Assembly: GCA_965372795.1 (NCBI GenBank)
Contig: CBDVDR010000002.1
Coordinates: 160,001 to 224,000 of the forward strand
Direction of reading: 5' to 3'
DNA from: an uncultured bacterium
GTDB taxonomy: Bacteria > Zixibacteria > MSB-5A5 > GN15 > FEB-12
DNA: 64,000 nucleotides
Below are positions 1 through 64,000 of this stretch, in pieces; the stretch's first letter is position 1; each line of letters opens with the position of its first letter. The notes under the pieces are model-generated. The model had not been told where the DNA came from and did not search any database. It worked only from the letters and a program-made list of their open reading frames with translations. The position numbers and the translations under genes are program-made.

Positions 1-2292
1 CATTCGGAAATAATTTCCGATAACCTGACTTCGCTTTCAGATGGAATTTCATACTCTGATGATTTAGGCGATAACTGGCAGGTTGTCGATTTTGACGCTC
101 AGGATATAATTTATGCTACGGGCGGTGATCGAACAATTTTTGATTTGACCGGTCACGGCAGCTGGGTTTTTGCAGCAGCCTTTGCCGGGGGATTGCTGGC
201 TTCCAATGATGATGCGACCAGCTGGTTTCGGATGTTTCCAACTCCGCGGGATTCAATAAATTATTATGAAGGTCATGTCGGGCTTGATACGTTGTCGCTA
301 TTGAATAGATATTTTTCAGCTCAAGTTGACACTTCTCATTTTAATCCGGCAACCCCTTATGATGATTCATTATTCCTATGGGTCGGTTCAGCCGGCGGAT
401 TGGTTCAGTTTGTTTTTGTCGATCCGCACGCCAAGCCGTTTACAAAACGAATCTCAAAAATAGTTACCTGTGAAAACTGTTCCGGCGAGGATGTCGGCTA
501 TATGTTTCTGGGTGGAGATAATGGCATAACCCGAGGGTTCAAAAACGGAGCCCCATATATATCGATATTTGATGAGAATGAAATTTCTTATCGTCAAACT
601 ACTGCTATCGGATACTTTGCCGACCGTTTGTTTCTCGGTACGGTTGATGAAACCGGAACCAATTCGGCTTTGTCAATTTCGGATGATCAGGGAGTAAGTT
701 TTACCGGGGTTGCTAATTTCCCGGCAGACCCACAGGGTGAAACTGTCTTTTCTGAATTTGATCTGTTTCAGGACAAATTATTCCTGTCAGCTTCATCCGG
801 TCTATTTATGAGTTTGGATTCAGGCGATACCTGGCAGTCTTTTCTGATTGACACGTTAAATGCAACCTCAGTTGTAAATACGGCTTATGATTTTGTTTCA
901 ATCGGTGACACGATGTACCTTGGAACCGATGCCGGATTGGCAATAGTATATTTGAGTGATACAACGACGGTTGATTCATTTATAGTTAAGAGTTTCCCGG
1001 AAACCGAATCGAGTTCTACCAAGATTACTCGCTTGAAAATACAGGAATTTGCGGATTCGCTGATTCTGTGGACGATTCATGAACCCGTTAGTGCCGGAGC
1101 CGGAACGAGATTTGTCGGACGAAATAATATTGACCGGCTTGATAATATCGCCGACTGGCAGCATTTGCAGGTTGATGTGGTTGTAACGGATATGAACTTC
1201 CTCGGTGATACTGCTTTTGTAGTAGGTGAGGAAGGGATTCGGCTGACTTCGTTTGGTACCAATCCTGATATAATTTTTACGATTGAAATGTTAATTGACA
1301 GTACGGTGATTGATTCTCTGGGCTCTGATACAATAAATGTTTTGTCAATTCAAGGCGACACGATCATTGTCGGAACCTCCAATGGATTCGCTTATTCGAA
1401 TGACCGTGGTGAAACATATAATATCGTTAGAATAAATACCGATCTGACCCAGCATGATGCCAGTATTCATTTTACAATAGCAAATTCATTTTTGAATTTC
1501 AGCGGCGGGTTAGGTATCACCGGAAACTGGATCCCGGCTCTTGAGGTTCAACCGATCCCCGGTCAAGCTGATGCAATCTGGTTATCGACTCGTTCTACGG
1601 GACTTGAGGCAGATACTTCCGGATTCGGTATAACGCGTGGGATGCCGTTTTATAATATCGGAACGGATACGCTTCATCAGCGATACTGGCAATTATTTTA
1701 TGAAGATGATTTTGCCTGGAATTTTGCCTTTAACGGCGATACGGTATTTGCAGCAACTAACAGCGGTTTGATTATGAATGCGACCGGAGAGCAATACGAA
1801 TGGGATACGCTGGCTTTTGTTGATGATCTTGGTGAAGTGCAGATATTTGATGAGGTCCCGGTTTATGGAGTAGAGGTTTTTGACGGGTTTGTCTGGGTTG
1901 GCACCGATGATCGGACGCTGAAATTGAGGCTTAATGATCTGGTCGTTGAAAAAACATTTTATGTTGAAGATAATTTGACTTCTGTTGAAGAAGTTTATGC
2001 TTTCCCGGTTCCGTTCAGCCATGAGACTGATTACGAAATTGATTTTCATTTTACAGTTGAACAGGATGCCAGAGTAACTTTGGAAATTTATGATTTTGCA
2101 ATGAATCTTGTGAAACGGGTTTTAAATAATCGAGAATATGTTGCCGGGATTTATCCTACTTCCGGTTCCAATCGGGTAACCTGGGATGGATTCAATGGCA
2201 AAGGAGACAAGGTCGCAGTAGGTGTTTATTATTTTAAAGTAGAATATTCCACCGGCGAAGTTCGTTGGGGTAAATTAGCGGTTATCCCTTAA
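1..2292 (+). CDS. Secreted BNR/Asp-box beta-propeller protein with C-terminal FlgD-Ig/T9SS type A-like sorting domain (5' truncated)
   Basis: Frame is open from base 1 (HSEIISDNLT...SYSDDLGDNW). Repeated SxDxGxTW/F Asp-boxes. C-terminus YAFPVPF...LEIYD..NLVK...WDG...GVYYFKV...KLAVIP. Confidence 0.8.
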   Translation, partial: HSEIISDNLTSLSDGISYSDDLGDNWQVVDFDAQDIIYATGGDRTIFDLTGHGSWVFAAAFAGGLLASNDDATSWFRMFPTPRDSINYYEGHVGLDTLSLLNRYFSAQVDTSHFNPATPYDDSLFLWVGSAGGLVQFVFVDPHAKPFTKRISKIVTCENCSGEDVGYMFLGGDNGITRGFKNGAPYISIFDENEISYRQTTAIGYFADRLFLGTVDETGTNSALSISDDQGVSFTGVANFPADPQGETVFSEFDLFQDKLFLSASSGLFMSLDSGDTWQSFLIDTLNATSVVNTAYDFVSIGDTMYLGTDAGLAIVYLSDTTTVDSFIVKSFPETESSSTKITRLKIQEFADSLILWTIHEPVSAGAGTRFVGRNNIDRLDNIADWQHLQVDVVVTDMNFLGDTAFVVGEEGIRLTSFGTNPDIIFTIEMLIDSTVIDSLGSDTINVLSIQGDTIIVGTSNGFAYSNDRGETYNIVRINTDLTQHDASIHFTIANSFLNFSGGLGITGNWIPALEVQPIPGQADAIWLSTRSTGLEADTSGFGITRGMPFYNIGTDTLHQRYWQLFYEDDFAWNFAFNGDTVFAATNSGLIMNATGEQYEWDTLAFVDDLGEVQIFDEVPVYGVEVFDGFVWVGTDDRTLKLRLNDLVVEKTFYVEDNLTSVEEVYAFPVPFSHETDYEIDFHFTVEQDARVTLEIYDFAMNLVKRVLNNREYVAGIYPTSGSNRVTWDGFNGKGDKVAVGVYYFKVEYSTGEVRWGKLAVIP

Positions 2293-2301
2293 GGAGAAAT
2301 T

Positions 2302-3273
2302 ATGATTCGCAGATTATTTGTAATATTTGTTTTAATTGTAGCGGTGGTTCTGCCGGTAAATGCGGAAGAGTCCAACGGCGGTTATACGGGTTCATTTTTG
2401 CAGATGCCTGTCGGTGCCCGTCCGGTAGCGATGGGTGGAGCTTACCGGTCAATATCCAATGATGGCGCCGGACCTTTGTATAATCCGGCCGGTGTTGCAG
2501 AGCTTAAGAAAATAATGTTTGCATCCTCATATAGAATGATGGAGCTTGATCGCAAACTGGGGTATGTAAACCTTTTATTTCCGGCACGATTAAATTCGGT
2601 CATCGGGATTAGCTGGTTATATGCCGGATCGGGTGCGGTTGACGGCAGAAACAAAGACGGCGATTTAACCGGGACCGATTATAGTTTGAACAATCATGAT
2701 ATTGGGATTGTTTTTGCCAAACGTTTTGAAAATTTATTCGCAGCCGGAGTGAAACTAAATTATTTACAGTCTGATTTTGGCAATTTGACCGCTTTTTCAG
2801 TCGGCTTTGATTTTGGGTTTTTGTTTTATTTGAGTGAATTGGTAGATCGTGAAAACAGAGATTTGAAGGCGGTGCAGAATATACAACTCGGATTTACTTT
2901 GAAAAATATCGCCGCCAAATACCGATGGGATACCGGCGACATGAACAGCGGAGCTATCGGAATTATTCAGGAGGATGATTTTCCTCTGGAAGTAGCTGTT
3001 GGCGGATCAGCACGGTTTTTTGACAAAAAATTATTACTTTCTTCTGATTTAGTTTATACAGAGAATCAATCTATTCGCAACTATTCCGGGGCGGAATATT
3101 TTGTTAAACCGGAATTCGCATTGAGAGCCGGTTTTTCAGATGGAAGAGCAACCGCCGGGACCGGATATGTTTTTAAATTAGGCAAAAGAATAATGGCCAT
3201 TGATTATGCCTTTTCAACTGATAAAGCCAGCGAAGGTTCGGAACATATATTCTCGTTTGATTTGTTATTTTAG
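2302..3273 (+). CDS. PorV/PorQ-family outer-membrane beta-barrel
   Basis: Signal peptide; FLQMPVGARPVAMGGA and YNPAG motifs; amphipathic strands ending in F; AAGGAG RBS. Confidence 0.85.
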   Translation: MIRRLFVIFVLIVAVVLPVNAEESNGGYTGSFLQMPVGARPVAMGGAYRSISNDGAGPLYNPAGVAELKKIMFASSYRMMELDRKLGYVNLLFPARLNSVIGISWLYAGSGAVDGRNKDGDLTGTDYSLNNHDIGIVFAKRFENLFAAGVKLNYLQSDFGNLTAFSVGFDFGFLFYLSELVDRENRDLKAVQNIQLGFTLKNIAAKYRWDTGDMNSGAIGIIQEDDFPLEVAVGGSARFFDKKLLLSSDLVYTENQSIRNYSGAEYFVKPEFALRAGFSDGRATAGTGYVFKLGKRIMAIDYAFSTDKASEGSEHIFSFDLLF

Positions 3274-3281
3274 GAAATAAT

Positions 3282-4184
3282 ATGAAGCAACTTTTTAGCA
3301 TTTCTTTTTTGATAATTTTAATGGGTGTCAATGTTATTGCTCAGGATGAATACAATGACGGGTTAACCCTGATGCAAATTGAGCAGGGTGCTAAGGTTGC
3401 CGGGATGGGCGGCACTTCGGTTGCCCTTATCAGCAGTCCTGATTTGACAGCTTATAATCCGGCGGCAGCGGTAGGTGTTGAAAAATTTACGGTTTCGTTC
3501 GGACATATTTCATATTGGGAAAATATCCGGCTGGAGTCGGGCTATTTTGCAAAAGATATGAATGATCGCTGGTATTTTCATGGCGGTTTAAAATACGCTA
3601 CTGATGATAAAATCGAAGAGCGTCAGTATCCCACCGCAATTCCCGATGGTCTGTTTTCGGCTCATGATATATCAATTAAGAGCGGGCTTGCGTATAAATT
3701 AAGTGACAAAGTAAATATCGGATTAGCCCTCGGCTGGTTTATCGAAAAAATCGGAAACTATCGCGGATCGGCTTTTAATCTCGATTTTGGCTTACAGAGT
3801 CAAATAAATGAAAAATTATCACTGGGAGCATCGGTAACGAACCTTGGGAAACATTTTCATCTAACCTTAAACGGGTTAGTAGGATCGCGCTATATAACAT
3901 TGCCGACCACTTATAGAATCGGAGCGGCATATAAAGTGGATAAATATATTGGAACAGCTGATATAGTTTATCTGGATGATGAAGTAAAAATACATGTTGG
4001 TACCGAAGCCAATGTGCATGAATATTTTCTGCTTCGCGCCGGTTATATGGCGAACTATGATTCAAAAAGTTTTACAGCCGGGAGTTCGTTTATATACCGG
4101 AATATGATAATAGATTATGGCTTTGTACCATATAGTAATAATTTAGGAACATCACATCTTTTTAACATAACCTTTAGTTTGTAA
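3282..4184 (+). CDS. PorV/PorQ-family outer-membrane beta-barrel (second paralogue)
   Basis: Signal peptide; GAKVAGMGG, YNPAA, LRAGY and IDYGF...LGTSHLF motifs. Confidence 0.8.
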   Translation: MKQLFSISFLIILMGVNVIAQDEYNDGLTLMQIEQGAKVAGMGGTSVALISSPDLTAYNPAAAVGVEKFTVSFGHISYWENIRLESGYFAKDMNDRWYFHGGLKYATDDKIEERQYPTAIPDGLFSAHDISIKSGLAYKLSDKVNIGLALGWFIEKIGNYRGSAFNLDFGLQSQINEKLSLGASVTNLGKHFHLTLNGLVGSRYITLPTTYRIGAAYKVDKYIGTADIVYLDDEVKIHVGTEANVHEYFLLRAGYMANYDSKSFTAGSSFIYRNMIIDYGFVPYSNNLGTSHLFNITFSL

Positions 4185-4204
4185 CTATCAGGAGACTTGA
4201 AACT

Positions 4205-5323
4205 ATGGCGAAATACAAAATAGCATGGTTGCCCGGCGATGGCGTTGGTAATGATGTTATGGAAGCTGCCAAGATCGTACTCGATCGCTTCAGCTTTGAT
4301 GCTGAATATATCCATGGGGATATCGGCTGGGAATTTTGGAAAACCGAAGCTAATCCGCTGCCGGATAGAACCATTGATTTACTCAAGAACACCAATTGTG
4401 CTTTGTTTGGTGCAATTACCTCGCTTCCAAAAGAAGAAGCAGAGAACGAACTGATTCCAAGCCTTCGCGGTAAAGGGCATATTTATGCTTCACCGATTGT
4501 AAGGCTCCGTCAGGAATTTAATCTGCGTACGAATTTGAGACCTTGTAAAGCGTATCCGGGTAATCCCATCAATTATAAAGATGATATTGACATTGTTGTT
4601 TTCCGTGAAAACACCGAAGATTTATATGTCGGTATTGAATTTCATCCCCTGCCGGATGAAGTCAGGGCAGTGTTGAAAAGTAACCATAAGAAAATGGCTC
4701 GTTTTGACAGTACTCCCGGTGAAGATATTGCGGTATCACTAAGAATCAATACCCGCAACGGCTGTCGGAATATTATGACCGATGCCTTTGAATTTGCCAA
4801 AAAAACCGGTCGTAAATCGGTCGCAGTGGTTGAGAAACCGAACGTGATCAGAGAAACATCGGGTCTGATGATTCGCACCGCCCGAGAAGTTGCCAAGAAC
4901 TATCCGGGAATCGAACTTTGGGAAACCAATATCGATGCTATGTGTATGTGGCTGGTTAAGAATCCGAATGAATATTCGGTGCTGGCAACCACCAATATGT
5001 TTGGCGATATCGTTTCTGATCTTTGCGCTCAATTGGTCGGCGGATTAGGTTTTGCCGCATCCGGTAATATCGGTGACAATTATGCCGTCTTTGAGCCGAC
5101 TCATGGTTCGGCGCCGAAGTATGCCGGACAGTACAAAGTTAATCCGATGGCGATGCTTTTGACAACTAAGATGATGTTTGACTGGCTGGGTGAAACCGAA
5201 AAAGGTGAGACCCTTGAAAATGCCATTGCTGCTGTCATCAAAGAAGGTTCGGTCAGAACTTATGATATGGGTGGAAAAAACAGTACTCTTGAATTAGCGG
5301 AGGCTGTAGCCGCTAAGTTATAG
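4205..5323 (+). CDS. Isocitrate/isopropylmalate dehydrogenase family protein
   Basis: LPGDGVG, FRENTEDLY, NMFGDIVSDL, FEPTHGSAPKYAG and NPMA motifs; substrate not resolvable. Confidence 0.92.
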   Translation: MAKYKIAWLPGDGVGNDVMEAAKIVLDRFSFDAEYIHGDIGWEFWKTEANPLPDRTIDLLKNTNCALFGAITSLPKEEAENELIPSLRGKGHIYASPIVRLRQEFNLRTNLRPCKAYPGNPINYKDDIDIVVFRENTEDLYVGIEFHPLPDEVRAVLKSNHKKMARFDSTPGEDIAVSLRINTRNGCRNIMTDAFEFAKKTGRKSVAVVEKPNVIRETSGLMIRTAREVAKNYPGIELWETNIDAMCMWLVKNPNEYSVLATTNMFGDIVSDLCAQLVGGLGFAASGNIGDNYAVFEPTHGSAPKYAGQYKVNPMAMLLTTKMMFDWLGETEKGETLENAIAAVIKEGSVRTYDMGGKNSTLELAEAVAAKL

Positions 5324-5351
5324 TATTTAGAAATAATTCAGCTATTTATAT

Positions 5352-5387
5352 AAAAGGCAGTCCGCCCAGGCGGACTGCCTTTTTTTT
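5352..5387 (+). terminator. Intrinsic terminator
   Basis: AAAAGGCAGTCCGCC-CA-GGCGGACTGCC followed by T8. Confidence 0.9.
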
Positions 5388-5485
5388 ATGTAAAATCCAA
5401 TTATAACTTAATAGAACTCCAAATTTGTCGATAACATTAACGATATTAAACAGTTTAAAATGCTCATACTTGGAGGCTAGATTAG

Positions 5486-7564
5486 GTGAAAAACCTTTCA
5501 ATAAAAAACAAAGTATTGATATTAGTTCTATTCGGATTAGTACTTGTCACCGGTACTACTTTTATTGTAAATAATAATATTCAATCTGAAACAATTTCAA
5601 CCATCTACAAAGACAATACTGATGCGCTCAATTGGTCACTTACAAACCAAATTGAAGAGTTGATGGTGTTTGGAGAAAATGAGAAACTTCAACCCTTAAC
5701 TGAAAATATCGTGAGTCAGGGGATATCAAACGAAGTTACAATAGTCGATGCAGATTTAAATATTGCCCGTTCATCAAATCCTGAGATCATTGGTGAAAAA
5801 TCTACAGATAAAATCTGGATACAACTTTTTGCCCAAGGCCGGGATGCTGTTTTTGAAGAAATAATTAATGATGAAGCCGTTCAGATTAGTTATAAAGTTT
5901 TTAAGAATGAGGGTGCATGCACAGAGTGTCATGATACAGATACTGAAAAAATTCTTGGTGGTTTGAAGATGGTAAAGTCCAAGCAATTTATTGCTGATGC
6001 AAATGATGAATCATTGGCGATGAATTTATTATTATTCGGGATTGGGTTAATTTTATTGATTGGCAGTATAAACTATATTTTAAAACGCCAGATTTTCACG
6101 CCATTAAATGCGGTTACTCTCAAACTTGAACGAGCCAGTGAAGGGGACATCGATCAGGTTATAAGAGCGAGATCAAATGATGAGATTGGTTTATTCCTCA
6201 CTAAAATTCAAGCTCTTATTGATTATATAAAAGTATTTGCTAATGCTTCTGAAAAAATTGCAAATCGTGATCTTCGGGTCGTTGTGGAACCAAAAAGTGA
6301 CAAAGACATATTGGGGAAATCATTCAAACAGATGGTTTCAAATCTCACTGAAATAATTCAACAATTGACAACTAATACGGCAGAGTTGATGCAAGTTTCC
6401 GGTAACATAGCCTTAACTTCTCAAAAAACTTCAAGTGGAACCGTTCAGCAGGCTGAGGAAGTTCGACAAATTGCATCAGCAGTGGAAGAGCTAAGTAAAA
6501 CTACTACTGAATCGAGTAAGAATGCTAATCAGGCAACTTCAATTGCCGGACAATCTTCGGAGACTGCAACTGCCGGAGGTAAAATTATTGATGAAACTAT
6601 AAGTAGTATGAAAGAGATTGTTGAAATCGTACGTAACTCATCAGAATCAATTGGGAAACTTGAGAGTTCGGCTAATAAAATTGGAGAGATCATCAATGTT
6701 ATCGATGATATCGCTGATCAAACTAATCTGTTAGCTCTAAATGCTGCTATTGAAGCTGCGCGAGCCGGAGAGCAGGGACGCGGTTTTGCAGTAGTAGCAG
6801 ACGAAGTACGGAAGCTGGCCGAGCGAACAGCTAAGGCTACCAGTGAAATTTCTGATATGATAAAGGGTATCCAAGTCGAAACGAATGCTGCGGTATCGTC
6901 GATGGGTTCCGGTTTAGAAGCGGTAGGAAAAGGACAGGAGCAAGTAGATCAAGCGGGTCAAAGTCTGGTACAGATAGTAAGTATGTCAGAACAGGTGATG
7001 AGTGTTATAAATTCTATTGCCAACTCTACTGATGAACAGAATATAGTAACGGATGAAATTGCAAAAAATATGGATCATATCACCGCTGTAGCTATACATA
7101 CTGAAAAAGGTGCCCATGAAGCATCGGCAGCAGCAGAAGAATTAAGTCGTCAGGCTGAAAGTATGAGACTAATGGTTTCAAAGTTTAAGCTGGAAGACAA
7201 TCATACCGGAATGTTTTCTATAGCAAAAAGTGACCATAAGCTTTATATGGAAAAACTGAATGCAATTGTTGAAGGCATTTTGAAAGTTGAAGATTGGAAG
7301 GCTGTCGATCATCACAATTGTCGGTTTGGGAAATGGTATGATACGGTAGAAAACACATCGTTTTGTAATTTGAAAGAATTTAAAGAGCTAAAAAGTGTCC
7401 ATAAAGATGTTCATCTTTTTGCCAATCGAGCGATTGAGGCTTTAAAAGCAAATAATGAAAAAAATGTACAAGTAGAATTTGACAAGGCTATTGAAGCTTC
7501 GCAGGGTGTCATTAACTACTGTGATTCATTGGTGAATATTATTTCAAAAGGTATTAATGTATAA
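5486..7564 (+). CDS. Methyl-accepting chemotaxis protein with periplasmic CxxCH, HAMP and C-terminal CZB domain
   Basis: Two TM helices; CTECH between them; [38 protein letters not shown] signalling hairpin; C-terminal H...[11 protein letters not shown]...HKDVH. Confidence 0.93.
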
Positions 7565-7598
7565 AGACAATTTTTACTGCTGTTAACTGTCTTTAAGC

Positions 7599-7636
7599 AA
7601 AAAGGTCAGCGTTTAGACTCGCTGACCTTTATTTTT
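7599..7636. terminator. Bidirectional terminator between MCP and rdgB
   Basis: AAAGGTCAGCG-N8-CGCTGACCTTT between convergent genes. Confidence 0.8.
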
Positions 7637-8231
7637 TGGCATTAATCCGGTCGATGATGACATCACGGATTTTTTGAAGGGCTAAACCCCGATGAGAGAT
7701 TCGGTTCTTTTCCTCAATCGTCATTTCTGAAAATCGTTTGTCAGAAGGTGGATGATAGAATACCGGGTCGTATCCAAATCCTTCGGTTCCTAAAATATTC
7801 TCAGAAATAATTCCCTCAACTTCACCGGCAACAGTATCAAATTCGCCGTTGTGCCAGTCGATAGTCATGACACACCGGAAACGGGCGGTACGTTGTTCTT
7901 GCGGGACGTTTTGAAGCTCGCTGATAAGCTTTTTATTGTTGTCGCTATAGCTGACATCATCGCCGGCATAACGGGAGGAGTAGACGCCCGGGGCGCCGTC
8001 AAGAGCATCAACCTCAAGTCCGCTGTCATCGGCAAGAGCGGGTAGGTCGCAATAATTGGCAATGCCGGTGGCTTTGAGTTTGGCGTTTTCTTCGAGGGTG
8101 GAGCCGGTTTCTTCGATGTCTGGGAATTCGAGGAAATCATCACGGGTTAAGATGGTGACGGGTAGATCGTCAAGGAGATGTTTGATCTCTTTGATTTTGT
8201 CTCTGTTATTAGTGGCGAGGATTAGCTGCAT
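7629..8231 (-). CDS. rdgB: Non-canonical purine NTP pyrophosphatase (RdgB/HAM1)
   Basis: LATNN..K, ADDSGLEVDALDGAPGVYS, GFGYDPVF and SHRG motifs. Confidence 0.95.
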   Translation of the reverse strand: MQLILATNNRDKIKEIKHLLDDLPVTILTRDDFLEFPDIEETGSTLEENAKLKATGIANYCDLPALADDSGLEVDALDGAPGVYSSRYAGDDVSYSDNNKKLISELQNVPQEQRTARFRCVMTIDWHNGEFDTVAGEVEGIISENILGTEGFGYDPVFYHPPSDKRFSEMTIEEKNRISHRGLALQKIRDVIIDRINAKK

Positions 8232-8255
8232 ATTTATTCTAAATTAATATATTTT

Positions 8256-9080
8256 TCAATATTTACTTATGTCGATGCGGGTGATGTTTTCAATCGTCTG
8301 TCCCAAAAAACGGGAAGCAACTTTTGAGAATTTTTCAGGAACATCACTGACATAAAATTTGTGATCGCCGAGATTCAACGTATTCGAACTGGTTTCAGGA
8401 TTCAATAAGTTCGCCTCAGTCAGTTTTTGAACGGCTTCTTTGGCGGTTTCAACACCGCTGTCAATCAAAGTAACAGCGTCACCCATAATGTCATGAATAA
8501 TATGTTTGAGAAGCGGGTAATGGGTGCAGCCTAAAACAAGGGTGTCAATGCCAACATCAATCATAGTTTGCAGATAATCACGGGCAATCAGAAAGGTAGC
8601 ATCTTTGTCGATGTAGCCTTCTTCGGCAAGAGGAACAAAGAGCGGGCAAGCGAGGGAGAAAACTTTCAGGTCCGGGTTGATTGAATGGATAACTTTGGCA
8701 TAGGCGTTTGATCCGATAGTGGCGGTGGTTCCGATAATCCCGATTTTTCCATTTTTGGTTTTTTGAACGGCAGCATAAGCACCGGGTTCGATCACCCCGA
8801 TCATTTGCAGGTTGAATTCTTTTTTCATTTCTTCCAGAGCCACAGCCGAGGCGGTATTGCATCCGCAAATAATAAATTTGACCTGATGTTCGTTGAGGAA
8901 ATTTATATCCTGACGGGTAAATTCGGTTACAATTTCTTTTGAGCGTCCGCCGTAGGGGGTTCTGCCCGAATCGCCAAAATAGACAATGTTTTCACCGGGC
9001 AGGATTTTGAAAACCTCACGGGCAACGGTCAGTCCGCCGACTCCGGAATCAAAAATCCCTATTGAAGAATTGTTATTCAT
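8256..9080 (-). CDS. murI: Glutamate racemase
   Basis: FDSGVGGLTV, CNTAS and LGCTHYPLL motifs. Confidence 0.97.
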   Translation of the reverse strand: MNNNSSIGIFDSGVGGLTVAREVFKILPGENIVYFGDSGRTPYGGRSKEIVTEFTRQDINFLNEHQVKFIICGCNTASAVALEEMKKEFNLQMIGVIEPGAYAAVQKTKNGKIGIIGTTATIGSNAYAKVIHSINPDLKVFSLACPLFVPLAEEGYIDKDATFLIARDYLQTMIDVGIDTLVLGCTHYPLLKHIIHDIMGDAVTLIDSGVETAKEAVQKLTEANLLNPETSSNTLNLGDHKFYVSDVPEKFSKVASRFLGQTIENITRIDISKY

Positions 9081-9095
9081 ATCAATCCGCTTTCT

Positions 9096-10589
9096 TTAGC
9101 TACTTTCATATTTGGCTTTAAATCTTTTAATCGCCTCATAAACAGCTTTGGCAACTTTCTTTTGATATTTTTTTGATTTCAAAAGTTTTTCTTCATTTTT
9201 ATTGGAAATAAATCCGCTTTCAACTAATACGGAGGGAGTGAAAACTTTGTTGAGCACAAAAAAGCCTGCCTGATCAACCCCGCGGGCAGGGATTTTCAAT
9301 CTTTTTCTAAATTCTTTATCCATAATCATAGCCAGGTCGTGGGATTCCATTTGGAATTCGGTGATGAGCATTTCATTTAAGATTGATAAAATCGGGTCGT
9401 ATGGTTCGTCATCTTCGAGGTCTTCATAATACTGTTCTCGTAAGAAAGCGCTGTTCTCAAGTTGTGCCACCGAGCGGGCCGAATCATTTTTTGCGGGGGC
9501 GAGGAAGAAGACGTTCCATCCGCGGACATTCTTTTTGGGTGATGAATTAGCATGGATAGAGATAAACAGATCAGCGGATGCCTCATTGGCAATTTTTGCC
9601 CGCCTTTCCAGGGAGACAGTCTTGTCGCGGTCACGGGTCATTATTACTTTAAACTGTTTGTCTTTACGGATAAGTTTTGCGAGTTCTTTGCTGATGTTTA
9701 GGGCGATATCTTTTTCGCGGGTACCTTTTTGTCCGATAGCACCGTAATCGTTGCCGCCGTGTCCGGGGTCGATGACGATTACGTTGATATTATTGTCGGG
9801 TCCGATGGTGGGGTTGGTGTCTGTTGGTTCAATCGCAAAATTAAGGTCATTGAATGAGAGCTGAATCCGGGGCGGGTCGTTTTCAAATTTGTGATGCCAT
9901 TCGTTTATGTTTCTTTTCAATCGGAAAGATAGCTGTCCGGATTCCATCGCCTGATGAGTTTTGAGTTTGTACATGAATCTCGAATCTTTGCGGGAGTTCA
10001 GCTTGGGGATGTTGAGTTTGCCATCTCTGACTACGACGTTGACCCAGTTGCCCTCGGAGATATAGACTTCATAATTTAAGGAACTGGTCAGGAAAATTTC
10101 AACTAAGAGACCGTTGGCTTTTCTTGAAACGGTTAAGTCGGTGACATTGAAATATTCGGAGTCGATGCGGATATTATTATTGGATTCGCTGTAAATTATT
10201 TTTTGGGGAAGAATCCGGTCGAGGTGTTTTATAAATGTTTTGGGTGTGATAAAAAATTGTCCATCTTTCAGGATGGTCGGGTAGACCAGATTATAAGCGG
10301 TATCGTTGAGCAGGAAAAAGGGAGAGTTGACGTTGAATATAAAATGGTTTTTCCCTTCATCATAAGTGATTTGATGGCCGACGATTTTCCAGTCGAGATA
10401 TCCGCCCATAATTTCAACCAGTTCGGAAAGAGAGATGTATTGAATATCCTTAACTTTGAAAGAATTGATTTTTTCTTCAGAGCCTGAAAAAGCAACCTCA
10501 AATGAATTAGCACTGGGAGGGGAGAATATGGATTGGCTTACTATTATCATTAGAATAATAGTAAAAATATTTAGTTTAATTTTTGTCAT
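9096..10589 (-). CDS. N-acetylmuramoyl-L-alanine amidase (Amidase_3, AmiC-like)
   Basis: Signal peptide; IDPGHGG, EKDIAL, FISIHANS and VLVESGFISN motifs. Confidence 0.93.
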   Translation of the reverse strand: MTKIKLNIFTIILMIIVSQSIFSPPSANSFEVAFSGSEEKINSFKVKDIQYISLSELVEIMGGYLDWKIVGHQITYDEGKNHFIFNVNSPFFLLNDTAYNLVYPTILKDGQFFITPKTFIKHLDRILPQKIIYSESNNNIRIDSEYFNVTDLTVSRKANGLLVEIFLTSSLNYEVYISEGNWVNVVVRDGKLNIPKLNSRKDSRFMYKLKTHQAMESGQLSFRLKRNINEWHHKFENDPPRIQLSFNDLNFAIEPTDTNPTIGPDNNINVIVIDPGHGGNDYGAIGQKGTREKDIALNISKELAKLIRKDKQFKVIMTRDRDKTVSLERRAKIANEASADLFISIHANSSPKKNVRGWNVFFLAPAKNDSARSVAQLENSAFLREQYYEDLEDDEPYDPILSILNEMLITEFQMESHDLAMIMDKEFRKRLKIPARGVDQAGFFVLNKVFTPSVLVESGFISNKNEEKLLKSKKYQKKVAKAVYEAIKRFKAKYESS

Positions 10590-11050
10590 TAATAATCTCT
10601 GTCAGTTGCCTGTTTAATTTTCCTTTTAGCATCAGCATCTGCTATTGCTTGTCTCTTATCATATTTTTTACGTCCAATAGCTAATCCGAGTTCGATTTTA
10701 ACCAAATTTCTTGAAAAATAAAGCCCCAAGGGGATTAAAGTCATCCCTTTTTGCTCAATTTGAGCCTTTACTTTTCTGATTTCTCTTTTATTCAGCAGTA
10801 ATCTTCTTTGTCTCAGTGGATCATAATTATCCGAAGCCATTTTATAGGGGGAGATATGGAGGTTTTTGAGTATAACCTCACCGTTAACTATTATAGCGTA
10901 AGCATCAGCGATGTTTATCTTGCCGTCCCGTATAGACTTAACTTCCGGTCCTCTCAGCTCGATACCGGCTTCAAAAGTATCTTTAATTTCATAGTCAAAA
11001 CGGGCTTTCCTGTTTTTAACTATATATTTAATTTTTGGACTATCACTCAT
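10589..11050 (-). CDS. smpB: SsrA-binding protein
   Basis: NRKARFDY, EAGIEL.G.EVKSIR, LLLNKREI and GRKKYDKR; ATG at 11050 preferred. Confidence 0.96.
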   Translation of the reverse strand: MSDSPKIKYIVKNRKARFDYEIKDTFEAGIELRGPEVKSIRDGKINIADAYAIIVNGEVILKNLHISPYKMASDNYDPLRQRRLLLNKREIRKVKAQIEQKGMTLIPLGLYFSRNLVKIELGLAIGRKKYDKRQAIADADAKRKIKQATDRDY

Positions 11051-11211
11051 AGGATAGAAAATATAGATTTTCAGGCGTAAAATCAATATTCAACTTTACG
11101 GTTGTCAGGTAAGTTAATAAGAATATACAGATTCTTTATAAACAATTAACTTGTTTAGTCGATAAATAAATTAGACTCTTATAAGAAGAAGTCTATTACC
11201 AATGGGGTATA

Positions 11212-11619
11212 ATGGAAACAATATCTGAGAAAAAAGGTAGAATTTTAGTAGTAGATGATGATAGCACGATATCTTTAATAGTAACAAAAATATTGAAGAA
11301 AGAAGGTTACCAGGTTTTTACTGCAAACAATGGCCGAATTGGAATTGAGGAAGCCCTTTCTATTCAACCTGATTTGATTTTGATGGATATTAGGATGCCT
11401 GAAATGGATGGATATGAAGCGACCGACTTGATAAAAAGAATTCCACAATTGACCGAGGTTCCGGTAGTTTTTCTTACCGGCGTGGCTCCTTATGCAGATG
11501 CCGGGAAGGCTTTTAGAAAAGGCGGCGTTTCTTATATCTGTAAACCATTTACAAATGTTCAACTTCTTGAAGTAGTTAATCTGGCAATGATGTCAACTGA
11601 ACATACAAATAGAGATTAG
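11212..11619 (+). CDS. Single-domain CheY-like response regulator
   Basis: ILVVDDD, LILMDIRMPEMDG, FLTG and KPF motifs. Confidence 0.92.
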   Translation: METISEKKGRILVVDDDSTISLIVTKILKKEGYQVFTANNGRIGIEEALSIQPDLILMDIRMPEMDGYEATDLIKRIPQLTEVPVVFLTGVAPYADAGKAFRKGGVSYICKPFTNVQLLEVVNLAMMSTEHTNRD

Positions 11620-11633
11620 AAGAAGAGTATTCA

Positions 11634-12038
11634 ATGTCATATAAAATTAGAACTGTGGCTGCCAAAGTATTGGTCATCGATGATGAGCCGGAAATAACTG
11701 AAATTATAGATACCTTTCTGACTGAGTTTGGATTTTCAGTCAGAACTTTGAATTCATCCGACCAGACGCTTGAAGTAGCCCGTGAATTTAAGCCTGAACT
11801 TATTCTTCTGGACATTATGATGCCGGGTATGGACGGCTATGATGTTTGTGCGGAATTGAAAAAGGATGAAGAATTTGCAACTACTCCGGTAATTTTTCTG
11901 ACCGGTAAAGATAGAAACGATGATATGGGTCGTTCATTTAAGTCCGGCGGCGATATGTTTATCAAAAAGCCGTTTTCCTGTGAAAGACTATTGGAAATTA
12001 TAAATATCGTCCTAATGTCGACCGGAAAATTAGGTTAA
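11634..12038 (+). CDS. Single-domain CheY-like response regulator
   Basis: VLVIDDE, LLDIMMPGMDG, FLTG and KKPF motifs. Confidence 0.92.
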   Translation: MSYKIRTVAAKVLVIDDEPEITEIIDTFLTEFGFSVRTLNSSDQTLEVAREFKPELILLDIMMPGMDGYDVCAELKKDEEFATTPVIFLTGKDRNDDMGRSFKSGGDMFIKKPFSCERLLEIINIVLMSTGKLG

Positions 12039-12066
12039 AAAAAAGAGGGGGAACCCCCTTTTTTTT
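12037..12066 (+). terminator. Intrinsic terminator
   Basis: A-run, AGGGGG-AA-CCCCCT stem, T-run. Confidence 0.7.
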
Positions 12067-12067
12067 A

Positions 12068-12096
12068 TTGACAAATATGGTGCAGTGCACCATATT
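12068..12096 (+). promoter_or_regulatory. Sigma70 -35 (TTGACA) with a perfect 11-bp inverted repeat (putative PhaR operator) covering the spacer and -10
   Basis: TTGACA at 12068-12073, then AATATGGTGCA-G-TGCACCATATT at 12074-12096 with a TGC-N3-GCA core. Confidence 0.75.
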
Positions 12097-12102
12097 GTAG
12101 AT

Positions 12103-12693
12103 ATGAAAGTAATTAAGAGGTACAAGAACAGACGGCTATATGATTCTGATTTGAGCCGGGTTATAACCCATGCCGATTTAGCCGATTTGATCAAGAAGAA
12201 TATCGAGTTCAAAATTGTTGATACATCCACAAATGAAGATATCACTCTTTCAGTTTTAGGGAGAGTCATGGTTTCAGAGGCGAAGTCCTGGGATGATATC
12301 AAGCAATCAAAAGAACTTTTTAACCAAATAATATCATTAGGAGGTGATAAATCTATGTCTATTCTAAAAAACACCATATTAGCTTCAATTGGAGCTTTTC
12401 AGGTAACTAAAGCTAAAGCTGAGAAGGTCATTGATGATTTAATCAAAAAGGGCGATCTTGATAAATCTGACCGCAAAAAAGCAATAATGGAATTACTTGC
12501 CAAGGCTGAGAAATCAACGGCAGGTTTCCGTGAGAAGGTCAGCAAAGAGGCAAGCAAAGCTCAAAAAGACATAAAGAGTGTTATCAAGGAATATAAATTT
12601 GCCAAACAGGCAGATTTGAAGAAGCTTGAAACGAAGCTTAATAAAATAGGTAAAGCTTTATCAGGCATTGAGAAAAAGATCGACTCATTATAA
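12103..12693 (+). CDS. PhaR-type DNA-binding domain fused to a phasin-like coiled-coil domain
   Basis: N-terminal IKRYKNRRLYD...IT..DL..LI...F.IVD..T.EDIT..VL (PHB_acc_N-like). C-terminal LASIGAF..TK.KAEKVIDDLIKKG (phasin-like). ATG at 12103. Confidence 0.8.
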   Translation: MKVIKRYKNRRLYDSDLSRVITHADLADLIKKNIEFKIVDTSTNEDITLSVLGRVMVSEAKSWDDIKQSKELFNQIISLGGDKSMSILKNTILASIGAFQVTKAKAEKVIDDLIKKGDLDKSDRKKAIMELLAKAEKSTAGFREKVSKEASKAQKDIKSVIKEYKFAKQADLKKLETKLNKIGKALSGIEKKIDSL

Positions 12694-12723
12694 AAGAGAA
12701 ACGGGGTAACCCCGTTTCTTTTT
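12692..12723. terminator. Bidirectional terminator
   Basis: AGAAACGGGG-TAA-CCCCGTTTCT between convergent genes. Confidence 0.8.
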
Positions 12724-13666
12724 ATGTATTAAGAGCGATATTTAATTCTTCGAGAAAAACGTTCGGTTCAACGCCATGCATCCGACAGGCAAGATCGACA
12801 GATTCATAAGATTGTCCGGGACAATCAAAGCATCCGTCCCCAAAATATTTTGAAAAGACATCTTTTGATTTTGGGTATTTTGCGATAACATCACCAATCA
12901 GAATATTGGCTGTTATTGTAATAGAATCGGCAGAACTCTCACTGGTTGAGTTTGAACCATCTAAGCAGGCTTTGACTTTACTTATAATTGTATCCAGCTT
13001 AAGCCCGTGATTTGCGGCTGCCATGCCAAGGGTAACGCCAACCATCCGAACTTTATCAATGTGTCCGGGGCTGCCGAGGGTTTTGAGACCTTCGTTGACG
13101 AGGACGTTTAAAACTTCAGGGTTCCTATCATATAGTTCGGCAATTTTTGAATCAGCGGTAATTTCAGAATTTTCGGGTTGAGCTTTTGCCTGGGGTGCCG
13201 GTGCCGGTTTAGCTGCTGTTTGAGCGGATGCGATTGGTTTGCTTTCGGCTTGGATCGGGTTAACCGGTTCTTTGGGTGATAATGAAAGCCAGATGTTGAT
13301 AATAAACATGGTGATAGTAATAACCTGAATGGATGCCGAAATTATAAACAAGATTTCAAAGATGTCTTCTCCGGTTTCAACTGCCAGACCCCGGAAGGCA
13401 ACCATTCCGAGAATGCTGATATTTGCCAGCCAAAAATGAATTGCAACCCAGCCCGGGAATCTTAAGTCTGATCCGTTAAAGCGGGGAAGAATAAAATAGC
13501 CAATGCCAAAAACCATCATTGACATGAAGCCTAACAGGTTGAAGTGAGTGTGAGCAAAAGCACCCCAATAACCGATATCGGTCATGCCGTTGAGCACTCC
13601 AAAAAGGGCTGCTAAACCAAGATATACCAGCGAAGCATAAACAAACCGTTTCATATATAGACTCAT
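12722..13666 (-). CDS. 4-TM heme-copper-oxidase-subunit-I-like domain fused to two DUF1858-like domains
   Basis: AHTHFNLLGFMSMMVFG..Y..LPRF; Pro/Ala linker; two IT....I.(D/E)...YP-type repeats, the second with CFDCPG. GGAGG RBS before ATG 13666. Confidence 0.7.
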   Translation of the reverse strand: MSLYMKRFVYASLVYLGLAALFGVLNGMTDIGYWGAFAHTHFNLLGFMSMMVFGIGYFILPRFNGSDLRFPGWVAIHFWLANISILGMVAFRGLAVETGEDIFEILFIISASIQVITITMFIINIWLSLSPKEPVNPIQAESKPIASAQTAAKPAPAPQAKAQPENSEITADSKIAELYDRNPEVLNVLVNEGLKTLGSPGHIDKVRMVGVTLGMAAANHGLKLDTIISKVKACLDGSNSTSESSADSITITANILIGDVIAKYPKSKDVFSKYFGDGCFDCPGQSYESVDLACRMHGVEPNVFLEELNIALNT

Positions 13667-13731
13667 AAGTTCCTCCAATAATTTTTAATTACAGCCCAAG
13701 TATCGGGAGATTGATGATCAGAGTCTTTGAT

Positions 13732-15762
<2,031 letters not shown>

Positions 15763-15799
15763 TCAGTTATAAAGTGTCAATCATAATAATTGCGGGCAT

Positions 15800-15832
15800 A
15801 AAAAAACCCGCTGAATAAACAGCGGGTTTTTT
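15800..15832 (-). terminator. Intrinsic terminator
   Basis: AAAAAACCCGCTG-N6-CAGCGGGTTTTTT downstream of the YCF48-like gene. Confidence 0.85.
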
Positions 15833-15847
15833 ATAAATCATAGTAAT

Positions 15848-17365
15848 CTATTTTTTAACAGCATGCATAATATTGCCGTCGTATCCGACCATCCAGCCGG
15901 TTGTTCCATCGAGGAAGAAGATCGAGTTAAACCCGAGATTAAATCCCTGACGGTCGAGATACCAGCTAAAGCCACCGTCGACAGTACGGTAGATATCACC
16001 TTGGGTGTTGACTACCCAGCCATTGAGGGCATCAGCAAACGAGACCGAGACAAAGTGATTGGTTAATCCGCTTCCGGTAAACTGTTTATGCCAGCTTTGG
16101 CCGCCATTGCTGGTGTGCAGAATTGTACCGCTATGTCCGACAACCCAACCGTTGTTGGCGTCTATAAAGGTAACCGCTCTTAAGCTGACTGATAATCCGG
16201 TTTCTTGATCTTCCCAGCTTATTCCGCCGTTGCCGGTGTATGCGATTGTACCGAGATCACCAACTACCCAGCCATAAGTACCTTCTACAAAGGTTACATC
16301 CCAGAGGTTTTGAATAACTTCAGTAAGAATTATGAACCAACCGGATTGCTGGGTCACAATTTCAGTATCAATAATGTTGATGGTGGAATCAGGAATTTCG
16401 TAAATCACAGTATCATTAACTGTGGTGTCGATAACCAGTACAACAGTGTCATACGAAGTGTCAATAATCAGACTGTCCGGATAATAACTGGTAGAATCAA
16501 AAATTGAATCAATAATTAAGTTTGTTGTATCAAAGACGCCATTGAAAATTGTGTCAATAGTAATAGTGACAGTGGTCTCGGCATGGAAGATAGAATCAAT
16601 ATAGAACCAGGAGGTGTCATATACGGGGTCACTTCCGGAGTTAATAACAGAGTCCACGTAATAGAAAGTTGTGTCAATGTTATAAAATTCGGTAGTATCA
16701 AAAAAGAAGAAAGAGTCGAGAAATAAATAAATACTATCAATAGTAAAGTTTATAATCGTATCTTTGAAAACCTGAGTGTCAACACAGGCACTGTCTGTGG
16801 CGTACTTAAAGATTGAGCCGTTTTCGCCAACTGCCCAGCCGCTGTTTGCATCGGAGAAATAAACACCGTTAAGATTAACTCTGATAGGTTCCGAACCGAA
16901 ATAACAGATTTTGAAAGTAGTGTCAATATCCCAGTTTGCTCCGGCATCGGTCGTGTTTAAGATATGACCTCTGGAGCCGACCGCCCAGCCGATATTGTTA
17001 TCTACGAAGTACAGATCGCGAATACTAACATCGGTCCCACTGTTAAGCGGTGTCCAGCGACAATCGGTAAAGTTTGAATCAATAACACCATTGTTATCGG
17101 TAACACAAACAGAATCGACATATTTGATGATCGATCCGTTATCTCCGACCGCCCAGCCATTGGTATTGCTTGTAAAAAATACGGCATGAAGAATATCGGT
17201 ATTAATATCACCGCGCTCCATTGTCCAGTTGACATCAGGTCCGAAAGAAGGACCTAAAATAGTTTCATCATCATCACCGCACCCGGTAAAGATCGTCATA
17301 GATAAAATAACCAGTGCGAAAAGGGATAAAATCCATAGTTTTCTTGAACTTAAGGTGTTGTTCAT
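15848..17365 (-). CDS. Lipoprotein, YCF48/BNR-like beta-propeller with a ~150-aa D-(S/T)-rich insertion
   Basis: Lipobox FTGC; repeated F.D...GWAVG..G.I..T.DGG..W blades interrupted by a low-complexity insert. Confidence 0.8.
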   Translation of the reverse strand: MNNTLSSRKLWILSLFALVILSMTIFTGCGDDDETILGPSFGPDVNWTMERGDINTDILHAVFFTSNTNGWAVGDNGSIIKYVDSVCVTDNNGVIDSNFTDCRWTPLNSGTDVSIRDLYFVDNNIGWAVGSRGHILNTTDAGANWDIDTTFKICYFGSEPIRVNLNGVYFSDANSGWAVGENGSIFKYATDSACVDTQVFKDTIINFTIDSIYLFLDSFFFFDTTEFYNIDTTFYYVDSVINSGSDPVYDTSWFYIDSIFHAETTVTITIDTIFNGVFDTTNLIIDSIFDSTSYYPDSLIIDTSYDTVVLVIDTTVNDTVIYEIPDSTINIIDTEIVTQQSGWFIILTEVIQNLWDVTFVEGTYGWVVGDLGTIAYTGNGGISWEDQETGLSVSLRAVTFIDANNGWVVGHSGTILHTSNGGQSWHKQFTGSGLTNHFVSVSFADALNGWVVNTQGDIYRTVDGGFSWYLDRQGFNLGFNSIFFLDGTTGWMVGYDGNIMHAVKK

Positions 17366-17585
17366 AAATCCTCTATCTCCTGAGATATCCGATTAAAATC
17401 TTCAAAATTAGCTCATAATTTACATCAATAAGTGAGTATCTGTCAAGCAAATTTAAGGAAAACAGTAAGTTATTGTGCGGTTCTTGATAAGTATTCATAA
17501 TGTTATGTGAACGAAGGCGGAAAAGGAGTTGTTTAATCATTTATTTTAAAAAAAACAGAGTGTGAAAAGGTGGGTTTCGTAATAA

Positions 17586-18104
17586 CTATTTATCCGACAT
17601 ATGCTTCTTTCTGAAAGAAGCCAGCTTTTTGCCGGCTAAATCGTCTAAAATATTTATTATCCAAATCGCAGCCAGCTCATCAGAGCTATTAACTTCTATC
17701 ATTATATAATCATTCAGCTTAAGGCAGATTGTCTCAGTACTCTCAAAGAAGCATATTTTCAGATCTTTTTGATCGGGTGTTGTTTGTATTTGAGGGGGTT
17801 TTATCGTTTTTCTAAATGGAATAAATTTAACATCTCTTTCAGATGCAGGGGAGGGGATATCCAGATTATTCATAATATTCCAATTTCGACGCGGAGTTGT
17901 GATAACAATAAATATCAGATAGCCATGTCGATCAATTTCGAGGCGGCAGTTTTTAGATTCGAGGTAGGAGAAATATTGACCTGTTTTGGCAAATTGACCA
18001 ATTTGAACGTATAGTTTTTCTTCTTCAATCTGATAAAAACCCCGGCTGAGCCTATTTAGCTTAGTCGGGGCTGATATTCTTAATTTGATTCGATTTAGAG
18101 GCAT
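17586..18104 (-). CDS. Hypothetical protein downstream of cpoB
   Basis: ATG at 18104 directly after the cpoB stop; no family recognised. Confidence 0.55.
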   Translation of the reverse strand: MPLNRIKLRISAPTKLNRLSRGFYQIEEEKLYVQIGQFAKTGQYFSYLESKNCRLEIDRHGYLIFIVITTPRRNWNIMNNLDIPSPASERDVKFIPFRKTIKPPQIQTTPDQKDLKICFFESTETICLKLNDYIMIEVNSSDELAAIWIINILDDLAGKKLASFRKKHMSDK

Positions 18105-18105
18105 T

Positions 18106-18885
18106 CTACTTGATGTCTTTAAGTCGTTCCCTGGCTTGTTGAGCTTCCAGTGTTTCAGGATATTCATCAATTAGTTTTTGGAACAATTTTTTTGCTTCAG
18201 CATTTTTACCCAGTTCCTGCTGGGATCGGGCTAATTTATAATATGCCCGTCCAAGATTTGGAGAAGTTTTGAAATCATTGATTAACTTTTCAAATTCAAT
18301 GACAGCATCCGGGTATTTTCCTAAAGCGTAATAACTTTCACCAATCCAGTAATGAGCATTGTCAACCGAGCCATGGGATGTACAGTTTTCAAGAAACTTT
18401 GTAAAACCGTCGATAGCCTGTTGATATTCACCGCGTCTTACCAGAATGAAAGCATCATCATATTTGTTGTCACATTCAAAACCGGTTGGCGAGGTTTGAC
18501 CTCCGGTAGTTTCAGCCGAGTTCTGAGAGGATCCGGGAGAACTTCTGATGATCGTCTTTACATTTTGTTTACGCGAGAGTTCATCAATTTTCTGCAACAG
18601 ATCGTTATAATTTTCAAGCAAAGCTGAAATCTGTCCCTGGATCTCGCCCATAGTGAAATTGACTTCATTACGAAGTTTGTTGTCAGCCTCAGCCGAGTAG
18701 CTGATTATCGAATCCATTCGGGTTACGAGATCCTGAGTTGTTTGATTCTGCTGTTCGACGTTGCGAATTTCTGCTTTTACTTCATCAATGTGTCTTGGAG
18801 TGACACAGTTGGTGAGTATTAAAGCGCAAAATATAACCGCCATTGAAAGAATGGCGGTTATAAAAATATTACGATTTTTAATCAT
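18106..18885 (-). CDS. cpoB: Tol-Pal TPR protein CpoB/YbgF
   Basis: Lipobox-like LTNC, coiled coil, TPRs (NAHYWIGESYY); follows pal. Confidence 0.9.
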   Translation of the reverse strand: MIKNRNIFITAILSMAVIFCALILTNCVTPRHIDEVKAEIRNVEQQNQTTQDLVTRMDSIISYSAEADNKLRNEVNFTMGEIQGQISALLENYNDLLQKIDELSRKQNVKTIIRSSPGSSQNSAETTGGQTSPTGFECDNKYDDAFILVRRGEYQQAIDGFTKFLENCTSHGSVDNAHYWIGESYYALGKYPDAVIEFEKLINDFKTSPNLGRAYYKLARSQQELGKNAEAKKLFQKLIDEYPETLEAQQARERLKDIK

Positions 18886-18902
18886 ATTTAATCTTACTTA
18901 AG

Positions 18903-19421
18903 TTATTGTGAAACAATGCGGAATTCACAACGACGATTTTTAGCCCAGGCATCTTCGGTCTGACCTCTGTCAGCCGGGCGTTCTTTACCAAAGCTGAGAG
19001 TTGAGATACGGTTTTCCGGGATTCCCAGCCCTATGAGATAATCCATGGCTGCTTTGGCTCTTTTTTCGCCGAGTGAAAGGTTGTATTCCACAGTACCACG
19101 TTCATCACAATGACCTTCAATTTTAATGATGGCATCGGAGAATTCCTGGAGCAGTTCATAGTTTTTGTCCAGAGCCGATCTGGCATCATTGCGAAGGTTG
19201 TGTTTATCAAAATCAAAGTACAAGGTTACAAGCTGTGATTCTTTCATCTTTGGCGGTGGAGGCGGAGGCGGTGGTGGCGGTGGTGGCGGCGGCGGTGGTG
19301 GTTCGACCGGTTGTTCAATTGGTGCTTCATCAACAATTGGCGCTTTTTTGCCACAAGAGACGTTAAAAATTATGGCAAAGGTCATCAGTCCGATAACTGC
19401 CAATAGTCCAATTCTTTTCAT
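18903..19421 (-). CDS. pal: Peptidoglycan-associated lipoprotein with a 17-Pro linker
   Basis: Lipobox VSCG; YFDFD, IEGHCDERGTVEYNLSLGEKRA and KNRRCE motifs; ATG at 19421. Confidence 0.96.
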   Translation of the reverse strand: MKRIGLLAVIGLMTFAIIFNVSCGKKAPIVDEAPIEQPVEPPPPPPPPPPPPPPPPPKMKESQLVTLYFDFDKHNLRNDARSALDKNYELLQEFSDAIIKIEGHCDERGTVEYNLSLGEKRAKAAMDYLIGLGIPENRISTLSFGKERPADRGQTEDAWAKNRRCEFRIVSQ

Positions 19422-19476
19422 TTGATTTTCCTTCCATGTATAGAACATATTCTTTTATTCTTTTTTCAATGTAACC

Positions 19477-19505
19477 AATTTAAGAGATGAAAAAAACATG
19501 GTCAA
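19477..19505 (-). promoter_or_regulatory. Internal sigma70-type promoter for pal
   Basis: Minus strand TTGACC-N17-TAAATT. Confidence 0.55.
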
Positions 19506-19506
19506 T

Positions 19507-19534
19507 AAAAAAACTGCTAAAAGCAGTTTTTTTT
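19507..19534 (-). terminator. Terminator-like hairpin between tolB and pal
   Basis: AAAAAAACTGCT-AA-AGCAGTTTTTTT. Confidence 0.55.
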
Positions 19535-19604
19535 GCATCAAGCAGTTTTTTAAATTTCCAGTATTCGGACGTAAATATAGGACTTTATGACACTTGATTC
19601 ATTT

Positions 19605-20933
19605 TTAATGAAGGGGTCCCCAGACAGGATTTGAGCAATTTCCGTATCTTGTTAATCTTCTCTGGTTGCGGCCGGTAATATCCATTGTGAAAATGTCCTG
19701 TGGTCCGAGCCGGGTAGAGGAAAAGATAATATGTTTACCATCAGGCGAGAAGTGGGGGTTTTCATTCATGCCGACTTCAGTTAAAACCCTGAAATCTGCT
19801 CCGGAAGTGTCAATTGAAGCCAGATCGAAGCGTCCAAACTTGGTTCGACTGACAAAAGTCAGCCGGTCACCATGCTGGGACCAGATCGGTGAATCATTAT
19901 ATCGTCCTTCATAAGTCAAACGGCGGACGTTTAAGCCGAAGGAATCCATAATATAGATTTGAGGCCGTCCGGTTCGGTCGGAGACAAAGGCGATATGTTT
20001 GCCATTCGGCGACCAGGTGGGCGAGGTGTCAATGGCGCGATGTCGGGTAAGTCTTTTGATGACTTTGCCTTCCAAGTCGAGCAGGTAAATTTCGGAATTA
20101 CCATCTTTAGACAAAACACAGGCGATTTTATCACCATCGGGTGACATAGAAGGCGCGCCCATCATTCCGGGAAAATCACCTATTTTTTTTGTTATTAAGC
20201 TGTTGACATCAACGCTGTACAATTGCGGATCCCCGTGCATGTAGCTGGTAAAGAAAACAAATTTTCCATCGGGAGAAAATGAGGGAGAGATATTTATAGA
20301 CTGATTATTGGTCAGTTGTCTTTCGTTGGCACCGTCAAAGTCAGAGATATAGAGTTCTTTATTTTCCCCATTTCGTTTTGCGTAGACAATTTTAGAGAAG
20401 AATATGCCGGTTTCGCCAGTTAGCGTTTTGACGACTTCGTTGGCAATTTCATGTCCGAGCAGCCGCCATTCACTTTTTCTTTTTTCAACTTTTCCGCGGG
20501 CAAATTGTTGTTTTCTAATGGTGTCGACTAAGCTCCAGCGGACCCTGATATTTTTTCCCGGAAACTCGGCTTCAAGCCTGATCAGGTAAGTTGCTCCAAG
20601 TCGTGACCAGCCTAAAGCGTCAAGTTCGGTGATTTCATAAGTTTTCATATAGAAACTGTCAATCAGAATGAGTTCGAAATCAGCATAAAAGTCGATGTCA
20701 AATTGAACTACAGCTGTGATGTATCGCATGAGGGTAGAATCGTTCCGGCTGATATATTGATTTCCGATGTATTTCATTTCGTCGACACCGATTGGAGTAG
20801 AAGAGACATCGCCGGTACGAAGCGTGTCAAACAGATATTCGAATACTTCCTGTTCACTGTCCTGAGCCGAAGGGGAAGAGATTATGATTAAGAATAATAA
20901 AAATATTAGTGTGCAAATCCTGGTGGCTTTCAT
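19605..20933 (-). CDS. tolB: TolB beta-propeller protein
   Basis: H.IANE....LTGE.GIF; repeated P.(W/F)SPDG (PD40) motifs; operon context. Confidence 0.93.
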   Translation of the reverse strand: MKATRICTLIFLLFLIIISSPSAQDSEQEVFEYLFDTLRTGDVSSTPIGVDEMKYIGNQYISRNDSTLMRYITAVVQFDIDFYADFELILIDSFYMKTYEITELDALGWSRLGATYLIRLEAEFPGKNIRVRWSLVDTIRKQQFARGKVEKRKSEWRLLGHEIANEVVKTLTGETGIFFSKIVYAKRNGENKELYISDFDGANERQLTNNQSINISPSFSPDGKFVFFTSYMHGDPQLYSVDVNSLITKKIGDFPGMMGAPSMSPDGDKIACVLSKDGNSEIYLLDLEGKVIKRLTRHRAIDTSPTWSPNGKHIAFVSDRTGRPQIYIMDSFGLNVRRLTYEGRYNDSPIWSQHGDRLTFVSRTKFGRFDLASIDTSGADFRVLTEVGMNENPHFSPDGKHIIFSSTRLGPQDIFTMDITGRNQRRLTRYGNCSNPVWGPLH

Positions 20934-20947
20934 CGAGACCTCATTAT

Positions 20948-21661
20948 TTATGGTTTATATTGGAAAGGTAAAGTTATTCCGATTATTTCATCGACAAATT
21001 TATTAGGCAAAGGCGGGAATGGGGCAGCATTTTGTACGGCAAGAATACAGGCATTATCAAAGGCGATAATTTCAGATGAATTCACAACTTTTACTTCGAC
21101 CAATCTTCCCGATTTAATGACTTGAAAATAAATAGTACAGGTAATCGAAATATCGATAGCAATCGGGTTGCGCCAGTTGCGTCTGATTTTCTGGAAAGCT
21201 TGAGTAAACCAATAGGGATAATTAAATGATGCATTATCAATGGTGACACCTCCAAACGGAGTCCCCGCTCCGGTTCCGGGGGCGTCGACTTCTTTTTGGG
21301 TGCCGGTGGCGTTTTCGGTTTGTCCAGAGACCGGTTTGGTTATTTTCTTTTTTGGTTTATCGGGTTTTGGTTTCAGTTTGTCTTTTGGTTTTGGCGGTTC
21401 TTCTTTGGGAATGATAGCTTCAGGGAGAGTAGTCGGGTCATCAATCGGAATTTCAGGCATGGCTTCGTCAATAGCTTCCGGTACAATCGGCGCCGGGATT
21501 GGAGCCGGTTCATCAAATGACAGTTCGGGCATGGCGGTAAGAGATACTTTAATCACATTATCGAAGGTCTGTTTCTTTCCAATGTCAAACGGAGTAGTCG
21601 CAACCATAAACAGAACAATAATTAAATGAAGGATTAATGATAAGGTGATATCGAGTTTCAT
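20948..21661 (-). CDS. TolA/TonB-family energy transducer
   Basis: N-terminal TM with SxxxH, Pro/Lys-rich stalk, C-terminal IRRNW...FD...AV..AAPFPPLP. Confidence 0.85.
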   Translation of the reverse strand: MKLDITLSLILHLIIVLFMVATTPFDIGKKQTFDNVIKVSLTAMPELSFDEPAPIPAPIVPEAIDEAMPEIPIDDPTTLPEAIIPKEEPPKPKDKLKPKPDKPKKKITKPVSGQTENATGTQKEVDAPGTGAGTPFGGVTIDNASFNYPYWFTQAFQKIRRNWRNPIAIDISITCTIYFQVIKSGRLVEVKVVNSSEIIAFDNACILAVQNAAPFPPLPNKFVDEIIGITLPFQYKP

Positions 21662-21665
21662 CGGT

Positions 21666-22091
21666 CTACCGTTTACTTTTCTTTTTATCCTCTTGAGAGG
21701 TTATCAGGCTGATGCCATCAATGCCCATATCTTTCATTCTTCCGATAACGGCAATAGCAGTGCCATAATCAACGGCTGAGTCTCCACGAAGGTACACTGA
21801 TGATGTGTTTTTGGCTGACAATTCTTTTTCAAGAGCAACCTCAAAATTTTCCAATCGGGACCAGACATCATTAATATAGATTCCATTTTTAGCATCAATG
21901 GTAACAACAACACCATCGGCTTCTTCTTCAACCGCAGCTGCTTTGGTTTTGGGGAGGTTGACTTCAATGCCTGATTGGAGTAAAGGGGCTGATATCATAA
22001 ATATAATAAGCAGAACCAGCACAACATCAACTAAGTTGGTGATATTGATTTCCGCCATGGCTCCATAGGTTCTGTGGCGGGGTCTACGCAT
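21666..22091 (-). CDS. tolR: TolR/ExbD
   Basis: EINITNLVDVVLVLLIIFMISAP, VNLP and LRGD motifs. Confidence 0.9.
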   Translation of the reverse strand: MRRPRHRTYGAMAEINITNLVDVVLVLLIIFMISAPLLQSGIEVNLPKTKAAAVEEEADGVVVTIDAKNGIYINDVWSRLENFEVALEKELSAKNTSSVYLRGDSAVDYGTAIAVIGRMKDMGIDGISLITSQEDKKKSKR

Positions 22092-22807
22092 TAGAGAGTC
22101 TCCTTTTTAGCTTTACTCATAAATTCAATAATAAAATTGTTGGCGGTATCACTGATGACTTTCATTTTATTATTTGCCCAGTTAAATGCGATTACCGCCG
22201 GAATGGCAGCGCCCAAGCCAACAATAGTAGCCAGTAAGGCTTCGGCAATACCCGGGGCAACAACAGCAAGCGAGGCTGAGCCACGTTCGCCGATTGACCA
22301 GAAAGAATCCATAATACCAACGACCGTACCGAGGAGTCCTAAAAACGGGGCAGCATTAGCCGTTGTGGCAAGGAAAATGACCTGTTTTTCAAGAATTGCC
22401 ATTTGTTCGGTCAGTGTTTTTTCCATGCTTAGTTCTATTATTTCAAAATCATCATTTTTGAGAGGATTAAATTTCTCTTGTAATCCACCGCCTTCATTTT
22501 TCATTTCATTCAGGCTGTTCATTTCCGTAAAACCGGATTCAAAAATGTTTGAGAATGGTGACTGGCTATGAGATTTTGCCTGTCCGATAGAATCAGCCAA
22601 TTTTCTTGAGCCTCGGAAATATTTCAAAAAGCGGTTGTTATCATGTTCAACAGCACGGTATTGACGCCATTTGTGAAAAATAATAACCCATGAGATAACA
22701 GACATTGAAGCGAGGACTAAAAGGATAAAAATGCCAAAGACAGATGAATTTCCAATAATCTGCCAGACTGATCCGGAAAAAATTCCGGGAAGTATTAATG
22801 TATTCAT
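22091..22807 (-). CDS. tolQ: TolQ/ExbB proton channel
   Basis: APFLGLLGTVVGIM, VAPGIAEALLAT and AAIPAV motifs. Confidence 0.92.
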   Translation of the reverse strand: MNTLILPGIFSGSVWQIIGNSSVFGIFILLVLASMSVISWVIIFHKWRQYRAVEHDNNRFLKYFRGSRKLADSIGQAKSHSQSPFSNIFESGFTEMNSLNEMKNEGGGLQEKFNPLKNDDFEIIELSMEKTLTEQMAILEKQVIFLATTANAAPFLGLLGTVVGIMDSFWSIGERGSASLAVVAPGIAEALLATIVGLGAAIPAVIAFNWANNKMKVISDTANNFIIEFMSKAKKETL

Positions 22808-22860
22808 ACTTGTTGTACGCTCGTACCTTTCAAAAGTTTACTGCAACTGACCAGTCGCAA
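22804..22860 (-). CDS. Putative 18-aa leader uORF (MRLVSCSKLLKGTSVQQV) overlapping the tolQ start
   Basis: AAGGAG, 5 nt, TTG start; TGA stop overlaps the tolQ ATG (ATGA). Confidence 0.35.
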   Translation of the reverse strand: MRLVSCSKLLKGTSVQQV

Positions 22861-22997
22861 TTATTCTCCTTAATTCAGTCAGAATATATACCGATGATAA
22901 ATGGAATCGTCAACAAAAAGAAATTTGAGAAACTTGAATAAGACACTTCGTTTTTATGGGGCAGACGAGCACACAGCAGGGCTAAAAAAAACAGATT

Positions 22998-23030
22998 CAC
23001 CCCCAAACAAGTTTGAGGGTGCCACCCGAC
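22998..23030. repeat. REP-like imperfect palindrome
   Basis: CACCCCCAAAC-AA-GTTTGAGGGTG followed by CCACCCGAC; GC-rich island in an AT-rich spacer; single copy seen here. Confidence 0.35.
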
Positions 23031-23047
23031 GCCCACACAAAACATTT

Positions 23048-23079
23048 AAAAAAAAAGCCTCTCAAAATGAGAGGCTTTT
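23048..23079 (-). terminator. Terminator of the GlmL-like operon
   Basis: AAGCCTCTC-N5-GAGAGGCTT with a T9 tail on the minus strand. Confidence 0.85.
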
Positions 23080-23098
23080 AAAATATTAGAAAATAATA

Positions 23099-24223
23099 TT
23101 AGTCTTCGATCATTTCCACGTTAGCGCGAGGGATAATGGCTCTTTTTCCATCCTCAAATTCTACTTCAAGCACGCGAGCCTTTGATTCGGATTCAAGAAC
23201 ATGAAGCGGGGAAGGAAGGTCTGTGACCGACCCAATCTTTCCAAAATATGGATGACGGATCACACGAACCGGAGTACCGGTTTTTAAGCCCTGGATTTCT
23301 GTGTCAGCTTCCGAAGTATCAATCCGTTCTTCGGTTGATGGAATTACAACTTCCGGTCTGATAACACCGGCACGAATCTGGGTGGCACCGTTGATGCAAG
23401 CCATTTCGCCTTCATGTTTTTTCAGAAGGTCAAAAGTTTTTGAAGCCATGTTGATTTCTCCAAAACCTTCGGTTACAACTAAAGTAACAGAGATATCTTC
23501 TGAACCGGTAATGGCAACACCGATGTCGTAGCCAAGGAAATCACGCAAGTCTTTGTCATTAAAACCACCAACAACGATCCCTTTGGCGCCGACTTCAATA
23601 GCTTTTTGCAAAGCTCCGGCAGTTACAAGAGAACCGCCAACAATGACTTTATCTTTCATGTCAGGATTTATTAAATCTTCTGTTAGCACGGTGGCATTGT
23701 CAGGGGTGGCGATAACGATATTTCCATAAGTTTCACCGCCGATACCAAAGATTCCCTGAACAAAAGAAGCATTACAAGTGACAACTACGCCTTCGTTGGG
23801 GATGACTTCGGTCACTTCACCGCGAAGATAAGCTTTGACTTCAACCGGGACCGGTAGTCCGCGTTGGAGGATTTGGCCGGTAATATGAGAAACAGATTCC
23901 AGAGTACCATTGATTGTAGCTTCAGCCGAAGAAGAGAAGAATTTAATAAATGATTTTTTAATTGCGATAGCTTCGCCTTCTTTAATTGTGTCGCCCTCTT
24001 TTTTAACCATGACCATTTCGAGATCTTCAGGAGGTAATCCAAGTTTGTTGGCTATATTCAGAGGAACTACATTACCGGGTAGGTGAGTACGAGCCACAAC
24101 AACATCGGGGGTAACTTTGTCGCCAACTTTTACCACTACATCACCCTTGAGGGGGAGGATGCGACTTTTTTGAACCAGTAATTTTTCGGTGACTTTGAGT
24201 CCCGGAGTATAGGCATGTGCCAT
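23099..24223 (-). CDS. Uncharacterised cytoplasmic protein: barrel-sandwich-hybrid repeats, alpha/beta domain, C-terminal KOW-like motif
   Basis: VKVGDKV, KKEGDTIKEGE and A...G.(L/V)..V half-motifs; LQKAIEVGAKGIVVGG; GTPVRVIRHPYFGKIGSV. Confidence 0.7.
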   Translation of the reverse strand: MAHAYTPGLKVTEKLLVQKSRILPLKGDVVVKVGDKVTPDVVVARTHLPGNVVPLNIANKLGLPPEDLEMVMVKKEGDTIKEGEAIAIKKSFIKFFSSSAEATINGTLESVSHITGQILQRGLPVPVEVKAYLRGEVTEVIPNEGVVVTCNASFVQGIFGIGGETYGNIVIATPDNATVLTEDLINPDMKDKVIVGGSLVTAGALQKAIEVGAKGIVVGGFNDKDLRDFLGYDIGVAITGSEDISVTLVVTEGFGEINMASKTFDLLKKHEGEMACINGATQIRAGVIRPEVVIPSTEERIDTSEADTEIQGLKTGTPVRVIRHPYFGKIGSVTDLPSPLHVLESESKARVLEVEFEDGKRAIIPRANVEMIED

Positions 24224-24250
24224 AGGTTTAAACCTTCCTAAATTCTTATA

Positions 24251-25006
24251 TTATGATCGAGCTTTTTTTCTTTTTTTAATAACAATAAATAAAACAACAG
24301 CAATCGCCACAAAGATAGCAACTTTCGAACCGTTGCTGCTGCCATCATCGGAGTCAGTTCCTGTTTCAATATCAGCAATTTTCACATTCTCTTTTGGAAG
24401 CGCCGCATCGACGTTTTCATCAGAGAAGGTGTTTACCATATCATAAAAGTCATTTTTACTTGTTTCAAAGAGCGAGTCAGGAGAATAGAAGAAGAATTTT
24501 GCAATTCCCCGGTTATAGAATTTGAACATTAAGAGATTCTTTTTAAAAGATTCTGCTTTTTGAGACACATCGTTTAAAACCGAAACGATCTTTTTTTCTT
24601 TGTCATAGTTGGGTGCGTTTGATTTGAGATCGGTCAGGTAGTTTGCGACCGGAAAGTATTTAAGATCCTCACCGAATAGCTTAGTCATGGTTGCGAGGAC
24701 CGAGTCAATTTGTTTATCTGACAGTTGTCCGATTTTGTCGTAGGTCAAAAACAGATATTCGCCATTATAAAAGGGGTCGTTTGTTTTGGGAGCAAAAACC
24801 GCATCATAGTAAAAACTGGCATCACCGACGTTGTTCTGTGCTAAGTACAAATCGACCGTTGGGTAATCAATTTTCACCCAGTCATCAGGGAGATTAAAAT
24901 AAAACTCGCCGCTTAAACTGACATAGTTTTTTGCAAACGAACTTGTCAGAGTTACAGTTATTAATACTATTACTACAATTGTAAGCAGTTTAATAAAAGC
25001 TCTCAT
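24251..25006 (-). CDS. Exported protein with C-terminal TM anchor and basic tail (possible PsbP/DcrB-like fold)
   Basis: Signal peptide; FYFNLPDDW; acidic linker; TM followed by KKRKKARS. Confidence 0.65.
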   Translation of the reverse strand: MRAFIKLLTIVVIVLITVTLTSSFAKNYVSLSGEFYFNLPDDWVKIDYPTVDLYLAQNNVGDASFYYDAVFAPKTNDPFYNGEYLFLTYDKIGQLSDKQIDSVLATMTKLFGEDLKYFPVANYLTDLKSNAPNYDKEKKIVSVLNDVSQKAESFKKNLLMFKFYNRGIAKFFFYSPDSLFETSKNDFYDMVNTFSDENVDAALPKENVKIADIETGTDSDDGSSNGSKVAIFVAIAVVLFIVIKKRKKARS

Positions 25007-25009
25007 ACA

Positions 25010-26884
25010 TTATTCCCCTGTTAAAGCTTGAAGTTTTTCGGTTGAATAAATATCCAACTCATTCATCCATTTGGTTAAATAACTAACTCTGTCCTTTTCG
25101 CTCAAGGTTGACAGATCAAAAGGTCTGCCACGACCATCAAGGATAACACCGACCACGCCGCCATAAACATCTTTTTCGATTTTCTGTCCTTTACCGGCGC
25201 CAAGATCGTAATGTTTGGTAGGTTCAAACGTAGCTTTGGCAACTATCGGGAGTCCGTTTTCCTGAATACCGAGGTTGAATTTTTTCATTTCGAGATGTTC
25301 AAGAGTACCACTGACCGTTCCGGATGGAAGTTCAATAGTGTAATTCATAACCGGTCCGGCACCTTTTTTGGGAACACCAACCGGGGCAACACAGGTACCA
25401 AGATGGATCAGGCAATCTTTTTCAAATACTTCAGTAGCAGCTTTTGGCTGAACTTCGGTCAAGACCCCAAGCTGAGGCATCATGAAGATTGAGTCGACAG
25501 CCAGACGGGTGACACCTTCCGGTAAGAAAGAATCAATCATCATCAAAGCTGATTGCTGACGGCGAGGTGCGTGAGAAAGAACACCGCCGGAACCGATAAG
25601 CATATCGAGCGTCATCATGTTTACAATGGTAGCACCGGAAGCCGACTGTTCGAAAGCATCGGCAATGGTACGCTGTTGTTGAACGCCTTTTAAGACGGTC
25701 GCAAAGTTTTTGTGCTGAATGAAGGCGAGACGAAGAGCTTCTTTGGCAATTGCCTGTTCAAAAATTAGTTCTTCAAGAGATTGCGGGATCGTAGTCGGGC
25801 GAATCATTTTGTTTTTAACACGGTTTCTGAGGTCGCGTTCATCCATCGGGAATGGTACCCAGCGCATAACCATAGGCAGGGTAGCTTCGGCAAATACATT
25901 TGAGATAGAGTATGACATGCCAAGGTTAGCTGATACCGTACGGTTAAAGACGCCTTCGCCGTCATCTTCCGGACGGAAGACAGAGAATACATCGGTGGTT
26001 GCTCCACCAATGTCAACGCCAACGGCTTCAATATTGTACTGTTCGGCGATAGTTTGAATAATCAGACCAACTGCTCCCGGGGTAGGCATAATTGGAGCAT
26101 CGCCCCATTCCATTAGTTTTTTATAGCCGGGTGCCTGAGCCATGACGTGTTCCATGAACAGTTCATGGATTTCTTCACGGGCAGGACCAAGATTTTCACG
26201 TTCTAAGACAGGACGAAGATTGTCGACAACTTTTAAGTCAACTTTATCAGAAAGAGTTTCTTCAACGTTTTTAGCGGCATCTTTATTGCCGGCATAAATA
26301 ATCGGTAGTTTGTAACTTGAGCCAAGACGAGGGCGCGGGTCGGCGGCTGAAATAAGTTCGGCAAGTTCGACTACGTGAGTAGTTGTGCCACCGTCAATGC
26401 CGCCGGACAGGAGAATCATGTCGGGGCGTAAGTGGCGAATGCGTTCAATTTGTTGATGGGGGAGACGTTTATCATTGGATGAGATAACGTCCATGACAAT
26501 TGCGCCGGCACCAAGGGCGGCACGTTCGGCTGATTCGGCAGTCATTGATCTGACCACGCCGGCAACCATCATCTGTAAGCCACCTCCGGCTGATGATGTA
26601 GAGATGAAGACATCGGTACCAGTATTACCTTGGGCAGGGGAAATGAATTTGCCGTTTTCGTCAAGAATTTTCCTGCCGGATAATTCTTCGAGTTCCGCAA
26701 CAGCGTTGAGAACGCCCATAGTTACATCTTCAAACGGTGCTTCAACCGTAGTTGGAGCTTCACCTCTTGTAGTTTGGCGATACTCACCATTAATGAATTC
26801 AATAAGAATTGCTTTTGTAGTAGTAGATCCGCAATCGGTGGCGACAATAATTTTAATATCGTCAGGGTTATCAAACTTAGCCAT
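25010..26884 (-). CDS. Glutamate mutase L (GlmL/MutL)-like ASKHA-fold ATPase, long form
   Basis: DCGSTTTKA and VDIGGATTDV phosphate loops; TSSAGGGL, AALGAGA, LLSGGIDGG, IMPTPGAV and RTVSANLGM motifs; 624 aa. Confidence 0.88.
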   Translation of the reverse strand: MAKFDNPDDIKIIVATDCGSTTTKAILIEFINGEYRQTTRGEAPTTVEAPFEDVTMGVLNAVAELEELSGRKILDENGKFISPAQGNTGTDVFISTSSAGGGLQMMVAGVVRSMTAESAERAALGAGAIVMDVISSNDKRLPHQQIERIRHLRPDMILLSGGIDGGTTTHVVELAELISAADPRPRLGSSYKLPIIYAGNKDAAKNVEETLSDKVDLKVVDNLRPVLERENLGPAREEIHELFMEHVMAQAPGYKKLMEWGDAPIMPTPGAVGLIIQTIAEQYNIEAVGVDIGGATTDVFSVFRPEDDGEGVFNRTVSANLGMSYSISNVFAEATLPMVMRWVPFPMDERDLRNRVKNKMIRPTTIPQSLEELIFEQAIAKEALRLAFIQHKNFATVLKGVQQQRTIADAFEQSASGATIVNMMTLDMLIGSGGVLSHAPRRQQSALMMIDSFLPEGVTRLAVDSIFMMPQLGVLTEVQPKAATEVFEKDCLIHLGTCVAPVGVPKKGAGPVMNYTIELPSGTVSGTLEHLEMKKFNLGIQENGLPIVAKATFEPTKHYDLGAGKGQKIEKDVYGGVVGVILDGRGRPFDLSTLSEKDRVSYLTKWMNELDIYSTEKLQALTGE

Positions 26885-26988
26885 TTGAAAAAACCTGTTA
26901 TTTAAATTTTAAAATTCTCTTACTTTATTGCGATAACTAATGAAACCAAAATAGTTTATCGCTTACAGTCCGTTTAACAAAGGGTGGC

Positions 26989-27017
26989 ATTATACATAAA
27001 ACATCAAATCTTGTAAA
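26989..27017 (-). promoter_or_regulatory. Sigma70-type promoter for the GlmL-like operon
   Basis: Minus strand TTTACA-N17-TATAAT. Confidence 0.65.
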
Positions 27018-27160
27018 GAGCCTTTTTAGTATAAATTAGAATTATAAGACGGCAAATAGCGGGAATTATCCAATTTATCAGAAAATGAAATTTATCGAAC
27101 GCTTTGTAGTTCATTCACAGATAGTTACAAGGGTTAAATTGCACTAATCTTTCTTTTTTC

Positions 27161-27189
27161 TTGACTTCAAAATACCAGTCTGATAGATT
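27161..27189 (+). promoter_or_regulatory. Sigma70-type promoter for the 12-gene membrane cassette array
   Basis: TTGACT-N17-TAGATT with extended -10 TGn. Confidence 0.6.
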
Positions 27190-27291
27190 GGCAACTTATT
27201 AGTATTTTATGAGGTTTGTTCTGATTTTTAGTTTGATGTTTTAAACAAGTTAATCGTTACTGAATTAACTCTAACTTGAAATGTTGGTTCT

Positions 27292-28587
27292 TTGGTTGAG
27301 GAAATGACTTTGAGTGACTTTTTGAACAATACACCTTCCATAAAAATTTTCAGGAATTACCTTATATATACATTTTTGTTACTTTTCCTAATTACATCAA
27401 ATATTTATTCACAAGATGAAATAGAGCCGGTTGATGAGCCAGCTCAAGTCTCCGATTCAGTCTTAGAAACTTTTGTACCTTCTCCCATAACTGGAATTTC
27501 GGTAAAAGATACTCCTAATGATGCCGGTAATTCAATTACAATCACTTGGGGATTATCACCTGATGATACAGTTGGCGGTAAAGTAGTAAAATATAGAATT
27601 CTCCGGTCTGATACCAGTTTTGCCGGGGATGGATATAAAGAGGTCGGCGATGTGCCGGCTGATAAAAATGAATATATTGATGGTCAGGTTGATGACGATC
27701 ATGTTTATACTTATGTAATCTCTACGGTTAATAATGTAGTAGAGAATGGTGAAACAGTTTGGGAAGTTTCAACCGAATCAGATCAGTCTGAACCGGTAAG
27801 TTCTTCGGCCCAATGGTTTGATATGAGGCGTATCAACGTCTTTGTCGGGGTGTTGATGGTTTGTGCCTTCATTATGTATTATATCAATCAGGCCAAATCA
27901 GGGAAGAAACTGTTTATACGTAAAATTGCCGGACTTGAAGCGGTGGATGAAGCTGTTGGCCGGGCAACTGAGATGGGGAAGAAGATTTTCTTTATACCCG
28001 GCACTCAGGATATGGATAATGTTCAGACGATTGCCGGAGTTACGATTTTAGGGCGTGTTGCCGAAATGGCTGCCACCTATGACACCTGGCTTGAAGTTCC
28101 CGTTTCACGTTCATTAGTATTAGTAACTGCCAAAGAGATAGTAAAAGAGGCTTACTCCAAAGCCGGTCGTCCAGATGCATTTAATGAAGATCAGGTACAT
28201 TATTTAACGGATGACCAGTTTGGGTATGCGGCGGGTATTGACGGCATGGTAGTACGTGAAAAACCGGCGACAATTTTCTTTATGGGTGCATTTTATGCCG
28301 AATCACTGATTTTGGCTGAAACCGGTAACTCAATCGGTGCGATTCAAATTGCCGGAACCGGAATGCCTTCACAACTGCCATTCTTTGTTGCTGCTTGTGA
28401 TTATACTTTAATAGGTGAAGAATTATTTGCCGCATCGGCGTATCTTTCCCGTGAGCCAAAACTTCTTGGTTCATTAAAGGGGCAGGATATGGGGAAAGCG
28501 GTAATTTTGGTAGCGATAATAATTGGAATTATATTGGAAACTTTTAATATATGGAATTTTTCATCACTATTTACGGTGATTGAGTAA
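27292..28587 (+). CDS. Cassette 1 subunit A: FN3-like domain + TM + DUF6754-like domain + TM
   Basis: Signal peptide; D.PND.G..I.ITW; IAGLEAVDEAVGRATEMG, AESLILAETG and ACDYTLIGEELFAASAYL. Start uncertain (27292-27310). Confidence 0.85.
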   Translation: MVEEMTLSDFLNNTPSIKIFRNYLIYTFLLLFLITSNIYSQDEIEPVDEPAQVSDSVLETFVPSPITGISVKDTPNDAGNSITITWGLSPDDTVGGKVVKYRILRSDTSFAGDGYKEVGDVPADKNEYIDGQVDDDHVYTYVISTVNNVVENGETVWEVSTESDQSEPVSSSAQWFDMRRINVFVGVLMVCAFIMYYINQAKSGKKLFIRKIAGLEAVDEAVGRATEMGKKIFFIPGTQDMDNVQTIAGVTILGRVAEMAATYDTWLEVPVSRSLVLVTAKEIVKEAYSKAGRPDAFNEDQVHYLTDDQFGYAAGIDGMVVREKPATIFFMGAFYAESLILAETGNSIGAIQIAGTGMPSQLPFFVAACDYTLIGEELFAASAYLSREPKLLGSLKGQDMGKAVILVAIIIGIILETFNIWNFSSLFTVIE

Positions 28588-28590
28588 GCG

Positions 28591-29238
28591 ATGCGTAGAG
28601 AAATACCGTTATTAATAACCGGCATCGTCGGTGTGGTTTTTGTGATTCAATATTTTGTTCCACATGCCCCCTTTGATCGGATGAATGCATGGTTTTCGGA
28701 TTGGTTTTCTATAATAGGTGCCTGTGCTATCTGGCTTGGTGCGCTTAATTTGTTGAAGATATCTTTCCAAAAGACAATGAAAAAGAAAGCTGACTGGGGT
28801 TATGCCGTTGTTACAATAATTTCTTTTTTCCTGATCACAATAATCGGATTTACTGCGGGCGAAGGGTTTCGGGAGCCGGGAACAGGCTTTACCTGGCTTT
28901 ATGATTTTGTATACACGCCGCTTTCGGCAACGATGTTTGCAATCTTAGCCTTTTTTGTCGCGTCAGCTTCTTATCGCGCTTTTAGAGCCCGAAATCTTGA
29001 TGCGACCCTTCTATTAGTAGCTGCGTTTTTGGTGATGATTGGAAGAGTGCCGGTGGGATATAGTATATCGTCATTTATGCCGGATGCTTTTCAGCTTCAA
29101 AATATAGCGACCTGGATAATGCAGTTTCCTCAGACTGCCGGCCAGCGGGCAATTATGATTGGTATCGCTCTTGGGATTGTCTCTACATCACTCAGAATTA
29201 TTCTTGGTATTGAACGTTCACATCTGGGGGGTGATTAA
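28591..29238 (+). CDS. Cassette 1 subunit B: polytopic membrane protein
   Basis: MRREIPL, TMFAILAFFVASASYRAFRARN and QRAIMIGI...ILGIER motifs. Confidence 0.85.
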   Translation: MRREIPLLITGIVGVVFVIQYFVPHAPFDRMNAWFSDWFSIIGACAIWLGALNLLKISFQKTMKKKADWGYAVVTIISFFLITIIGFTAGEGFREPGTGFTWLYDFVYTPLSATMFAILAFFVASASYRAFRARNLDATLLLVAAFLVMIGRVPVGYSISSFMPDAFQLQNIATWIMQFPQTAGQRAIMIGIALGIVSTSLRIILGIERSHLGGD

Positions 29239-30249
29239 TTGAGTACAAAAATTAAAGAATTGATTGTAGTAGCAATTATTCTGATTGTATCAATTGTATT
29301 TTATTTAGCAAAAATAAATAGCTGGTTTGGAGCAATTAAATTTTCAACGACCGTATCAATGATAATTGTCGGATTGATTTTTATCTCCTTATTGTATATT
29401 CTTTTCTTGACTCTAAAAGGGAAGCCGGTTGGTCGAAGGACAGTTTTCTTATATGTCGGTATTGCGGTATCACTTCCATTTTTTATGGATATTTCCCAGA
29501 CAATAAAGATTTCTCCAGAGGTTCAAACTTTGTATGATTGGATCGAAACCCTTCCGCCGGGTTCCAAAGCATTAGTGTCATTCGATTATGATCCTCCTTC
29601 AGCACCTGAACTTCAGCCGATGGCAGAATCATTTTTCCGCTTCTGTTTTAATAATGATATCAAAGTCATAATTATAGGTCTTTGGCCACAAGGTCCTCAA
29701 CAGGCGAACCTTGCCCTTGAAGTTGTTTTACAGGATGAAAATATAGCGGCTAAAAATTTACAGTATGGTATTGATTACGTTAATTTGGGATTCCAAACCG
29801 GGAATGAGTTTGTTATTCAAAGGATGGGTGCGGATTTTAAATCAATGTTTCCGACAGATTATTCCGGAACCGCTTACGATGATCTTCCTTTAGTAAAGAA
29901 CGTAAAGAATTTTGATAATATAGATTACAGTTTTAATTTATCTGCCGGTTATCCGGGAACAATCGAGTGGGTGCAGGTAGCGGTTGACCGTTACGCTGTT
30001 GATTTGGGTGCCGGCAATACTGCCGTACAGGCACCGCAATGTTATCCATATCTGAGGTCCGGACAGTTGAAAGGGATTCTCGGCGGCATGAATGGTGCGG
30101 CTGAATTTGAATTACTTACCGGACATGAAGGTAAAGGCACAAAGTTTATGTTGTCTCAATCATTTGCTCATATGGTTGTGATAGCATTTATTCTTATTGG
30201 TAATGTCGCCTATTTCAGGGGCGGTCGAGAGAAGAAACTCAAAGGTTAA
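29239..30249 (+). CDS. Cassette 1 subunit C: membrane-anchored alpha/beta protein
   Basis: SFDYDP..APELQPM, DYVNLG, YPYL.SGQL.GILGG..GAAEFE and QSFAH motifs. Confidence 0.85.
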   Translation: MSTKIKELIVVAIILIVSIVFYLAKINSWFGAIKFSTTVSMIIVGLIFISLLYILFLTLKGKPVGRRTVFLYVGIAVSLPFFMDISQTIKISPEVQTLYDWIETLPPGSKALVSFDYDPPSAPELQPMAESFFRFCFNNDIKVIIIGLWPQGPQQANLALEVVLQDENIAAKNLQYGIDYVNLGFQTGNEFVIQRMGADFKSMFPTDYSGTAYDDLPLVKNVKNFDNIDYSFNLSAGYPGTIEWVQVAVDRYAVDLGAGNTAVQAPQCYPYLRSGQLKGILGGMNGAAEFELLTGHEGKGTKFMLSQSFAHMVVIAFILIGNVAYFRGGREKKLKG

Positions 30250-30256
30250 GCGAATT

Positions 30257-30880
30257 ATGGATCATTTTTCAGTATGGGTTGCAGCTTTTTTTACAATGGG
30301 AATTGTTTCCTTTTTGTACAAGGACAATCACTGGTACAAACTCTGTGAATCAATTTTTGTTGGGATTTCTGCCGGATACTGGTTTGTGACTTTGTTCTGG
30401 GATAATATCTACGGGAAATTCTGGCTTGGCAAGGGTGAAGACCCGATGCTTTATGTCGGAGCCTTGTTGGGATTAATGATGATTCTCAGGTTGATTCCTA
30501 AAATTGGATGGATCTCCCGTTGGCCCTTGGCATTCATTGTCGGTGCGACCTCGGGTTTGTATCTTATAAATTATTTTTCATCAAATATAATGCGTCAGGT
30601 TGAAAATACGGTTATGCCGTTATTTGGCGCCGGATATGAAGCTGGAATTTATACTATAATCGGTAATATTATTGTGGCCGTCGGTACGTTTTCAGGGCTG
30701 ATTTATTTCTTTTTCTCAAAAGAACACAAAGGCGCCTTTGGCGCTACCGCCCGAGTCGGAATTATCTTTTTAATGATAACTTTCGGTGCATCTTTTGGCT
30801 ATACCGTTATGAGCCGTATGTCGCTTTTGATCGGACGAATTGACTTCCTGCTTGGCGACTGGCTGGGGATGATTAACTAG
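30257..30880 (+). CDS. Cassette 1 subunit D: polytopic membrane protein
   Basis: SFLYKDN, SRWP, YFFFSKEH and FGASFGYTVMSR; ATG at 30257. Confidence 0.85.
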   Translation: MDHFSVWVAAFFTMGIVSFLYKDNHWYKLCESIFVGISAGYWFVTLFWDNIYGKFWLGKGEDPMLYVGALLGLMMILRLIPKIGWISRWPLAFIVGATSGLYLINYFSSNIMRQVENTVMPLFGAGYEAGIYTIIGNIIVAVGTFSGLIYFFFSKEHKGAFGATARVGIIFLMITFGASFGYTVMSRMSLLIGRIDFLLGDWLGMIN

Positions 30881-32112
30881 TGAGAAATAAAAAATCAAAA
30901 TTACCTTTGTTGTTTTTATCAATTTTAATCGTCATCTCATTTAATATTTCAATCTTTTCTCAGGAAACTCCGGTTGTTGAAGAGGTAGATTCAACAATTA
31001 TTGTTGCCGCCCCGGTAACATCTCTGATAGCATCTGATTTTAAATATGATGATGGAGAAGCCATTGAATTAAGCTGGGTGCCGTCGATAGACGACCAACT
31101 GGTTGAGGGGAAAGTAATTGCTTATCGGGTTTACCGGAGAACAAATGGTGCTTTAGAGGAAAAGATTGCCGAACTACCGAAAGGTTCTGCTTACTACCGT
31201 GATGACGGTTTGGAAAAAGAGAATAGCTATATGTATAGTGTCACTTCTGTTTCGCTAAATTTTGAGCAATTCTCAACCGAGACGGCGCCGATTAGTCCTG
31301 AGAGAGAATGGCTTAACTATGATCGTTCGTATTTATTCTTAATAGCATTAATTATCACTTTGGCAATCGCTTTTTTCATAGAAACCGCCCGTCGCGGGAA
31401 AAAATTATTTGTCCGGAAGATTGCCGGATTAGAAGCTATTGACGAAGCAATCGGTCGTGCGACCGAAATGGGACGTCCGATTTTATATGTTCCGGGTATT
31501 CAGGATATGGATGATGTGCAGACTCTTGCCGGTTTAACAATTCTTGGACGAGTCTCCCGAATGATTGCTGAATATGATACCCGAATTTTTATGCCTGTTT
31601 CCCGTTCGTTGGTTATGACCGCCGGACGTGAAACGATTAAAGCTGCCTATCAATCAGCCGGTCGTCCTGATGCTTATAGCGATGACATGGTAAACTATAT
31701 AACAGACGAACAGTTTGGTTATGTTGCGGCGGTAGATGGAATTATGGTCCGTGAAAAACCGGCGACCTGTTTCTACATGGGAGCTTTCTTTGCGGAATCG
31801 CTTATTTTAGCAGAAACCGGAAATTCAATCGGAGCCATTCAGATAGCGGGTACTGCCCGTCCGGCACAGCTTCCATTTTTTATTGCCGCCTGTGATTTTA
31901 CTCTTATTGGTGAAGAACTGTTTGCAGCTTCGGCATATTTATCTAACGAACCAAAGCAGTTGGGTTCGTTAAAGGGTCAGGATATCGGCAAAGCGATAGC
32001 ATTAGTAGTGATTTTGATAGGCGTTATTTCAGCGACATTTTCTAAGGCATGGGATATAGAATTTATGACCGCAATTTTTGAATATTTAACAAATGTATTT
32101 TCTGTTAGTTAG
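30880..32112 (+). CDS. Cassette 2 subunit A (FN3-like + DUF6754-like)
   Basis: Paralogue of 27292-28587 (IAGLEAIDEAIGRATEMG); GTG start overlaps the D1 stop. Confidence 0.85.
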   Translation: MRNKKSKLPLLFLSILIVISFNISIFSQETPVVEEVDSTIIVAAPVTSLIASDFKYDDGEAIELSWVPSIDDQLVEGKVIAYRVYRRTNGALEEKIAELPKGSAYYRDDGLEKENSYMYSVTSVSLNFEQFSTETAPISPEREWLNYDRSYLFLIALIITLAIAFFIETARRGKKLFVRKIAGLEAIDEAIGRATEMGRPILYVPGIQDMDDVQTLAGLTILGRVSRMIAEYDTRIFMPVSRSLVMTAGRETIKAAYQSAGRPDAYSDDMVNYITDEQFGYVAAVDGIMVREKPATCFYMGAFFAESLILAETGNSIGAIQIAGTARPAQLPFFIAACDFTLIGEELFAASAYLSNEPKQLGSLKGQDIGKAIALVVILIGVISATFSKAWDIEFMTAIFEYLTNVFSVS

Positions 32113-32124
32113 TGAAAAGATAAT

Positions 32125-32799
32125 ATGAGAAGACAGATACCATTATTAATTACTTTTTTTGTTGGAACGCTTCTAATTGTTGCGGTTTTTGTTCCACCAT
32201 TTGAAAGCCTTGAGAAAACTTTTACGCTGTTTTTTGATATTATTGCTGTGTTCGCATTTTTTCTCGGCGGTGGCAACCTTGTCAGAGTTCATGTCAGAAA
32301 ATTGATTAGCAAAAAAGAGGACTGGACTTTTTCTATTGTAACTCTTGCTGGGTTTACCTTAATGCTCGTTGTCGGTTTATTCAAAATGGGCAACCCGGGT
32401 GGGATTGCCGCCTCGATTACTACCGAAGGTTCTTATTTTCAGGAAATATTTAATAACGTCATCAACCCGCTTCAATCCACGATGTATGCGTTATTAGCCT
32501 TTTTTGTAGCCTCGGCTTCCTATCGTGCCTTCCGGGCTAAAAACCGGGAAGCCACAATTCTTTTGGTCGCTGCCTTTATTATTCTTTTAGGGCGGACACC
32601 ATTAGGAATGATGATGACGGGGTGGATTCCTGAAAGCTTTTCAATTATGCAAATCCCGAATCTTGCAATATGGATTATGAATTCACCAAACTTAGCCGGT
32701 CAGAGAGCAATTATGATCGGGATTGGTTTGGGTGTTGTCTCGATGTCACTACGGTTAATACTTGGGATTGAACGAACCTATTTAGGAGGGGATGATTGA
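32125..32799 (+). CDS. Cassette 2 subunit B
   Basis: MRRQIPL, AFFVASASYRAFRAKN, ILGIER. Confidence 0.85.
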   Translation: MRRQIPLLITFFVGTLLIVAVFVPPFESLEKTFTLFFDIIAVFAFFLGGGNLVRVHVRKLISKKEDWTFSIVTLAGFTLMLVVGLFKMGNPGGIAASITTEGSYFQEIFNNVINPLQSTMYALLAFFVASASYRAFRAKNREATILLVAAFIILLGRTPLGMMMTGWIPESFSIMQIPNLAIWIMNSPNLAGQRAIMIGIGLGVVSMSLRLILGIERTYLGGDD

Positions 32800-33739
32800 T
32801 ATGCTAAATCCGATTCTTATCTCCCTGTCTAATATTGGTGTTATAATTTCGGTAATTATGATATTCGGCGGCTTGCTCTGGTTATTTATCAGATCAATCA
32901 AAGCTAAGGAAGTAGATCGCCGAATTATTTTCATATTTATATTTGTGGCTGTTGCCGCTCCAATTTTATTCCCGATTACCTTTGAAGAAAAAGCGACTCC
33001 GATTGTTAAAGCGGTTTTTGATAAAATTGAAAATCTTCCTCCCGGTTCAAATATGTTAATTTCATTTGATTTTGATCCGGCTATGGCTCCTGAAGTTCAG
33101 CCGATGGCTAATGCGATTAGTGCTCATGCACTTGAAAAAGGGCATAAGATAATTTTCATGTCACTTTGGGCGACCGGTCAGGCTTTGTTGTCGCAGACCC
33201 TTGATAATGTTATTCTGCCTCAGTTTCCTGAAAAGCAGGATTTGGTTGATTATGTTAATATCGGTTACAAGGCTGGGAATGAAGGCGTTTTGAATGTGAT
33301 CGTCGGTGATTTCAGGCAGATGTTTCCGACTGATGTAAATTCGGTTCCACTTGATGATATCGAATTATTTAATAATATAAAATCATGTAAAGATATGGAC
33401 TTAATCATTTCTATCGGTGGCGGGAAACCGGGACCGAAGGAATGGGTTTTATTCGTTGGCGATCCCGGTGATGTTCCGGTTGGGGCAGGGGTTGCGGCGG
33501 TAGTTGCTCCGCAGTTGTATCCTTATTTTCCAAGTCAGGTTGTAGGCATTCTTGGAGGAATAAAGGGAGCCGCTGAATATGAATCTGAATTAGTTTCAAG
33601 GCATGAAAAATTTAAAGATATGGATACTCCCGGATTGAGAATGATGGGTCCTCAGACATTAGCTCATATTGTTATTATGGCCTTTATTGTAATTGGGAAT
33701 GTGATTTATTTTCGCAGCCGCAAAGGGGAGACAAGATGA
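32792..33739 (+). CDS. Cassette 2 subunit C
   Basis: SFDFDPAMAPEVQPM, GILGGIKGAAEYE, QTLAH. Confidence 0.85.
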   Translation: MIDMLNPILISLSNIGVIISVIMIFGGLLWLFIRSIKAKEVDRRIIFIFIFVAVAAPILFPITFEEKATPIVKAVFDKIENLPPGSNMLISFDFDPAMAPEVQPMANAISAHALEKGHKIIFMSLWATGQALLSQTLDNVILPQFPEKQDLVDYVNIGYKAGNEGVLNVIVGDFRQMFPTDVNSVPLDDIELFNNIKSCKDMDLIISIGGGKPGPKEWVLFVGDPGDVPVGAGVAAVVAPQLYPYFPSQVVGILGGIKGAAEYESELVSRHEKFKDMDTPGLRMMGPQTLAHIVIMAFIVIGNVIYFRSRKGETR

Positions 33740-34578
33740 AAAAGTCGTCCTATATTGTCTTAGCGGTTGTCATGGGTTTATTTATTTTGAGTTGGATTAT
33801 GAAGTCCTCATCAGTGAGTGTTGCCGATGATAATTTTATCATGCGTGGTTTTCTGATCACTTTTGCCGCATTTTTAACACTGTCGGTTCTATCGTTTTTA
33901 TATAAAGATAATCCTTTTTACAAATTTGCCGAGCATCTGTTTGTAGGCGTTTCAGCCGCTTTCTGGATGTGTCTCGGGTTCTGGTCAACTATTGTTGGTA
34001 ATTTGATTCCCAGAATTTCAGCAGATTTATCGGAATTTTTTAAAGTTCCATATATAGGCGACGCCTGGGGATTAATATTCGGTTTAGATATTATGAACAT
34101 TGTCTATATGTTCCCTATCATTTTTGGTTTGCTTCTCTTGATGAGGCTGTCGACTAATTATGGGTGGTTATCCCGCTGGCCTCTGGCGCTGATCGTTGGA
34201 ACAACAGCCGGGTTAAATTTTATTCGTTACTTGTCCTCTGATTTTATTCAGCAGGTTTCTTCGACTTTTGTACCTTTGCTGGGTACTGATTGGCAGGGAA
34301 TCGGACATTTCTTTGCCAACATCAATCTGTCAGCTTCGGGACAATTAGTATTGATCCTTGCCAACTGGGTCATATTTCTCGGTGTTTTTTGCGGATTGAT
34401 ATATTTCTATTTTTCCAAAGAACATACCGGAGTCTTCGGGTCGGCCTCAAGGGTTGGTATTTGGATTTTAATGGTGACCTTCGGCGCATCATTTGGATAT
34501 ACGGTTATGGGACGCATCTCGCTTTTAGTCGGACGAATCACTTTTCTATTCAAAGATTGGTTAGAAATAATAACTTAA
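33736..34578 (+). CDS. Cassette 2 subunit D
   Basis: SFLYKDNPFYK, SRWP, FGASFGYTVMGR. Confidence 0.85.
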   Translation: MKKSSYIVLAVVMGLFILSWIMKSSSVSVADDNFIMRGFLITFAAFLTLSVLSFLYKDNPFYKFAEHLFVGVSAAFWMCLGFWSTIVGNLIPRISADLSEFFKVPYIGDAWGLIFGLDIMNIVYMFPIIFGLLLLMRLSTNYGWLSRWPLALIVGTTAGLNFIRYLSSDFIQQVSSTFVPLLGTDWQGIGHFFANINLSASGQLVLILANWVIFLGVFCGLIYFYFSKEHTGVFGSASRVGIWILMVTFGASFGYTVMGRISLLVGRITFLFKDWLEIIT

Positions 34579-34624
34579 TTAAGATACTATAATATTAATT
34601 TATAATACTTACAGGGAAAACTGT

Positions 34625-36025
34625 ATGAAATGTAAATCGGTAATCATATTACTTATGCTGTTTGTAATGTCGTTGCCTGTAGCCGCCCAGGATGAAGCTG
34701 TGACCGATAGTCTGGCCGATTCCACCGAAGTAATCCTTCCGGCTCCAGCTACGATGTTTACAGGCAAGGATACCGACAACGATCATGGTCATTCTGTCAC
34801 GTTAAACTGGGAAACCTCAGTTGATGATGGAAGTGACGATGCTTCAATTTCAGTTCTGTCTTATGAAATCTTTCGCTGGACTCCTTTGATGAGAGATACA
34901 GTTGAACAGGTTCGCAGCAAACTTGCTATAGCAGAGTCAGCTTTGGATGAAGGTGCTGGAATTAAGAGTGAATTGAAGCAGAGCCGAGATGACCTTCTTG
35001 AAGAATATGAAGCCTTGTTGGTTGGATATCCTCAGGCTTATGATCAGTATCCAGAAAATGGTGGATGGACAAATGTTGGCAAAGTGCCATCCGGTACTAC
35101 CACCTTTCAGGATAAAGGCAGCAAAAAGCGTGAAGCATTTGATTATTCTCCTGATTTTTGCAACTTTTATTATCGGGTGGATGCAGTCACCGTTGATTCC
35201 ACAATAAGATCATCATCTGAGATTTTCGGACCGGTGCAATCATTCGGTCAGTGGTTTAACAGCGGGCGTCTTCCGGTATTTTTGGCTGTTTTAATCTTTG
35301 GGCTATTGACTCTATTCTTTGTTCAAAGAGCCAAAAGAGGTGCTAATTTATATGTGCGTCCTTTGGCAGGTATCGAAGCCGTTGACGATGCTATCGGTCG
35401 GGCTACAGAAATGGGTAAACCGATTCTTTATGTTCTTGGCTTGGGTACAGCCTCAGATGTTGCGACTATCGCTTCATTTACAATTTTAGGTCGTGTGGCA
35501 AAAAAAGTTGCTGAATATCAGACAACCTTGATTGTGCCGACTTATGATCCGATTGTAATGACAGTTGCTCAGGAAGTTGTAAAGTCAGCTTTCCTTGATG
35601 CCGGTCGTCCTGATGATTTTAAAGAAGATACGGTTCACTTTGTGACCCAGTCACAGTTTGCTTATGTTGCAGCTGTCAATGGTACAATGCTTCGTGAACT
35701 TCCGGCTACAAATGTTTATATGGGTAAATTCTTTGCAGAATCGTTGCTTCTTGCAGAAACAGGAGCAATTGCTAAATCGGTTCAAATTGCCGGTACAGAT
35801 GAAATTGCTCAGATACCTTTCTTTATTGTAGCTTGTGACTATACATTAATAGGAGAAGAATTATACGCTGCTTCGGCTTATCTTGGTCGTGAGCCTATTT
35901 TATTAGGTTCCTTAAAAGCTCAGGATTGGGCAAAGGCTGCAGTAATTATTCTTGGAATCGTCGGTATAATAGCCGCTAACTTTGGCCTGACAGAATTTAC
36001 CAGTCTGTTTCAGGTAACTAATTAG
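34625..36025 (+). CDS. Cassette 3 subunit A (FN3-like with helical insert + DUF6754-like)
   Basis: LAGIEAVDDAIGRATEMG, ACDYTLIGEELYAASAYL. Confidence 0.85.
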   Translation: MKCKSVIILLMLFVMSLPVAAQDEAVTDSLADSTEVILPAPATMFTGKDTDNDHGHSVTLNWETSVDDGSDDASISVLSYEIFRWTPLMRDTVEQVRSKLAIAESALDEGAGIKSELKQSRDDLLEEYEALLVGYPQAYDQYPENGGWTNVGKVPSGTTTFQDKGSKKREAFDYSPDFCNFYYRVDAVTVDSTIRSSSEIFGPVQSFGQWFNSGRLPVFLAVLIFGLLTLFFVQRAKRGANLYVRPLAGIEAVDDAIGRATEMGKPILYVLGLGTASDVATIASFTILGRVAKKVAEYQTTLIVPTYDPIVMTVAQEVVKSAFLDAGRPDDFKEDTVHFVTQSQFAYVAAVNGTMLRELPATNVYMGKFFAESLLLAETGAIAKSVQIAGTDEIAQIPFFIVACDYTLIGEELYAASAYLGREPILLGSLKAQDWAKAAVIILGIVGIIAANFGLTEFTSLFQVTN

Positions 36026-36038
36026 GAGGTGGAATAGA

Positions 36039-36854
36039 ATGAAAAGACAAATACCTCTCTTTTTAGTTTTTCTGTTCGGAATGTTCATGATAATTCAATA
36101 TTTTGTACCTCATGAATCATCTGAATGGATCTATGAATTCCTTCTCGAATGGATTGTGATTATCGGAATTTTTGCGCTTGCACTCGGAATCTGGTCGCTG
36201 TTGAGAGTTTCATTAGATAAAATTAAAACTAAAAAACCGAATTGGATATATTCATATCTGACATTATTCGGACTTTTTGCAATGATCATTTTCGGTTTCA
36301 CAGCGAAGAATGGCGATCCGTGGGGGATGTATTTCCCATTTGTTGCCTGTGTTCTGTTGGCTATTGGAATGATAATTCATACGATAATTTCATCATCGCA
36401 AAAAACCTTGTACGCTTCGCTGACAGGACTATTTATTTTATTGGCGGTCCTTATCTCAATTTTTGACAGCAGCTGGAGTTTCCATTTCAGCACTGCCGAT
36501 GGTGTTCAGAACCCGATGTTCAGAGCCTTCTTTGATCATATCTTGATTCCGTGCTTGTCAACAATGTTTGCCCTGTTAGCATTCTTTATTGCATCAGCAG
36601 CCTATCGTGCCTTTAGAGCAAGGAATCTTCTGGCAACCCTTCTGTTAATCGCGGCACTTATTGTGATGATGCGATTTAATCCGTGGTTTGCAGCACTTTA
36701 TGGTGATTTTGGTGCTAAAACATCTAACTGGCTTATGAATGTTCCCAACTTGGCAGCTCAGCGAGCTATCGTTATCGGGATTGGTCTCGGTATCGTTGCT
36801 ACTGCTCTAAAAGTTATCCTGGGCATTGAACGCGGCTATATGGGGAAAGGATAA
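36039..36854 (+). CDS. Cassette 3 subunit B
   Basis: MKRQIPL, AFFIASAAYRAFRARN, ILGIER; two extra TM helices; AGGAGG RBS. Confidence 0.85.
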   Translation: MKRQIPLFLVFLFGMFMIIQYFVPHESSEWIYEFLLEWIVIIGIFALALGIWSLLRVSLDKIKTKKPNWIYSYLTLFGLFAMIIFGFTAKNGDPWGMYFPFVACVLLAIGMIIHTIISSSQKTLYASLTGLFILLAVLISIFDSSWSFHFSTADGVQNPMFRAFFDHILIPCLSTMFALLAFFIASAAYRAFRARNLLATLLLIAALIVMMRFNPWFAALYGDFGAKTSNWLMNVPNLAAQRAIVIGIGLGIVATALKVILGIERGYMGKG

Positions 36855-36864
36855 GGAGGACAGT

Positions 36865-37743
36865 ATGGATGTATTTGAAAAACTGATGAATCTTGACCGT
36901 CGCTGGGTCTTTTTGCTTTTGATAATTGTTTGTGTATTCTCATATGCTGTTGATTTTAATGTTCCCATTTTGGTTGAACCGGAAACAGAAAAGATATTTG
37001 AGTTTATTGACAATCTTGATGAAGGCGAAATTATACTAGTTGCAATAGATTATGATCCTAATAACATGGCCGAACTTCACCCTATGACCTATACGGTGGT
37101 TGAGCATTGCTGGCGTAAAAAAGTCAAAGTGATTTTTACAGCTTTGTCTCAGAACGGTCCCGGCATGGCGGATCAGGCGATACGTGATATCTCAGACTCA
37201 TTACTTATTGATAAAACTTATAACGGTGTTGAGTTTGAAGGCCGAGAGATCGTAAATGGAATAGATTACTGCTTCCTTGGTTATAAACCATATTATGCAC
37301 TTGTAATTCTGGCAATGGGGCAGGATTTCAGACTGCCTTTCCCGAATGATTACTATGGCAGTCCCCTTGATTCATTACCAATGATGAGAGGTGTCAGCAA
37401 TTACGATGACATGGCTTGTGTTGTTGATCTTTCCGGTGGTAATATAACTGATGCCTGGATTTCATACGGACAGGGCAGATTCGGATTCCCGCTTGCTCTT
37501 GGGCTTACCGGTGTAATGACAGCTCAGTATTATCCATTCCTTGGTTCAGGTCAGGTTTTTGGAATAATGGGAGGACTTTTAGGAGCCGCCCAATATGAAG
37601 AAATGGCTGAGAATCCCGGCTTGGCTAAAGATGGAATGCGAGTTCAGCTTGGGGCTCATGTTGTAATCATAATTTTTATTATTATGGGTAACGTTGGATT
37701 ATTGATGGAACGTCGCAGACAAAGAAGGGAAGGAGGTATCTAA
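36865..37743 (+). CDS. Cassette 3 subunit C
   Basis: AIDYDP..MAELHPM, GIMGGLLGAAQYE, QLGAH; AAGGAGG RBS before ATG 36865. Confidence 0.85.
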   Translation: MDVFEKLMNLDRRWVFLLLIIVCVFSYAVDFNVPILVEPETEKIFEFIDNLDEGEIILVAIDYDPNNMAELHPMTYTVVEHCWRKKVKVIFTALSQNGPGMADQAIRDISDSLLIDKTYNGVEFEGREIVNGIDYCFLGYKPYYALVILAMGQDFRLPFPNDYYGSPLDSLPMMRGVSNYDDMACVVDLSGGNITDAWISYGQGRFGFPLALGLTGVMTAQYYPFLGSGQVFGIMGGLLGAAQYEEMAENPGLAKDGMRVQLGAHVVIIIFIIMGNVGLLMERRRQRREGGI

Positions 37744-38549
37744 TGGATTTTACTACTTTTATATGGACTACTTTTGGTGCCTTTTTAACCCTTGGCATCT
37801 TTTCGTTCCTGTACAAAGATAACCCATTCTATAAGATTGCCGAGCATCTTGTAGTAGGTGTTTCAGCAGGATATTTTGTGGTTATTTTATGGCATAACGG
37901 ACTAACCCCAAACCTATTTCAACGTCTTGACGATGGCAGTTGGTATTTACTATGGCTAAATTCTTCAGCGCCATGGTATATTGTGCCGGCGCTTTTGGGT
38001 GTCTTGATGTGGACTCGTTTCTCAAAGAAATATTCCTGGGTTTCCCGTTGGCCGATGGGCTTATATATTGGTATTGCAACCGGTGTTGCTATCCCGCTTG
38101 AAATGGGTGCCAAAGTAAACCGTCAGTTGTTTGCAGTCATGGAAAAAGGTATCGATTGGACCAATTTCTTTGGTGTCAATGGATTTAATCTGTTGGATTC
38201 AGCTTCCGGCTTATCACAGTTAATAATTTTCGTCGGAACTGTTGCCGCTTTGGTGTACTTTTTCTTCTCCAAAGCCCATACCGGTGTTTTTGGCGGAGTT
38301 GCAAAGTTTGGAATCTGGATATTAATGATAGGTTTCGGAGCCTCTTTTGGCTATACGGTGATGGCTCGAATATCACTGTTTATTAACCGTCTGCAGTTCC
38401 TTGATATCAACTGGTATCAGAATGCGATGGATACTTCCAACGCCAATCATCATGCCGGCTTCCTAATCTTTTTCTGGTTGCTGGTACTGCTTGTGCTTGG
38501 ATATGCAGTTAAAGAATTTATAGATTTCAGGAAATCTAAGTCAGCTTAA
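37743..38549 (+). CDS. Cassette 3 subunit D
   Basis: SFLYKDNPFYK, SRWP, FGASFGYTVMAR. Confidence 0.85.
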   Translation: MDFTTFIWTTFGAFLTLGIFSFLYKDNPFYKIAEHLVVGVSAGYFVVILWHNGLTPNLFQRLDDGSWYLLWLNSSAPWYIVPALLGVLMWTRFSKKYSWVSRWPMGLYIGIATGVAIPLEMGAKVNRQLFAVMEKGIDWTNFFGVNGFNLLDSASGLSQLIIFVGTVAALVYFFFSKAHTGVFGGVAKFGIWILMIGFGASFGYTVMARISLFINRLQFLDINWYQNAMDTSNANHHAGFLIFFWLLVLLVLGYAVKEFIDFRKSKSA

Positions 38550-38569
38550 TAGATTTTTAGTTTAAAAAT

Positions 38570-38603
38570 AAATCCCGTTATTGAGAAATAGCGGGATTTT
38601 TTT
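38570..38603 (+). terminator. Terminator closing the 12-gene array
   Basis: AAATCCCGTTATT-GAGA-AATAGCGGGATTT followed by a T-run. Confidence 0.8.
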
Positions 38604-38978
38604 GTTGTATTATCAAACTTTTTATTATAACTACAGTACAAGGATTAGAACTTGTTGCCCCCGGCTGGAATTATTTCAGCCATAAATTCATTTCCGAGCT
38701 TGCCTTTTTACGGCAGGCAATAATCAAATAAGACAACTTTGGTTTGTTTTTTTGTCGTATTTATTCGTATAATCAAATATGACATTGTTAATGTATGTCA
38801 AGTAAATCACCTTAAACTCAGTACTTTAAGGGGGACAATGGTTTGTATGTTCCTGAGATGAACAGCATAACTCATGTTATTCCTTTGTTTTAAGATATCT
38901 ATAAATTGATCAATGAAATAAGTCATTCAACGACTGCTCATTAAGAAATAATTATTTTAGAAAAAACAAAGATTTTAC

Positions 38979-39007
38979 TTGACATACAGGTAATAATTTC
39001 CTACCGT
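38979..39007 (+). promoter_or_regulatory. Sigma70-type promoter
   Basis: TTGACA-N17-TACCGT upstream of the small basic ORF. Confidence 0.5.
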
Positions 39008-39093
39008 AACTATTGGAGGAACTGATCAGGCTTGTCCTGATATAAAATTATCTATAAATGGGTAGCAACTAATCACAGGGAAAGTGAGGATGT

Positions 39094-39444
39094 ATGGCTC
39101 AAACAAATGGAGCCTCAATTCACACCAACACCGAACCTGCTAACGCCGGTAGCGAGATTCTTAAATTGAAAAAAAGGGGTAAACTATCTACAGCGGAAGC
39201 TCGTCGTGAGTATCAGAGGCAGTACTACCAGAAGCACAAAGAGAAGGCAAAAGAATATCAGCGTCAGTATAATTTAACCCATAAGAAAAAAGCCCGTGGC
39301 GGGCGTGGGAAAACCGGTGTAATCGCTCAACGCGAAGTAGTCAGATCGACATTTAATACAACTGATTTGATGCATTCACCAGTTGAAAAGACGCTAAAAA
39401 TGCTTGAACAGATCATAAAAGGCGAACGACTTTTTACAATGTAA
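39094..39444 (+). CDS. Small basic hypothetical protein with duplicated EYQRQY helix
   Basis: GAGGA RBS; own promoter and terminator; Lys/Arg-rich. Confidence 0.75.
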   Translation: MAQTNGASIHTNTEPANAGSEILKLKKRGKLSTAEARREYQRQYYQKHKEKAKEYQRQYNLTHKKKARGGRGKTGVIAQREVVRSTFNTTDLMHSPVEKTLKMLEQIIKGERLFTM

Positions 39445-39466
39445 GAAGTTGACAGCATTGAATTTT

Positions 39467-39505
39467 AAGGCGGTTGAGAATAATAATTATTTTCAACCGC
39501 CTTTT
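39467..39505 (+). terminator. Intrinsic terminator
   Basis: AAGGCGGTTGA...TCAACCGCCTTTT. Confidence 0.75.
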
Positions 39506-39585
39506 ATATTGCTTGTAAGGTTTTGATGTAATAGATTCTGCGTAGAATTTGGCAAATCTTTTAATTTAGTATGAGGGTCGATTAA

Positions 39586-42453
39586 ATGGCTGCCAGAAAA
39601 ACTGTAGCAAAGAAAAAGACGGCCAAAAAAGCCGTAAAACAAAAGAAAAAAGCAACACCGAAGGTGACCAAAAAAGTGATGAAAACTGAGACTAAAGAAA
39701 AGACCGTTAAAGCAAAAACTGCTGTTAAGTCGAAGACTGAAAAGCCAAAAGTTGCTAAGGCGAAAGATACAAAAGTAAAATCGACCGGGAAATATTATTA
39801 TTTCTTTGGCTCTGGTAAAGCCGAAGGAAAAGCATCCATGAAAGATGAACTTGGCGGCAAAGGTGCAAATCTGGCCGAAATGACAAATACCGGAGTTCCG
39901 GTTCCTCCCGGTTTTACAATTTCAACCGCAGCCTGTCATCTGTTTTATGAACAAGGGATGAAAATCCCCAAAGATATCAACAGTGATATGGTACCTTATA
40001 TTGGGAAAATAGAAAAGGCGACCGGACAGAAGTTTGGTGATCCGGAAAATCCTCTGCTAATTTCGGTTCGTTCCGGTGCAAAATATTCTATGCCGGGAAT
40101 GATGGATACAATTCTAAATCTTGGGTTGAATGAAGCGACAGTCAACGGCCTTGCAGAAAAAACCAAAAATCCGCGATTTGCATTGGATAACTATCGTAGA
40201 TTTATTTCGATGTTTGGCGATGTGGTTTTGGGTATTGATCGTGATCTGTTTGAGGGCGTAATCGATAAGAAGAAAAAAGATCGCAAAGTAAAACAGGATA
40301 GCTCGCTTCAAGCCAACGATCTTCAGGAAATTGTAAAACGATTTAAACAAATTATTAAACGCAAGACCGGTGAAGTATTCCCTGATGATCCATGGGATCA
40401 GCTTCAGATGTCCCGTGATGCGGTTTTCCGCAGTTGGAATAATCCTCGTGCGATTTCTTATCGCCGGATGAATAATATTCCTTCTGATATTGGTACGGCG
40501 GTCAATATTCAAGCTATGGTATTCGGGAATATGGGCAATGATTCTGCCACCGGGGTTGGATTTACCCGTAACCCATCGAACGGTGAAAAAGAATTTTATG
40601 GCGAATTTTTGGTTAATGCCCAGGGTGAAGATGTTGTTGCCGGAATAAGAACACCACAGCAGATAAAAAATCTTGAAAAAATAATGCCGGATGCATTTAA
40701 GAAGCTCAAAACAATCACTACGAAACTTGAGAAACATTACGCCGAGATCCAGGATTTTGAGTTTACTATTCAGCAGGGTAAATTATTCATGCTTCAAACC
40801 AGAAATGGTAAACGGACCGTTCAGGCGGCAATTAAAATTGCAGTTGATATGGTCAACGAGAAGCTGATAACTAAAGAAGAAGCCATTAAACGGATAGAGC
40901 CCGATCAATTGGATCAGCTGCTTCATCCGAGAATTGACCCCAGCGCCAAATGTGAAGTGTTTGCAAAAGGTCTTGCCGCTTCACCGGGAGCAGCTTCCGG
41001 GATGGTCTTTTTTACGGCAGAAGAAGCTGTAAAAAATGCCGGTAAGAAAACAGTCATCCTTGTTCGTGAAGAGACAAATCCGGATGATATCGAGGGCATG
41101 AACGCCTCTGCTGGTATTTTAACCGCCAGGGGTGGGATGACATCCCATGCTGCTGTGGTTGCTCGAGGAATGGGCAAATGTGCCGTAACCGGTGCTGAAG
41201 CAATTAGAGTGAATCTTAAGAAGAAGCAATTTCAGGTCGGCAAATTAACAATTAAAGAGGGTGAAGTTATCACTCTAAACGGTTCGACCGGTGAAATCAT
41301 GATGGGTAAGGTTCCAACAATAGAGCCTGAATTATCCGGTGAATTTTCAACCTTCATGAGTTGGGCTGATGAATTTCGTACTTTAAAAGTCAGGACAAAT
41401 GCTGATACGCCTAAAGATGCTGTTAAAGCGCTTAAATTTGGGGCTGAAGGAATCGGACTTTGTCGCACAGAACATATGTTTTTTGCAGATGATAGAATTC
41501 CAATTGTTCAAAATATGATAATCGCCGATTCACCTGAAGAACGTCAGGCTGCTTTGGATAAACTTTTAAATTTCCAGAAAAAAGATTTCAAAGCGATCTT
41601 TGATGCGATGCAGGGAAAGCCGGTCACAATCCGGACTCTTGATCCACCTCTGCATGAATTCCTTCCTTCAAAAGAAGAAATTAATTTACAGCTCCAGGAT
41701 CTTGATGAAGAACTGGATGATTATGAAGAAAGAAAAGAACGATTGGAGAAATTCCTTCGTCGTATAGATGAGCTCAAAGAAGTTAATCCAATGCTTGGAC
41801 AACGAGGGTGTCGTTTAGGGATTTTGTATCCGGAAATAACTGAGATGCAGACCCGGGCTATTATTAAAGCAGCCTGTGAACTTGTAAAAGACAAAAAGAA
41901 AGTTATGCCGGAAATCATGATACCTTTGGTAGGACATATCAATGAGTTCAAGCATCAAAAAGAAGTTGTTCAGAGAATAGCTAATGAAATCATCTCAAAA
42001 ACCAAAGCGAAAGTGCTTGATTATAAAATAGGCACCATGATTGAGATTCCAAGGGCAGCTTTAACAGCTGATGAAATAGCTGAGGAAGCTGAATTCTTCA
42101 GTTTTGGTACTAATGATTTAACCCAGATGACCATGGGATTCTCAAGAGATGATGCCGGCAAATTCCTTTCGCACTATGTCGAAAATGATATTTTACCGCA
42201 TGATCCATTTGTCTCGATTGACCAGGATGGTGTCGGTCAACTCATAAAGATGGGTAAAGAGAAAGGTCGGGCGGTTAAGCCTGATTTGAAGATAGGAATT
42301 TGCGGTGAACATGGCGGTGATCCGAAATCAATTGAGTTCTGCCATAAATTAGGTCTGGACTATGTTTCGTGTTCGCCATATAGGGTGCCGATTGCAAGAC
42401 TGGCCGCTGCTCATGCAGCTTTAGCAGATAAGAAAAAAAGTAAGAAGAAATAG
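39586..42453 (+). CDS. ppdK: Pyruvate, phosphate dikinase with Lys/Ala-rich N-terminal extension
   Basis: LGGKGANLAEM, SVRSGA, GGMTSHAAVVARG, GIGLCRTEHMF and GICGEHGG motifs. Confidence 0.98.
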   Translation: MAARKTVAKKKTAKKAVKQKKKATPKVTKKVMKTETKEKTVKAKTAVKSKTEKPKVAKAKDTKVKSTGKYYYFFGSGKAEGKASMKDELGGKGANLAEMTNTGVPVPPGFTISTAACHLFYEQGMKIPKDINSDMVPYIGKIEKATGQKFGDPENPLLISVRSGAKYSMPGMMDTILNLGLNEATVNGLAEKTKNPRFALDNYRRFISMFGDVVLGIDRDLFEGVIDKKKKDRKVKQDSSLQANDLQEIVKRFKQIIKRKTGEVFPDDPWDQLQMSRDAVFRSWNNPRAISYRRMNNIPSDIGTAVNIQAMVFGNMGNDSATGVGFTRNPSNGEKEFYGEFLVNAQGEDVVAGIRTPQQIKNLEKIMPDAFKKLKTITTKLEKHYAEIQDFEFTIQQGKLFMLQTRNGKRTVQAAIKIAVDMVNEKLITKEEAIKRIEPDQLDQLLHPRIDPSAKCEVFAKGLAASPGAASGMVFFTAEEAVKNAGKKTVILVREETNPDDIEGMNASAGILTARGGMTSHAAVVARGMGKCAVTGAEAIRVNLKKKQFQVGKLTIKEGEVITLNGSTGEIMMGKVPTIEPELSGEFSTFMSWADEFRTLKVRTNADTPKDAVKALKFGAEGIGLCRTEHMFFADDRIPIVQNMIIADSPEERQAALDKLLNFQKKDFKAIFDAMQGKPVTIRTLDPPLHEFLPSKEEINLQLQDLDEELDDYEERKERLEKFLRRIDELKEVNPMLGQRGCRLGILYPEITEMQTRAIIKAACELVKDKKKVMPEIMIPLVGHINEFKHQKEVVQRIANEIISKTKAKVLDYKIGTMIEIPRAALTADEIAEEAEFFSFGTNDLTQMTMGFSRDDAGKFLSHYVENDILPHDPFVSIDQDGVGQLIKMGKEKGRAVKPDLKIGICGEHGGDPKSIEFCHKLGLDYVSCSPYRVPIARLAAAHAALADKKKSKKK

Positions 42454-42479
42454 CGAGCTTCTTATAAGGAAATAATATT

Positions 42480-42515
42480 AAAACCGTCCGGTAATTCACC
42501 GGATGGTTTTTTTTT
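42480..42515 (+). terminator. Intrinsic terminator
   Basis: AAAACCGTCCGGT-N4-ACCGGATGGTTTT followed by a T-run. Confidence 0.85.
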
Positions 42516-42700
42516 GAGCAATTCTAAAAAATTAAAGAGATTGTATTTGAATAAGTTTCACTTGACTTTATAGTATAATATGCTATTTCTTTGTTGGTTA
42601 TGACCGATAAATGAAAAGGAAGATATTCTACTTTCGGACGAGTAAAAATTAAACTTTAGAATTGGTAAATTGTTTGTAATACGTTGAAAGAAAATAAATT

Positions 42701-44809
42701 ATGAAAAAATCATTAGACTCGATATTCAGGCCGAAATCCGTCGCGGTAATCGGAGCATCGAGCGTCAAAGGAAAGATCGGTCGTGAAACAATTCACAACA
42801 TGTTGTTGGCAGAGTTTAACGGAAAAATTTTTCCTGTAAATCCGAAGGCGAGTGTAATTCATTCGATCAAAGCTTATTCAACGATCCTTGATGTGCCGGA
42901 TGCGGTTGATTTGGCCATTGTAATTGTGAATAAAAAATATGTAAAAGATGTTGTGACTCAATGCGGTGAAAAAGGAGTTAAGGGTCTGGTTGTTATCTCT
43001 GCCGGTTTTTCAGAAGTTGGAATTGAAGGAAAAAAAAGAGAACTTGAATTGCTGTCGGTTGTAAATGAATACGGAATGCGGATGATCGGACCAAATTGTT
43101 TTGGGATTGTTAATACCGATCCAAAAATTAGTTTGAACGCAACTTTTGGCAAAATCTTTCCCCGCCCGGGTCGGATTGGTTTTATAACTCAATCGGGAGC
43201 CATGGGCGAGGCGATTATGAATCATGCCAACGAACTTGGTATCGGGTTTTCATTAGTTGCCTCGATTGGTAATAAAGCGGATATTTCTTCTAATGATATT
43301 CTTGAATATTTAAAAGATGATCCCAAGACAGATATCATTTTGATGTATCTGGAAAATTTTGGAAATCCTTTAAACTTCACAAAAATCGCCCGGGAAGTTT
43401 CACGCACAAAACCGATTGTGGTGGTTAAATCAGGTCGGACAACTTTGGGTGCCAAAGCAGCATCGTCACACACCGGAGCCCTCGCCGGGTTAGATGTCGG
43501 GGTGGATGCTTTGTTTGAACAGACCGGAGTGATGCGGGTTGATTCGGTGCAAGAGCTATTTGATGTTGCCGCAACTTTGTCAAAGCAGCCGATCCCTAAA
43601 GGTAATCGGGTTGTAATTGTCACTAATGCCGGCGGTCCGGGAATTCTTGCAACTGATGCTTTGATTAGTAACGGAATGGAAATGCCGGAGCTTTCACCGG
43701 CGACAGTTAAAAAATTGAAAACTTTTATTTCAGCAGAAGCGTCATTTTCAAATCCAATGGATATGGTAGCCGGTGCCGGCGGGAAAGAATTTAAGCTGAC
43801 TTTGGATGCGGTAAAAAATGATAAAAGATATGATGCTATCGTGCCGATTTTTGTACCGCCAGTTACCGTAGACCAGTTGGAAGTAGCGAAAAATATTCAT
43901 GAATCTTTAGCTGATACGAAAAAAACTGTATTAGCCTGTTTTATGGGAGCAGGTGAAAAACCGGTCGGGGTTGAATATTTGAAGGAAAAGAATATACCGG
44001 TATTTATATATCCTGAATCCTTAGCCAAAACATTGGCAACATTATCAAAACATCGCCAATGGCTAAAGAAACCGAGAGGGAAATACCGGAATTTCAAAGT
44101 AGATTCTGATAAAGTTCAATCTATAATCAATACTGCATATAAAAATAAAGAAACTTCGATCATTGGTGACAATGCGATTGAAATTCTCAAAGCTTATGGA
44201 ATTCCGGCTGCGGGATACAAATATGCTAATAGCGGCAAAGAAGCGGTCAAAGCCGCCAACGAAATAGGTTATCCGGTGGTAATGAAAGTTAATACGCCCA
44301 AAATGCTTCATAAGACCGAATTAGGCGGCGTCATGGTTGATTTACGGACTCCGCAAGAAGTGCTAAAAGCCGGTAATGAGCTTGAGGCAAGAGTCGGTAA
44401 ATTGAAAAAAGGGGAGAAGTTTTCTGTTATTTTGCAACAGATGATTTCCGGGAGTATTGAATCAGTAATAGGTATGACAATCGACCCATCGTTTGGTCCT
44501 TTAATTATGTTTGGGCTGGGCGGTATTTATGTCGAAGTGATGAAGGATGTTTCTTTCAGGATTAATCCTCTTACCGATGCCGAAGCCCGTGAGATGATAC
44601 AATCGATCAAATCTTATCCGTTATTGACCGGTTTCCGAGGCACTCAGCCGGTTGATCTGAAAATTCTCGAAGAAACTCTTCTGCGAGTATCTCAACTTGT
44701 GAAAGATTTTGACTGTTTTACAGAGATAGATATAAACCCGTTTATAGCATCACCGGATAAGACGATGTGTAAAGCGGTTGATGCCCGATTTATATTAAAA
44801 AAACAGTAA
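42701..44809 (+). CDS. Acetate/acyl-CoA ligase (ADP-forming), fused alpha-beta
   Basis: P.SVAVIGAS, IGPNC.G, ASSHTGAL, TNAGGPG and C-terminal ATP-grasp (GYPVVMK, HKTELGGV, DINP). Confidence 0.93.
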   Translation: MKKSLDSIFRPKSVAVIGASSVKGKIGRETIHNMLLAEFNGKIFPVNPKASVIHSIKAYSTILDVPDAVDLAIVIVNKKYVKDVVTQCGEKGVKGLVVISAGFSEVGIEGKKRELELLSVVNEYGMRMIGPNCFGIVNTDPKISLNATFGKIFPRPGRIGFITQSGAMGEAIMNHANELGIGFSLVASIGNKADISSNDILEYLKDDPKTDIILMYLENFGNPLNFTKIAREVSRTKPIVVVKSGRTTLGAKAASSHTGALAGLDVGVDALFEQTGVMRVDSVQELFDVAATLSKQPIPKGNRVVIVTNAGGPGILATDALISNGMEMPELSPATVKKLKTFISAEASFSNPMDMVAGAGGKEFKLTLDAVKNDKRYDAIVPIFVPPVTVDQLEVAKNIHESLADTKKTVLACFMGAGEKPVGVEYLKEKNIPVFIYPESLAKTLATLSKHRQWLKKPRGKYRNFKVDSDKVQSIINTAYKNKETSIIGDNAIEILKAYGIPAAGYKYANSGKEAVKAANEIGYPVVMKVNTPKMLHKTELGGVMVDLRTPQEVLKAGNELEARVGKLKKGEKFSVILQQMISGSIESVIGMTIDPSFGPLIMFGLGGIYVEVMKDVSFRINPLTDAEAREMIQSIKSYPLLTGFRGTQPVDLKILEETLLRVSQLVKDFDCFTEIDINPFIASPDKTMCKAVDARFILKKQ

Positions 44810-44935
44810 TTTCTCTCTATTGACTTGATTTCATTATTTGTGTAAATAGTAATTCCAACCGGTTTCTTAACTGGAAACCGGTGAGGTCTATGTTGGCAGG
44901 AAAGCTGGTATTGTTCATTCTGAATAGGAGTTATT

Positions 44936-45448
44936 ATGAAATATGAATTGAAGTCAATAGGTATCTGGTCATTTTTTAAAATCTCATTTTTTATAAATGC
45001 AGTCTTCGGATTTATCTTTGGTTTCTTCTATGCAATTTTTGTCGGACTTATAATGGCAGTTGCGTCGAATATCCCGTTTCTTCAATCTGAAGAATTTGCA
45101 TCAGAGGATATGTCAATTGGTCTTTTAATGATTGTTATGCCGATTGTGATGGCTGTTTTTATGGCTGTCTTTAATACGATTGTTGGCTCAATAATATTAT
45201 TAATCTATAATTTGTTTTCCAAATTACTTGGCGGGATTGAGTTTAATTTTGAAAAAGAAATTGATGAACCTGCTGCTCCAATAGTTGCAACTCCTCAGCC
45301 GTCTTATGCTCCGCCTCAACAAAGTCCGCCGCCACCACCACCTCCGCCGCCGGCACCTGCACCGTCAGAACCGATTATTCAGGATCAAGCCGAGCCAAAA
45401 CTACCCGAGCAGAACAATGATGATAATGATAGTAAGCAGAATAACTAA
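44936..45448 (+). CDS. DUF3566-like 2-TM membrane protein with Pro-rich tail
   Basis: ELKSIGIWSFFK...IYNLFSKLLGGIEF. Confidence 0.65.
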   Translation: MKYELKSIGIWSFFKISFFINAVFGFIFGFFYAIFVGLIMAVASNIPFLQSEEFASEDMSIGLLMIVMPIVMAVFMAVFNTIVGSIILLIYNLFSKLLGGIEFNFEKEIDEPAAPIVATPQPSYAPPQQSPPPPPPPPPAPAPSEPIIQDQAEPKLPEQNNDDNDSKQNN

Positions 45449-45471
45449 CAACTTTAGAGAGTAGAAAATAA

Positions 45472-46923
45472 ATGACCGATTCAAAAGTAAAAGTTCGCAT
45501 TGCTCCATCACCTTCGGGATATGTTCATGTTGGCACCGCACGCATGGCGATTTGTAATTTTCTTTTTGCCCGCCATTATGGCGGAGAGTTTTTAGTGCGA
45601 ATTGAAGATACTGATAGCGAGCGGTCTGATCAAAGTTTGATCGAACCTATTTTAGATGCCATTCGCTGGTTGAAATGCGACTGGGATGGGGAAATTATCA
45701 GGCAGTCGGAAAGAATTGAGCTTTACAAAGGGTATGCTCAGAAAATTCTTAAATCCGGCGCCGGTTATAGATGTTTTTGCTCGCGGGAACAGCTTGAGAA
45801 AGACAGAGCCGAAGATCGTAAAAAAAAGGAAGCACCTCGCCGTCATAACCGCTGTCATTTTCTATCTCAAGAGGAGATTGATGCAAAAGTTAGCGCTGGT
45901 GATGAATTTACGATTCGTTTGTTTATTCCTGATGGTGTTACCGTTTATAATGATATGGTGCTGGGCGAAGTAAAAAGAAACAACGATGATATCGAAGATT
46001 TTATTATTGCCCGTTCTGATGGGACGGCTGTTTATAATTTAGCGGTTGTGGTTGATGATAATGATATGGGTATAACTCATGTTATAAGAGGGAATGACCA
46101 CGTTACTAATACATTTAAGCAGGTTCATATTTATAAGGCGCTTGGTTTTGAAGAGCCTGTTTTTGGACATATGCCTTTAATCCTCAGACCTGATAAAAAG
46201 AAGGTTTCAAAACGGCTTGGGGATAAAGGTGTTGGTGAATATCAGAAAGAGGGTATTCTGCCGGAGTCACTTTTTAATTATTTATGTCTTTTAGGCTGGT
46301 CGCCAAAAACCGATCAGGAAGTTTACTCGATTGAAAAGTTGATAGATATATTTACCGAGAAAAATTTTAATGCATCAAACGCTGTATTTGATGAAGATAA
46401 ATTGGTCGCTTTCAATAAAGATCATATTGCGATGAAACCTACACATGAACTTGCCACAATTGTAGCACCTTTATTTATTGAGGCTGATATTCAGAGTAAA
46501 TACTGGTTTGAGACGCGATGGGAATATCTCTGTCAGGTGGTCGAGGCGTTAAAGGGACGGGTGCGACGGCTGCATGATTTTGTTGATATGGGCAGTTATT
46601 TCTTTCAATTTGATTATAAATATGAAGAGAAAGCAAGGCTGAAACATTTTAACCTTGAAAATGCCGAGCTTCTTGAAGAACTTGCCAACAGGTTTGAAAA
46701 GTTGGATAAGTTTGATCATGAATCAGCCGAGCAGGTGATAACTGCAATGGCAGAGGAGAAAGAGTTTAAAAAAGCAAAACTGATTCATCCGACCCGATTG
46801 GCAACATCGGGAACTTCAGCCGGACCGGGATTGTATGACCTTCTGATAATATTAACCCAGCCGGTAGTCGTTGAAAGAATCAGAAAAGCGGTTGAATATA
46901 TCCGTAAAGAAAACAATAATTGA
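45472..46923 (+). CDS. gltX: Glutamate--tRNA ligase
   Basis: RIAPSPSG..HVG, RIEDTD, ITHVIRG.DH and KVSKR motifs; anticodon-binding domain. Confidence 0.97.
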   Translation: MTDSKVKVRIAPSPSGYVHVGTARMAICNFLFARHYGGEFLVRIEDTDSERSDQSLIEPILDAIRWLKCDWDGEIIRQSERIELYKGYAQKILKSGAGYRCFCSREQLEKDRAEDRKKKEAPRRHNRCHFLSQEEIDAKVSAGDEFTIRLFIPDGVTVYNDMVLGEVKRNNDDIEDFIIARSDGTAVYNLAVVVDDNDMGITHVIRGNDHVTNTFKQVHIYKALGFEEPVFGHMPLILRPDKKKVSKRLGDKGVGEYQKEGILPESLFNYLCLLGWSPKTDQEVYSIEKLIDIFTEKNFNASNAVFDEDKLVAFNKDHIAMKPTHELATIVAPLFIEADIQSKYWFETRWEYLCQVVEALKGRVRRLHDFVDMGSYFFQFDYKYEEKARLKHFNLENAELLEELANRFEKLDKFDHESAEQVITAMAEEKEFKKAKLIHPTRLATSGTSAGPGLYDLLIILTQPVVVERIRKAVEYIRKENNN

Positions 46924-46936
46924 AGTAGAGGATATT

Positions 46937-47434
46937 ATGTCTAACTCAAAAGAAAAAATTGCTGAAACTTTGAAAATAGCAATCAGAGGCGAAGAAGACG
47001 GCTACAAGTTTTATGATTATGTTGCAAAAAAAGCAACCAATAAGATAGCCAAGAAAAAACTTGAAAGTCTTCGAGATGATGAAGTTCGTCATCGTCAAAC
47101 ATTGATTGAGATATTCAAAGAATATGTCGGTGGTGAAATTGGTGAATTGCCGGAAAAAGGTCTTTCGGTTTTAACTGAGATTTTTAAAAAAGGTCAGTTG
47201 AACAAGATCAGCAGTGAAATGGAATTTATCAATCTTGCAATCGAGGCAGAGTTAGCGGCAACAAAATATTATCAGGATCAACGTGACCTGGTTGATGACC
47301 CTACTTTCAGAGAGATTTTTGATAAATTGGCCGATGAAGAACATGGTCACTATGAATTGTTGATGGCTGAACGTGAAGCATTGAGCGGCAATTATAATTG
47401 GTTTGGATATGGCGAAGCTCCGATGGAGCACTAA
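46937..47434 (+). CDS. Ferritin-like (rubrerythrin diiron domain) protein
   Basis: Two E..(G/A)...Y...(D/E)E..H repeats; GAGG RBS before ATG 46937. Confidence 0.88.
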   Translation: MSNSKEKIAETLKIAIRGEEDGYKFYDYVAKKATNKIAKKKLESLRDDEVRHRQTLIEIFKEYVGGEIGELPEKGLSVLTEIFKKGQLNKISSEMEFINLAIEAELAATKYYQDQRDLVDDPTFREIFDKLADEEHGHYELLMAEREALSGNYNWFGYGEAPMEH

Positions 47435-47467
47435 AAATCAGTAATCAATTGAGGGAGGAACAAGGAG

Positions 47468-47623
47468 ATGCAGTGGGTATGTGATATTTGCGGATATGTT
47501 CATGATGATGAAGAACCCCCGCCGAATTGTCCAGTGTGTGGGGCTCCTGAAAATCATTTTTCTGAATATGTAGAGAAAGATAAATCAGAAGATTCTTCTG
47601 AGAAGGAACGAAAGAATAAATAG
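47468..47623 (+). CDS. Rubredoxin-like protein, 51 aa (absent from ORF track)
   Basis: MQWVCDICGYVH....PPPNCPVCGAP; GGAGG/AAGGAG upstream. Confidence 0.88.
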   Translation: MQWVCDICGYVHDDEEPPPNCPVCGAPENHFSEYVEKDKSEDSSEKERKNK

Positions 47624-47640
47624 AGGGAGATTTCTATTTT

Positions 47641-48135
47641 ATGTCAAACATTAGTAAAGAGAAAGTCGAACTCGAAATAAACGATACCGCTCCGGATCTG
47701 ACCCTTCAAACTCATAATGAAGGGGAACTGAACCTGGCCTGGTACCGGGGCCGGAAAAATGTGATTCTGGCATTTTATCCGGGCGATTGGACACCCGTTT
47801 GTTCATCACAAATGGCACAATATAATGATGTGATAAGCCAGCTTGAAGATCTGGAAACTCAATTATTCGGGTTGTCTGTTGATTCAATATTTTCTCATCG
47901 AGCGTGGGCGAAGTCACTTGGCGGATTAGCATTTCCGTTGATGGCTGATTTTTATCCTCACGGCGAGGCAGCTCAAAAATATGGTGTTTTTAATCCTCGC
48001 GGGTATTGTGAAAGAGTCGTATTTTTAATCGATAAAGAAGGTTTGATCCAATATATTGAGAAACCGGATATTAGTGAAGTTCCCAATTTAAAAGAGCTTC
48101 TGACCAGAATCGAGAATCTGGAAAAAAAGAGCTAA
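47641..48135 (+). CDS. Peroxiredoxin (AhpC/TSA, AhpE-like)
   Basis: APD.TL, FYPGDWTPVC, SVDS..SH.AW and ERVVFLID motifs. Confidence 0.9.
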   Translation: MSNISKEKVELEINDTAPDLTLQTHNEGELNLAWYRGRKNVILAFYPGDWTPVCSSQMAQYNDVISQLEDLETQLFGLSVDSIFSHRAWAKSLGGLAFPLMADFYPHGEAAQKYGVFNPRGYCERVVFLIDKEGLIQYIEKPDISEVPNLKELLTRIENLEKKS

Positions 48136-48198
48136 TTTATTGAACCAGATTGCTTGTTTCTTGTTGAGAATCTAAAAGGAACAAGAAGGAGAAATATT

Positions 48199-48636
48199 GT
48201 GCTAAAATTGGACTCAAATGCTCCCGATTTTAACCTTGAAAGCTCAACCGGCGGAGAATTATCTTTAAAGGAAATTTCAGGGAAATATGCTGTAATTGTG
48301 TTTTATCCAAAAAATAACACCCCCGGCTGAAACAGTCAATTAGCAGCTCTGGAAGAGTTGAAAGAGAAATTTGCAGAAATGAATACTTTGGTCTTAGCTA
48401 TAAATCCGGCTTCGGTGACCTCGCATATTAGTTATAGTGCGAAAAAAGGATTTAGTTTTCCGATCTTATCTGATCCTGACGGTAAAATATTGAAAGCTTA
48501 TCTGGCTGAAAAACCGGAAGGTAAAGGAGTGTTGCGAACGGTTTATGCTCTTGACGGAGATGGGAAAGTGATCTTTGCCGAACGCGGGATGGCTGATTAT
48601 AAAGATATAATAGAGATTATCAGACAGGCATCATAA
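48199..48636 (+). CDS. BCP-like peroxiredoxin with selenocysteine (UGA at codon 44)
   Basis: AAGGAG + GTG at 48199; APDFNL...FYPKNNTPG-TGA-NSQL continues in frame into ORF 48358-48636. Confidence 0.85.
48344..48360 (+). promoter_or_regulatory. Candidate bacterial SECIS hairpin
   Basis: CAGCTCT-GGA-AGAGTTG; G-initiated apical loop 20 nt after the UGA. Confidence 0.5.
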
Positions 48637-49683
48637 ATGAATCAAGATAACCAGAATGAAATATTTGATATAACTTTTATCGGCGCCGGACCGGTGGCTC
48701 TTTATGGGATGTATTATGCCGGCTTGCGGATGATGAAAATGAAAGCTGTTGATATGCTCGAAGAAGTCGGCGGCGGTTTAATGGCTTTGTACCCTGAAAA
48801 GTATATTTATGATGTTGCGGGATTCCCCAAAGTGATGAGTAAAGAGCTGGTTCGCAATCTTGAAAAACAAGCCCTTCAATATCCCAATTCACTTTGCCTT
48901 GGCGAAAAGGTTATCAGTCTTGAAAAAAGAGAAGACGATATTTTAGAACTGACCACTAACAAGGGTGTGCATCTTTCAAAGACAGTCATTGTCTGTGCGG
49001 GGCTGGGTGCTTATATCCCCAAGAAAATTGATATCCCCAATATTGAAAAATTGGAAGGTCATGGCGTTTATTATTTCTGCCGCAACCTTGAAGATTTTGA
49101 GGAAAAGAAAATATTGATTGTCGGCGGGGGAGATGCGGCCTTTGATTATTCGATGATGTTGGAGCCGATAGCCAAGTCGATTACTCATATTCATCGGAAT
49201 AGTTTTTTTGCGGCTCATGAAGATTCGGTTAACAAGGTTAAGGAATCATCGGTTGATTTGAGATTTCCATTCTGGGAATTAAAAGAAATTAAGGGTGAAG
49301 AATGGGTTAAATCAGTAACGATCTTCAACTCGGAAAGCGGAGAGACTGAGTCCTTTGATGTAGATGCCGTAGTGTTAAATATAGGATTTTTAACCAATCT
49401 CGGACCGATTGCCGATTGGGGATTGGAAATTAAAAATAATTCAATTCAGGTTGATTCCCGGATGCGTACAAATATTGAAGGAATATATGCTGCGGGTGAT
49501 ATTGTCACCTATGATGGTAAGATTAAATTGATTTCAACCGGATGCGGCGAAGTTGCCATTGCTGTCAATAATGCTAAAAACTTTATTGATCCCCGTGCCA
49601 AAGTATCGCCGGGGCATTCGACGGAAAAACATGTATTAGTGAAACGAAAAATTAAAAAGAAATTAAGAGCGGAAAAACAATAA
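48637..49683 (+). CDS. TrxB-type ferredoxin--NADP+ reductase (YumC-like)
   Basis: IGAGP, GG.LMALYPEKYIYDVAGFP, GGGDAAFD, GIYAAGD and PGHST; no CxxC. Confidence 0.88.
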   Translation: MNQDNQNEIFDITFIGAGPVALYGMYYAGLRMMKMKAVDMLEEVGGGLMALYPEKYIYDVAGFPKVMSKELVRNLEKQALQYPNSLCLGEKVISLEKREDDILELTTNKGVHLSKTVIVCAGLGAYIPKKIDIPNIEKLEGHGVYYFCRNLEDFEEKKILIVGGGDAAFDYSMMLEPIAKSITHIHRNSFFAAHEDSVNKVKESSVDLRFPFWELKEIKGEEWVKSVTIFNSESGETESFDVDAVVLNIGFLTNLGPIADWGLEIKNNSIQVDSRMRTNIEGIYAAGDIVTYDGKIKLISTGCGEVAIAVNNAKNFIDPRAKVSPGHSTEKHVLVKRKIKKKLRAEKQ

Positions 49684-49685
49684 CG

Positions 49686-50765
49686 ATGTATTTTTCATTG
49701 CCAACAGAGTATCGTGAAGCAAGTATTGATGATCTTAAAGAACGGATCACACTCGCCAAAAACAGACTGGGTGAGAGACTTTGTATATTAGCTCATCATT
49801 ATCAGCGGGTTGATATTGTTGAATTTGGTGACCATGTCGGCGACAGTTATGGTTTATCAAAAATAGCAGCCGAGAACAAGGATGTTGAAACAATTGTTTT
49901 TTGCGGTGTCCATTTTATGGCGGAAGCGGCGGATATTTTAACCGATGAATCAAAATCGGTTTATTTGCCCAACCCGTTAGCGGGCTGTCCGATGGCTGAT
50001 ATGGCGGAGATGGCAGATGTCATGATTGCCTGGGAGCAGCTTGAAAAAATTGGCGGTGATGAACGAGTTATGCCGATTTCATATATGAATACTGCCGCCG
50101 GATTAAAAGCTTTTACGGGTCGTCACGGAGGATTGATCTGTACTTCCTCCAATGCTGCCGCTGCTTTAGATTATGGTTTTTCAAATCGGGAAAAGATATT
50201 TTTCTTCCCTGATCAACATCTGGGTCGTAACACAGCTTTAGCTTATGGGATTAAACCAGATGAGATCGTGGTTTGGGATTTCATGAAAGATTTGGGCGGG
50301 GTAACTACCGAAGAACTTGAACAGGCAAAAATAATTCTCTGGAAAGGGCATTGCCATGTCCATACCAATTTTACTGCGACTCATGTTGAAGAGATAAGAA
50401 GCAAGTATCCGGATGTAAAAGTTGTGGTTCACCCTGAGTGTCCACACGAGGTTGTAAAATTGGCTGATAGCTTCGGATCGACCAAACATATCGTAGAATT
50501 TTGTGAAAAAGCTCCTACCGGATCGACAATAGCAATCGGAACAGAAATTAACCTGATTAATCGGATGGCAAAAAACTATCCTGATAAGACTATAATAGAA
50601 CTTTCGGGACAGACTTGCCCGGTGTGTGCCAATATGTATCGTACCACGCTGAATGATCTGGCTTATACACTTGAAAATTACGAGACAATAAAACCTATTA
50701 AAGTTGTTGAACCAGTTCGGGGTGAAGCATTATTAGCACTTGAGAAAATGCTGAAAATACAATAG
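49686..50765 (+). CDS. nadA: Quinolinate synthase
   Basis: LAHHYQR, FCGVHFMAE, AGCPMADM, CTSSNA and HPEC motifs. Confidence 0.96.
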   Translation: MYFSLPTEYREASIDDLKERITLAKNRLGERLCILAHHYQRVDIVEFGDHVGDSYGLSKIAAENKDVETIVFCGVHFMAEAADILTDESKSVYLPNPLAGCPMADMAEMADVMIAWEQLEKIGGDERVMPISYMNTAAGLKAFTGRHGGLICTSSNAAAALDYGFSNREKIFFFPDQHLGRNTALAYGIKPDEIVVWDFMKDLGGVTTEELEQAKIILWKGHCHVHTNFTATHVEEIRSKYPDVKVVVHPECPHEVVKLADSFGSTKHIVEFCEKAPTGSTIAIGTEINLINRMAKNYPDKTIIELSGQTCPVCANMYRTTLNDLAYTLENYETIKPIKVVEPVRGEALLALEKMLKIQ

Positions 50766-50860
50766 GGTTAAAGGGCTTATAAAAACTTGACTACATGGGT
50801 AGATGATCTATATTTAGCTGAATTTTAAAATTAGATAATAATATATAAGGATAAATCAAA

Positions 50861-52219
50861 ATGGCAGTAGATGTTGTAGTTCCTCAGATGGGTGAATCGG
50901 TTTTAGAAGGGACAATCTTAGAGTGGAAAGTTAAAGTCGGCGATAAAATCAAAATCAATCAACCTCTGGTTGAGTTGATGACAGATAAAGTAAATGTTGA
51001 GATTCCGGCGGAAGTTGATGGTATTTTAGCCGGTATTTTTGTAAAAGAGGGTGATGTTGTTCCGGTTGGAGCAAGGATTGCTTCTATTGATGATGGTTCC
51101 CCCGATAAACCTGCCGCCGCACCTAAGAAAGCTGAGACAAAAGCTCCGGCTCCTCAGACGACAGCCAAGGCTCCTGAGGCAGCACCGGCACCTGTTAAAG
51201 CAGTTGCCAAAGCGACAGCTACTATTGGCAAAGGGAAAATGTCTCCTAAAGTTAAAATGCTTATTCGTCAGTATTCGATTGATCCTTCAACAATAACGCC
51301 TACCGGAAAAAATGGTTTAGTGACTGTTGATGATGTTATGCTGACGGTTGAGTCGCGTACTGTCGGGGCAGGATTCAGTACCGGTCCGGTTCCTTCACCG
51401 TCACTTCCATCGCTGCCGACGATAACAAAAAATCTTGATACGGCTATTTCAGAAGCTGCTAAAAAAGCACCTAATTTCAAAGTTGAGATTCCGGTTTTTG
51501 AAGCTCTTCCACAAAATATTCGTGAGCGTCATCTGCCTTTGGAAGGGATTAGAAAAATCATATCAGATCATATGGTTCATTCGGTTCAGAAGGCAACCCA
51601 TGTGACAACGTTTGAAGATATTGATCTGACAGAATTAACCAATTATCGCAACTCTATTAAAGAGCAGTTCAAAGCTGACTACGGGGTGAATATTACTTAT
51701 ATGCCATACATTGCCAAAGCTGTGTGTGCGGCGTTAAAGGAATATCCAAAAATTAACGCCTCGATGACTGAAAAAGAGATCATTTATAAAAATTATTATA
51801 ATATTGGAATCGCTGTTGCACGCGAGGAAGGTCTTATCGTTCCGGTCATAAAAGATGCCGATAAGAAAACAATCGTTGAACTAGCAGTTGAGATTGCGAG
51901 TCTTGGTGAGAAATCGCGCACTAACAGACTTTTGCCGGATGATGTTTCCGGTGGAACTTTTTCATTAACTAATGCCGGTATGTTTGGCGCCGGGGCTTCG
52001 ACTCCGATTATTAATCAACCCCAATCGGCAATTTTGGGAATCCATGCAATTTCGAAAAGACCATGGGTTATCAATGATGAGATCGTGATCAGACATATTT
52101 CAACTTTCGCGTTATCATTTGACCATAGATTAATTGATGGCCATGAAGCGGTTCAGTTCCTGCATCGTGTCCATGAGTTCCTTTCCGACCTTAAAAAACT
52201 AATGCTTTATTTACGGTAA
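50861..52219 (+). CDS. 2-oxoacid dehydrogenase E2 (dihydrolipoamide acyltransferase)
   Basis: Lipoyl domain TDKVNVE, E3-binding domain, catalytic FDHRLIDG. Confidence 0.93.
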   Translation: MAVDVVVPQMGESVLEGTILEWKVKVGDKIKINQPLVELMTDKVNVEIPAEVDGILAGIFVKEGDVVPVGARIASIDDGSPDKPAAAPKKAETKAPAPQTTAKAPEAAPAPVKAVAKATATIGKGKMSPKVKMLIRQYSIDPSTITPTGKNGLVTVDDVMLTVESRTVGAGFSTGPVPSPSLPSLPTITKNLDTAISEAAKKAPNFKVEIPVFEALPQNIRERHLPLEGIRKIISDHMVHSVQKATHVTTFEDIDLTELTNYRNSIKEQFKADYGVNITYMPYIAKAVCAALKEYPKINASMTEKEIIYKNYYNIGIAVAREEGLIVPVIKDADKKTIVELAVEIASLGEKSRTNRLLPDDVSGGTFSLTNAGMFGAGASTPIINQPQSAILGIHAISKRPWVINDEIVIRHISTFALSFDHRLIDGHEAVQFLHRVHEFLSDLKKLMLYLR

Positions 52220-52923
52220 TGAAGAAAATCGTAGATAACGACCTCTGCGGGTGGGTGCTTGAACTTGGAAAGATAGAGTTTGAACTTGCTCATACCTGGC
52301 AGAAGGGGCTGGTCAAAATGCGTAAAGAGGGGATGGCGCGTGATACAATTATTTTCGTTGAACACCCTCCGGTAATAACCGTTGGGAAAGATGGCCACGA
52401 GGATAATTACAAAGATTTAGATCCAGCTCCGATAAAAATTGAGCGCGGCGGTGATGTCACGTATCATGGTCCCGGACAGCTCGTGATATATTTTATTTTT
52501 AATCTAAACCGGCGGGGTAAAGACCTGCATGATTTTATGAATAAAGTTCAAGCCGGAATGATTAATGCACTGGGTAAGTTTAAAATAGATGCAAAGAAGG
52601 GTGAGAAATATACCGGTGTCTGGGTGGGAGAAAAGAAAATCGCCTCAATTGGAATTGCTGTCAAGAACTGGATAACATTTCATGGGGCGGCGTTGAATCT
52701 TAATACTGATTTAAGCGAATTTAAAGCAATTAATCCATGTGGATTGGATGCCGAGACAATGGTTTCAGTGAATAAGTTGTTGAATAAAAAAGTAGATATG
52801 AAAGCGATGCAAAAAGTTTTGCTTGAAGAATATTCTAAAATATTCGATACTGTTTTTTATCCGATAAAATTAGACGGACTTGCAGAGGATATTGAATCAC
52901 AGGCAGGCGGATATACTATCTAA
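52219..52923 (+). CDS. lipB: Octanoyltransferase
   Basis: EHPPVITVG, RGGDVTYHGPGQL, KIASIG, HG.ALN and INPCG motifs. Confidence 0.95.
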   Translation: MKKIVDNDLCGWVLELGKIEFELAHTWQKGLVKMRKEGMARDTIIFVEHPPVITVGKDGHEDNYKDLDPAPIKIERGGDVTYHGPGQLVIYFIFNLNRRGKDLHDFMNKVQAGMINALGKFKIDAKKGEKYTGVWVGEKKIASIGIAVKNWITFHGAALNLNTDLSEFKAINPCGLDAETMVSVNKLLNKKVDMKAMQKVLLEEYSKIFDTVFYPIKLDGLAEDIESQAGGYTI

Positions 52924-52955
52924 GTATATCAATTCTGTTTGAGAAGAAAGGAAAT

Positions 52956-53708
52956 ATGGAGAAGGAACTCAAAGGAAAAGTTGCTTTTGTTTCTGGAGGA
53001 ACAAAGGGGATTGGCTTAGAGATCTCCCGCAAACTTGCTGAAAAGGGTGCGAATGTTGTAATTAATTATTTCAGGTCGCGACAGTCAGCGAATGATGCGG
53101 TTGAAGAGATTAAAAAGTTTGGCGTAGAATGTTATGCTCATCGAGCTAATATTGGAAATCCTGATCAGCTTCCGGCGATTTTTGACGGGATCAAAGAAAG
53201 ATTCGGGAAACTTGATATTCTGGTTTCAAACGCAGCCCTGGGTCTGTTTACCAATATGCTTGACATTGATGATAAAGCCTGGGATCTATCTATGCACACC
53301 AATGCTCGAGCATTTTTGCATTGTATTCAATTAGGTACTCCGTTAATGCCGGACAATAGCCGGATTGTATCGCTGTCATCATTGGGTTCAATCAGATATA
53401 TACCAGGATATGCCTCTATCGGAGTTTCCAAAGCAGCGATTGAAAATATTGTCAAATATGCTGCTATTGAATTAGCAGAAAAACGGATTACGGTTAATTG
53501 TGTTTCCGGCGGATTTATTGATACCAATGCTTTAAAAGTATTCCCTAATTATGAAGAGATGCTTGAAGGAGTCAAAGAGCGGACACCATTTAAAAGAGTT
53601 GGAACACCGGCCGAGATTGCAGATGTGGTCGTTTTTATGGCTGGTCCGAAAGCCAGCTGGATTACCGGACAGACTATTATTGTTGATGGCGGTTATTCGT
53701 TGATGTAG
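52956..53708 (+). CDS. SDR oxidoreductase, FabL-like enoyl-ACP reductase
   Basis: GGTKGIG, SNAA.G and SSLGSIRYIPGY..IGVSKAA motifs. Confidence 0.8.
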   Translation: MEKELKGKVAFVSGGTKGIGLEISRKLAEKGANVVINYFRSRQSANDAVEEIKKFGVECYAHRANIGNPDQLPAIFDGIKERFGKLDILVSNAALGLFTNMLDIDDKAWDLSMHTNARAFLHCIQLGTPLMPDNSRIVSLSSLGSIRYIPGYASIGVSKAAIENIVKYAAIELAEKRITVNCVSGGFIDTNALKVFPNYEEMLEGVKERTPFKRVGTPAEIADVVVFMAGPKASWITGQTIIVDGGYSLM

Positions 53709-53741
53709 AAGGATAGAAGAGCCACTTTTTATTATAAATTT

Positions 53742-53773
53742 AAGTCAGGATCGTTTTGGTCCTGACTTTTTTT
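53742..53773. terminator. Terminator between convergent genes
   Basis: AAGTCAGGA...TCCTGACTT followed by a T-run. Confidence 0.75.
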
Positions 53774-54938
53774 ATTTGGCGCGGAGGGCGTTGATGATTT
53801 TCATGCGCGATGCTGATACCGCCGGTAGAAAACCGCCGATTATTCCCATCGTAATTGAAAAGATCATAGCTCCTAAAATAATATCTGATGAAATTTCAAA
53901 AGAGAAGGCAAGTTCGGCAAAGGTGTCCCAGTTGGTTGTGGAAACTTCAAGAAACCGTAAGAATGAGGCACCGATAATTCCTAAGATGCCGGAGATGATT
54001 GAAATTAAAATAGCTTCTATTAAAAAAGTAGCCAAAATATTTCTACGCCTGAAACCCAAAGCTCTCAGAGTACCGATCTCTTTGGTCCGATTCGCAACCG
54101 AAGCATACATCGTAATCATCGCCCCGACAATAGCTCCGAGTGAGAAGAAGATGCTAACCACCATTCCGAGGACATTTATAAAAGTGGTTGTCATAACAGA
54201 TTGTTTGGCGTAATAATCTTTTTCATGGTGAACTTCAAGCGTCAGTCTCGGATCGATTTCAATTCTTTTTTTCATGGCTTCAAATTCATCAGGGGATGTT
54301 AATCTAAAAGTCAGTGATGAGGCGATAGGCCGGTCGAAGGCGTCCTGGAGCTGTCTGTTATCTCCCCAGAGTTCCGATTCGAAACCGGAACCGTTATCTT
54401 TGAAAATCCCAACCACGGTCCAGTCTCGATTTCCAAAGCGGACCGATTCACCCAGCCCGCACCCGTTAAAATTATTTGCCACTTTTGCACCGGCAATAAT
54501 TTCAGAAGTGCCCTCGTGCCACATCCGCCCCTCAACAATTTCAACATTGGAACGAAGTTTGATAGACATCTCGGTCACACCGCGGACCGGGATATTACTG
54601 GGTTCATCATTGCTGCGTTTGTTTTGTATTATCAATACAAGCATTTCATTGGTGAACATAAGCGAGCCGTCGGTGTCCGATTTGATAGACGGGTCTGCTT
54701 TGGCGATATTGATTTGATCCTGAAAAATTATCGACATCACTTCACTTTGAGAAGCTTTACGGATAATAATGCCGTTGTTGTCCTGACCTGTTTCAGCCAG
54801 AGTTGTATTCATGCCATGAGAAAGCATCAGAACCGCAGCAAAAACGAACACAACCAAAGCCAAGCCGAATACGGTTAAGCCGGTAGTTAATTTTCGGGCA
54901 ATAATATTTTTAAAAGTATAACTTACAAGTAACGGCAT
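53772..54938 (-). CDS. MacB/FtsX-family ABC permease
   Basis: RTKEIGTLRALGF; 1+3 TM layout. Confidence 0.9.
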   Translation of the reverse strand: MPLLVSYTFKNIIARKLTTGLTVFGLALVVFVFAAVLMLSHGMNTTLAETGQDNNGIIIRKASQSEVMSIIFQDQINIAKADPSIKSDTDGSLMFTNEMLVLIIQNKRSNDEPSNIPVRGVTEMSIKLRSNVEIVEGRMWHEGTSEIIAGAKVANNFNGCGLGESVRFGNRDWTVVGIFKDNGSGFESELWGDNRQLQDAFDRPIASSLTFRLTSPDEFEAMKKRIEIDPRLTLEVHHEKDYYAKQSVMTTTFINVLGMVVSIFFSLGAIVGAMITMYASVANRTKEIGTLRALGFRRRNILATFLIEAILISIISGILGIIGASFLRFLEVSTTNWDTFAELAFSFEISSDIILGAMIFSITMGIIGGFLPAVSASRMKIINALRAK

Positions 54939-54945
54939 AATTTCC

Positions 54946-56103
54946 TCAATCGATTATTCTTAAGCCATCAACAATTGGCGTTTTTAAAGCTTTTATGGAT
55001 GGGAAAATGGCGGCTACCAATCCCACCAGAAGTGATGCCCCCATAGCCAGAATTGGTGTCATGGTGCCAACTACAAAGACCGGAAACCAATCGCTGATAG
55101 CAATAAACACTAATTTGGTAATCGGAACAGTAAGTACCAGGCCCAGTACTCCTCCCAAAATTGCAATTATGATAGATTCACCAAAGATCATTCCGATTAT
55201 ATGATGGGGTCTGAATCCCAGAGTTTTCATAACAGCATATTCAGAGATTCTTTCACGAGCGGTCATTGCCATAGTATTTGCCAGAACCAATAGAATAATT
55301 CCTATTACGAGAATTGAGATTATTTTTAAACCGGTTACAATTGATGATGCCATGGAAACAAAGCTCAATTGGAACGATTCTTCAGTTTCGGTAAGGGTTT
55401 CTGCTAATGAATTTTCAAATAGTTTATCAATTTGCTGCGAGATGTTTGCGGCCTGACTCGGATCATCAATTTGAACAGCAAACATGCCGACCCCACCGGC
55501 AAGAGGCGGAAATTCTTTACGCATCCGTTCATCTAAGTAATCATACCGGAATAAAAATTGTGATTCATCGGTGGTTTCTTTTTTTCCGGTGTAAATTCCT
55601 TTTATAATAAAACCCCAATCACCGGGAAAGATTGTGCCGGTAATTTGAACCTGATCACCTAAGGACCAGCCAAAACGATCAGCCAGTTTCCTTCCGACAA
55701 TACAACTGTTTCTTTGGCTGTTAAAGGCTTCCAAATGTTCCGGCTCAATAATAAAATCATTGTAAATTTCCAGATAGTTTTCATGGTCGATTGAAAATTG
55801 GGCAAAGAAATTTTTTGGGTCGATATAAACACCGCCAAACCATTGGGCATGGGCTATTTTGGAAATCCCTTCAATTTTTTCAATCTTATTGCGGTAGCTA
55901 AGGGGAAGGCTGAAGGTGAGTGAAACAGCATGTCTGACAATCAAGCGGTTAGGGGAGGCGGCTTCGGCTTGTGAATACCAGGCTGAAACGGTGGTCCTGA
56001 TCACAATAAATGCCATAACCGCAATTGCCAATCCGAAGATTGTTAAAAAAGTACGGAGTTTATGACGAAAGGCATTTTTGGTGATGAGTTTTAAAAATTT
56101 CAT
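54946..56103 (-). CDS. MacB/FtsX-family ABC permease
   Basis: [15 protein letters not shown]; 1+3 TM layout. Confidence 0.9.
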
Positions 56104-56780
56104 GCCGGCAACAGTTCCCCTTTATCAAGGTTTCGAACCGAGTCTGCTTTTTCTGTTGCCCGGGGATCATGGGTTACCATGATAATAGTTTTTTTGTACT
56201 CGCTGTTTAATCTGGACAGCAGGTTCATAATATCTTCTGCCGACTGCTTGTCGAGATCGCCGGTTGGTTCATCAGCTAAGATCAAATCAGGGTCGGTGAC
56301 AATGGCGCGGGCGATGGCTACCCTTTGTTCCTGTCCGCCGGAAAGTTGATTCGGATAATGACGCATCCTGTCTCCCAAGCCGACAATTTGTAAAGCTGTT
56401 TCAACCTGTTGACGGCGTTCTTTTTTATTCAGTTTGGTCAGAAGGAGAGGAAGTTCGACATTTTCAAAGGCGGTTAAGACCGGCATCAAATTATAGAATT
56501 GGAAAACAAATCCGATGGTGCGACTGCGCCAGTTAGCAAGTTTTGATTCTGAGAGTTCAGATACGTTTTCTCCACCAACAAAAATAGATCCTCTGGAAGG
56601 TCGATCAATACCGGCGATTAAATTCAATAAGGTTGTTTTGCCTGAACCGGACGGTCCCATCAAGGCGATAAATTGTCCGATTTTAATTTCAAGTTCAATG
56701 CCGTGAAGGACAGGGATTTCGATTGTGTCCCGCCAGTATGATTTATGTACCGATTGTACGTTTACAAGAACTTCTGACAT
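56100..56780 (-). CDS. ABC ATP-binding protein (LolD/MacB-like)
   Basis: [23 protein letters not shown]. Confidence 0.95.
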
Positions 56781-56794
56781 TTGTTACCTTTTAT

Positions 56795-57991
56795 TTAATA
56801 TGATAATTCAACTTTTTGATCGGTTTTCATTTTACCGGGAGGAGACAGAACCAGTTTGTCACCCTGAGTTACTCCGTTTAATATTTCGGTTTTATCGCCT
56901 AAAACTCTGCCAAGTTCGACCATCGTTTGAGTTACGTAACCATCCTGAACGATAAAAACAACTTTTTGGTCATCTCTGGTAGTTATAGCACTATTGGGAA
57001 TACCAATCACAGGTTTTGTTGTAATATTTGATGGAGCACTGTCTTCAAAAAAGAAATTAACCCGGGCAGACATTTCGGGAAGAACTTTGCTATCAATCTC
57101 GACAAAAGCAATTTTAGTCATGACGGTTGCCCGCGTTCTGTCGGCAGTGGGGACGATTTTTTTAACATAGCCGGGGTAGGGATTGTTGGGGTAAGCATCC
57201 AGAATAATTTCACATTTTTGCTCACGCGAAACTTTGTTAATATTCGATTCTGATACATCAGCTTCAACTTCAAGCGAATTCATGTCAGCGAGAGTTACAA
57301 CCGAACCTTTTGAAGATGGCGAAGAGGCAAAGGGAGCAACAATCTCCCCGACGTCAGCATTTTTACTCAGGATCGTTCCATCAAAGGGGGCTTTAATATA
57401 GGTGTTTTCAAGATCAACTTTTGCGGCATTCACCGCCGCTTTGGCGCCGGCAACATTTGCTTTTGATATTTCGACGGCTGTTTCAGCATATTCAAAGTCA
57501 GTCTCTGTAATAGAACCGGAATTGAAGAGTTTTTTATTTCGTTTGAATTGTCGTTCGGTATTAGAAAGATCAGCCGAGGCTTTCAACAGTTCAGCTTTGG
57601 CAATTTCGAGATAGGCTTTGATATCATTGTTATCAAGTTCAGCAATAATTTCATTCGCTTTAACCTGATCGCCTTCTTCGAAACCAAGGAATTTCAATCG
57701 TCCGGTACCTTTGGAGGCTACTTCAGCTTTTCGCTGAGCCACAACATACCCGGTTGCGACCAATGAGGCTTGGGATTCTGAACCGGTGATTAAAGTAGCG
57801 GTTGCGATTTTTACTTTTGTCGCAGGGGTTAATTTTTCTTTGAATAATTGATAAGAGAAAATTACAGCAATAATGACAACAAGTATGATGAGATAAGTCC
57901 AGATTTTGCTTTTGGGCCGGTCATCATATTTTTTTGTTTTGTCAATTTTTAGGGCAGAGAGATCAGGTCTTTTATTTGTCTCCGACATCAA
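56795..57991 (-). CDS. Periplasmic adaptor / membrane fusion protein (MacA-like)
   Basis: N-terminal TM, helical hairpin, IKAPFDG, EADVSES. Confidence 0.9.
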   Translation of the reverse strand: MMSETNKRPDLSALKIDKTKKYDDRPKSKIWTYLIILVVIIAVIFSYQLFKEKLTPATKVKIATATLITGSESQASLVATGYVVAQRKAEVASKGTGRLKFLGFEEGDQVKANEIIAELDNNDIKAYLEIAKAELLKASADLSNTERQFKRNKKLFNSGSITETDFEYAETAVEISKANVAGAKAAVNAAKVDLENTYIKAPFDGTILSKNADVGEIVAPFASSPSSKGSVVTLADMNSLEVEADVSESNINKVSREQKCEIILDAYPNNPYPGYVKKIVPTADRTRATVMTKIAFVEIDSKVLPEMSARVNFFFEDSAPSNITTKPVIGIPNSAITTRDDQKVVFIVQDGYVTQTMVELGRVLGDKTEILNGVTQGDKLVLSPPGKMKTDQKVELSY

Positions 57992-58084
57992 TTTGTTCCA
58001 TATGTAATGGTTAATATTGGAGTAAAAAAATAAACTTAAATTTTGTTTAAGTAAAGACTAAAATATTAAATGTGATATTAATAT

Positions 58085-58396
58085 TTACCAGATGCCGAGC
58101 ACGTCTTTCGCCGCATCGGAACACATCTCATTCGGATCCCATGGCGGATCCCAAACAAGTGTAACTTTAACATTTGTAACGCCATCAAGTTTTTCGGCTT
58201 CACGATGAACCATAGAAACCAGCATTTCACCATAAGGACAAGCCGGAGTTGTTAGAGTCATTTTAACTTCAACTTCACCAGCATCGCTGATAATAGCATC
58301 GTAGATAAGTCCCAAATCAACAATTCCAACCCTGATTTCAGGGTCGTGAATCGGTTTTAATACTTCGATTATTTCATCTTTAGTAGGTATAGGCAT
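58085..58396 (-). CDS. DUF59/SufT-like Fe-S assembly protein
   Basis: DPEI...IVDLGLIY, MTLTTPACP, WDPPW. Confidence 0.92.
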   Translation of the reverse strand: MPIPTKDEIIEVLKPIHDPEIRVGIVDLGLIYDAIISDAGEVEVKMTLTTPACPYGEMLVSMVHREAEKLDGVTNVKVTLVWDPPWDPNEMCSDAAKDVLGIW

Positions 58397-58398
58397 AA

Positions 58399-58872
58399 TT
58401 AACTTTCTTCAGTATTGGTTTTACTCTGGTCTTTACCTTCCTGATAATTTTTGACTCCATCTAAAAAGGTAACCCAGGATAGCAGTGCACATTTCACCCT
58501 GACAGGGAAGTTCCGAACCCCTTTGAGGGCATCAAGGTCTTCAAACTCTTCAGGAACCTCGACTTCTTCGCCTATTAGCATTTTTTTAACCAGTTCTGCA
58601 ATTCGTTTGACTTCTTCAAGTGATCTGCCTTTTGAGATTTCGGCAAACATTGATCCGGATGCAACCGATATGGCGCACCCACGACAACTGACATAGACAT
58701 CTTTGATATTGTCATCGCTAATTTCGACCTCTAAATTGATTTCATCGCCACATGAAGGATTCATACCTTCAGAAGCAATATCCGATTTTTTCAGAGGCTT
58801 TTTGCCCCGAGGTGAACGATAATGATCAAGGATAATGTCCCGGTACATATCATCTAAGTTTTCATCGCTCAT
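58399..58872 (-). CDS. sufU: SUF NifU-family protein
   Basis: YRDIILDHY, NPSCGD, GCAIS.AS.S and RVKCALL motifs. Confidence 0.93.
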   Translation of the reverse strand: MSDENLDDMYRDIILDHYRSPRGKKPLKKSDIASEGMNPSCGDEINLEVEISDDNIKDVYVSCRGCAISVASGSMFAEISKGRSLEEVKRIAELVKKMLIGEEVEVPEEFEDLDALKGVRNFPVRVKCALLSWVTFLDGVKNYQEGKDQSKTNTEES

Positions 58873-60152
58873 ACGCCAAAGTATCTCCTCATAGAAGTTA
58901 AAGACTCAAACAGAGCATCAATATCAGTTTCATCGTTATATATATACAAAGATGCTCTTGCTGTGGCAACTTTTCCCATAATTCTCATTAGCGGCTGGGC
59001 GCAGTGATGTCCGGCACGGATAGCAATACCTTTTGAGTCGAGATAGGTGCTAATGTCGTGGGGGTGGATGTCTTTATCGGTAAAAGAAATCGCCCCGCCG
59101 CGCTGGTCAGGTTCCTGAGGACCCTGAATTTCCAAACCTTCAATTTGTGATAATTTTTCAAGAGCATAAGCGGTAAGATCAATCTCATGCTGGCGAATTT
59201 TATCCATCCCGATATCTTCCAGATATTTTAAAGCGGCATCAAAGGCAACAACATCGGCAATATTCGGAGTGCCGGCTTCAAATTTGTTAGGGATTTCGTT
59301 CCATGTAATTTTATCAAACCGTACTTCTCGAATCATTTCTCCGCCCATATTAAAGGGGGGCATTTCTTCAAGAAGGTGTTTTTTTCCATAAAGAATACCA
59401 ACGCCGGTTGGTCCCAGCATTTTATGAGATGAGAAGGTATAAAAATCAACGCCCAATTCTTTAACATCAATCGGCATATGAGGGGCAGACTGGGCACCAT
59501 CGGCAAGGACTATGGCTCCAACCTTGTGGGCTTTTTCTGTGATTTCTTTAATCGGGTTTATGGTTCCCAAAACATTCGACATATGGCAGATTGCAACCAG
59601 TTTTGTTTTTTTGGTCAGGATGTTGTCGATATCACTCAAATCAAGATGACCGCAAAGAGTGATGGGAATCCGCTTGAGAATAGCCTTTTTCTTTTTGGCG
59701 AGAATTACCCAGGGAACCAAATTGGCGTGATGTTCCATTTCGGAAATAACAATTTCGTCGCCTTCTTTGATATTTTCATCTGCCCAGGTGTAATAGAGCA
59801 GGTTGATTGCTTCGGTTGTACCGCGTGTAAAAATAATTTCTTCCGGTTCAACGCCGCCGATAAATTTAGCCACATGAACCCTTGTTTTTTCATAAGATTC
59901 AGTTGCCCGTTCAGCCAGAGTATGCAACCCGCGATGGATATTAGAATTTGATTTACGATAGAATTCTAATATGGAATTTATCACAGCTCTGGGCTTTTGA
60001 GTCGAAGCGGCATTGTCAAGATAAACCAGACGGTTGCCGTTGATCTTCTCTTTCAGAATCGGGAAATCGGCTTTAATCAATTCAACATCAAGAGCGTCAG
60101 TTTTATTGACTGCAATGATTTCACCTTTTTCGTTTGATACAAGTTTTCCCAC
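58869..60152 (-). CDS. sufS: Cysteine desulfurase
   Basis: YLDNAASTQKP, EHHANLVPW, SSHKMLGPTG and RAGHHCAQP motifs. Confidence 0.96.
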   Translation of the reverse strand: MGKLVSNEKGEIIAVNKTDALDVELIKADFPILKEKINGNRLVYLDNAASTQKPRAVINSILEFYRKSNSNIHRGLHTLAERATESYEKTRVHVAKFIGGVEPEEIIFTRGTTEAINLLYYTWADENIKEGDEIVISEMEHHANLVPWVILAKKKKAILKRIPITLCGHLDLSDIDNILTKKTKLVAICHMSNVLGTINPIKEITEKAHKVGAIVLADGAQSAPHMPIDVKELGVDFYTFSSHKMLGPTGVGILYGKKHLLEEMPPFNMGGEMIREVRFDKITWNEIPNKFEAGTPNIADVVAFDAALKYLEDIGMDKIRQHEIDLTAYALEKLSQIEGLEIQGPQEPDQRGGAISFTDKDIHPHDISTYLDSKGIAIRAGHHCAQPLMRIMGKVATARASLYIYNDETDIDALFESLTSMRRYFGV

Positions 60153-60154
60153 TC

Positions 60155-60469
60155 TTAATCTCCTACTTTTACCAGGATGTTATTACCATCTATTTTAATC
60201 TCAAAAGTTTCCAAAGGCACGATTGCAGGCGGAGCTTTGACAGCACCATTTGTAACATCAAATTTTGCCCCATGCCTGGGACACATAAGAATATTATTTT
60301 TTAATCGTCCAGTACTAATCGGAGCAGAATCGTGGGAACATTCATCTTCAATAGCATAGAATTTCCCATCAACATTGCAAATTAATATTCTTTCAAAATC
60401 AATTTCAAAAGTTTTCATCTGTCCTAATTCTATTTCCGAAACATTGGCTACTTTTTTGAATTCACCCAT
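60155..60469 (-). CDS. Rieske-type ferredoxin
   Basis: CSH...CPRHG. Confidence 0.92.
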   Translation of the reverse strand: MGEFKKVANVSEIELGQMKTFEIDFERILICNVDGKFYAIEDECSHDSAPISTGRLKNNILMCPRHGAKFDVTNGAVKAPPAIVPLETFEIKIDGNNILVKVGD

Positions 60470-61791
60470 TAAATGCTTTCTAATCTCTGGGCGACAAATT
60501 CAGCAAGTCGCTTATGCAAATCTTCCGGAGTTTGATTCAGGGTTGCCTCAGCAAAACCGCTGACAATCATTTTCACCGCTTCTTTTTTTGAAATCCCTCG
60601 GGCGTTGAGATAAAAGATTGATTCATCATCAATCGGTCCGATGGTTGCACCATGGGAACAACTGACATCCTCATTTAGAATCTCAAGTTCGGGGATAGTC
60701 TCCACGTTTGGTCCGCGGTTGAGTAAAAGATTACGATTTTCCTGATACGCCTCACAGGTTTTGGCATCATTTTCAATTCTGATTAAACCGGTATAGGCGG
60801 ATAAGGCTTTGTCTTTCAGCACAACTTTCAGGTTAATATTAGAAGTTGTTTTGCCTGCAGAATGATGATGCAAAGTATGATTATCAAAGTGCTGTCTGGC
60901 AGAGCCGAATATAAAGCCATACATATTACTATCAGCACCTTCACCGGCAAGGTTGACACCAAAATTTTGTTTATTCAAAGCGGCGCCAAAGACAAGCGGG
61001 ATAGTAAGCATTCGGGCATCTTTTTCGATTTTTGCTCTATGAGTTAAAAACGAATTAGTTGCCATTCCCTGTCTTTGAAGAGAGATATACCTGATCAGAC
61101 TATTTTGTAGTCCGAAAATCTCAACCGCACAGTTGGCAAAACTGAAGGCATTGTCTAAATCGGAAGAACCGCCCGCATATTCATCAATAAGGGTCAGTTC
61201 GGAATTTTCATCAGCAACGACCAGTAACCGATGAAATGTTGCTGATGAATTTCCACCAGCTTCTCTAAAGAGATGGATAGGTTTATCAATCGTAATACCT
61301 TTTGGAATAAACAGGAAAATGCCGTCATTCCATAAGGCACCGTTCATAGCTTCAAATTTACCAGAGTCTTTGTTTATAAGCTGGTATAAATACGGTTCTA
61401 CCAGAGTATGATGTTTTTCAATAGCATCGGAAAGGGAGCAGGCAATGACTCCTTTTGCCAGTACATCATCCATGCCAATAAATTTAATTTCACGACCGCC
61501 AAAGTCAGTAACCAGACCGGCAATTGAACCGTTTTCAAGTTGAGACTTGGCAATTTTGGCAACTGTTTCGTTTTTATCATTAAAGGCGGTATCGCTTACG
61601 GAGTTGAAATCGAACATGAATTTGTTCGGATCAGTATATCGCCATAAATGTACACCGCGAGGGGGGAGAGGCGACTCGTTGAAGAGTTCTCTCGATTGGT
61701 GGCGTTTTTCACGCAACCATAATGAACCTCGGGATAGTTCCGGAGAAAGTTCCGGGATTATAACTTCATTATTTTTGATGTCTTTATTCAT
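60469..61791 (-). CDS. sufD: Fe-S cluster assembly protein SufD
   Basis: WRYT, PELEILNEDVSCSHGAT, FYLNARGI; operon context. Confidence 0.92.
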   Translation of the reverse strand: MNKDIKNNEVIIPELSPELSRGSLWLREKRHQSRELFNESPLPPRGVHLWRYTDPNKFMFDFNSVSDTAFNDKNETVAKIAKSQLENGSIAGLVTDFGGREIKFIGMDDVLAKGVIACSLSDAIEKHHTLVEPYLYQLINKDSGKFEAMNGALWNDGIFLFIPKGITIDKPIHLFREAGGNSSATFHRLLVVADENSELTLIDEYAGGSSDLDNAFSFANCAVEIFGLQNSLIRYISLQRQGMATNSFLTHRAKIEKDARMLTIPLVFGAALNKQNFGVNLAGEGADSNMYGFIFGSARQHFDNHTLHHHSAGKTTSNINLKVVLKDKALSAYTGLIRIENDAKTCEAYQENRNLLLNRGPNVETIPELEILNEDVSCSHGATIGPIDDESIFYLNARGISKKEAVKMIVSGFAEATLNQTPEDLHKRLAEFVAQRLESI

Positions 61792-61794
61792 AAA

Positions 61795-63228
61795 TTATCC
61801 TATTGAACCTTCCATCTCAAGCTCGATTAACCGATTAAGTTCGACCGCATATTCCAAAGGCAGTTCTTTGGTAAAGGGTTCCATAAATCCATTCACAATT
61901 AACAAGCGGGCTTCATCTTCGGTCAAGCCGCGACTGGTCAGATAAAAGAGCTGTTCTTCAGCAACTTTTGAAACCCGAGCTTCATGTTCAACCCTAACTT
62001 GATCGTTATCAATTTCCATAGTTGGATAAGTGTCCGAACGAGCTTCATTGCCAATTAATAAAGCATCACATTCAACAGACACTTTGGAGTTCTTGGCATT
62101 TTTGTGGATTTTGACAAGACCACGGTAGGAAGCCCGGCCGTTATCTTTTGAGATAGATTTTGAAGTAACTCTTGATGATGTATTCGGAGCGGCATGGATT
62201 ACTTTCGAACCGGCATCCTGATGCTGGTCAATTCCTGCAAAAGCTACCGAAAGAATTTCACCTCTTGCACCTTCACCCAAAAGCTGGATGCAAGGGTATT
62301 TCATTGTCAATCTTGAGCCAAGATTACCATCAACCCATTCGACCGTTGCATTTTTATAAGCAGCCGCTCTTTTGGTGACCAGATTAAAGATATTCCGTGA
62401 CCAGTTTTGAATCGTTGTATATCTGATGTATGAGTTTTCTTCCGCTCTTAGTTCTACTACTGCAGAGTGGAGCGAACTTGAGGAATAAACCGGTGCCGTA
62501 CAACCTTCAATGTAATGAACCTTTGAATCTTTATCAGCAATAATCAGGGTTCTTTCGAATTGACCCATATTTTCAGCGTTAATTCTGAAGTATGCCTGCA
62601 GCGGAGCTTTCACATCAATGCCCGGAGGGACATAAATGAATGAACCACCCGACCATACGGCAGTATTTAAAGCCGCAAATTTATTGTCAGCCGATGGAAT
62701 GACTGATCCGAAGTATTTATGAACAACTTCTTCTTGTTCTCTCAAAGCACTATCCATGTCAAGAAAGATGATACCTTGTTTTACTAAATCTTCTTTCATG
62801 GAGTGATAGACAACTTCCGATTCATATTGAGCCGAAACACCGCCCAAAAACTTCTGTTCAGCTTCGGGGATGCCTAATTTGTCAAACGTGTTTTTAATAT
62901 ATTCAGGCACGTCATCCCAGTTATCTTCTGTTTTTTCTACCGGCTTCATGTAGTAATAAATATTATCAAAATCGATTTCGCTAATGAGATCAGTATTACC
63001 CCATTTAGGATTCGGTTTGGAATAAAAAATGTCGAGAGCTTCGTGACGTTTTTCAGCCATCCATTTCGGCTCTTTTTTCTTTTGAGAAATCATTTCCACA
63101 ACTTCATGGCTCAGACCTTTTGCACCTTTGTGGAAATAATCAACAGGATCGTGGAAACCATACTTGGTTGCATAGTCCTGATTTAGATTAGCAAGGTCTT
63201 TGTTTCTATTCTTTATTTTTTCAGACAT
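61795..63228 (-). CDS. sufB: Fe-S cluster assembly protein SufB
   Basis: [30 protein letters not shown] and HEA motifs; ATG at 63228. Confidence 0.96.
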
Positions 63229-63229
63229 G

Positions 63230-64000
63230 TTAAGCTCCAATAGCCTGGTCTTTGACGTTTGTAACCCAATCGTAACCTTGATCTTCAAGTTTCAAGGCAA
63301 GTTCCGGTCCGCCCGAGGTGACAAATTTGCCATCCACCATGACATGAACGTAATCAGGTTTAACATAATTTAAAAGACGCTGATAATGGGTTATGAGAAG
63401 TATTGCATTATTGTCATTGTGGTATCGGTTGATACCTTCTGACACTACTTTTAATGCATCGATATCGAGCCCGGAATCAGTTTCATCAAGTAAAGATACT
63501 TTTGGATTCAGCATAGACATTTGAAGAATTTCCACTCTTTTTTTCTCGCCGCCGGAAAATCCGTCATTTATGTAACGGGTTGCAAAAGCCGGATCAACGG
63601 AAAGGTCAGCCATTTCTTTTTTCAGACGTTTTCTGAAATCAGACATATCGGCATCGGCTCCACGGTGAGCTTGTACAGCGGCTCTTAAAAAGTTAGCGAC
63701 TGATACACCGGGGATAGCCAGCGGATATTGAAAGGCAAGAAACAAGCCGGAGCGTGAGCGTTCATCAGCAGACATATCAAGAACTGATTTACCTTCAATG
63801 AAAACTTCACCTTTAGTGATTTGATAAGACGGGTGTCCCATCAAAGCGTTTGAAAGTGAAGATTTGCCGGAACCATTCGGTCCCATAATGGCATGAATTT
63901 CTCCGGGATACATTGCCAGAGAAACACCATTAACTATTTTTTTACCTTCTATTTCTACATGAACATCTTTGAATTCAAAGATTGCTTTTCTATCTGACAT
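63230..64000 (-). CDS. sufC: Fe-S cluster assembly ATPase SufC
   Basis: [24 protein letters not shown] and LDETDSGLD motifs; ATG at the window edge. Confidence 0.96.

Follow-up and report, generated by a model that had tools for sequence, protein, structure and literature searches.

Three tandem copies of a four-gene membrane cassette, (A-B-C-D)x3, adjoin the genes for the actin/Hsp70-fold protein GlmL-long and its partner X374 in a genome stretch from Zixibacteria, and together these genes probably form an undescribed ATP-coupled membrane machine. We hold with moderate confidence that the region encodes one conserved, uncharacterised system, in which a single ATPase module drives interchangeable membrane modules. 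A functional link between the ATPase module and the cassettes, proposed earlier in a reading of the sequence alone, is supported because the genes show conserved synteny and exact co-occurrence and because three Zixibacteria genomes encode GlmL-like and X374-like parts fused in a single ORF of 924-982 aa. We found no match to any studied system and no paper describing this one, which agrees with the sequence-only reading, to which no functional description of such a system was known.

Organization of the two operons

The window (the whole stretch of 64,000 nucleotides that was analysed) contains the following features of the system.

23053..23079, minus strand: terminator-like hairpin at the end of the leftward operon, 12 pairs followed by a T run, directly after X374
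23099..24223, minus strand: X374, a cytoplasmic partner protein of 374 aa (fold model and conserved synteny)
24251..25006, minus strand: Y251, with an N-terminal signal/anchor helix, a C-terminal membrane helix and a K/R-rich tail (predicted hydrophobic helices)
25010..26884, minus strand: GlmL-long, an ASKHA ATPase-type protein of the PF13941 family, 624 aa (433.9 bits)
26989..27017, minus strand: leftward sigma-70-like promoter, TTTACA-17-TATAAT (11/12 match in a promoter scan)
27161..27189, plus strand: rightward sigma-70-like promoter, TTGACT-17-TAGATT, with a T run 5' of the site (9/12 match in the same scan)
27292..28587, plus strand: A1 (PF20539, 426.5 bits); the likely true start is the ATG at 27304
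28591..29238, plus strand: B1, a polytopic membrane protein with about 6 predicted helices; no family match
29239..30249, plus strand: C1, a membrane helix, a soluble domain of ~220 aa and a second membrane helix; no family match
30197..30880, plus strand: D1, a polytopic membrane protein (longest ORF); no family match
30880..32112, plus strand: A2, opening the second cassette (PF20539, 415.9 bits; 49% identical to A1)
32125..32799, plus strand: B2 (48% identical to B1)
32792..33739, plus strand: C2 (40% identical to C1)
33736..34578, plus strand: D2 (43% identical to D1)
34625..36025, plus strand: A3, opening the third cassette; its exported N-terminal part is longer (PF20539, 379.6 bits; 39% identical to A1 and A2)
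36039..36854, plus strand: B3, with an insertion of ~50 aa (34-36% identical to B1 and B2)
36826..37743, plus strand: C3 (30-35% identical to C1 and C2)
37743..38549, plus strand: D3 (41-42% identical to D1 and D2)
38570..38599, plus strand: terminator-like hairpin at the end of the rightward operon, 13 pairs followed by a T run, directly after D3

The sequence-only reading had described two operons diverging from a spacer of about 400 bp, each with a sigma70-like promoter and a terminator, and this layout stands in all its parts: the spacer measures 407-419 bp, a T-run hairpin closes each operon, and both promoter-like sites are conserved in related genomes. While the promoter scan as a whole barely exceeds chance (56 sites vs 43.7 +/- 6.9 in shuffles), an alignment of this spacer with 13 others from genomes that share the divergent layout shows the two sites as the sole conserved islands in 14/14 spacers. 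At the rightward site, none of the 14 departs from CTTGACTT or from the T's of TAGATT; the leftward -35 and -10 form the other island, with GTAAA invariant in the -35. The gene content was also read correctly. Pfam, helix predictions and a fold model confirm a leftward trio of a GlmL-like ASKHA protein, an anchored protein and a barrel-sandwich/KOW protein, here GlmL-long, Y251 and the three-domain X374. ORF calls and blastp paralogy likewise confirm twelve tightly coupled rightward genes in the order (A-B-C-D)x3, in which neighbors overlap or lie no more than 46 nt apart when the longest ORFs are taken; D1 probably starts at the ATG after the C1 stop codon.

The GlmL-family ATPase and its partner

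GlmL-long belongs to PF13941, scoring far above the gathering score of 27 over profile positions 1-450 and carrying the nucleotide-binding motifs. In 24 GlmL-long sequences from several phyla, the motifs D-x-G-S-T-T-T-K, D-G-G-T, D-I-G-G-A-T-T-D and G-S-G-G show no variation. The protein shares this ASKHA family and its nucleotide-binding motifs with GlmL/MutL, the accessory of B12-dependent glutamate/methylaspartate mutase, and with Or-4, but differs from both in its length, in a C-terminal extension of ~130 aa and in scoring far below the equivalog cut-offs: 240.7 bits vs 475 for GlmL (NF040745, NCBIfam) and 223.4 bits vs 600 for Or-4 (NF040744). TIGR01319 is likewise below its cut-off (177.5 vs 204.05), and a PDB sequence search with GlmL-long gave no match.

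Neither GlmE nor a GlmS/GlmE pair is encoded in the window, as had been noted from the sequence, and both are also absent from the whole 98.65%-complete source genome, in which PF06368 has no match. Whether the long GlmL tracks glmS/glmE had been named as a possible refutation of the proposed system, and it does not: in a sample of 101 Zixibacteria genomes, GlmE passes its cut-off in 6, compared with 101/101 for the long GlmL, whose lone fragmentary match sits at a 100-N assembly gap. A role of GlmL-long as a glutamate mutase accessory is ruled out by these counts, by the sub-cut-off NF040745 score and by the absence of a mutase from the genome. Unlike GlmL/MutL, GlmL-long travels with X374 and DUF6754 cassettes and not with a mutase.

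In the fold model of X374 (pLDDT 83.7), a barrel-sandwich hybrid at the N-terminus is followed by a swivelling beta/beta/alpha domain in the middle and a KOW/SH3-like domain at the C-terminus; no hydrophobic helix is predicted. Structural matches are the phospho-His domain of PTS enzyme I (VIA Z 9.9), the N-terminus of NqrA/RnfC (Z 7.2-7.5, with 62-64 residues superposed) and the NusG/Spt5 KOW domain (Z about 8). One cluster of X374 relatives bears the Atlas name 'putative RnfC barrel sandwich hybrid domain'. The likeness to RnfC/NqrA of the Rnf and Na+-NQR complexes is confined to this small N-terminal domain; unlike those subunits, X374 is without Fe-S or flavin domains. No neighboring gene matches an Rnf/Nqr membrane-subunit family in Pfam or NCBIfam, which places the locus outside Rnf/Na+-NQR.

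Both proteins are well conserved, with identities of 75-89% (GlmL-long) and 61-78% (X374) across Zixibacteria and of 63-71% and 50-60%, respectively, in other phyla. Such strong constraint on the cytoplasmic parts counts in favor of the shared-ATPase explanation. X374 adjoins GlmL in 34 of 40 Zixibacteria loci. Y251, which has no match in Pfam or NCBIfam, lies between the two in 14 of the 40, each of them from families f1-f4; it is confined to these four related families and is therefore a lineage-restricted accessory.

Membrane cassettes and their genomic neighborhoods

The three cassettes are diverged paralogues, with blastp identities of 39-49% for A, 34-48% for B, 30-40% for C and 41-43% for D, and E-values from 1e-137 to 4e-34. 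A1 is predicted to comprise a signal peptide, an exported FN3 domain, a membrane helix, a cytoplasmic Rossmann-like DUF6754 domain and a further membrane helix, where the FN3 assignment comes from a PDB profile search, the fold from a model of a short A paralogue and the helices from prediction. The soluble domain of C1 is probably periplasmic, judging by the positive-inside rule. Conservation differs along these proteins: the membrane and cytoplasmic core of A is 51-62% identical among the three paralogues of the window, compared with 18-26% for its exported part and 29-37% for C. This pattern fits a shared cytoplasmic partner and diversified outer faces.

A1-A3 are clear members of DUF6754 (PF20539; 380-427 bits, cut-off 27), a Pfam catalogue entry without a function, and we found no paper mentioning it. 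It is the only family match of A. The cytoplasmic domain of A gives generic Rossmann-like fold matches, including sirtuins and transhydrogenase domain III at Z 9-10, with the best at about 10 and none standing out, and its invariant columns hold no recognisable nucleotide-binding, B12-binding or other cofactor motif. A match of A-D to a characterised transporter family, the second result that could have overturned the proposal, was not found: B, C and D match nothing over any Pfam-A or NCBIfam cut-off, the ABC, MFS, PTS, TRAP and Rnf/Nqr families being among those covered, and X374 and the small companion proteins are likewise in no Pfam family. Alignments of B, C and D (33, 31 and 29 members) have no family consistently in common at E up to 1; the best shared family, TMD0_ABC, appears for 14 of the 33 B proteins, always below the cut-off. 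In the PDB, a sequence search at E up to 1 returned nothing for B and D and two chance-level matches for C.

The cassette had been described as triplicated, which is true of the locus with its three tandem copies, but the genome holds five. The two further copies (PF20539, 396.2 and 329.5 bits) sit among unrelated genes. These five cassettes stand against one GlmL/X374 pair, GlmL-long being single-copy in the source genome. Another contig of that genome carries three more conserved genes that accompany the system.

The third potential refutation, that the adjacency would be missing from other genomes, does not apply, for the arrangement recurs in two layouts and in several phyla. Cassettes lie within about 9 kb of GlmL in 17 of 40 Zixibacteria neighborhoods, 4 of them divergent as here and 13 co-directional, with GlmL and X374 followed by two rounds of A-B-C-D; the other 23 have no cassette within that distance. 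GlmL-X374-A-B-C-D forms a single co-directional operon in six further families of Zixibacteria and, judging from the titles of the records, in Marinimicrobia, Fibrobacterota and CSSED10-310 as well. Of 80 loci retrieved through X374, 33 carry an A gene (10 divergent, 23 co-directional), including records with these same three titles, and 7 have 10 kb of gap-free upstream DNA without GlmL.

Co-occurrence of GlmL-long, X374 and A, proposed as a check, agrees exactly in Marinimicrobia: DUF6754, X374 and long GlmL are found together in 56 of 81 genomes and none of the three in the other 25, and in Fibrobacterota DUF6754 and X374 are found in the same 2 of 61 genomes, counts that ignore kinship between genomes which are not independent. 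The genomes free of the system (25 Marinimicrobia, 59 Fibrobacterota) could reflect very few loss or gain events. By hand count, GlmL is directly upstream of X374 in 56/56 of the Marinimicrobia carriers, and in 41/56 A is found on the contig and strand of X374, no more than about 2.5 kb away; in the remaining 15, A is on another contig or far off (about 1.07 Mb in one). These cases, the 23 Zixibacteria loci and two stand-alone cassettes lacking the adjacency, the 7 X374 loci lacking GlmL, the kinship of the genomes and the generic fold matches of A weigh against the shared-ATPase explanation. DUF6754 is present in 201/201 Zixibacteria genomes and in all of five X374-holding genomes from other phyla.

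Candidate mechanism and alternative explanations

In the mechanism that we propose, the cytoplasmic module would consist of GlmL-long, a GlmL-family ASKHA ATPase, with X374 as its obligate partner, and the membrane modules would be interchangeable four-subunit inner-membrane units. B and D would form the polytopic core, A would expose its highly conserved Rossmann-like domain to the cytoplasm and, in long forms, its FN3 domain to the periplasm, and C would present a soluble domain on the periplasmic face. GlmL-long and X374 may attach to the A-D unit at its conserved cytoplasmic side, so that ATP binding and hydrolysis would be coupled to conformational work in the periplasmic portions as well as in B/D. 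Such a machine could serve for uptake or export, or could do mechanical work on the envelope. In Zixibacteria the membrane module would have been duplicated until each genome carried five old paralogues, of which this locus has three in tandem, and the lone ATPase pair would serve all five. The physical complex, its use of ATP and its part in transport or mechanotransduction are what we infer from these data.

Known systems offer analogies for such an arrangement. In MsiK-type ABC importers, one ATPase is common to several sets of permeases and binding proteins; the present unit may work alike, with polytopic B and D, an anchored periplasmic C and A for cytoplasmic coupling, and here too several diverged membrane sets accompany a single ATPase. 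However, there is no P-loop ATPase here, the candidate motor being an actin/Hsp70-fold protein, and the cassette proteins are not related in sequence to the permeases or binding proteins of ABC systems. MacB, FtsEX and LolCDE are mechanotransmitting ABC systems, and the system may also resemble them in passing cytoplasmic ATP use through membrane helices to periplasmic domains in a two-membrane bacterium, by analogy only; we found no homology.

It is unlikely, in our estimate, that GlmL-long and X374 are not a powering unit at all and instead spend ATP on loading, exchange or release of a ligand or cofactor on the Rossmann-like domain of A, or on assembly of A-D, which would then itself be a secondary transporter or an enzyme with ion or redox coupling. 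GlmL is related to the reactivases of B12 enzymes, and the named members of PF13941 are B12 mutase accessory proteins with a reactivase role. The large subunit of diol dehydratase reactivase has a swivelling domain and binds a small Rossmann-like subunit. The architecture of DdrAB and EutA has comparable parts, namely an ASKHA ATPase, a swivelling domain (as in X374, at Z 9.9) and a small Rossmann-like client or partner (as in A). Here, however, these components are distributed among GlmL-long, X374 and a membrane protein, and no B12 enzyme is involved. Against such a role speak also the lack of a recognised B12-binding or other cofactor motif in A and the generic nature of its fold matches. 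The fold matches listed for X374 include no reactivase. The extreme conservation of GlmL-long fits a chaperone and an ATPase driver alike.

A rather improbable alternative is that GlmL-long and X374 form a soluble ATP-dependent enzyme, comparable to the ASKHA-fold relatives among hydantoinases, oxoprolinases and acetone carboxylases, which would act on a compound moved by A-D without physical contact; co-occurrence would then stem from a common pathway. This reading would draw on a weak hit of GlmL-long to Hydantoinase_A in Pfam (E 2.6e-4, below cut-off), on the biotinyl/lipoyl-like barrel of X374 and its domain like the PEP-utilising mobile domain, as in swinging-arm enzymes, and on co-occurrence that holds in many genomes where adjacency is lost. 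However, in alignments of Zixibacteria and other phyla X374 has no invariant Lys or His at the position expected of a carrier, no other enzyme gene travels with the set, whose neighbors vary by lineage, and a cytoplasmic domain of A far more conserved than the outer parts is more easily explained by a shared protein partner.

Finally, we consider it very doubtful that the actin-fold protein organises A-D units as a scaffold for cell-wall or outer-membrane upkeep, in the manner of FtsA, MreB or PilM: besides the fold family, this would rest on Tol-Pal genes directly downstream of X374 in families f1-f4, an LpoA-like TPR/Peripla_BP_6 protein upstream of the companion genes, and RlpA-like, CdsA, Ctp, FtsEX and M23 genes nearby in other phyla, but every such envelope neighborhood is limited to one lineage, we know of no evidence that PF13941 proteins polymerise, and here the terminator-like hairpin at 23053..23079 stands between X374 and the downstream tolQ gene. 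The same hairpin is overlapped by a sub-threshold Rfam leader match (35.5 bits vs a cut-off of 55).

Composition and age of the two operons

The locus comprises two divergent operons, and the genes below were placed by ORF listing and translation.

23099-24223, minus strand: X374, a 374-aa protein of three domains
24251-25006, minus strand: Y251, an anchored protein
25010-26884, minus strand: GlmL-long, an ASKHA-fold protein of 624 aa
27292 (more likely from the ATG at 27304)-38549, plus strand: twelve A-B-C-D genes

Neighboring genes of the plus-strand run overlap or are separated by 46 nt at most. In an all-against-all blastp comparison the twelve genes resolve into four families arranged three times in the order A-B-C-D, paralogues being 39-49% (A), 34-48% (B), 30-40% (C) and 41-43% (D) identical (E values from 1e-137 to 4e-34). 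GlmL-long matches the MutL/GlmL family PF13941 at 433.9 bits in Pfam, while its NCBIfam scores reach about half of the equivalog cut-offs. The three copies of A (A1-A3) match DUF6754 (PF20539) at 380-427 bits. No match above any cut-off was obtained for X374, Y251, B, C or D in Pfam or NCBIfam. We also considered an origin of the cassette by internal duplication (A-B and A'-B') and rejected it as being without sequence support, the profile-profile probability being 1.7% for A against C and 0.2% for B against D.

In a maximum likelihood tree of 52 A domains, rooted at the midpoint only, A1, A2 and A3 each belong to a different well-supported clade, and all three clades also include other families of Zixibacteria. 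The triplication is therefore old and not a recent tandem event. A genes adjoining X374 or GlmL form a clade of 19 rows (support 98/96), sequences from other phyla are scattered among the A clades, and two stand-alone copies lie on long branches. Between the window copies the membrane and cytoplasmic core of A is 51-62% identical and its exported part 18-26%; the corresponding range for C is 29-37%.

The source genome carries five DUF6754 genes by tblastn, each followed by B-C-D: three in the window (G000:C2:160001-224000), one on contig C7 and one on contig C18. GlmL-long, X374 and Y251 are present in a single copy each.

G000:C7:146960-149940 (locus L007): stand-alone A-B-C-D cassette (tblastn)
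G000:C18:48524-51400 (locus L008): stand-alone A-B-C-D cassette (tblastn)

The A proteins of these two cassettes are short (288 and 280 aa, respectively) and have no exported domain, and the neighbors of both cassettes are unrelated housekeeping genes. On C7, a 386-aa ORF without a Pfam match follows D with a slight overlap (L007:7852-9012, minus strand).

Several phyla encode a small protein (about 90-150 aa; motif PAI.FLE..KPLNFIGSQ) just upstream of GlmL, and Marinimicrobia encode it between X374 and A; often a two-helix membrane protein and one of 72 aa are encoded ahead of it. In the source genome the three companion genes are grouped on another contig.

G000:C5:152539-153717 (L130:6539-7717): three small companion genes

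They encode proteins of 72 aa, 183 aa (two helices) and 152 aa (motif PAILFLESVKPLNFIGSQ), none of the three matching Pfam, and they sit behind an LpoA-like TPR/Peripla_BP_6 gene and beside ribosomal protein genes. Elsewhere, in other Zixibacteria families and in other phyla, the trio lies either between X374 and A or immediately before GlmL-long. The three proteins are probably further parts of the system, and the window accordingly holds most of it with a part missing.

Linkage of GlmL-long and X374 to the membrane cassette

DUF6754 was found in all 201 sampled Zixibacteria genomes, most of which have 4 to 6 matches. GlmL-long was found in 101/101, nearly always as a single copy, and its full-length matches are 75-89% identical; in the sole genome with a mere fragment, an assembly gap (a stretch of 100 N) immediately precedes it. 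The sequence-only reading had called the GlmL-like ATPase an orphan, neither subunit of glutamate mutase (GlmS/GlmE), the known client of GlmL/MutL, being in the window, and the survey agrees with it: GlmE exceeds the cut-off in only 6 of the 101 genomes as against all 101 for GlmL-long, and it is absent from the source genome (98.65% complete), from which we conclude that the long GlmL is not tied to this enzyme. The six GlmE genes (in genomes G011, G012, G014, G027, G030 and G096) occupy open frames of 648-677 aa compared with 441 positions in the family model, a length that suggests a fusion. A search of these six genomes with GlmL-long revealed no second GlmL-type gene.

In order to describe the neighborhoods, about 20 kb around GlmL-long was extracted from 40 Zixibacteria genomes of 17 families and the window proteins were mapped onto them. 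X374 follows GlmL in 34 of the 40 loci. Five of the six exceptions were searched, and in all five X374 is encoded elsewhere in the genome, in one case with an A gene directly downstream of it. Only 14 loci have Y251 between GlmL and X374, and all are from families f1-f4. Cassettes occur within about 9 kb of GlmL in 17 loci; four of them, from family f1, are divergent as in the window, and thirteen, from families f7, f8, f10, f11, f12 and f16, are co-directional in the order GlmL>X374>A>B>C>D>A>B>C>D.

An X374 alignment scan with one genome per species returned at least 597 confirmed places, of which 80 loci were mapped. The closest X374 relatives among the matches listed (73-76% identity) are mostly in records titled Candidatus Zixiibacteriota, with a few titled Ignavibacteriales or just "bacterium". 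GlmL is located upstream of X374 in 63 of the 80 loci; among the other 17, an assembly gap occupies the expected place in one, a full 10 kb of gap-free upstream sequence lacks GlmL in seven, and the remainder begin too near X374 to judge. An A gene is present in 33 of the 80 loci (10 divergent, 23 co-directional). The single-cassette order GlmL>X374>A>B>C>D was seen in records titled CSSED10-310 (L096), Fibrobacterota (L097) and Marinimicrobia (L110, L113) and also at L099, L103, L115 and L128, and X374>A>B>C>D at L100 and L122. Thus, the adjacency first noticed in the window, of GlmL and X374 near A-D, is conserved in two layouts in Zixibacteria and in other phyla. Identity to the window proteins in other phyla is 63-71% for GlmL-long and 50-60% for X374. 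DUF6754 is present in 1 to 3 copies in all five X374 carriers searched (by title Marinimicrobia, Fibrobacterota, CSSED10-310, Sumerlaeota and Armatimonadia) and in none of 14 control genomes. According to the cluster labels of the protein Atlas, relatives of A are mostly from Zixibacteria, Eisenbacteria and Planctomycetota, and those of X374 from Zixibacteria, Planctomycetota, Chloroflexota and Fidelibacterota.

Co-occurrence was exact in the Marinimicrobia sample of 81 genomes, where three separate searches found DUF6754, X374 and GlmL-long in 56 genomes each; the 56 carriers are identical, and the remaining 25 have none of the three. The X374 search gave one further 20-bit match at chance level. 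By hand count, GlmL is directly upstream of X374 in 56/56 carriers. In 41 of them A is found no more than about 2.5 kb from X374, on the same contig and strand; the remaining 15 have A either on a different contig or, once, at a distance of about 1.07 Mb. Among 61 genomes of Fibrobacterota, DUF6754 and X374 were each found in two, the identical two. The counts in both samples are of genomes and not of independent gains or losses, kinship within the samples not being given. These exact patterns of presence and absence offer a direct comparative-genomics route to function. The whole GlmL>X374>A string is kept in five Marinimicrobia genomes listed at about 0.9-1.1 Mb (G228, G236, G244, G272 and G280), and going by the sizes as listed the system seems to survive strong genome reduction.

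Additionally, three Zixibacteria genomes, which also retain the unfused pair, encode a second, diverged GlmL-like and X374-like copy as a single ORF of 924-982 aa.

L131:3301-6075, minus strand: fused GlmL-like/X374-like ORF
L132:2580-5399, minus strand: fused GlmL-like/X374-like ORF
L133:3010-5958, minus strand: fused GlmL-like/X374-like ORF

Over residues 8-588 the identity of the GlmL-like part is 41-43%; that of the X374-like part is 24-30%. The fusion speaks for a direct functional link within the pair. We regard the link of GlmL-long and X374 to the A-D unit as established at the genomic level by independent kinds of genomic evidence. The six-to-nine-gene set, for which no function has been described, is conserved like core housekeeping proteins: all sampled Zixibacteria have it, and so do two thirds of the Marinimicrobia genomes sampled, a major lineage of the ocean. 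GlmL-long is routinely mislabelled "glutamate mutase L", and whatever the function of the set, this annotation is due for correction in the genomes of several hundred species (at least 597 matched).

Predicted folds and a possible shared energizing module

In the model of a short A protein (pLDDT 82.4), two membrane helices enclose a Rossmann-like alpha/beta domain. Its structural matches are generic, with Z of about 10 to phosphoglycerate kinase, sirtuins and short-chain dehydrogenases, Z of 9 to transhydrogenase domain III and KTN/RCK domains, and no standout. In long forms of A the first helix is preceded by a signal peptide and an FN3 domain and followed by K/R residues, a topology that places the Rossmann-like domain in the cytoplasm. 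Very long A proteins of 914-938 aa (L099:7987-10803, L100:11118-13862 and L128:11239-14034) have an exported N-terminal region of about 650 aa with only weak FN3 matches in Pfam. Hydropathy indicates a helix, a soluble domain and a helix in C, with K/R on the outer flanks of both helices, and the soluble domain probably faces the periplasm. The same rough prediction counts about five to six helices in each of B and D.

X374 is modeled (pLDDT 83.7) as three domains. The first, a barrel-sandwich hybrid, resembles the N-terminal part of NqrA/RnfC (Z 7.2-7.5); the second, of the swivelling beta/beta/alpha type, resembles RraA and, at Z 9.9, the phospho-histidine domain of PTS enzyme I; the third is KOW/SH3-like (Z about 8). 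Foldseek against the PDB gave no match at E of 0.001 or below for the A and X374 models. Sequence and profile searches of the PDB returned FN3 domains only for A, chance-level rows only (E of at least 0.14) for C and X374, and nothing for GlmL-long, B and D, and we found no solved relative of any part of the system past generic folds. No literature naming DUF6754 or PF13941 was found. The titles listed for GlmL were unrelated, and a paper found for GlmL together with glutamate mutase is on E. coli fumarases.

The sequence-only reading took the ATPase and its partner for the cytoplasmic module of an ABCD membrane complex. We favor a version of this reading in which interchangeable membrane modules would offer a conserved cytoplasmic face to a single shared ATPase module, which would dock there and drive work across the inner membrane. 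Three features fit it: one ATPase pair serves one to five cassettes in a genome, cytoplasmic parts are conserved while periplasmic parts are diversified, and the subunit layout is comparable to that of an ABC importer, with two polytopic proteins, one periplasmic domain and one cytoplasmic coupling domain. A complex prediction for X374 and the cytoplasmic domain of A1 gave a score of 0.00 in two runs made without controls, a result that bears on binding in neither direction.

The pair may alternatively be a reactivase-like chaperone that acts on the Rossmann-like domain of A, a soluble enzyme that shares a pathway with a transporter, or an actin-like scaffold of the envelope. With the shared docking module as the preferred reading, we tentatively propose, at somewhat less than even confidence, a new class of ATP-driven machine, in which a motor of the ASKHA (actin/Hsp70) fold, rather than a P-loop, P-type or rotary ATPase, and an adaptor plug into interchangeable four-subunit membrane modules with domains on both faces of the inner membrane. 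If this is true, it would be an unrecognized bacterial way to power transport or envelope work, and if the ATPase does power the membrane units, a new energizing principle in membrane biology.

Expression signals and flanking genes

The two-operon anatomy of the sequence-only reading was correct, its gene layout, promoter-like sites and terminal hairpins all being found. A consensus scan gave the following features.

27017-26989, minus strand: promoter-like TTTACA-17-TATAAT
27161-27189, plus strand: promoter-like TTGACT-17-TAGATT
23079-23053, minus strand: hairpin and T run directly after the last gene of the leftward operon
38570-38599, plus strand: hairpin and T run directly after the last gene of the rightward operon

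The scan alone is weak evidence for promoters (56 sites found, 43.7 expected), and the divergent spacer was therefore aligned with 13 others from genomes of the same layout. The two promoter sites are the only conserved islands among the 14 spacers, which are elsewhere unalignable (mean column identity 32%), and within these islands CTTGACTT is invariant in 14/14. Rfam over 22700-39600, at E up to 1, gave two sub-threshold matches, both on the terminator hairpins, and no riboswitch or leader that would name a ligand.

Downstream of the cassettes, at a distance of 12 kb, are an E2 gene (lipoyl-bearing 2-oxoacid dehydrogenase) and a gene for a lipoyl ligase of the LplA/LipB type (50861-52923, plus strand); queries with these two proteins found no homologue in the 40 Zixibacteria flanks, searched together with the window's own flank, or in the 80 X374 loci. 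A complete Tol-Pal cluster (18106-22807, minus strand) is encoded directly downstream of X374 on the same strand and consists of TolQ, TolR, a TonB_2/TolA-like protein, TolB, an OmpA-type Pal and a TPR YbgF-like protein. The start of tolQ is 290 nt past X374, beyond the terminator-like hairpin, and among the 40 loci Tol-Pal genes follow or precede the GlmL/X374 operon in families f1-f4 only. Finally, the 46-nt gap before A3 contains a promoter-like TTAAGA-16-TATAAT (34579-34606, plus strand; 10 of 12 positions), which could be an internal start for the third cassette.

Follow-up and report, generated by a model that had tools for sequence, protein, structure and literature searches.

Predicted opposite facing of the Rossmann-like domains of two architecturally alike subunits, A and C, in a conserved four-gene membrane module

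Subunits A and C are probably two bitopic members of a conserved four-subunit inner-membrane module, in which they carry Rossmann-like domains facing opposite sides of the membrane and resemble each other in architecture. This likeness consists of the arrangement TM helix, Rossmann-like domain, TM helix, together with a very common fold. In the window, by which we mean the whole analysed stretch of 64,000 nucleotides, three A-B-C-D cassettes lie in tandem as a 12-gene array (table 1), and five cassettes were counted genome-wide. The presence of Tol-Pal genes within the same window shows the envelope to be diderm.

Table 1. Genes and protein segments of the array and its divergent neighbours (positions in the window; aa, amino acids)
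Feature	Position	Strand	Basis or remark
374-aa protein	23099-24223	-	divergent neighbour
251-aa membrane-anchored protein	24251-25006	-	divergent neighbour
GlmL/MutL-type actin-fold protein	25010-26884	-	PF13941, E 8.9e-130, full-length
Cassette 1	27292-30880	+	A1 27292-28587, B1 28591-29238, C1 29239-30249, D1 30197-30880
Cassette 2	30880-34578	+	A2 30880-32112, B2 32125-32799, C2 32792-33739, D2 33736-34578
A3, 466 aa	34625-36025	+	ORF; PF20539
A3 signal-peptide-like hydrophobic N-terminal segment, aa 1-21	34625-34687	+	hydropathy segment aa 3-21
A3 TM1, aa 216-234, Lys/Arg cluster after	35270-35326	+	hydropathy, AlphaFold2 model, K+R counts
A3 Rossmann-like domain, aa 248-421, predicted cytoplasmic	35366-35887	+	
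A3 TM2, aa 438-456, then short uncharged tail	35936-35992	+	hydropathy, AlphaFold2 model, K+R counts
B3, polytopic membrane subunit	36039-36854	+	ORF
C3, 292 aa	36865-37743	+	called protein P0001; ATG at 36865 (other gene callers), TTG at 36826 in the earlier note
C3 TM1, aa 15-33, nearly invariant Arg-Arg ahead	36907-36963	+	hydropathy, family conservation
C3 Rossmann-like domain, aa 39-247, predicted periplasmic	36979-37605	+	
C3 TM2, aa 262-280, Arg-rich tail after	37648-37704	+	hydropathy, AlphaFold2 model
D3, polytopic membrane subunit	37743-38549	+	ORF
Terminator-like hairpin, end of the 12-gene array	38570-38599	+	13-pair stem and T run; consensus match alone

The Pfam domain of subunit A, PF20539, was detected in all 151 genomes representing the phylum, with none of the 14 control genomes carrying it, and the sampled genomes of the phylum mostly hold four to six copies of the module. 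A scan of genome contigs returned 610 relatives, from which 78 loci spanning at least ten candidate phyla were kept. The ABCD order was retained throughout these loci, 29 of them reading ABCD and the others representing tandem or truncated forms; in one, L050, C is fused to D via a short Arg/Lys linker. Full-text literature searches for DUF6754 and PF20539 found nothing. Though found in all sampled genomes of the phylum, and in many further uncultured phyla, the module is unnamed in the searched literature, and it is new as a system, without a studied counterpart, a newness that does not cover the claim of homology between A and C discussed below.

Subunit A is the only one of the four covered by a Pfam entry, DUF6754 (PF20539), an uncharacterised family that names the domain and gives no function. 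The profile matched residues 208-461 of A3 with an E-value of 7.5e-114 (379.6 bits), and the scores of A1 (426.5 bits) and A2 (415.9 bits) likewise lie above the curated gathering cut-off of 27; across the three copies, model positions 2-3 to 255-256 of 257 were covered at E-values of about 1e-114 to 1e-128. A3 is laid out as a signal-peptide-like N-terminus, an ectodomain, TM1, the DUF6754 Rossmann-like domain, and TM2. The N-terminal hydrophobic stretch recurs in 90 of the 98 A proteins having at least 60 residues ahead of the domain, and the family is well conserved, with a mean column identity of 55%. An assignment of the A3 ectodomain (aa 1-202) to Fn3 was considered and rejected, no Pfam match being found there at E ≤ 0.001. 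Subunit C, whose family comprises 4794 representative clusters (E ≤ 0.001), runs in C3 from TM1 through the Rossmann-like domain to TM2 and an Arg-rich tail. For B3, C3, and D3 no Pfam or NCBIfam family scored above its cut-off.

The two domains are predicted to lie on opposite membrane sides, that of A in the cytoplasm and that of C in the periplasm, a prediction that follows the positive-inside rule and the context of the domains and is well supported by several kinds of sequence evidence. The mean number of Lys and Arg residues around TM1 of A rises from 1.60 before the helix to 4.55 after it (110 proteins), and around TM1 of C it falls from 3.37 to 0.96, reaching 3.94 after TM2 (232 proteins). 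In each of the 110 A proteins the domain side was the richer one, and in each of the 232 C proteins the poorer one, counts that are not independent, as the tallies include related sequences. Hence the charge pattern from which the earlier note had derived the inverted topology is present throughout both families, and its proposal of opposite facing agrees with the exported-type N-terminus of A and with an insertion seen in B. There, a C-type domain lacking TM helices sits at position 92/93 in 6 of the 120 listed proteins, and the loop at this site is, in 95 of 96 B proteins, poorer in Lys and Arg than the one before it. The N-termini of both B and D appear cytoplasmic. A misread topology, with both domains on one membrane side, would account for the HEAT repeats found within the domain of one C-family representative (P0260), such repeats being commoner in cytoplasmic proteins; it is, on the other hand, hard to square with the opposite charge bias, with the signal-peptide-like start and ectodomain of A, with the Lys/Arg-poor loop chosen by the C-type insert, and with the CARDB insert, a cell-surface domain, in one C-family representative, and we regard it as very improbable.

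At the level of predicted structure, the AlphaFold2 models of A3 and C3 (pLDDT 92.1 and 96.2, respectively) exhibit the same order of elements. The fold is a three-layer alpha/beta/alpha arrangement with a six-stranded parallel sheet, the features looked for in NAD-binding KTN/RCK domains. The earlier note had paired seven blocks of A3 and C3 element by element; all of the quoted strings are present, and in the models they occupy equivalent elements (alpha0 with beta1, beta2, beta3, beta4, alphaE, beta6 with alphaF, and the last TM helix), so that the pairing holds as a secondary-structure equivalence, while the sequence likeness of the blocks is at chance. Comparison by VIA-align gave 14 entries common to A and C among the best 50, and each of the two models aligns, from end to end and in collinear ranges, with the same small Rossmann-like domains of the PDB. 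From these common matches, which lie at middling Z values (8-10), A and C appear alike in fold, a similarity that may reflect a common arrangement only. Foldseek searches against the PDB returned generic alpha/beta matches only, in which A reached an E-value of 6e-3 at best and C one of 5.3e-4; in sequence searches of the PDB, the A profile produced no match at E ≤ 10 and the C profile six, the best at E 0.67, too weak for use.

Common descent of A and C is possible, and none of the tests run gives evidence of it. The best BLASTP alignment between A3 and C3 had an E-value of 2.1. Profile comparison with hhalign, the HMM-HMM check proposed for the pair, stayed at chance level, with P 0.11 for alignments of 3+3 sequences, 0.027-0.067 for 110+232, and 0.041 for 91+144, values no better than the P of 0.026 of an A-D control. 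When the soluble domains alone were compared, the A-C score was 16.8; reversing C gave 16.6, and shuffling its columns 15.9 ± 3.1. C1-C3 gave no match to PF20539 at E ≤ 1, and when 144 C-family members were compared with Pfam at E ≤ 10, PF20539 fell outside the 25 most-matched of 62 families. Among the ESM Atlas language-model neighbours of C, all 30 clusters lack a Pfam family, none is DUF6754, and the feature matches are all C-family clusters. Fusions of A and C were absent from the 13 long C-family representatives scanned, and in the 78 loci no ORF was matched by both models. The description of A and C as distant homologues therefore found no backing in five kinds of sequence test (BLASTP, hhalign, shuffled controls, sub-threshold HMM matches, and language-model neighbours), all of which were at chance; the parallel comparison of B with D also revealed no likeness (hhalign P 0.22).

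Two origins of the pair were weighed against these observations. A and C could be true inverted paralogs, derived from a TM-Rossmann-TM gene that was duplicated before the phyla split, one copy having been flipped by redistribution of Lys and Arg, with A gaining its signal peptide and ectodomain and the sequence signal being erased. Consistent with this are an unusual architecture common to both products of one operon, with all elements in the same order, the end-to-end matching of the same small PDB domains by both models, the strictly opposite charge bias, and the collinearity of the weak hhalign matches (A 24-133 with C 9-112, plus the last TM) with the register of the earlier note. Nevertheless, every test remained at chance despite good conservation within both families, the neighbour clusters of C point away from DUF6754, and few folds are as common as this one. 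The conserved motifs after beta1 also differ, A having a Gly-rich loop (consensus Pro-Gly-Leu-Gly, then variable residues) and C an acidic one (Asp-Tyr-Asp-Pro). Moreover, a duplication of the whole module should have doubled both pairs, and B and D are unlike. We consider this descent unlikely; if true, gene pairs of inverted topology, known so far as small helix bundles, would come to include proteins that carry a large soluble domain across the membrane. Separate recruitment of two unrelated Rossmann-like domains into a two-helix membrane hairpin, one per face of the B/D core, is a serious candidate that we nonetheless place somewhat under an even chance. It agrees with the chance-level sequence tests and with the mobility of the C-type domain, which occurs by itself in the B loop, where no A-type domain was seen; against it, two adjacent genes would by a notable coincidence encode domains of similar size, with their elements in the same order and an identical frame of TM helices.

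Whatever its origin, the arrangement suggests how the module may work. In A and C alike, the predicted Rossmann-like domain of ~200 residues is framed by one membrane helix on its N-terminal side and another on its C-terminal side. The N-terminus of A, with its signal peptide and ectodomain, would be exported and the chain would then re-enter the membrane, so that the DUF6754 domain would be cytoplasmic; C would begin and finish in the cytoplasm, which would place its domain in the periplasm. The module would thus possess one globular face per membrane side, and these two faces would flank the polytopic subunits B and D. Judging from the gene neighbourhood, the GlmL-type actin-fold protein may, together with its 374-aa partner, dock on the cytoplasmic face (A), and the periplasmic face, formed by C and the A ectodomain, might handle a ligand or partner. 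Docking on one side and handling on the other would amount to coupling across the membrane, in which a cytoplasmic nucleotide-driven step is linked to a periplasmic event, either transport or signalling.

The actin-fold gene is present in a single copy in the genome, and its product scored 240.7 bits, far below the NCBIfam GlmL cut-off of 475. In 6 of the 78 loci a MutL-type relative, and in 10 a relative of the 374-aa protein, lies immediately upstream of A in the same orientation, as counted in 6-kb flanks, which may cut genes off. A literature search linking GlmL, actin, and membrane returned irrelevant matches only. A four-chain complex prediction for cassette 5 (A5, B5, D5, and the partner C5) scored 0.73, vs 0.78 for a control in which A was replaced, and gave no contacts, a result that speaks neither for nor against binding or sidedness. 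The most far-reaching form of the proposal joins this coupling to a single TM-Rossmann-TM ancestor, one copy of which was turned over, such that the same domain would be cytoplasmic in A and periplasmic in C and the pair would constitute the two faces of a new module, through which an actin-fold protein that hydrolyses nucleotides is coupled to the periplasm. We hold this combined reading to be doubtful; if true, a whole soluble domain of 200 residues would have changed compartment. For the architectural pair that we favour, a conserved globular face on each membrane side offers a concrete handle for reporter fusions, pull-downs, and cryo-EM.

Among known systems, the SMR pairs (EbrAB/YdgEF) and Fluc/CrcB pairs are adjacent, oppositely oriented paralogs that consist of membrane helices only and are clearly homologous. 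They share with A and C the location in neighbouring genes, the equal helix count, and an opposite Lys/Arg bias setting orientation, whereas A and C lack detectable homology and the flipped part would be a globular domain of 200 residues. The inverted repeats of LeuT, MFS, and similar transporters are bundles of helices, which lie in a single chain and make up the path of the substrate. The analogy with alternating-access proteins drawn in the earlier note does not extend beyond the idea of two like halves in opposite orientations, as the likeness of A and C resides in the soluble domains of two bitopic subunits with two helices each, outside any membrane bundle, and the polytopic B and D are unlike. 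With respect to the domains themselves, KTN/RCK-type and MT0777-type Rossmann-like domains (PDB 1lss, 1lsu, 3llv, and 1kjn) are among the closest known counterparts. In NAD-binding Rossmann domains, GxGxxG is the dinucleotide-binding loop that follows beta1; unlike the NAD-binding KTN/RCK domains, the A and C consensus sequences lack this motif after beta1. Lastly, the neighbouring actin-fold gene shares its full-length PF13941 match with the GlmL/MutL accessory proteins of glutamate mutase but, unlike these, its relatives in other phyla share an operon with the ABCD genes instead of mutase genes.

The analysis revealed a conserved four-subunit membrane module in which the two bitopic subunits, A and C, carry Rossmann-like domains. 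Three head-to-tail A-B-C-D cassettes were found as ORFs on one strand of the window, A3-D3 being the last of them, and elsewhere in the genome (98.65% complete), on other contigs, lie two further cassettes whose A subunits are short and devoid of an ectodomain. In Pfam scans, A carried DUF6754 (PF20539) with E values of 1e-114 to 1e-128, and Pfam and NCBIfam scans returned no family above cut-off for B, C, and D. Judged on sequence, A belongs to DUF6754 by that family's own criterion and C does not. PF20539 was present in every one of the 151 genomes sampled from the phylum, usually with four to six matches per genome, and in none of the 14 well-known genomes used as controls. Scanning species genomes yielded 610 relatives, from which 78 loci were kept for gene-order comparison (Zixibacteria, Eisenbacteria, Fermentibacteria, Stahlbacteria, Latescibacteria, WOR-3, Edwardsbacteria, Poribacteria, Scalindua, and others); the order ABCD was conserved throughout. 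The C family comprised 4794 representative clusters at E <= 0.001. Full-text literature searches found no paper on DUF6754 or PF20539. Peculiarities of the third cassette and other observed genes are included in the table.

Coordinates of the cassette genes, their surroundings, and two loci of relatives
Feature	Position	Strand	Remark
Tol-Pal cluster	18106-22807	-	Complete by Pfam: MotA/TolQ, ExbD/TolR, TonB_C-type TolA-like protein, TolB, Pal (OmpA-family, run of about 17 prolines), TPR protein
Three genes upstream of A1	23099-26884	-	Divergent from A1
Cassettes 1-3	27292-38549	+	
A3	34625-36025	+	ORF
A3 ectodomain	34625-35230		~57 extra Glu/Leu/Ala-rich residues (aa ~85-145), absent from A1 and A2; no Pfam family match
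B3	36039-36854	+	ORF; two additional helices predicted where inserts cluster (aa 99-142)
C3	36865-37743	+	Start as used by other gene callers
D3	37743-38549	+	ORF, directly after C3; one additional C-terminal helix relative to other paralogs
Terminator-like hairpin	38570-38599		Closes the array; consensus match only
Pyruvate phosphate dikinase	39586-42453	+	Lys-rich N-terminal extension of ~75 residues
C and D read as one protein	L050:7658-9370	+	571 aa; Zixibacteria chromosome record
B with C-type soluble insert	L085:1255-2595	+	Beside an ordinary C gene

AlphaFold2 models were built on alignments made for this analysis, and reached pLDDT 92.1 and pTM 0.84 for A3 residues 196-466 (91 sequences) and pLDDT 96.2 and pTM 0.91 for C3 (144 sequences). 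Both models show the same order of elements, namely a TM helix, helix alpha0, six beta-alpha units, and a long helix continuing into the second TM helix, with an additional hairpin and a longer loop in C. The earlier note had aligned A3 and C3 element by element over seven pairs of sequence strings, all of which were found in the two proteins. When the residues under each model element were inspected, all seven blocks paired equivalent elements (alpha0+beta1, beta2, beta3, beta4, alphaE, beta6+alphaF, and the last TM helix), so the match is genuine as far as secondary structure goes. The same small Rossmann-like chains were covered almost completely by both models in collinear ranges (A 69-70 with C 54-55 at beta1; A 225-240 with C 250-263 at the end), so that by transitivity through these chains the cores are predicted to have a classical Rossmann-like fold in common.

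No sequence test that we ran supported the claim that A and C are distant homologues. BLASTP of A3 against C3 gave a best E of 2.1, and 2.9 for the last-TM block. The HMM-HMM comparison proposed beforehand as the check returned P 0.027-0.11 in hhalign, with controls no worse (A against D, P 0.026). Three paralogs of each subunit gave P 0.11; with 110 A and 232 C sequences drawn from numerous phyla, the values were 0.027 for one TM helix aligned to another, 0.045 for A 24-133 against C 9-112, and 0.067 for the last TM; the tool's own run with 91 and 144 sequences gave 0.041, on the TM helix only. The collinearity of the weak hhalign matches with the previously proposed register is noteworthy, but is not evidence. 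For the soluble domains alone, the profile score of 16.8 compares with 16.6 for reversed C, 15.9 +/- 3.1 (maximum 26.4) for column-shuffled C, and 16.6 +/- 2.6 for block-shuffled C. Among the top 100 sub-threshold non-self matches, C proteins accounted for 10 with the A-domain HMM, equal to their database share, and A proteins for 16 with the C-domain HMM. PF20539 was not among the 25 most-matched Pfam families of 144 C-family members at E <= 10, and none of the 30 clusters found as language-model neighbours of C had a Pfam family. With these scores, a true ancient duplication of A and C with inversion, with which the common element order would agree, is unlikely; independent recruitment of two Rossmann-like domains, which would have to arrive at that same order, is plausible while falling somewhat short of an even chance.

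The opposite orientation of the two domains, also proposed in the earlier note, is predicted by several agreeing sequence lines, which strongly indicate one Rossmann-like domain on each side of the membrane. Lys+Arg in the 12-residue flanks averaged 1.60 before and 4.55 after TM1 and 2.00 before and 0.78 after TM2 in A proteins, and 3.37, 0.96, 1.07, and 3.94, respectively, in C proteins; the domain side was richer in these residues in 110/110 A proteins and poorer in 232/232 C proteins, the sequences being related and not independent trials. A3 starts with a signal-peptide-like segment and has about 190 residues ahead of TM1, and an N-terminal hydrophobic stretch occurs in 90 of the 98 A proteins with a comparable extension. 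A C-type domain without TM helices of its own is inserted at B position 92/93, between helices three and four, in 6 of 120 proteins listed when one such protein served as the query; this site also takes up unrelated inserts in other B proteins, and its loop, predicted to be an outer one, contains less Lys/Arg than the loop before it in 95/96 B proteins. CARDB, a surface domain, lies within the C domain of one C-family representative (the 838-aa protein of the P0163/P0260 pair). HEAT repeats within the C domain of the pair's 643-aa protein point the other way, toward A and C domains on the same side, which is nevertheless very improbable given the agreeing lines above. The Tol-Pal genes in the window confirm that the envelope is diderm and has a periplasm. 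In the single C-D protein of L050, which could be genuinely fused or reflect a frameshift in that record, the Arg-rich tail of C is joined to the first helix of D through an Arg/Lys-rich linker of about ten residues, a joint that fits a cytoplasmic C-terminus of C. Separately, B proteins with the C-type insert beside an ordinary C gene recur in some lineages (P0271-P0275 and P0386), and the unrelated inserts of many B proteins span 130-250 aa, that of P0330 with the precomputed family CBM_4_9.

Of the three genes upstream of A1, one encodes an actin-fold protein of the GlmL/MutL type (624 aa; PF13941, E 8.9e-130) that has no second copy in the genome and scores under the GlmL cut-offs of NCBIfam; the other two encode a membrane-anchored protein of 251 aa and a protein of 374 aa that has no family. 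Relatives of the actin-fold and 374-aa proteins in other phyla are encoded immediately upstream of A, in its orientation, at 6 and 10 of the 78 loci, respectively (6-kb flanks). Mean column identity of A was 55% across phyla, and the window's C paralogs share 29-35% identity. The highly conserved cytoplasmic face of A might dock the actin-fold protein or its partner, and the faster-evolving periplasmic face of C, together with the variable A ectodomain, would meet a ligand or partner, with B and D as the presumed membrane core. That a genome carries several cassettes with differing ectodomains would agree with modules that differ in specificity and are putatively served by one cytoplasmic partner; the task of the module may be uptake, export, or signalling.

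The suggested analogy with the inverted repeats of transporters does not hold, because A and C resemble each other in their parts outside the membrane and B shows no likeness to D. KTN/RCK-type domains have the fold predicted for both the A and C domains, although their nucleotide motif is lacking in both. Evident homology is the defining feature of the oppositely oriented SMR and Fluc gene pairs, and on this point A and C fail, yet they resemble those pairs in charge bias.
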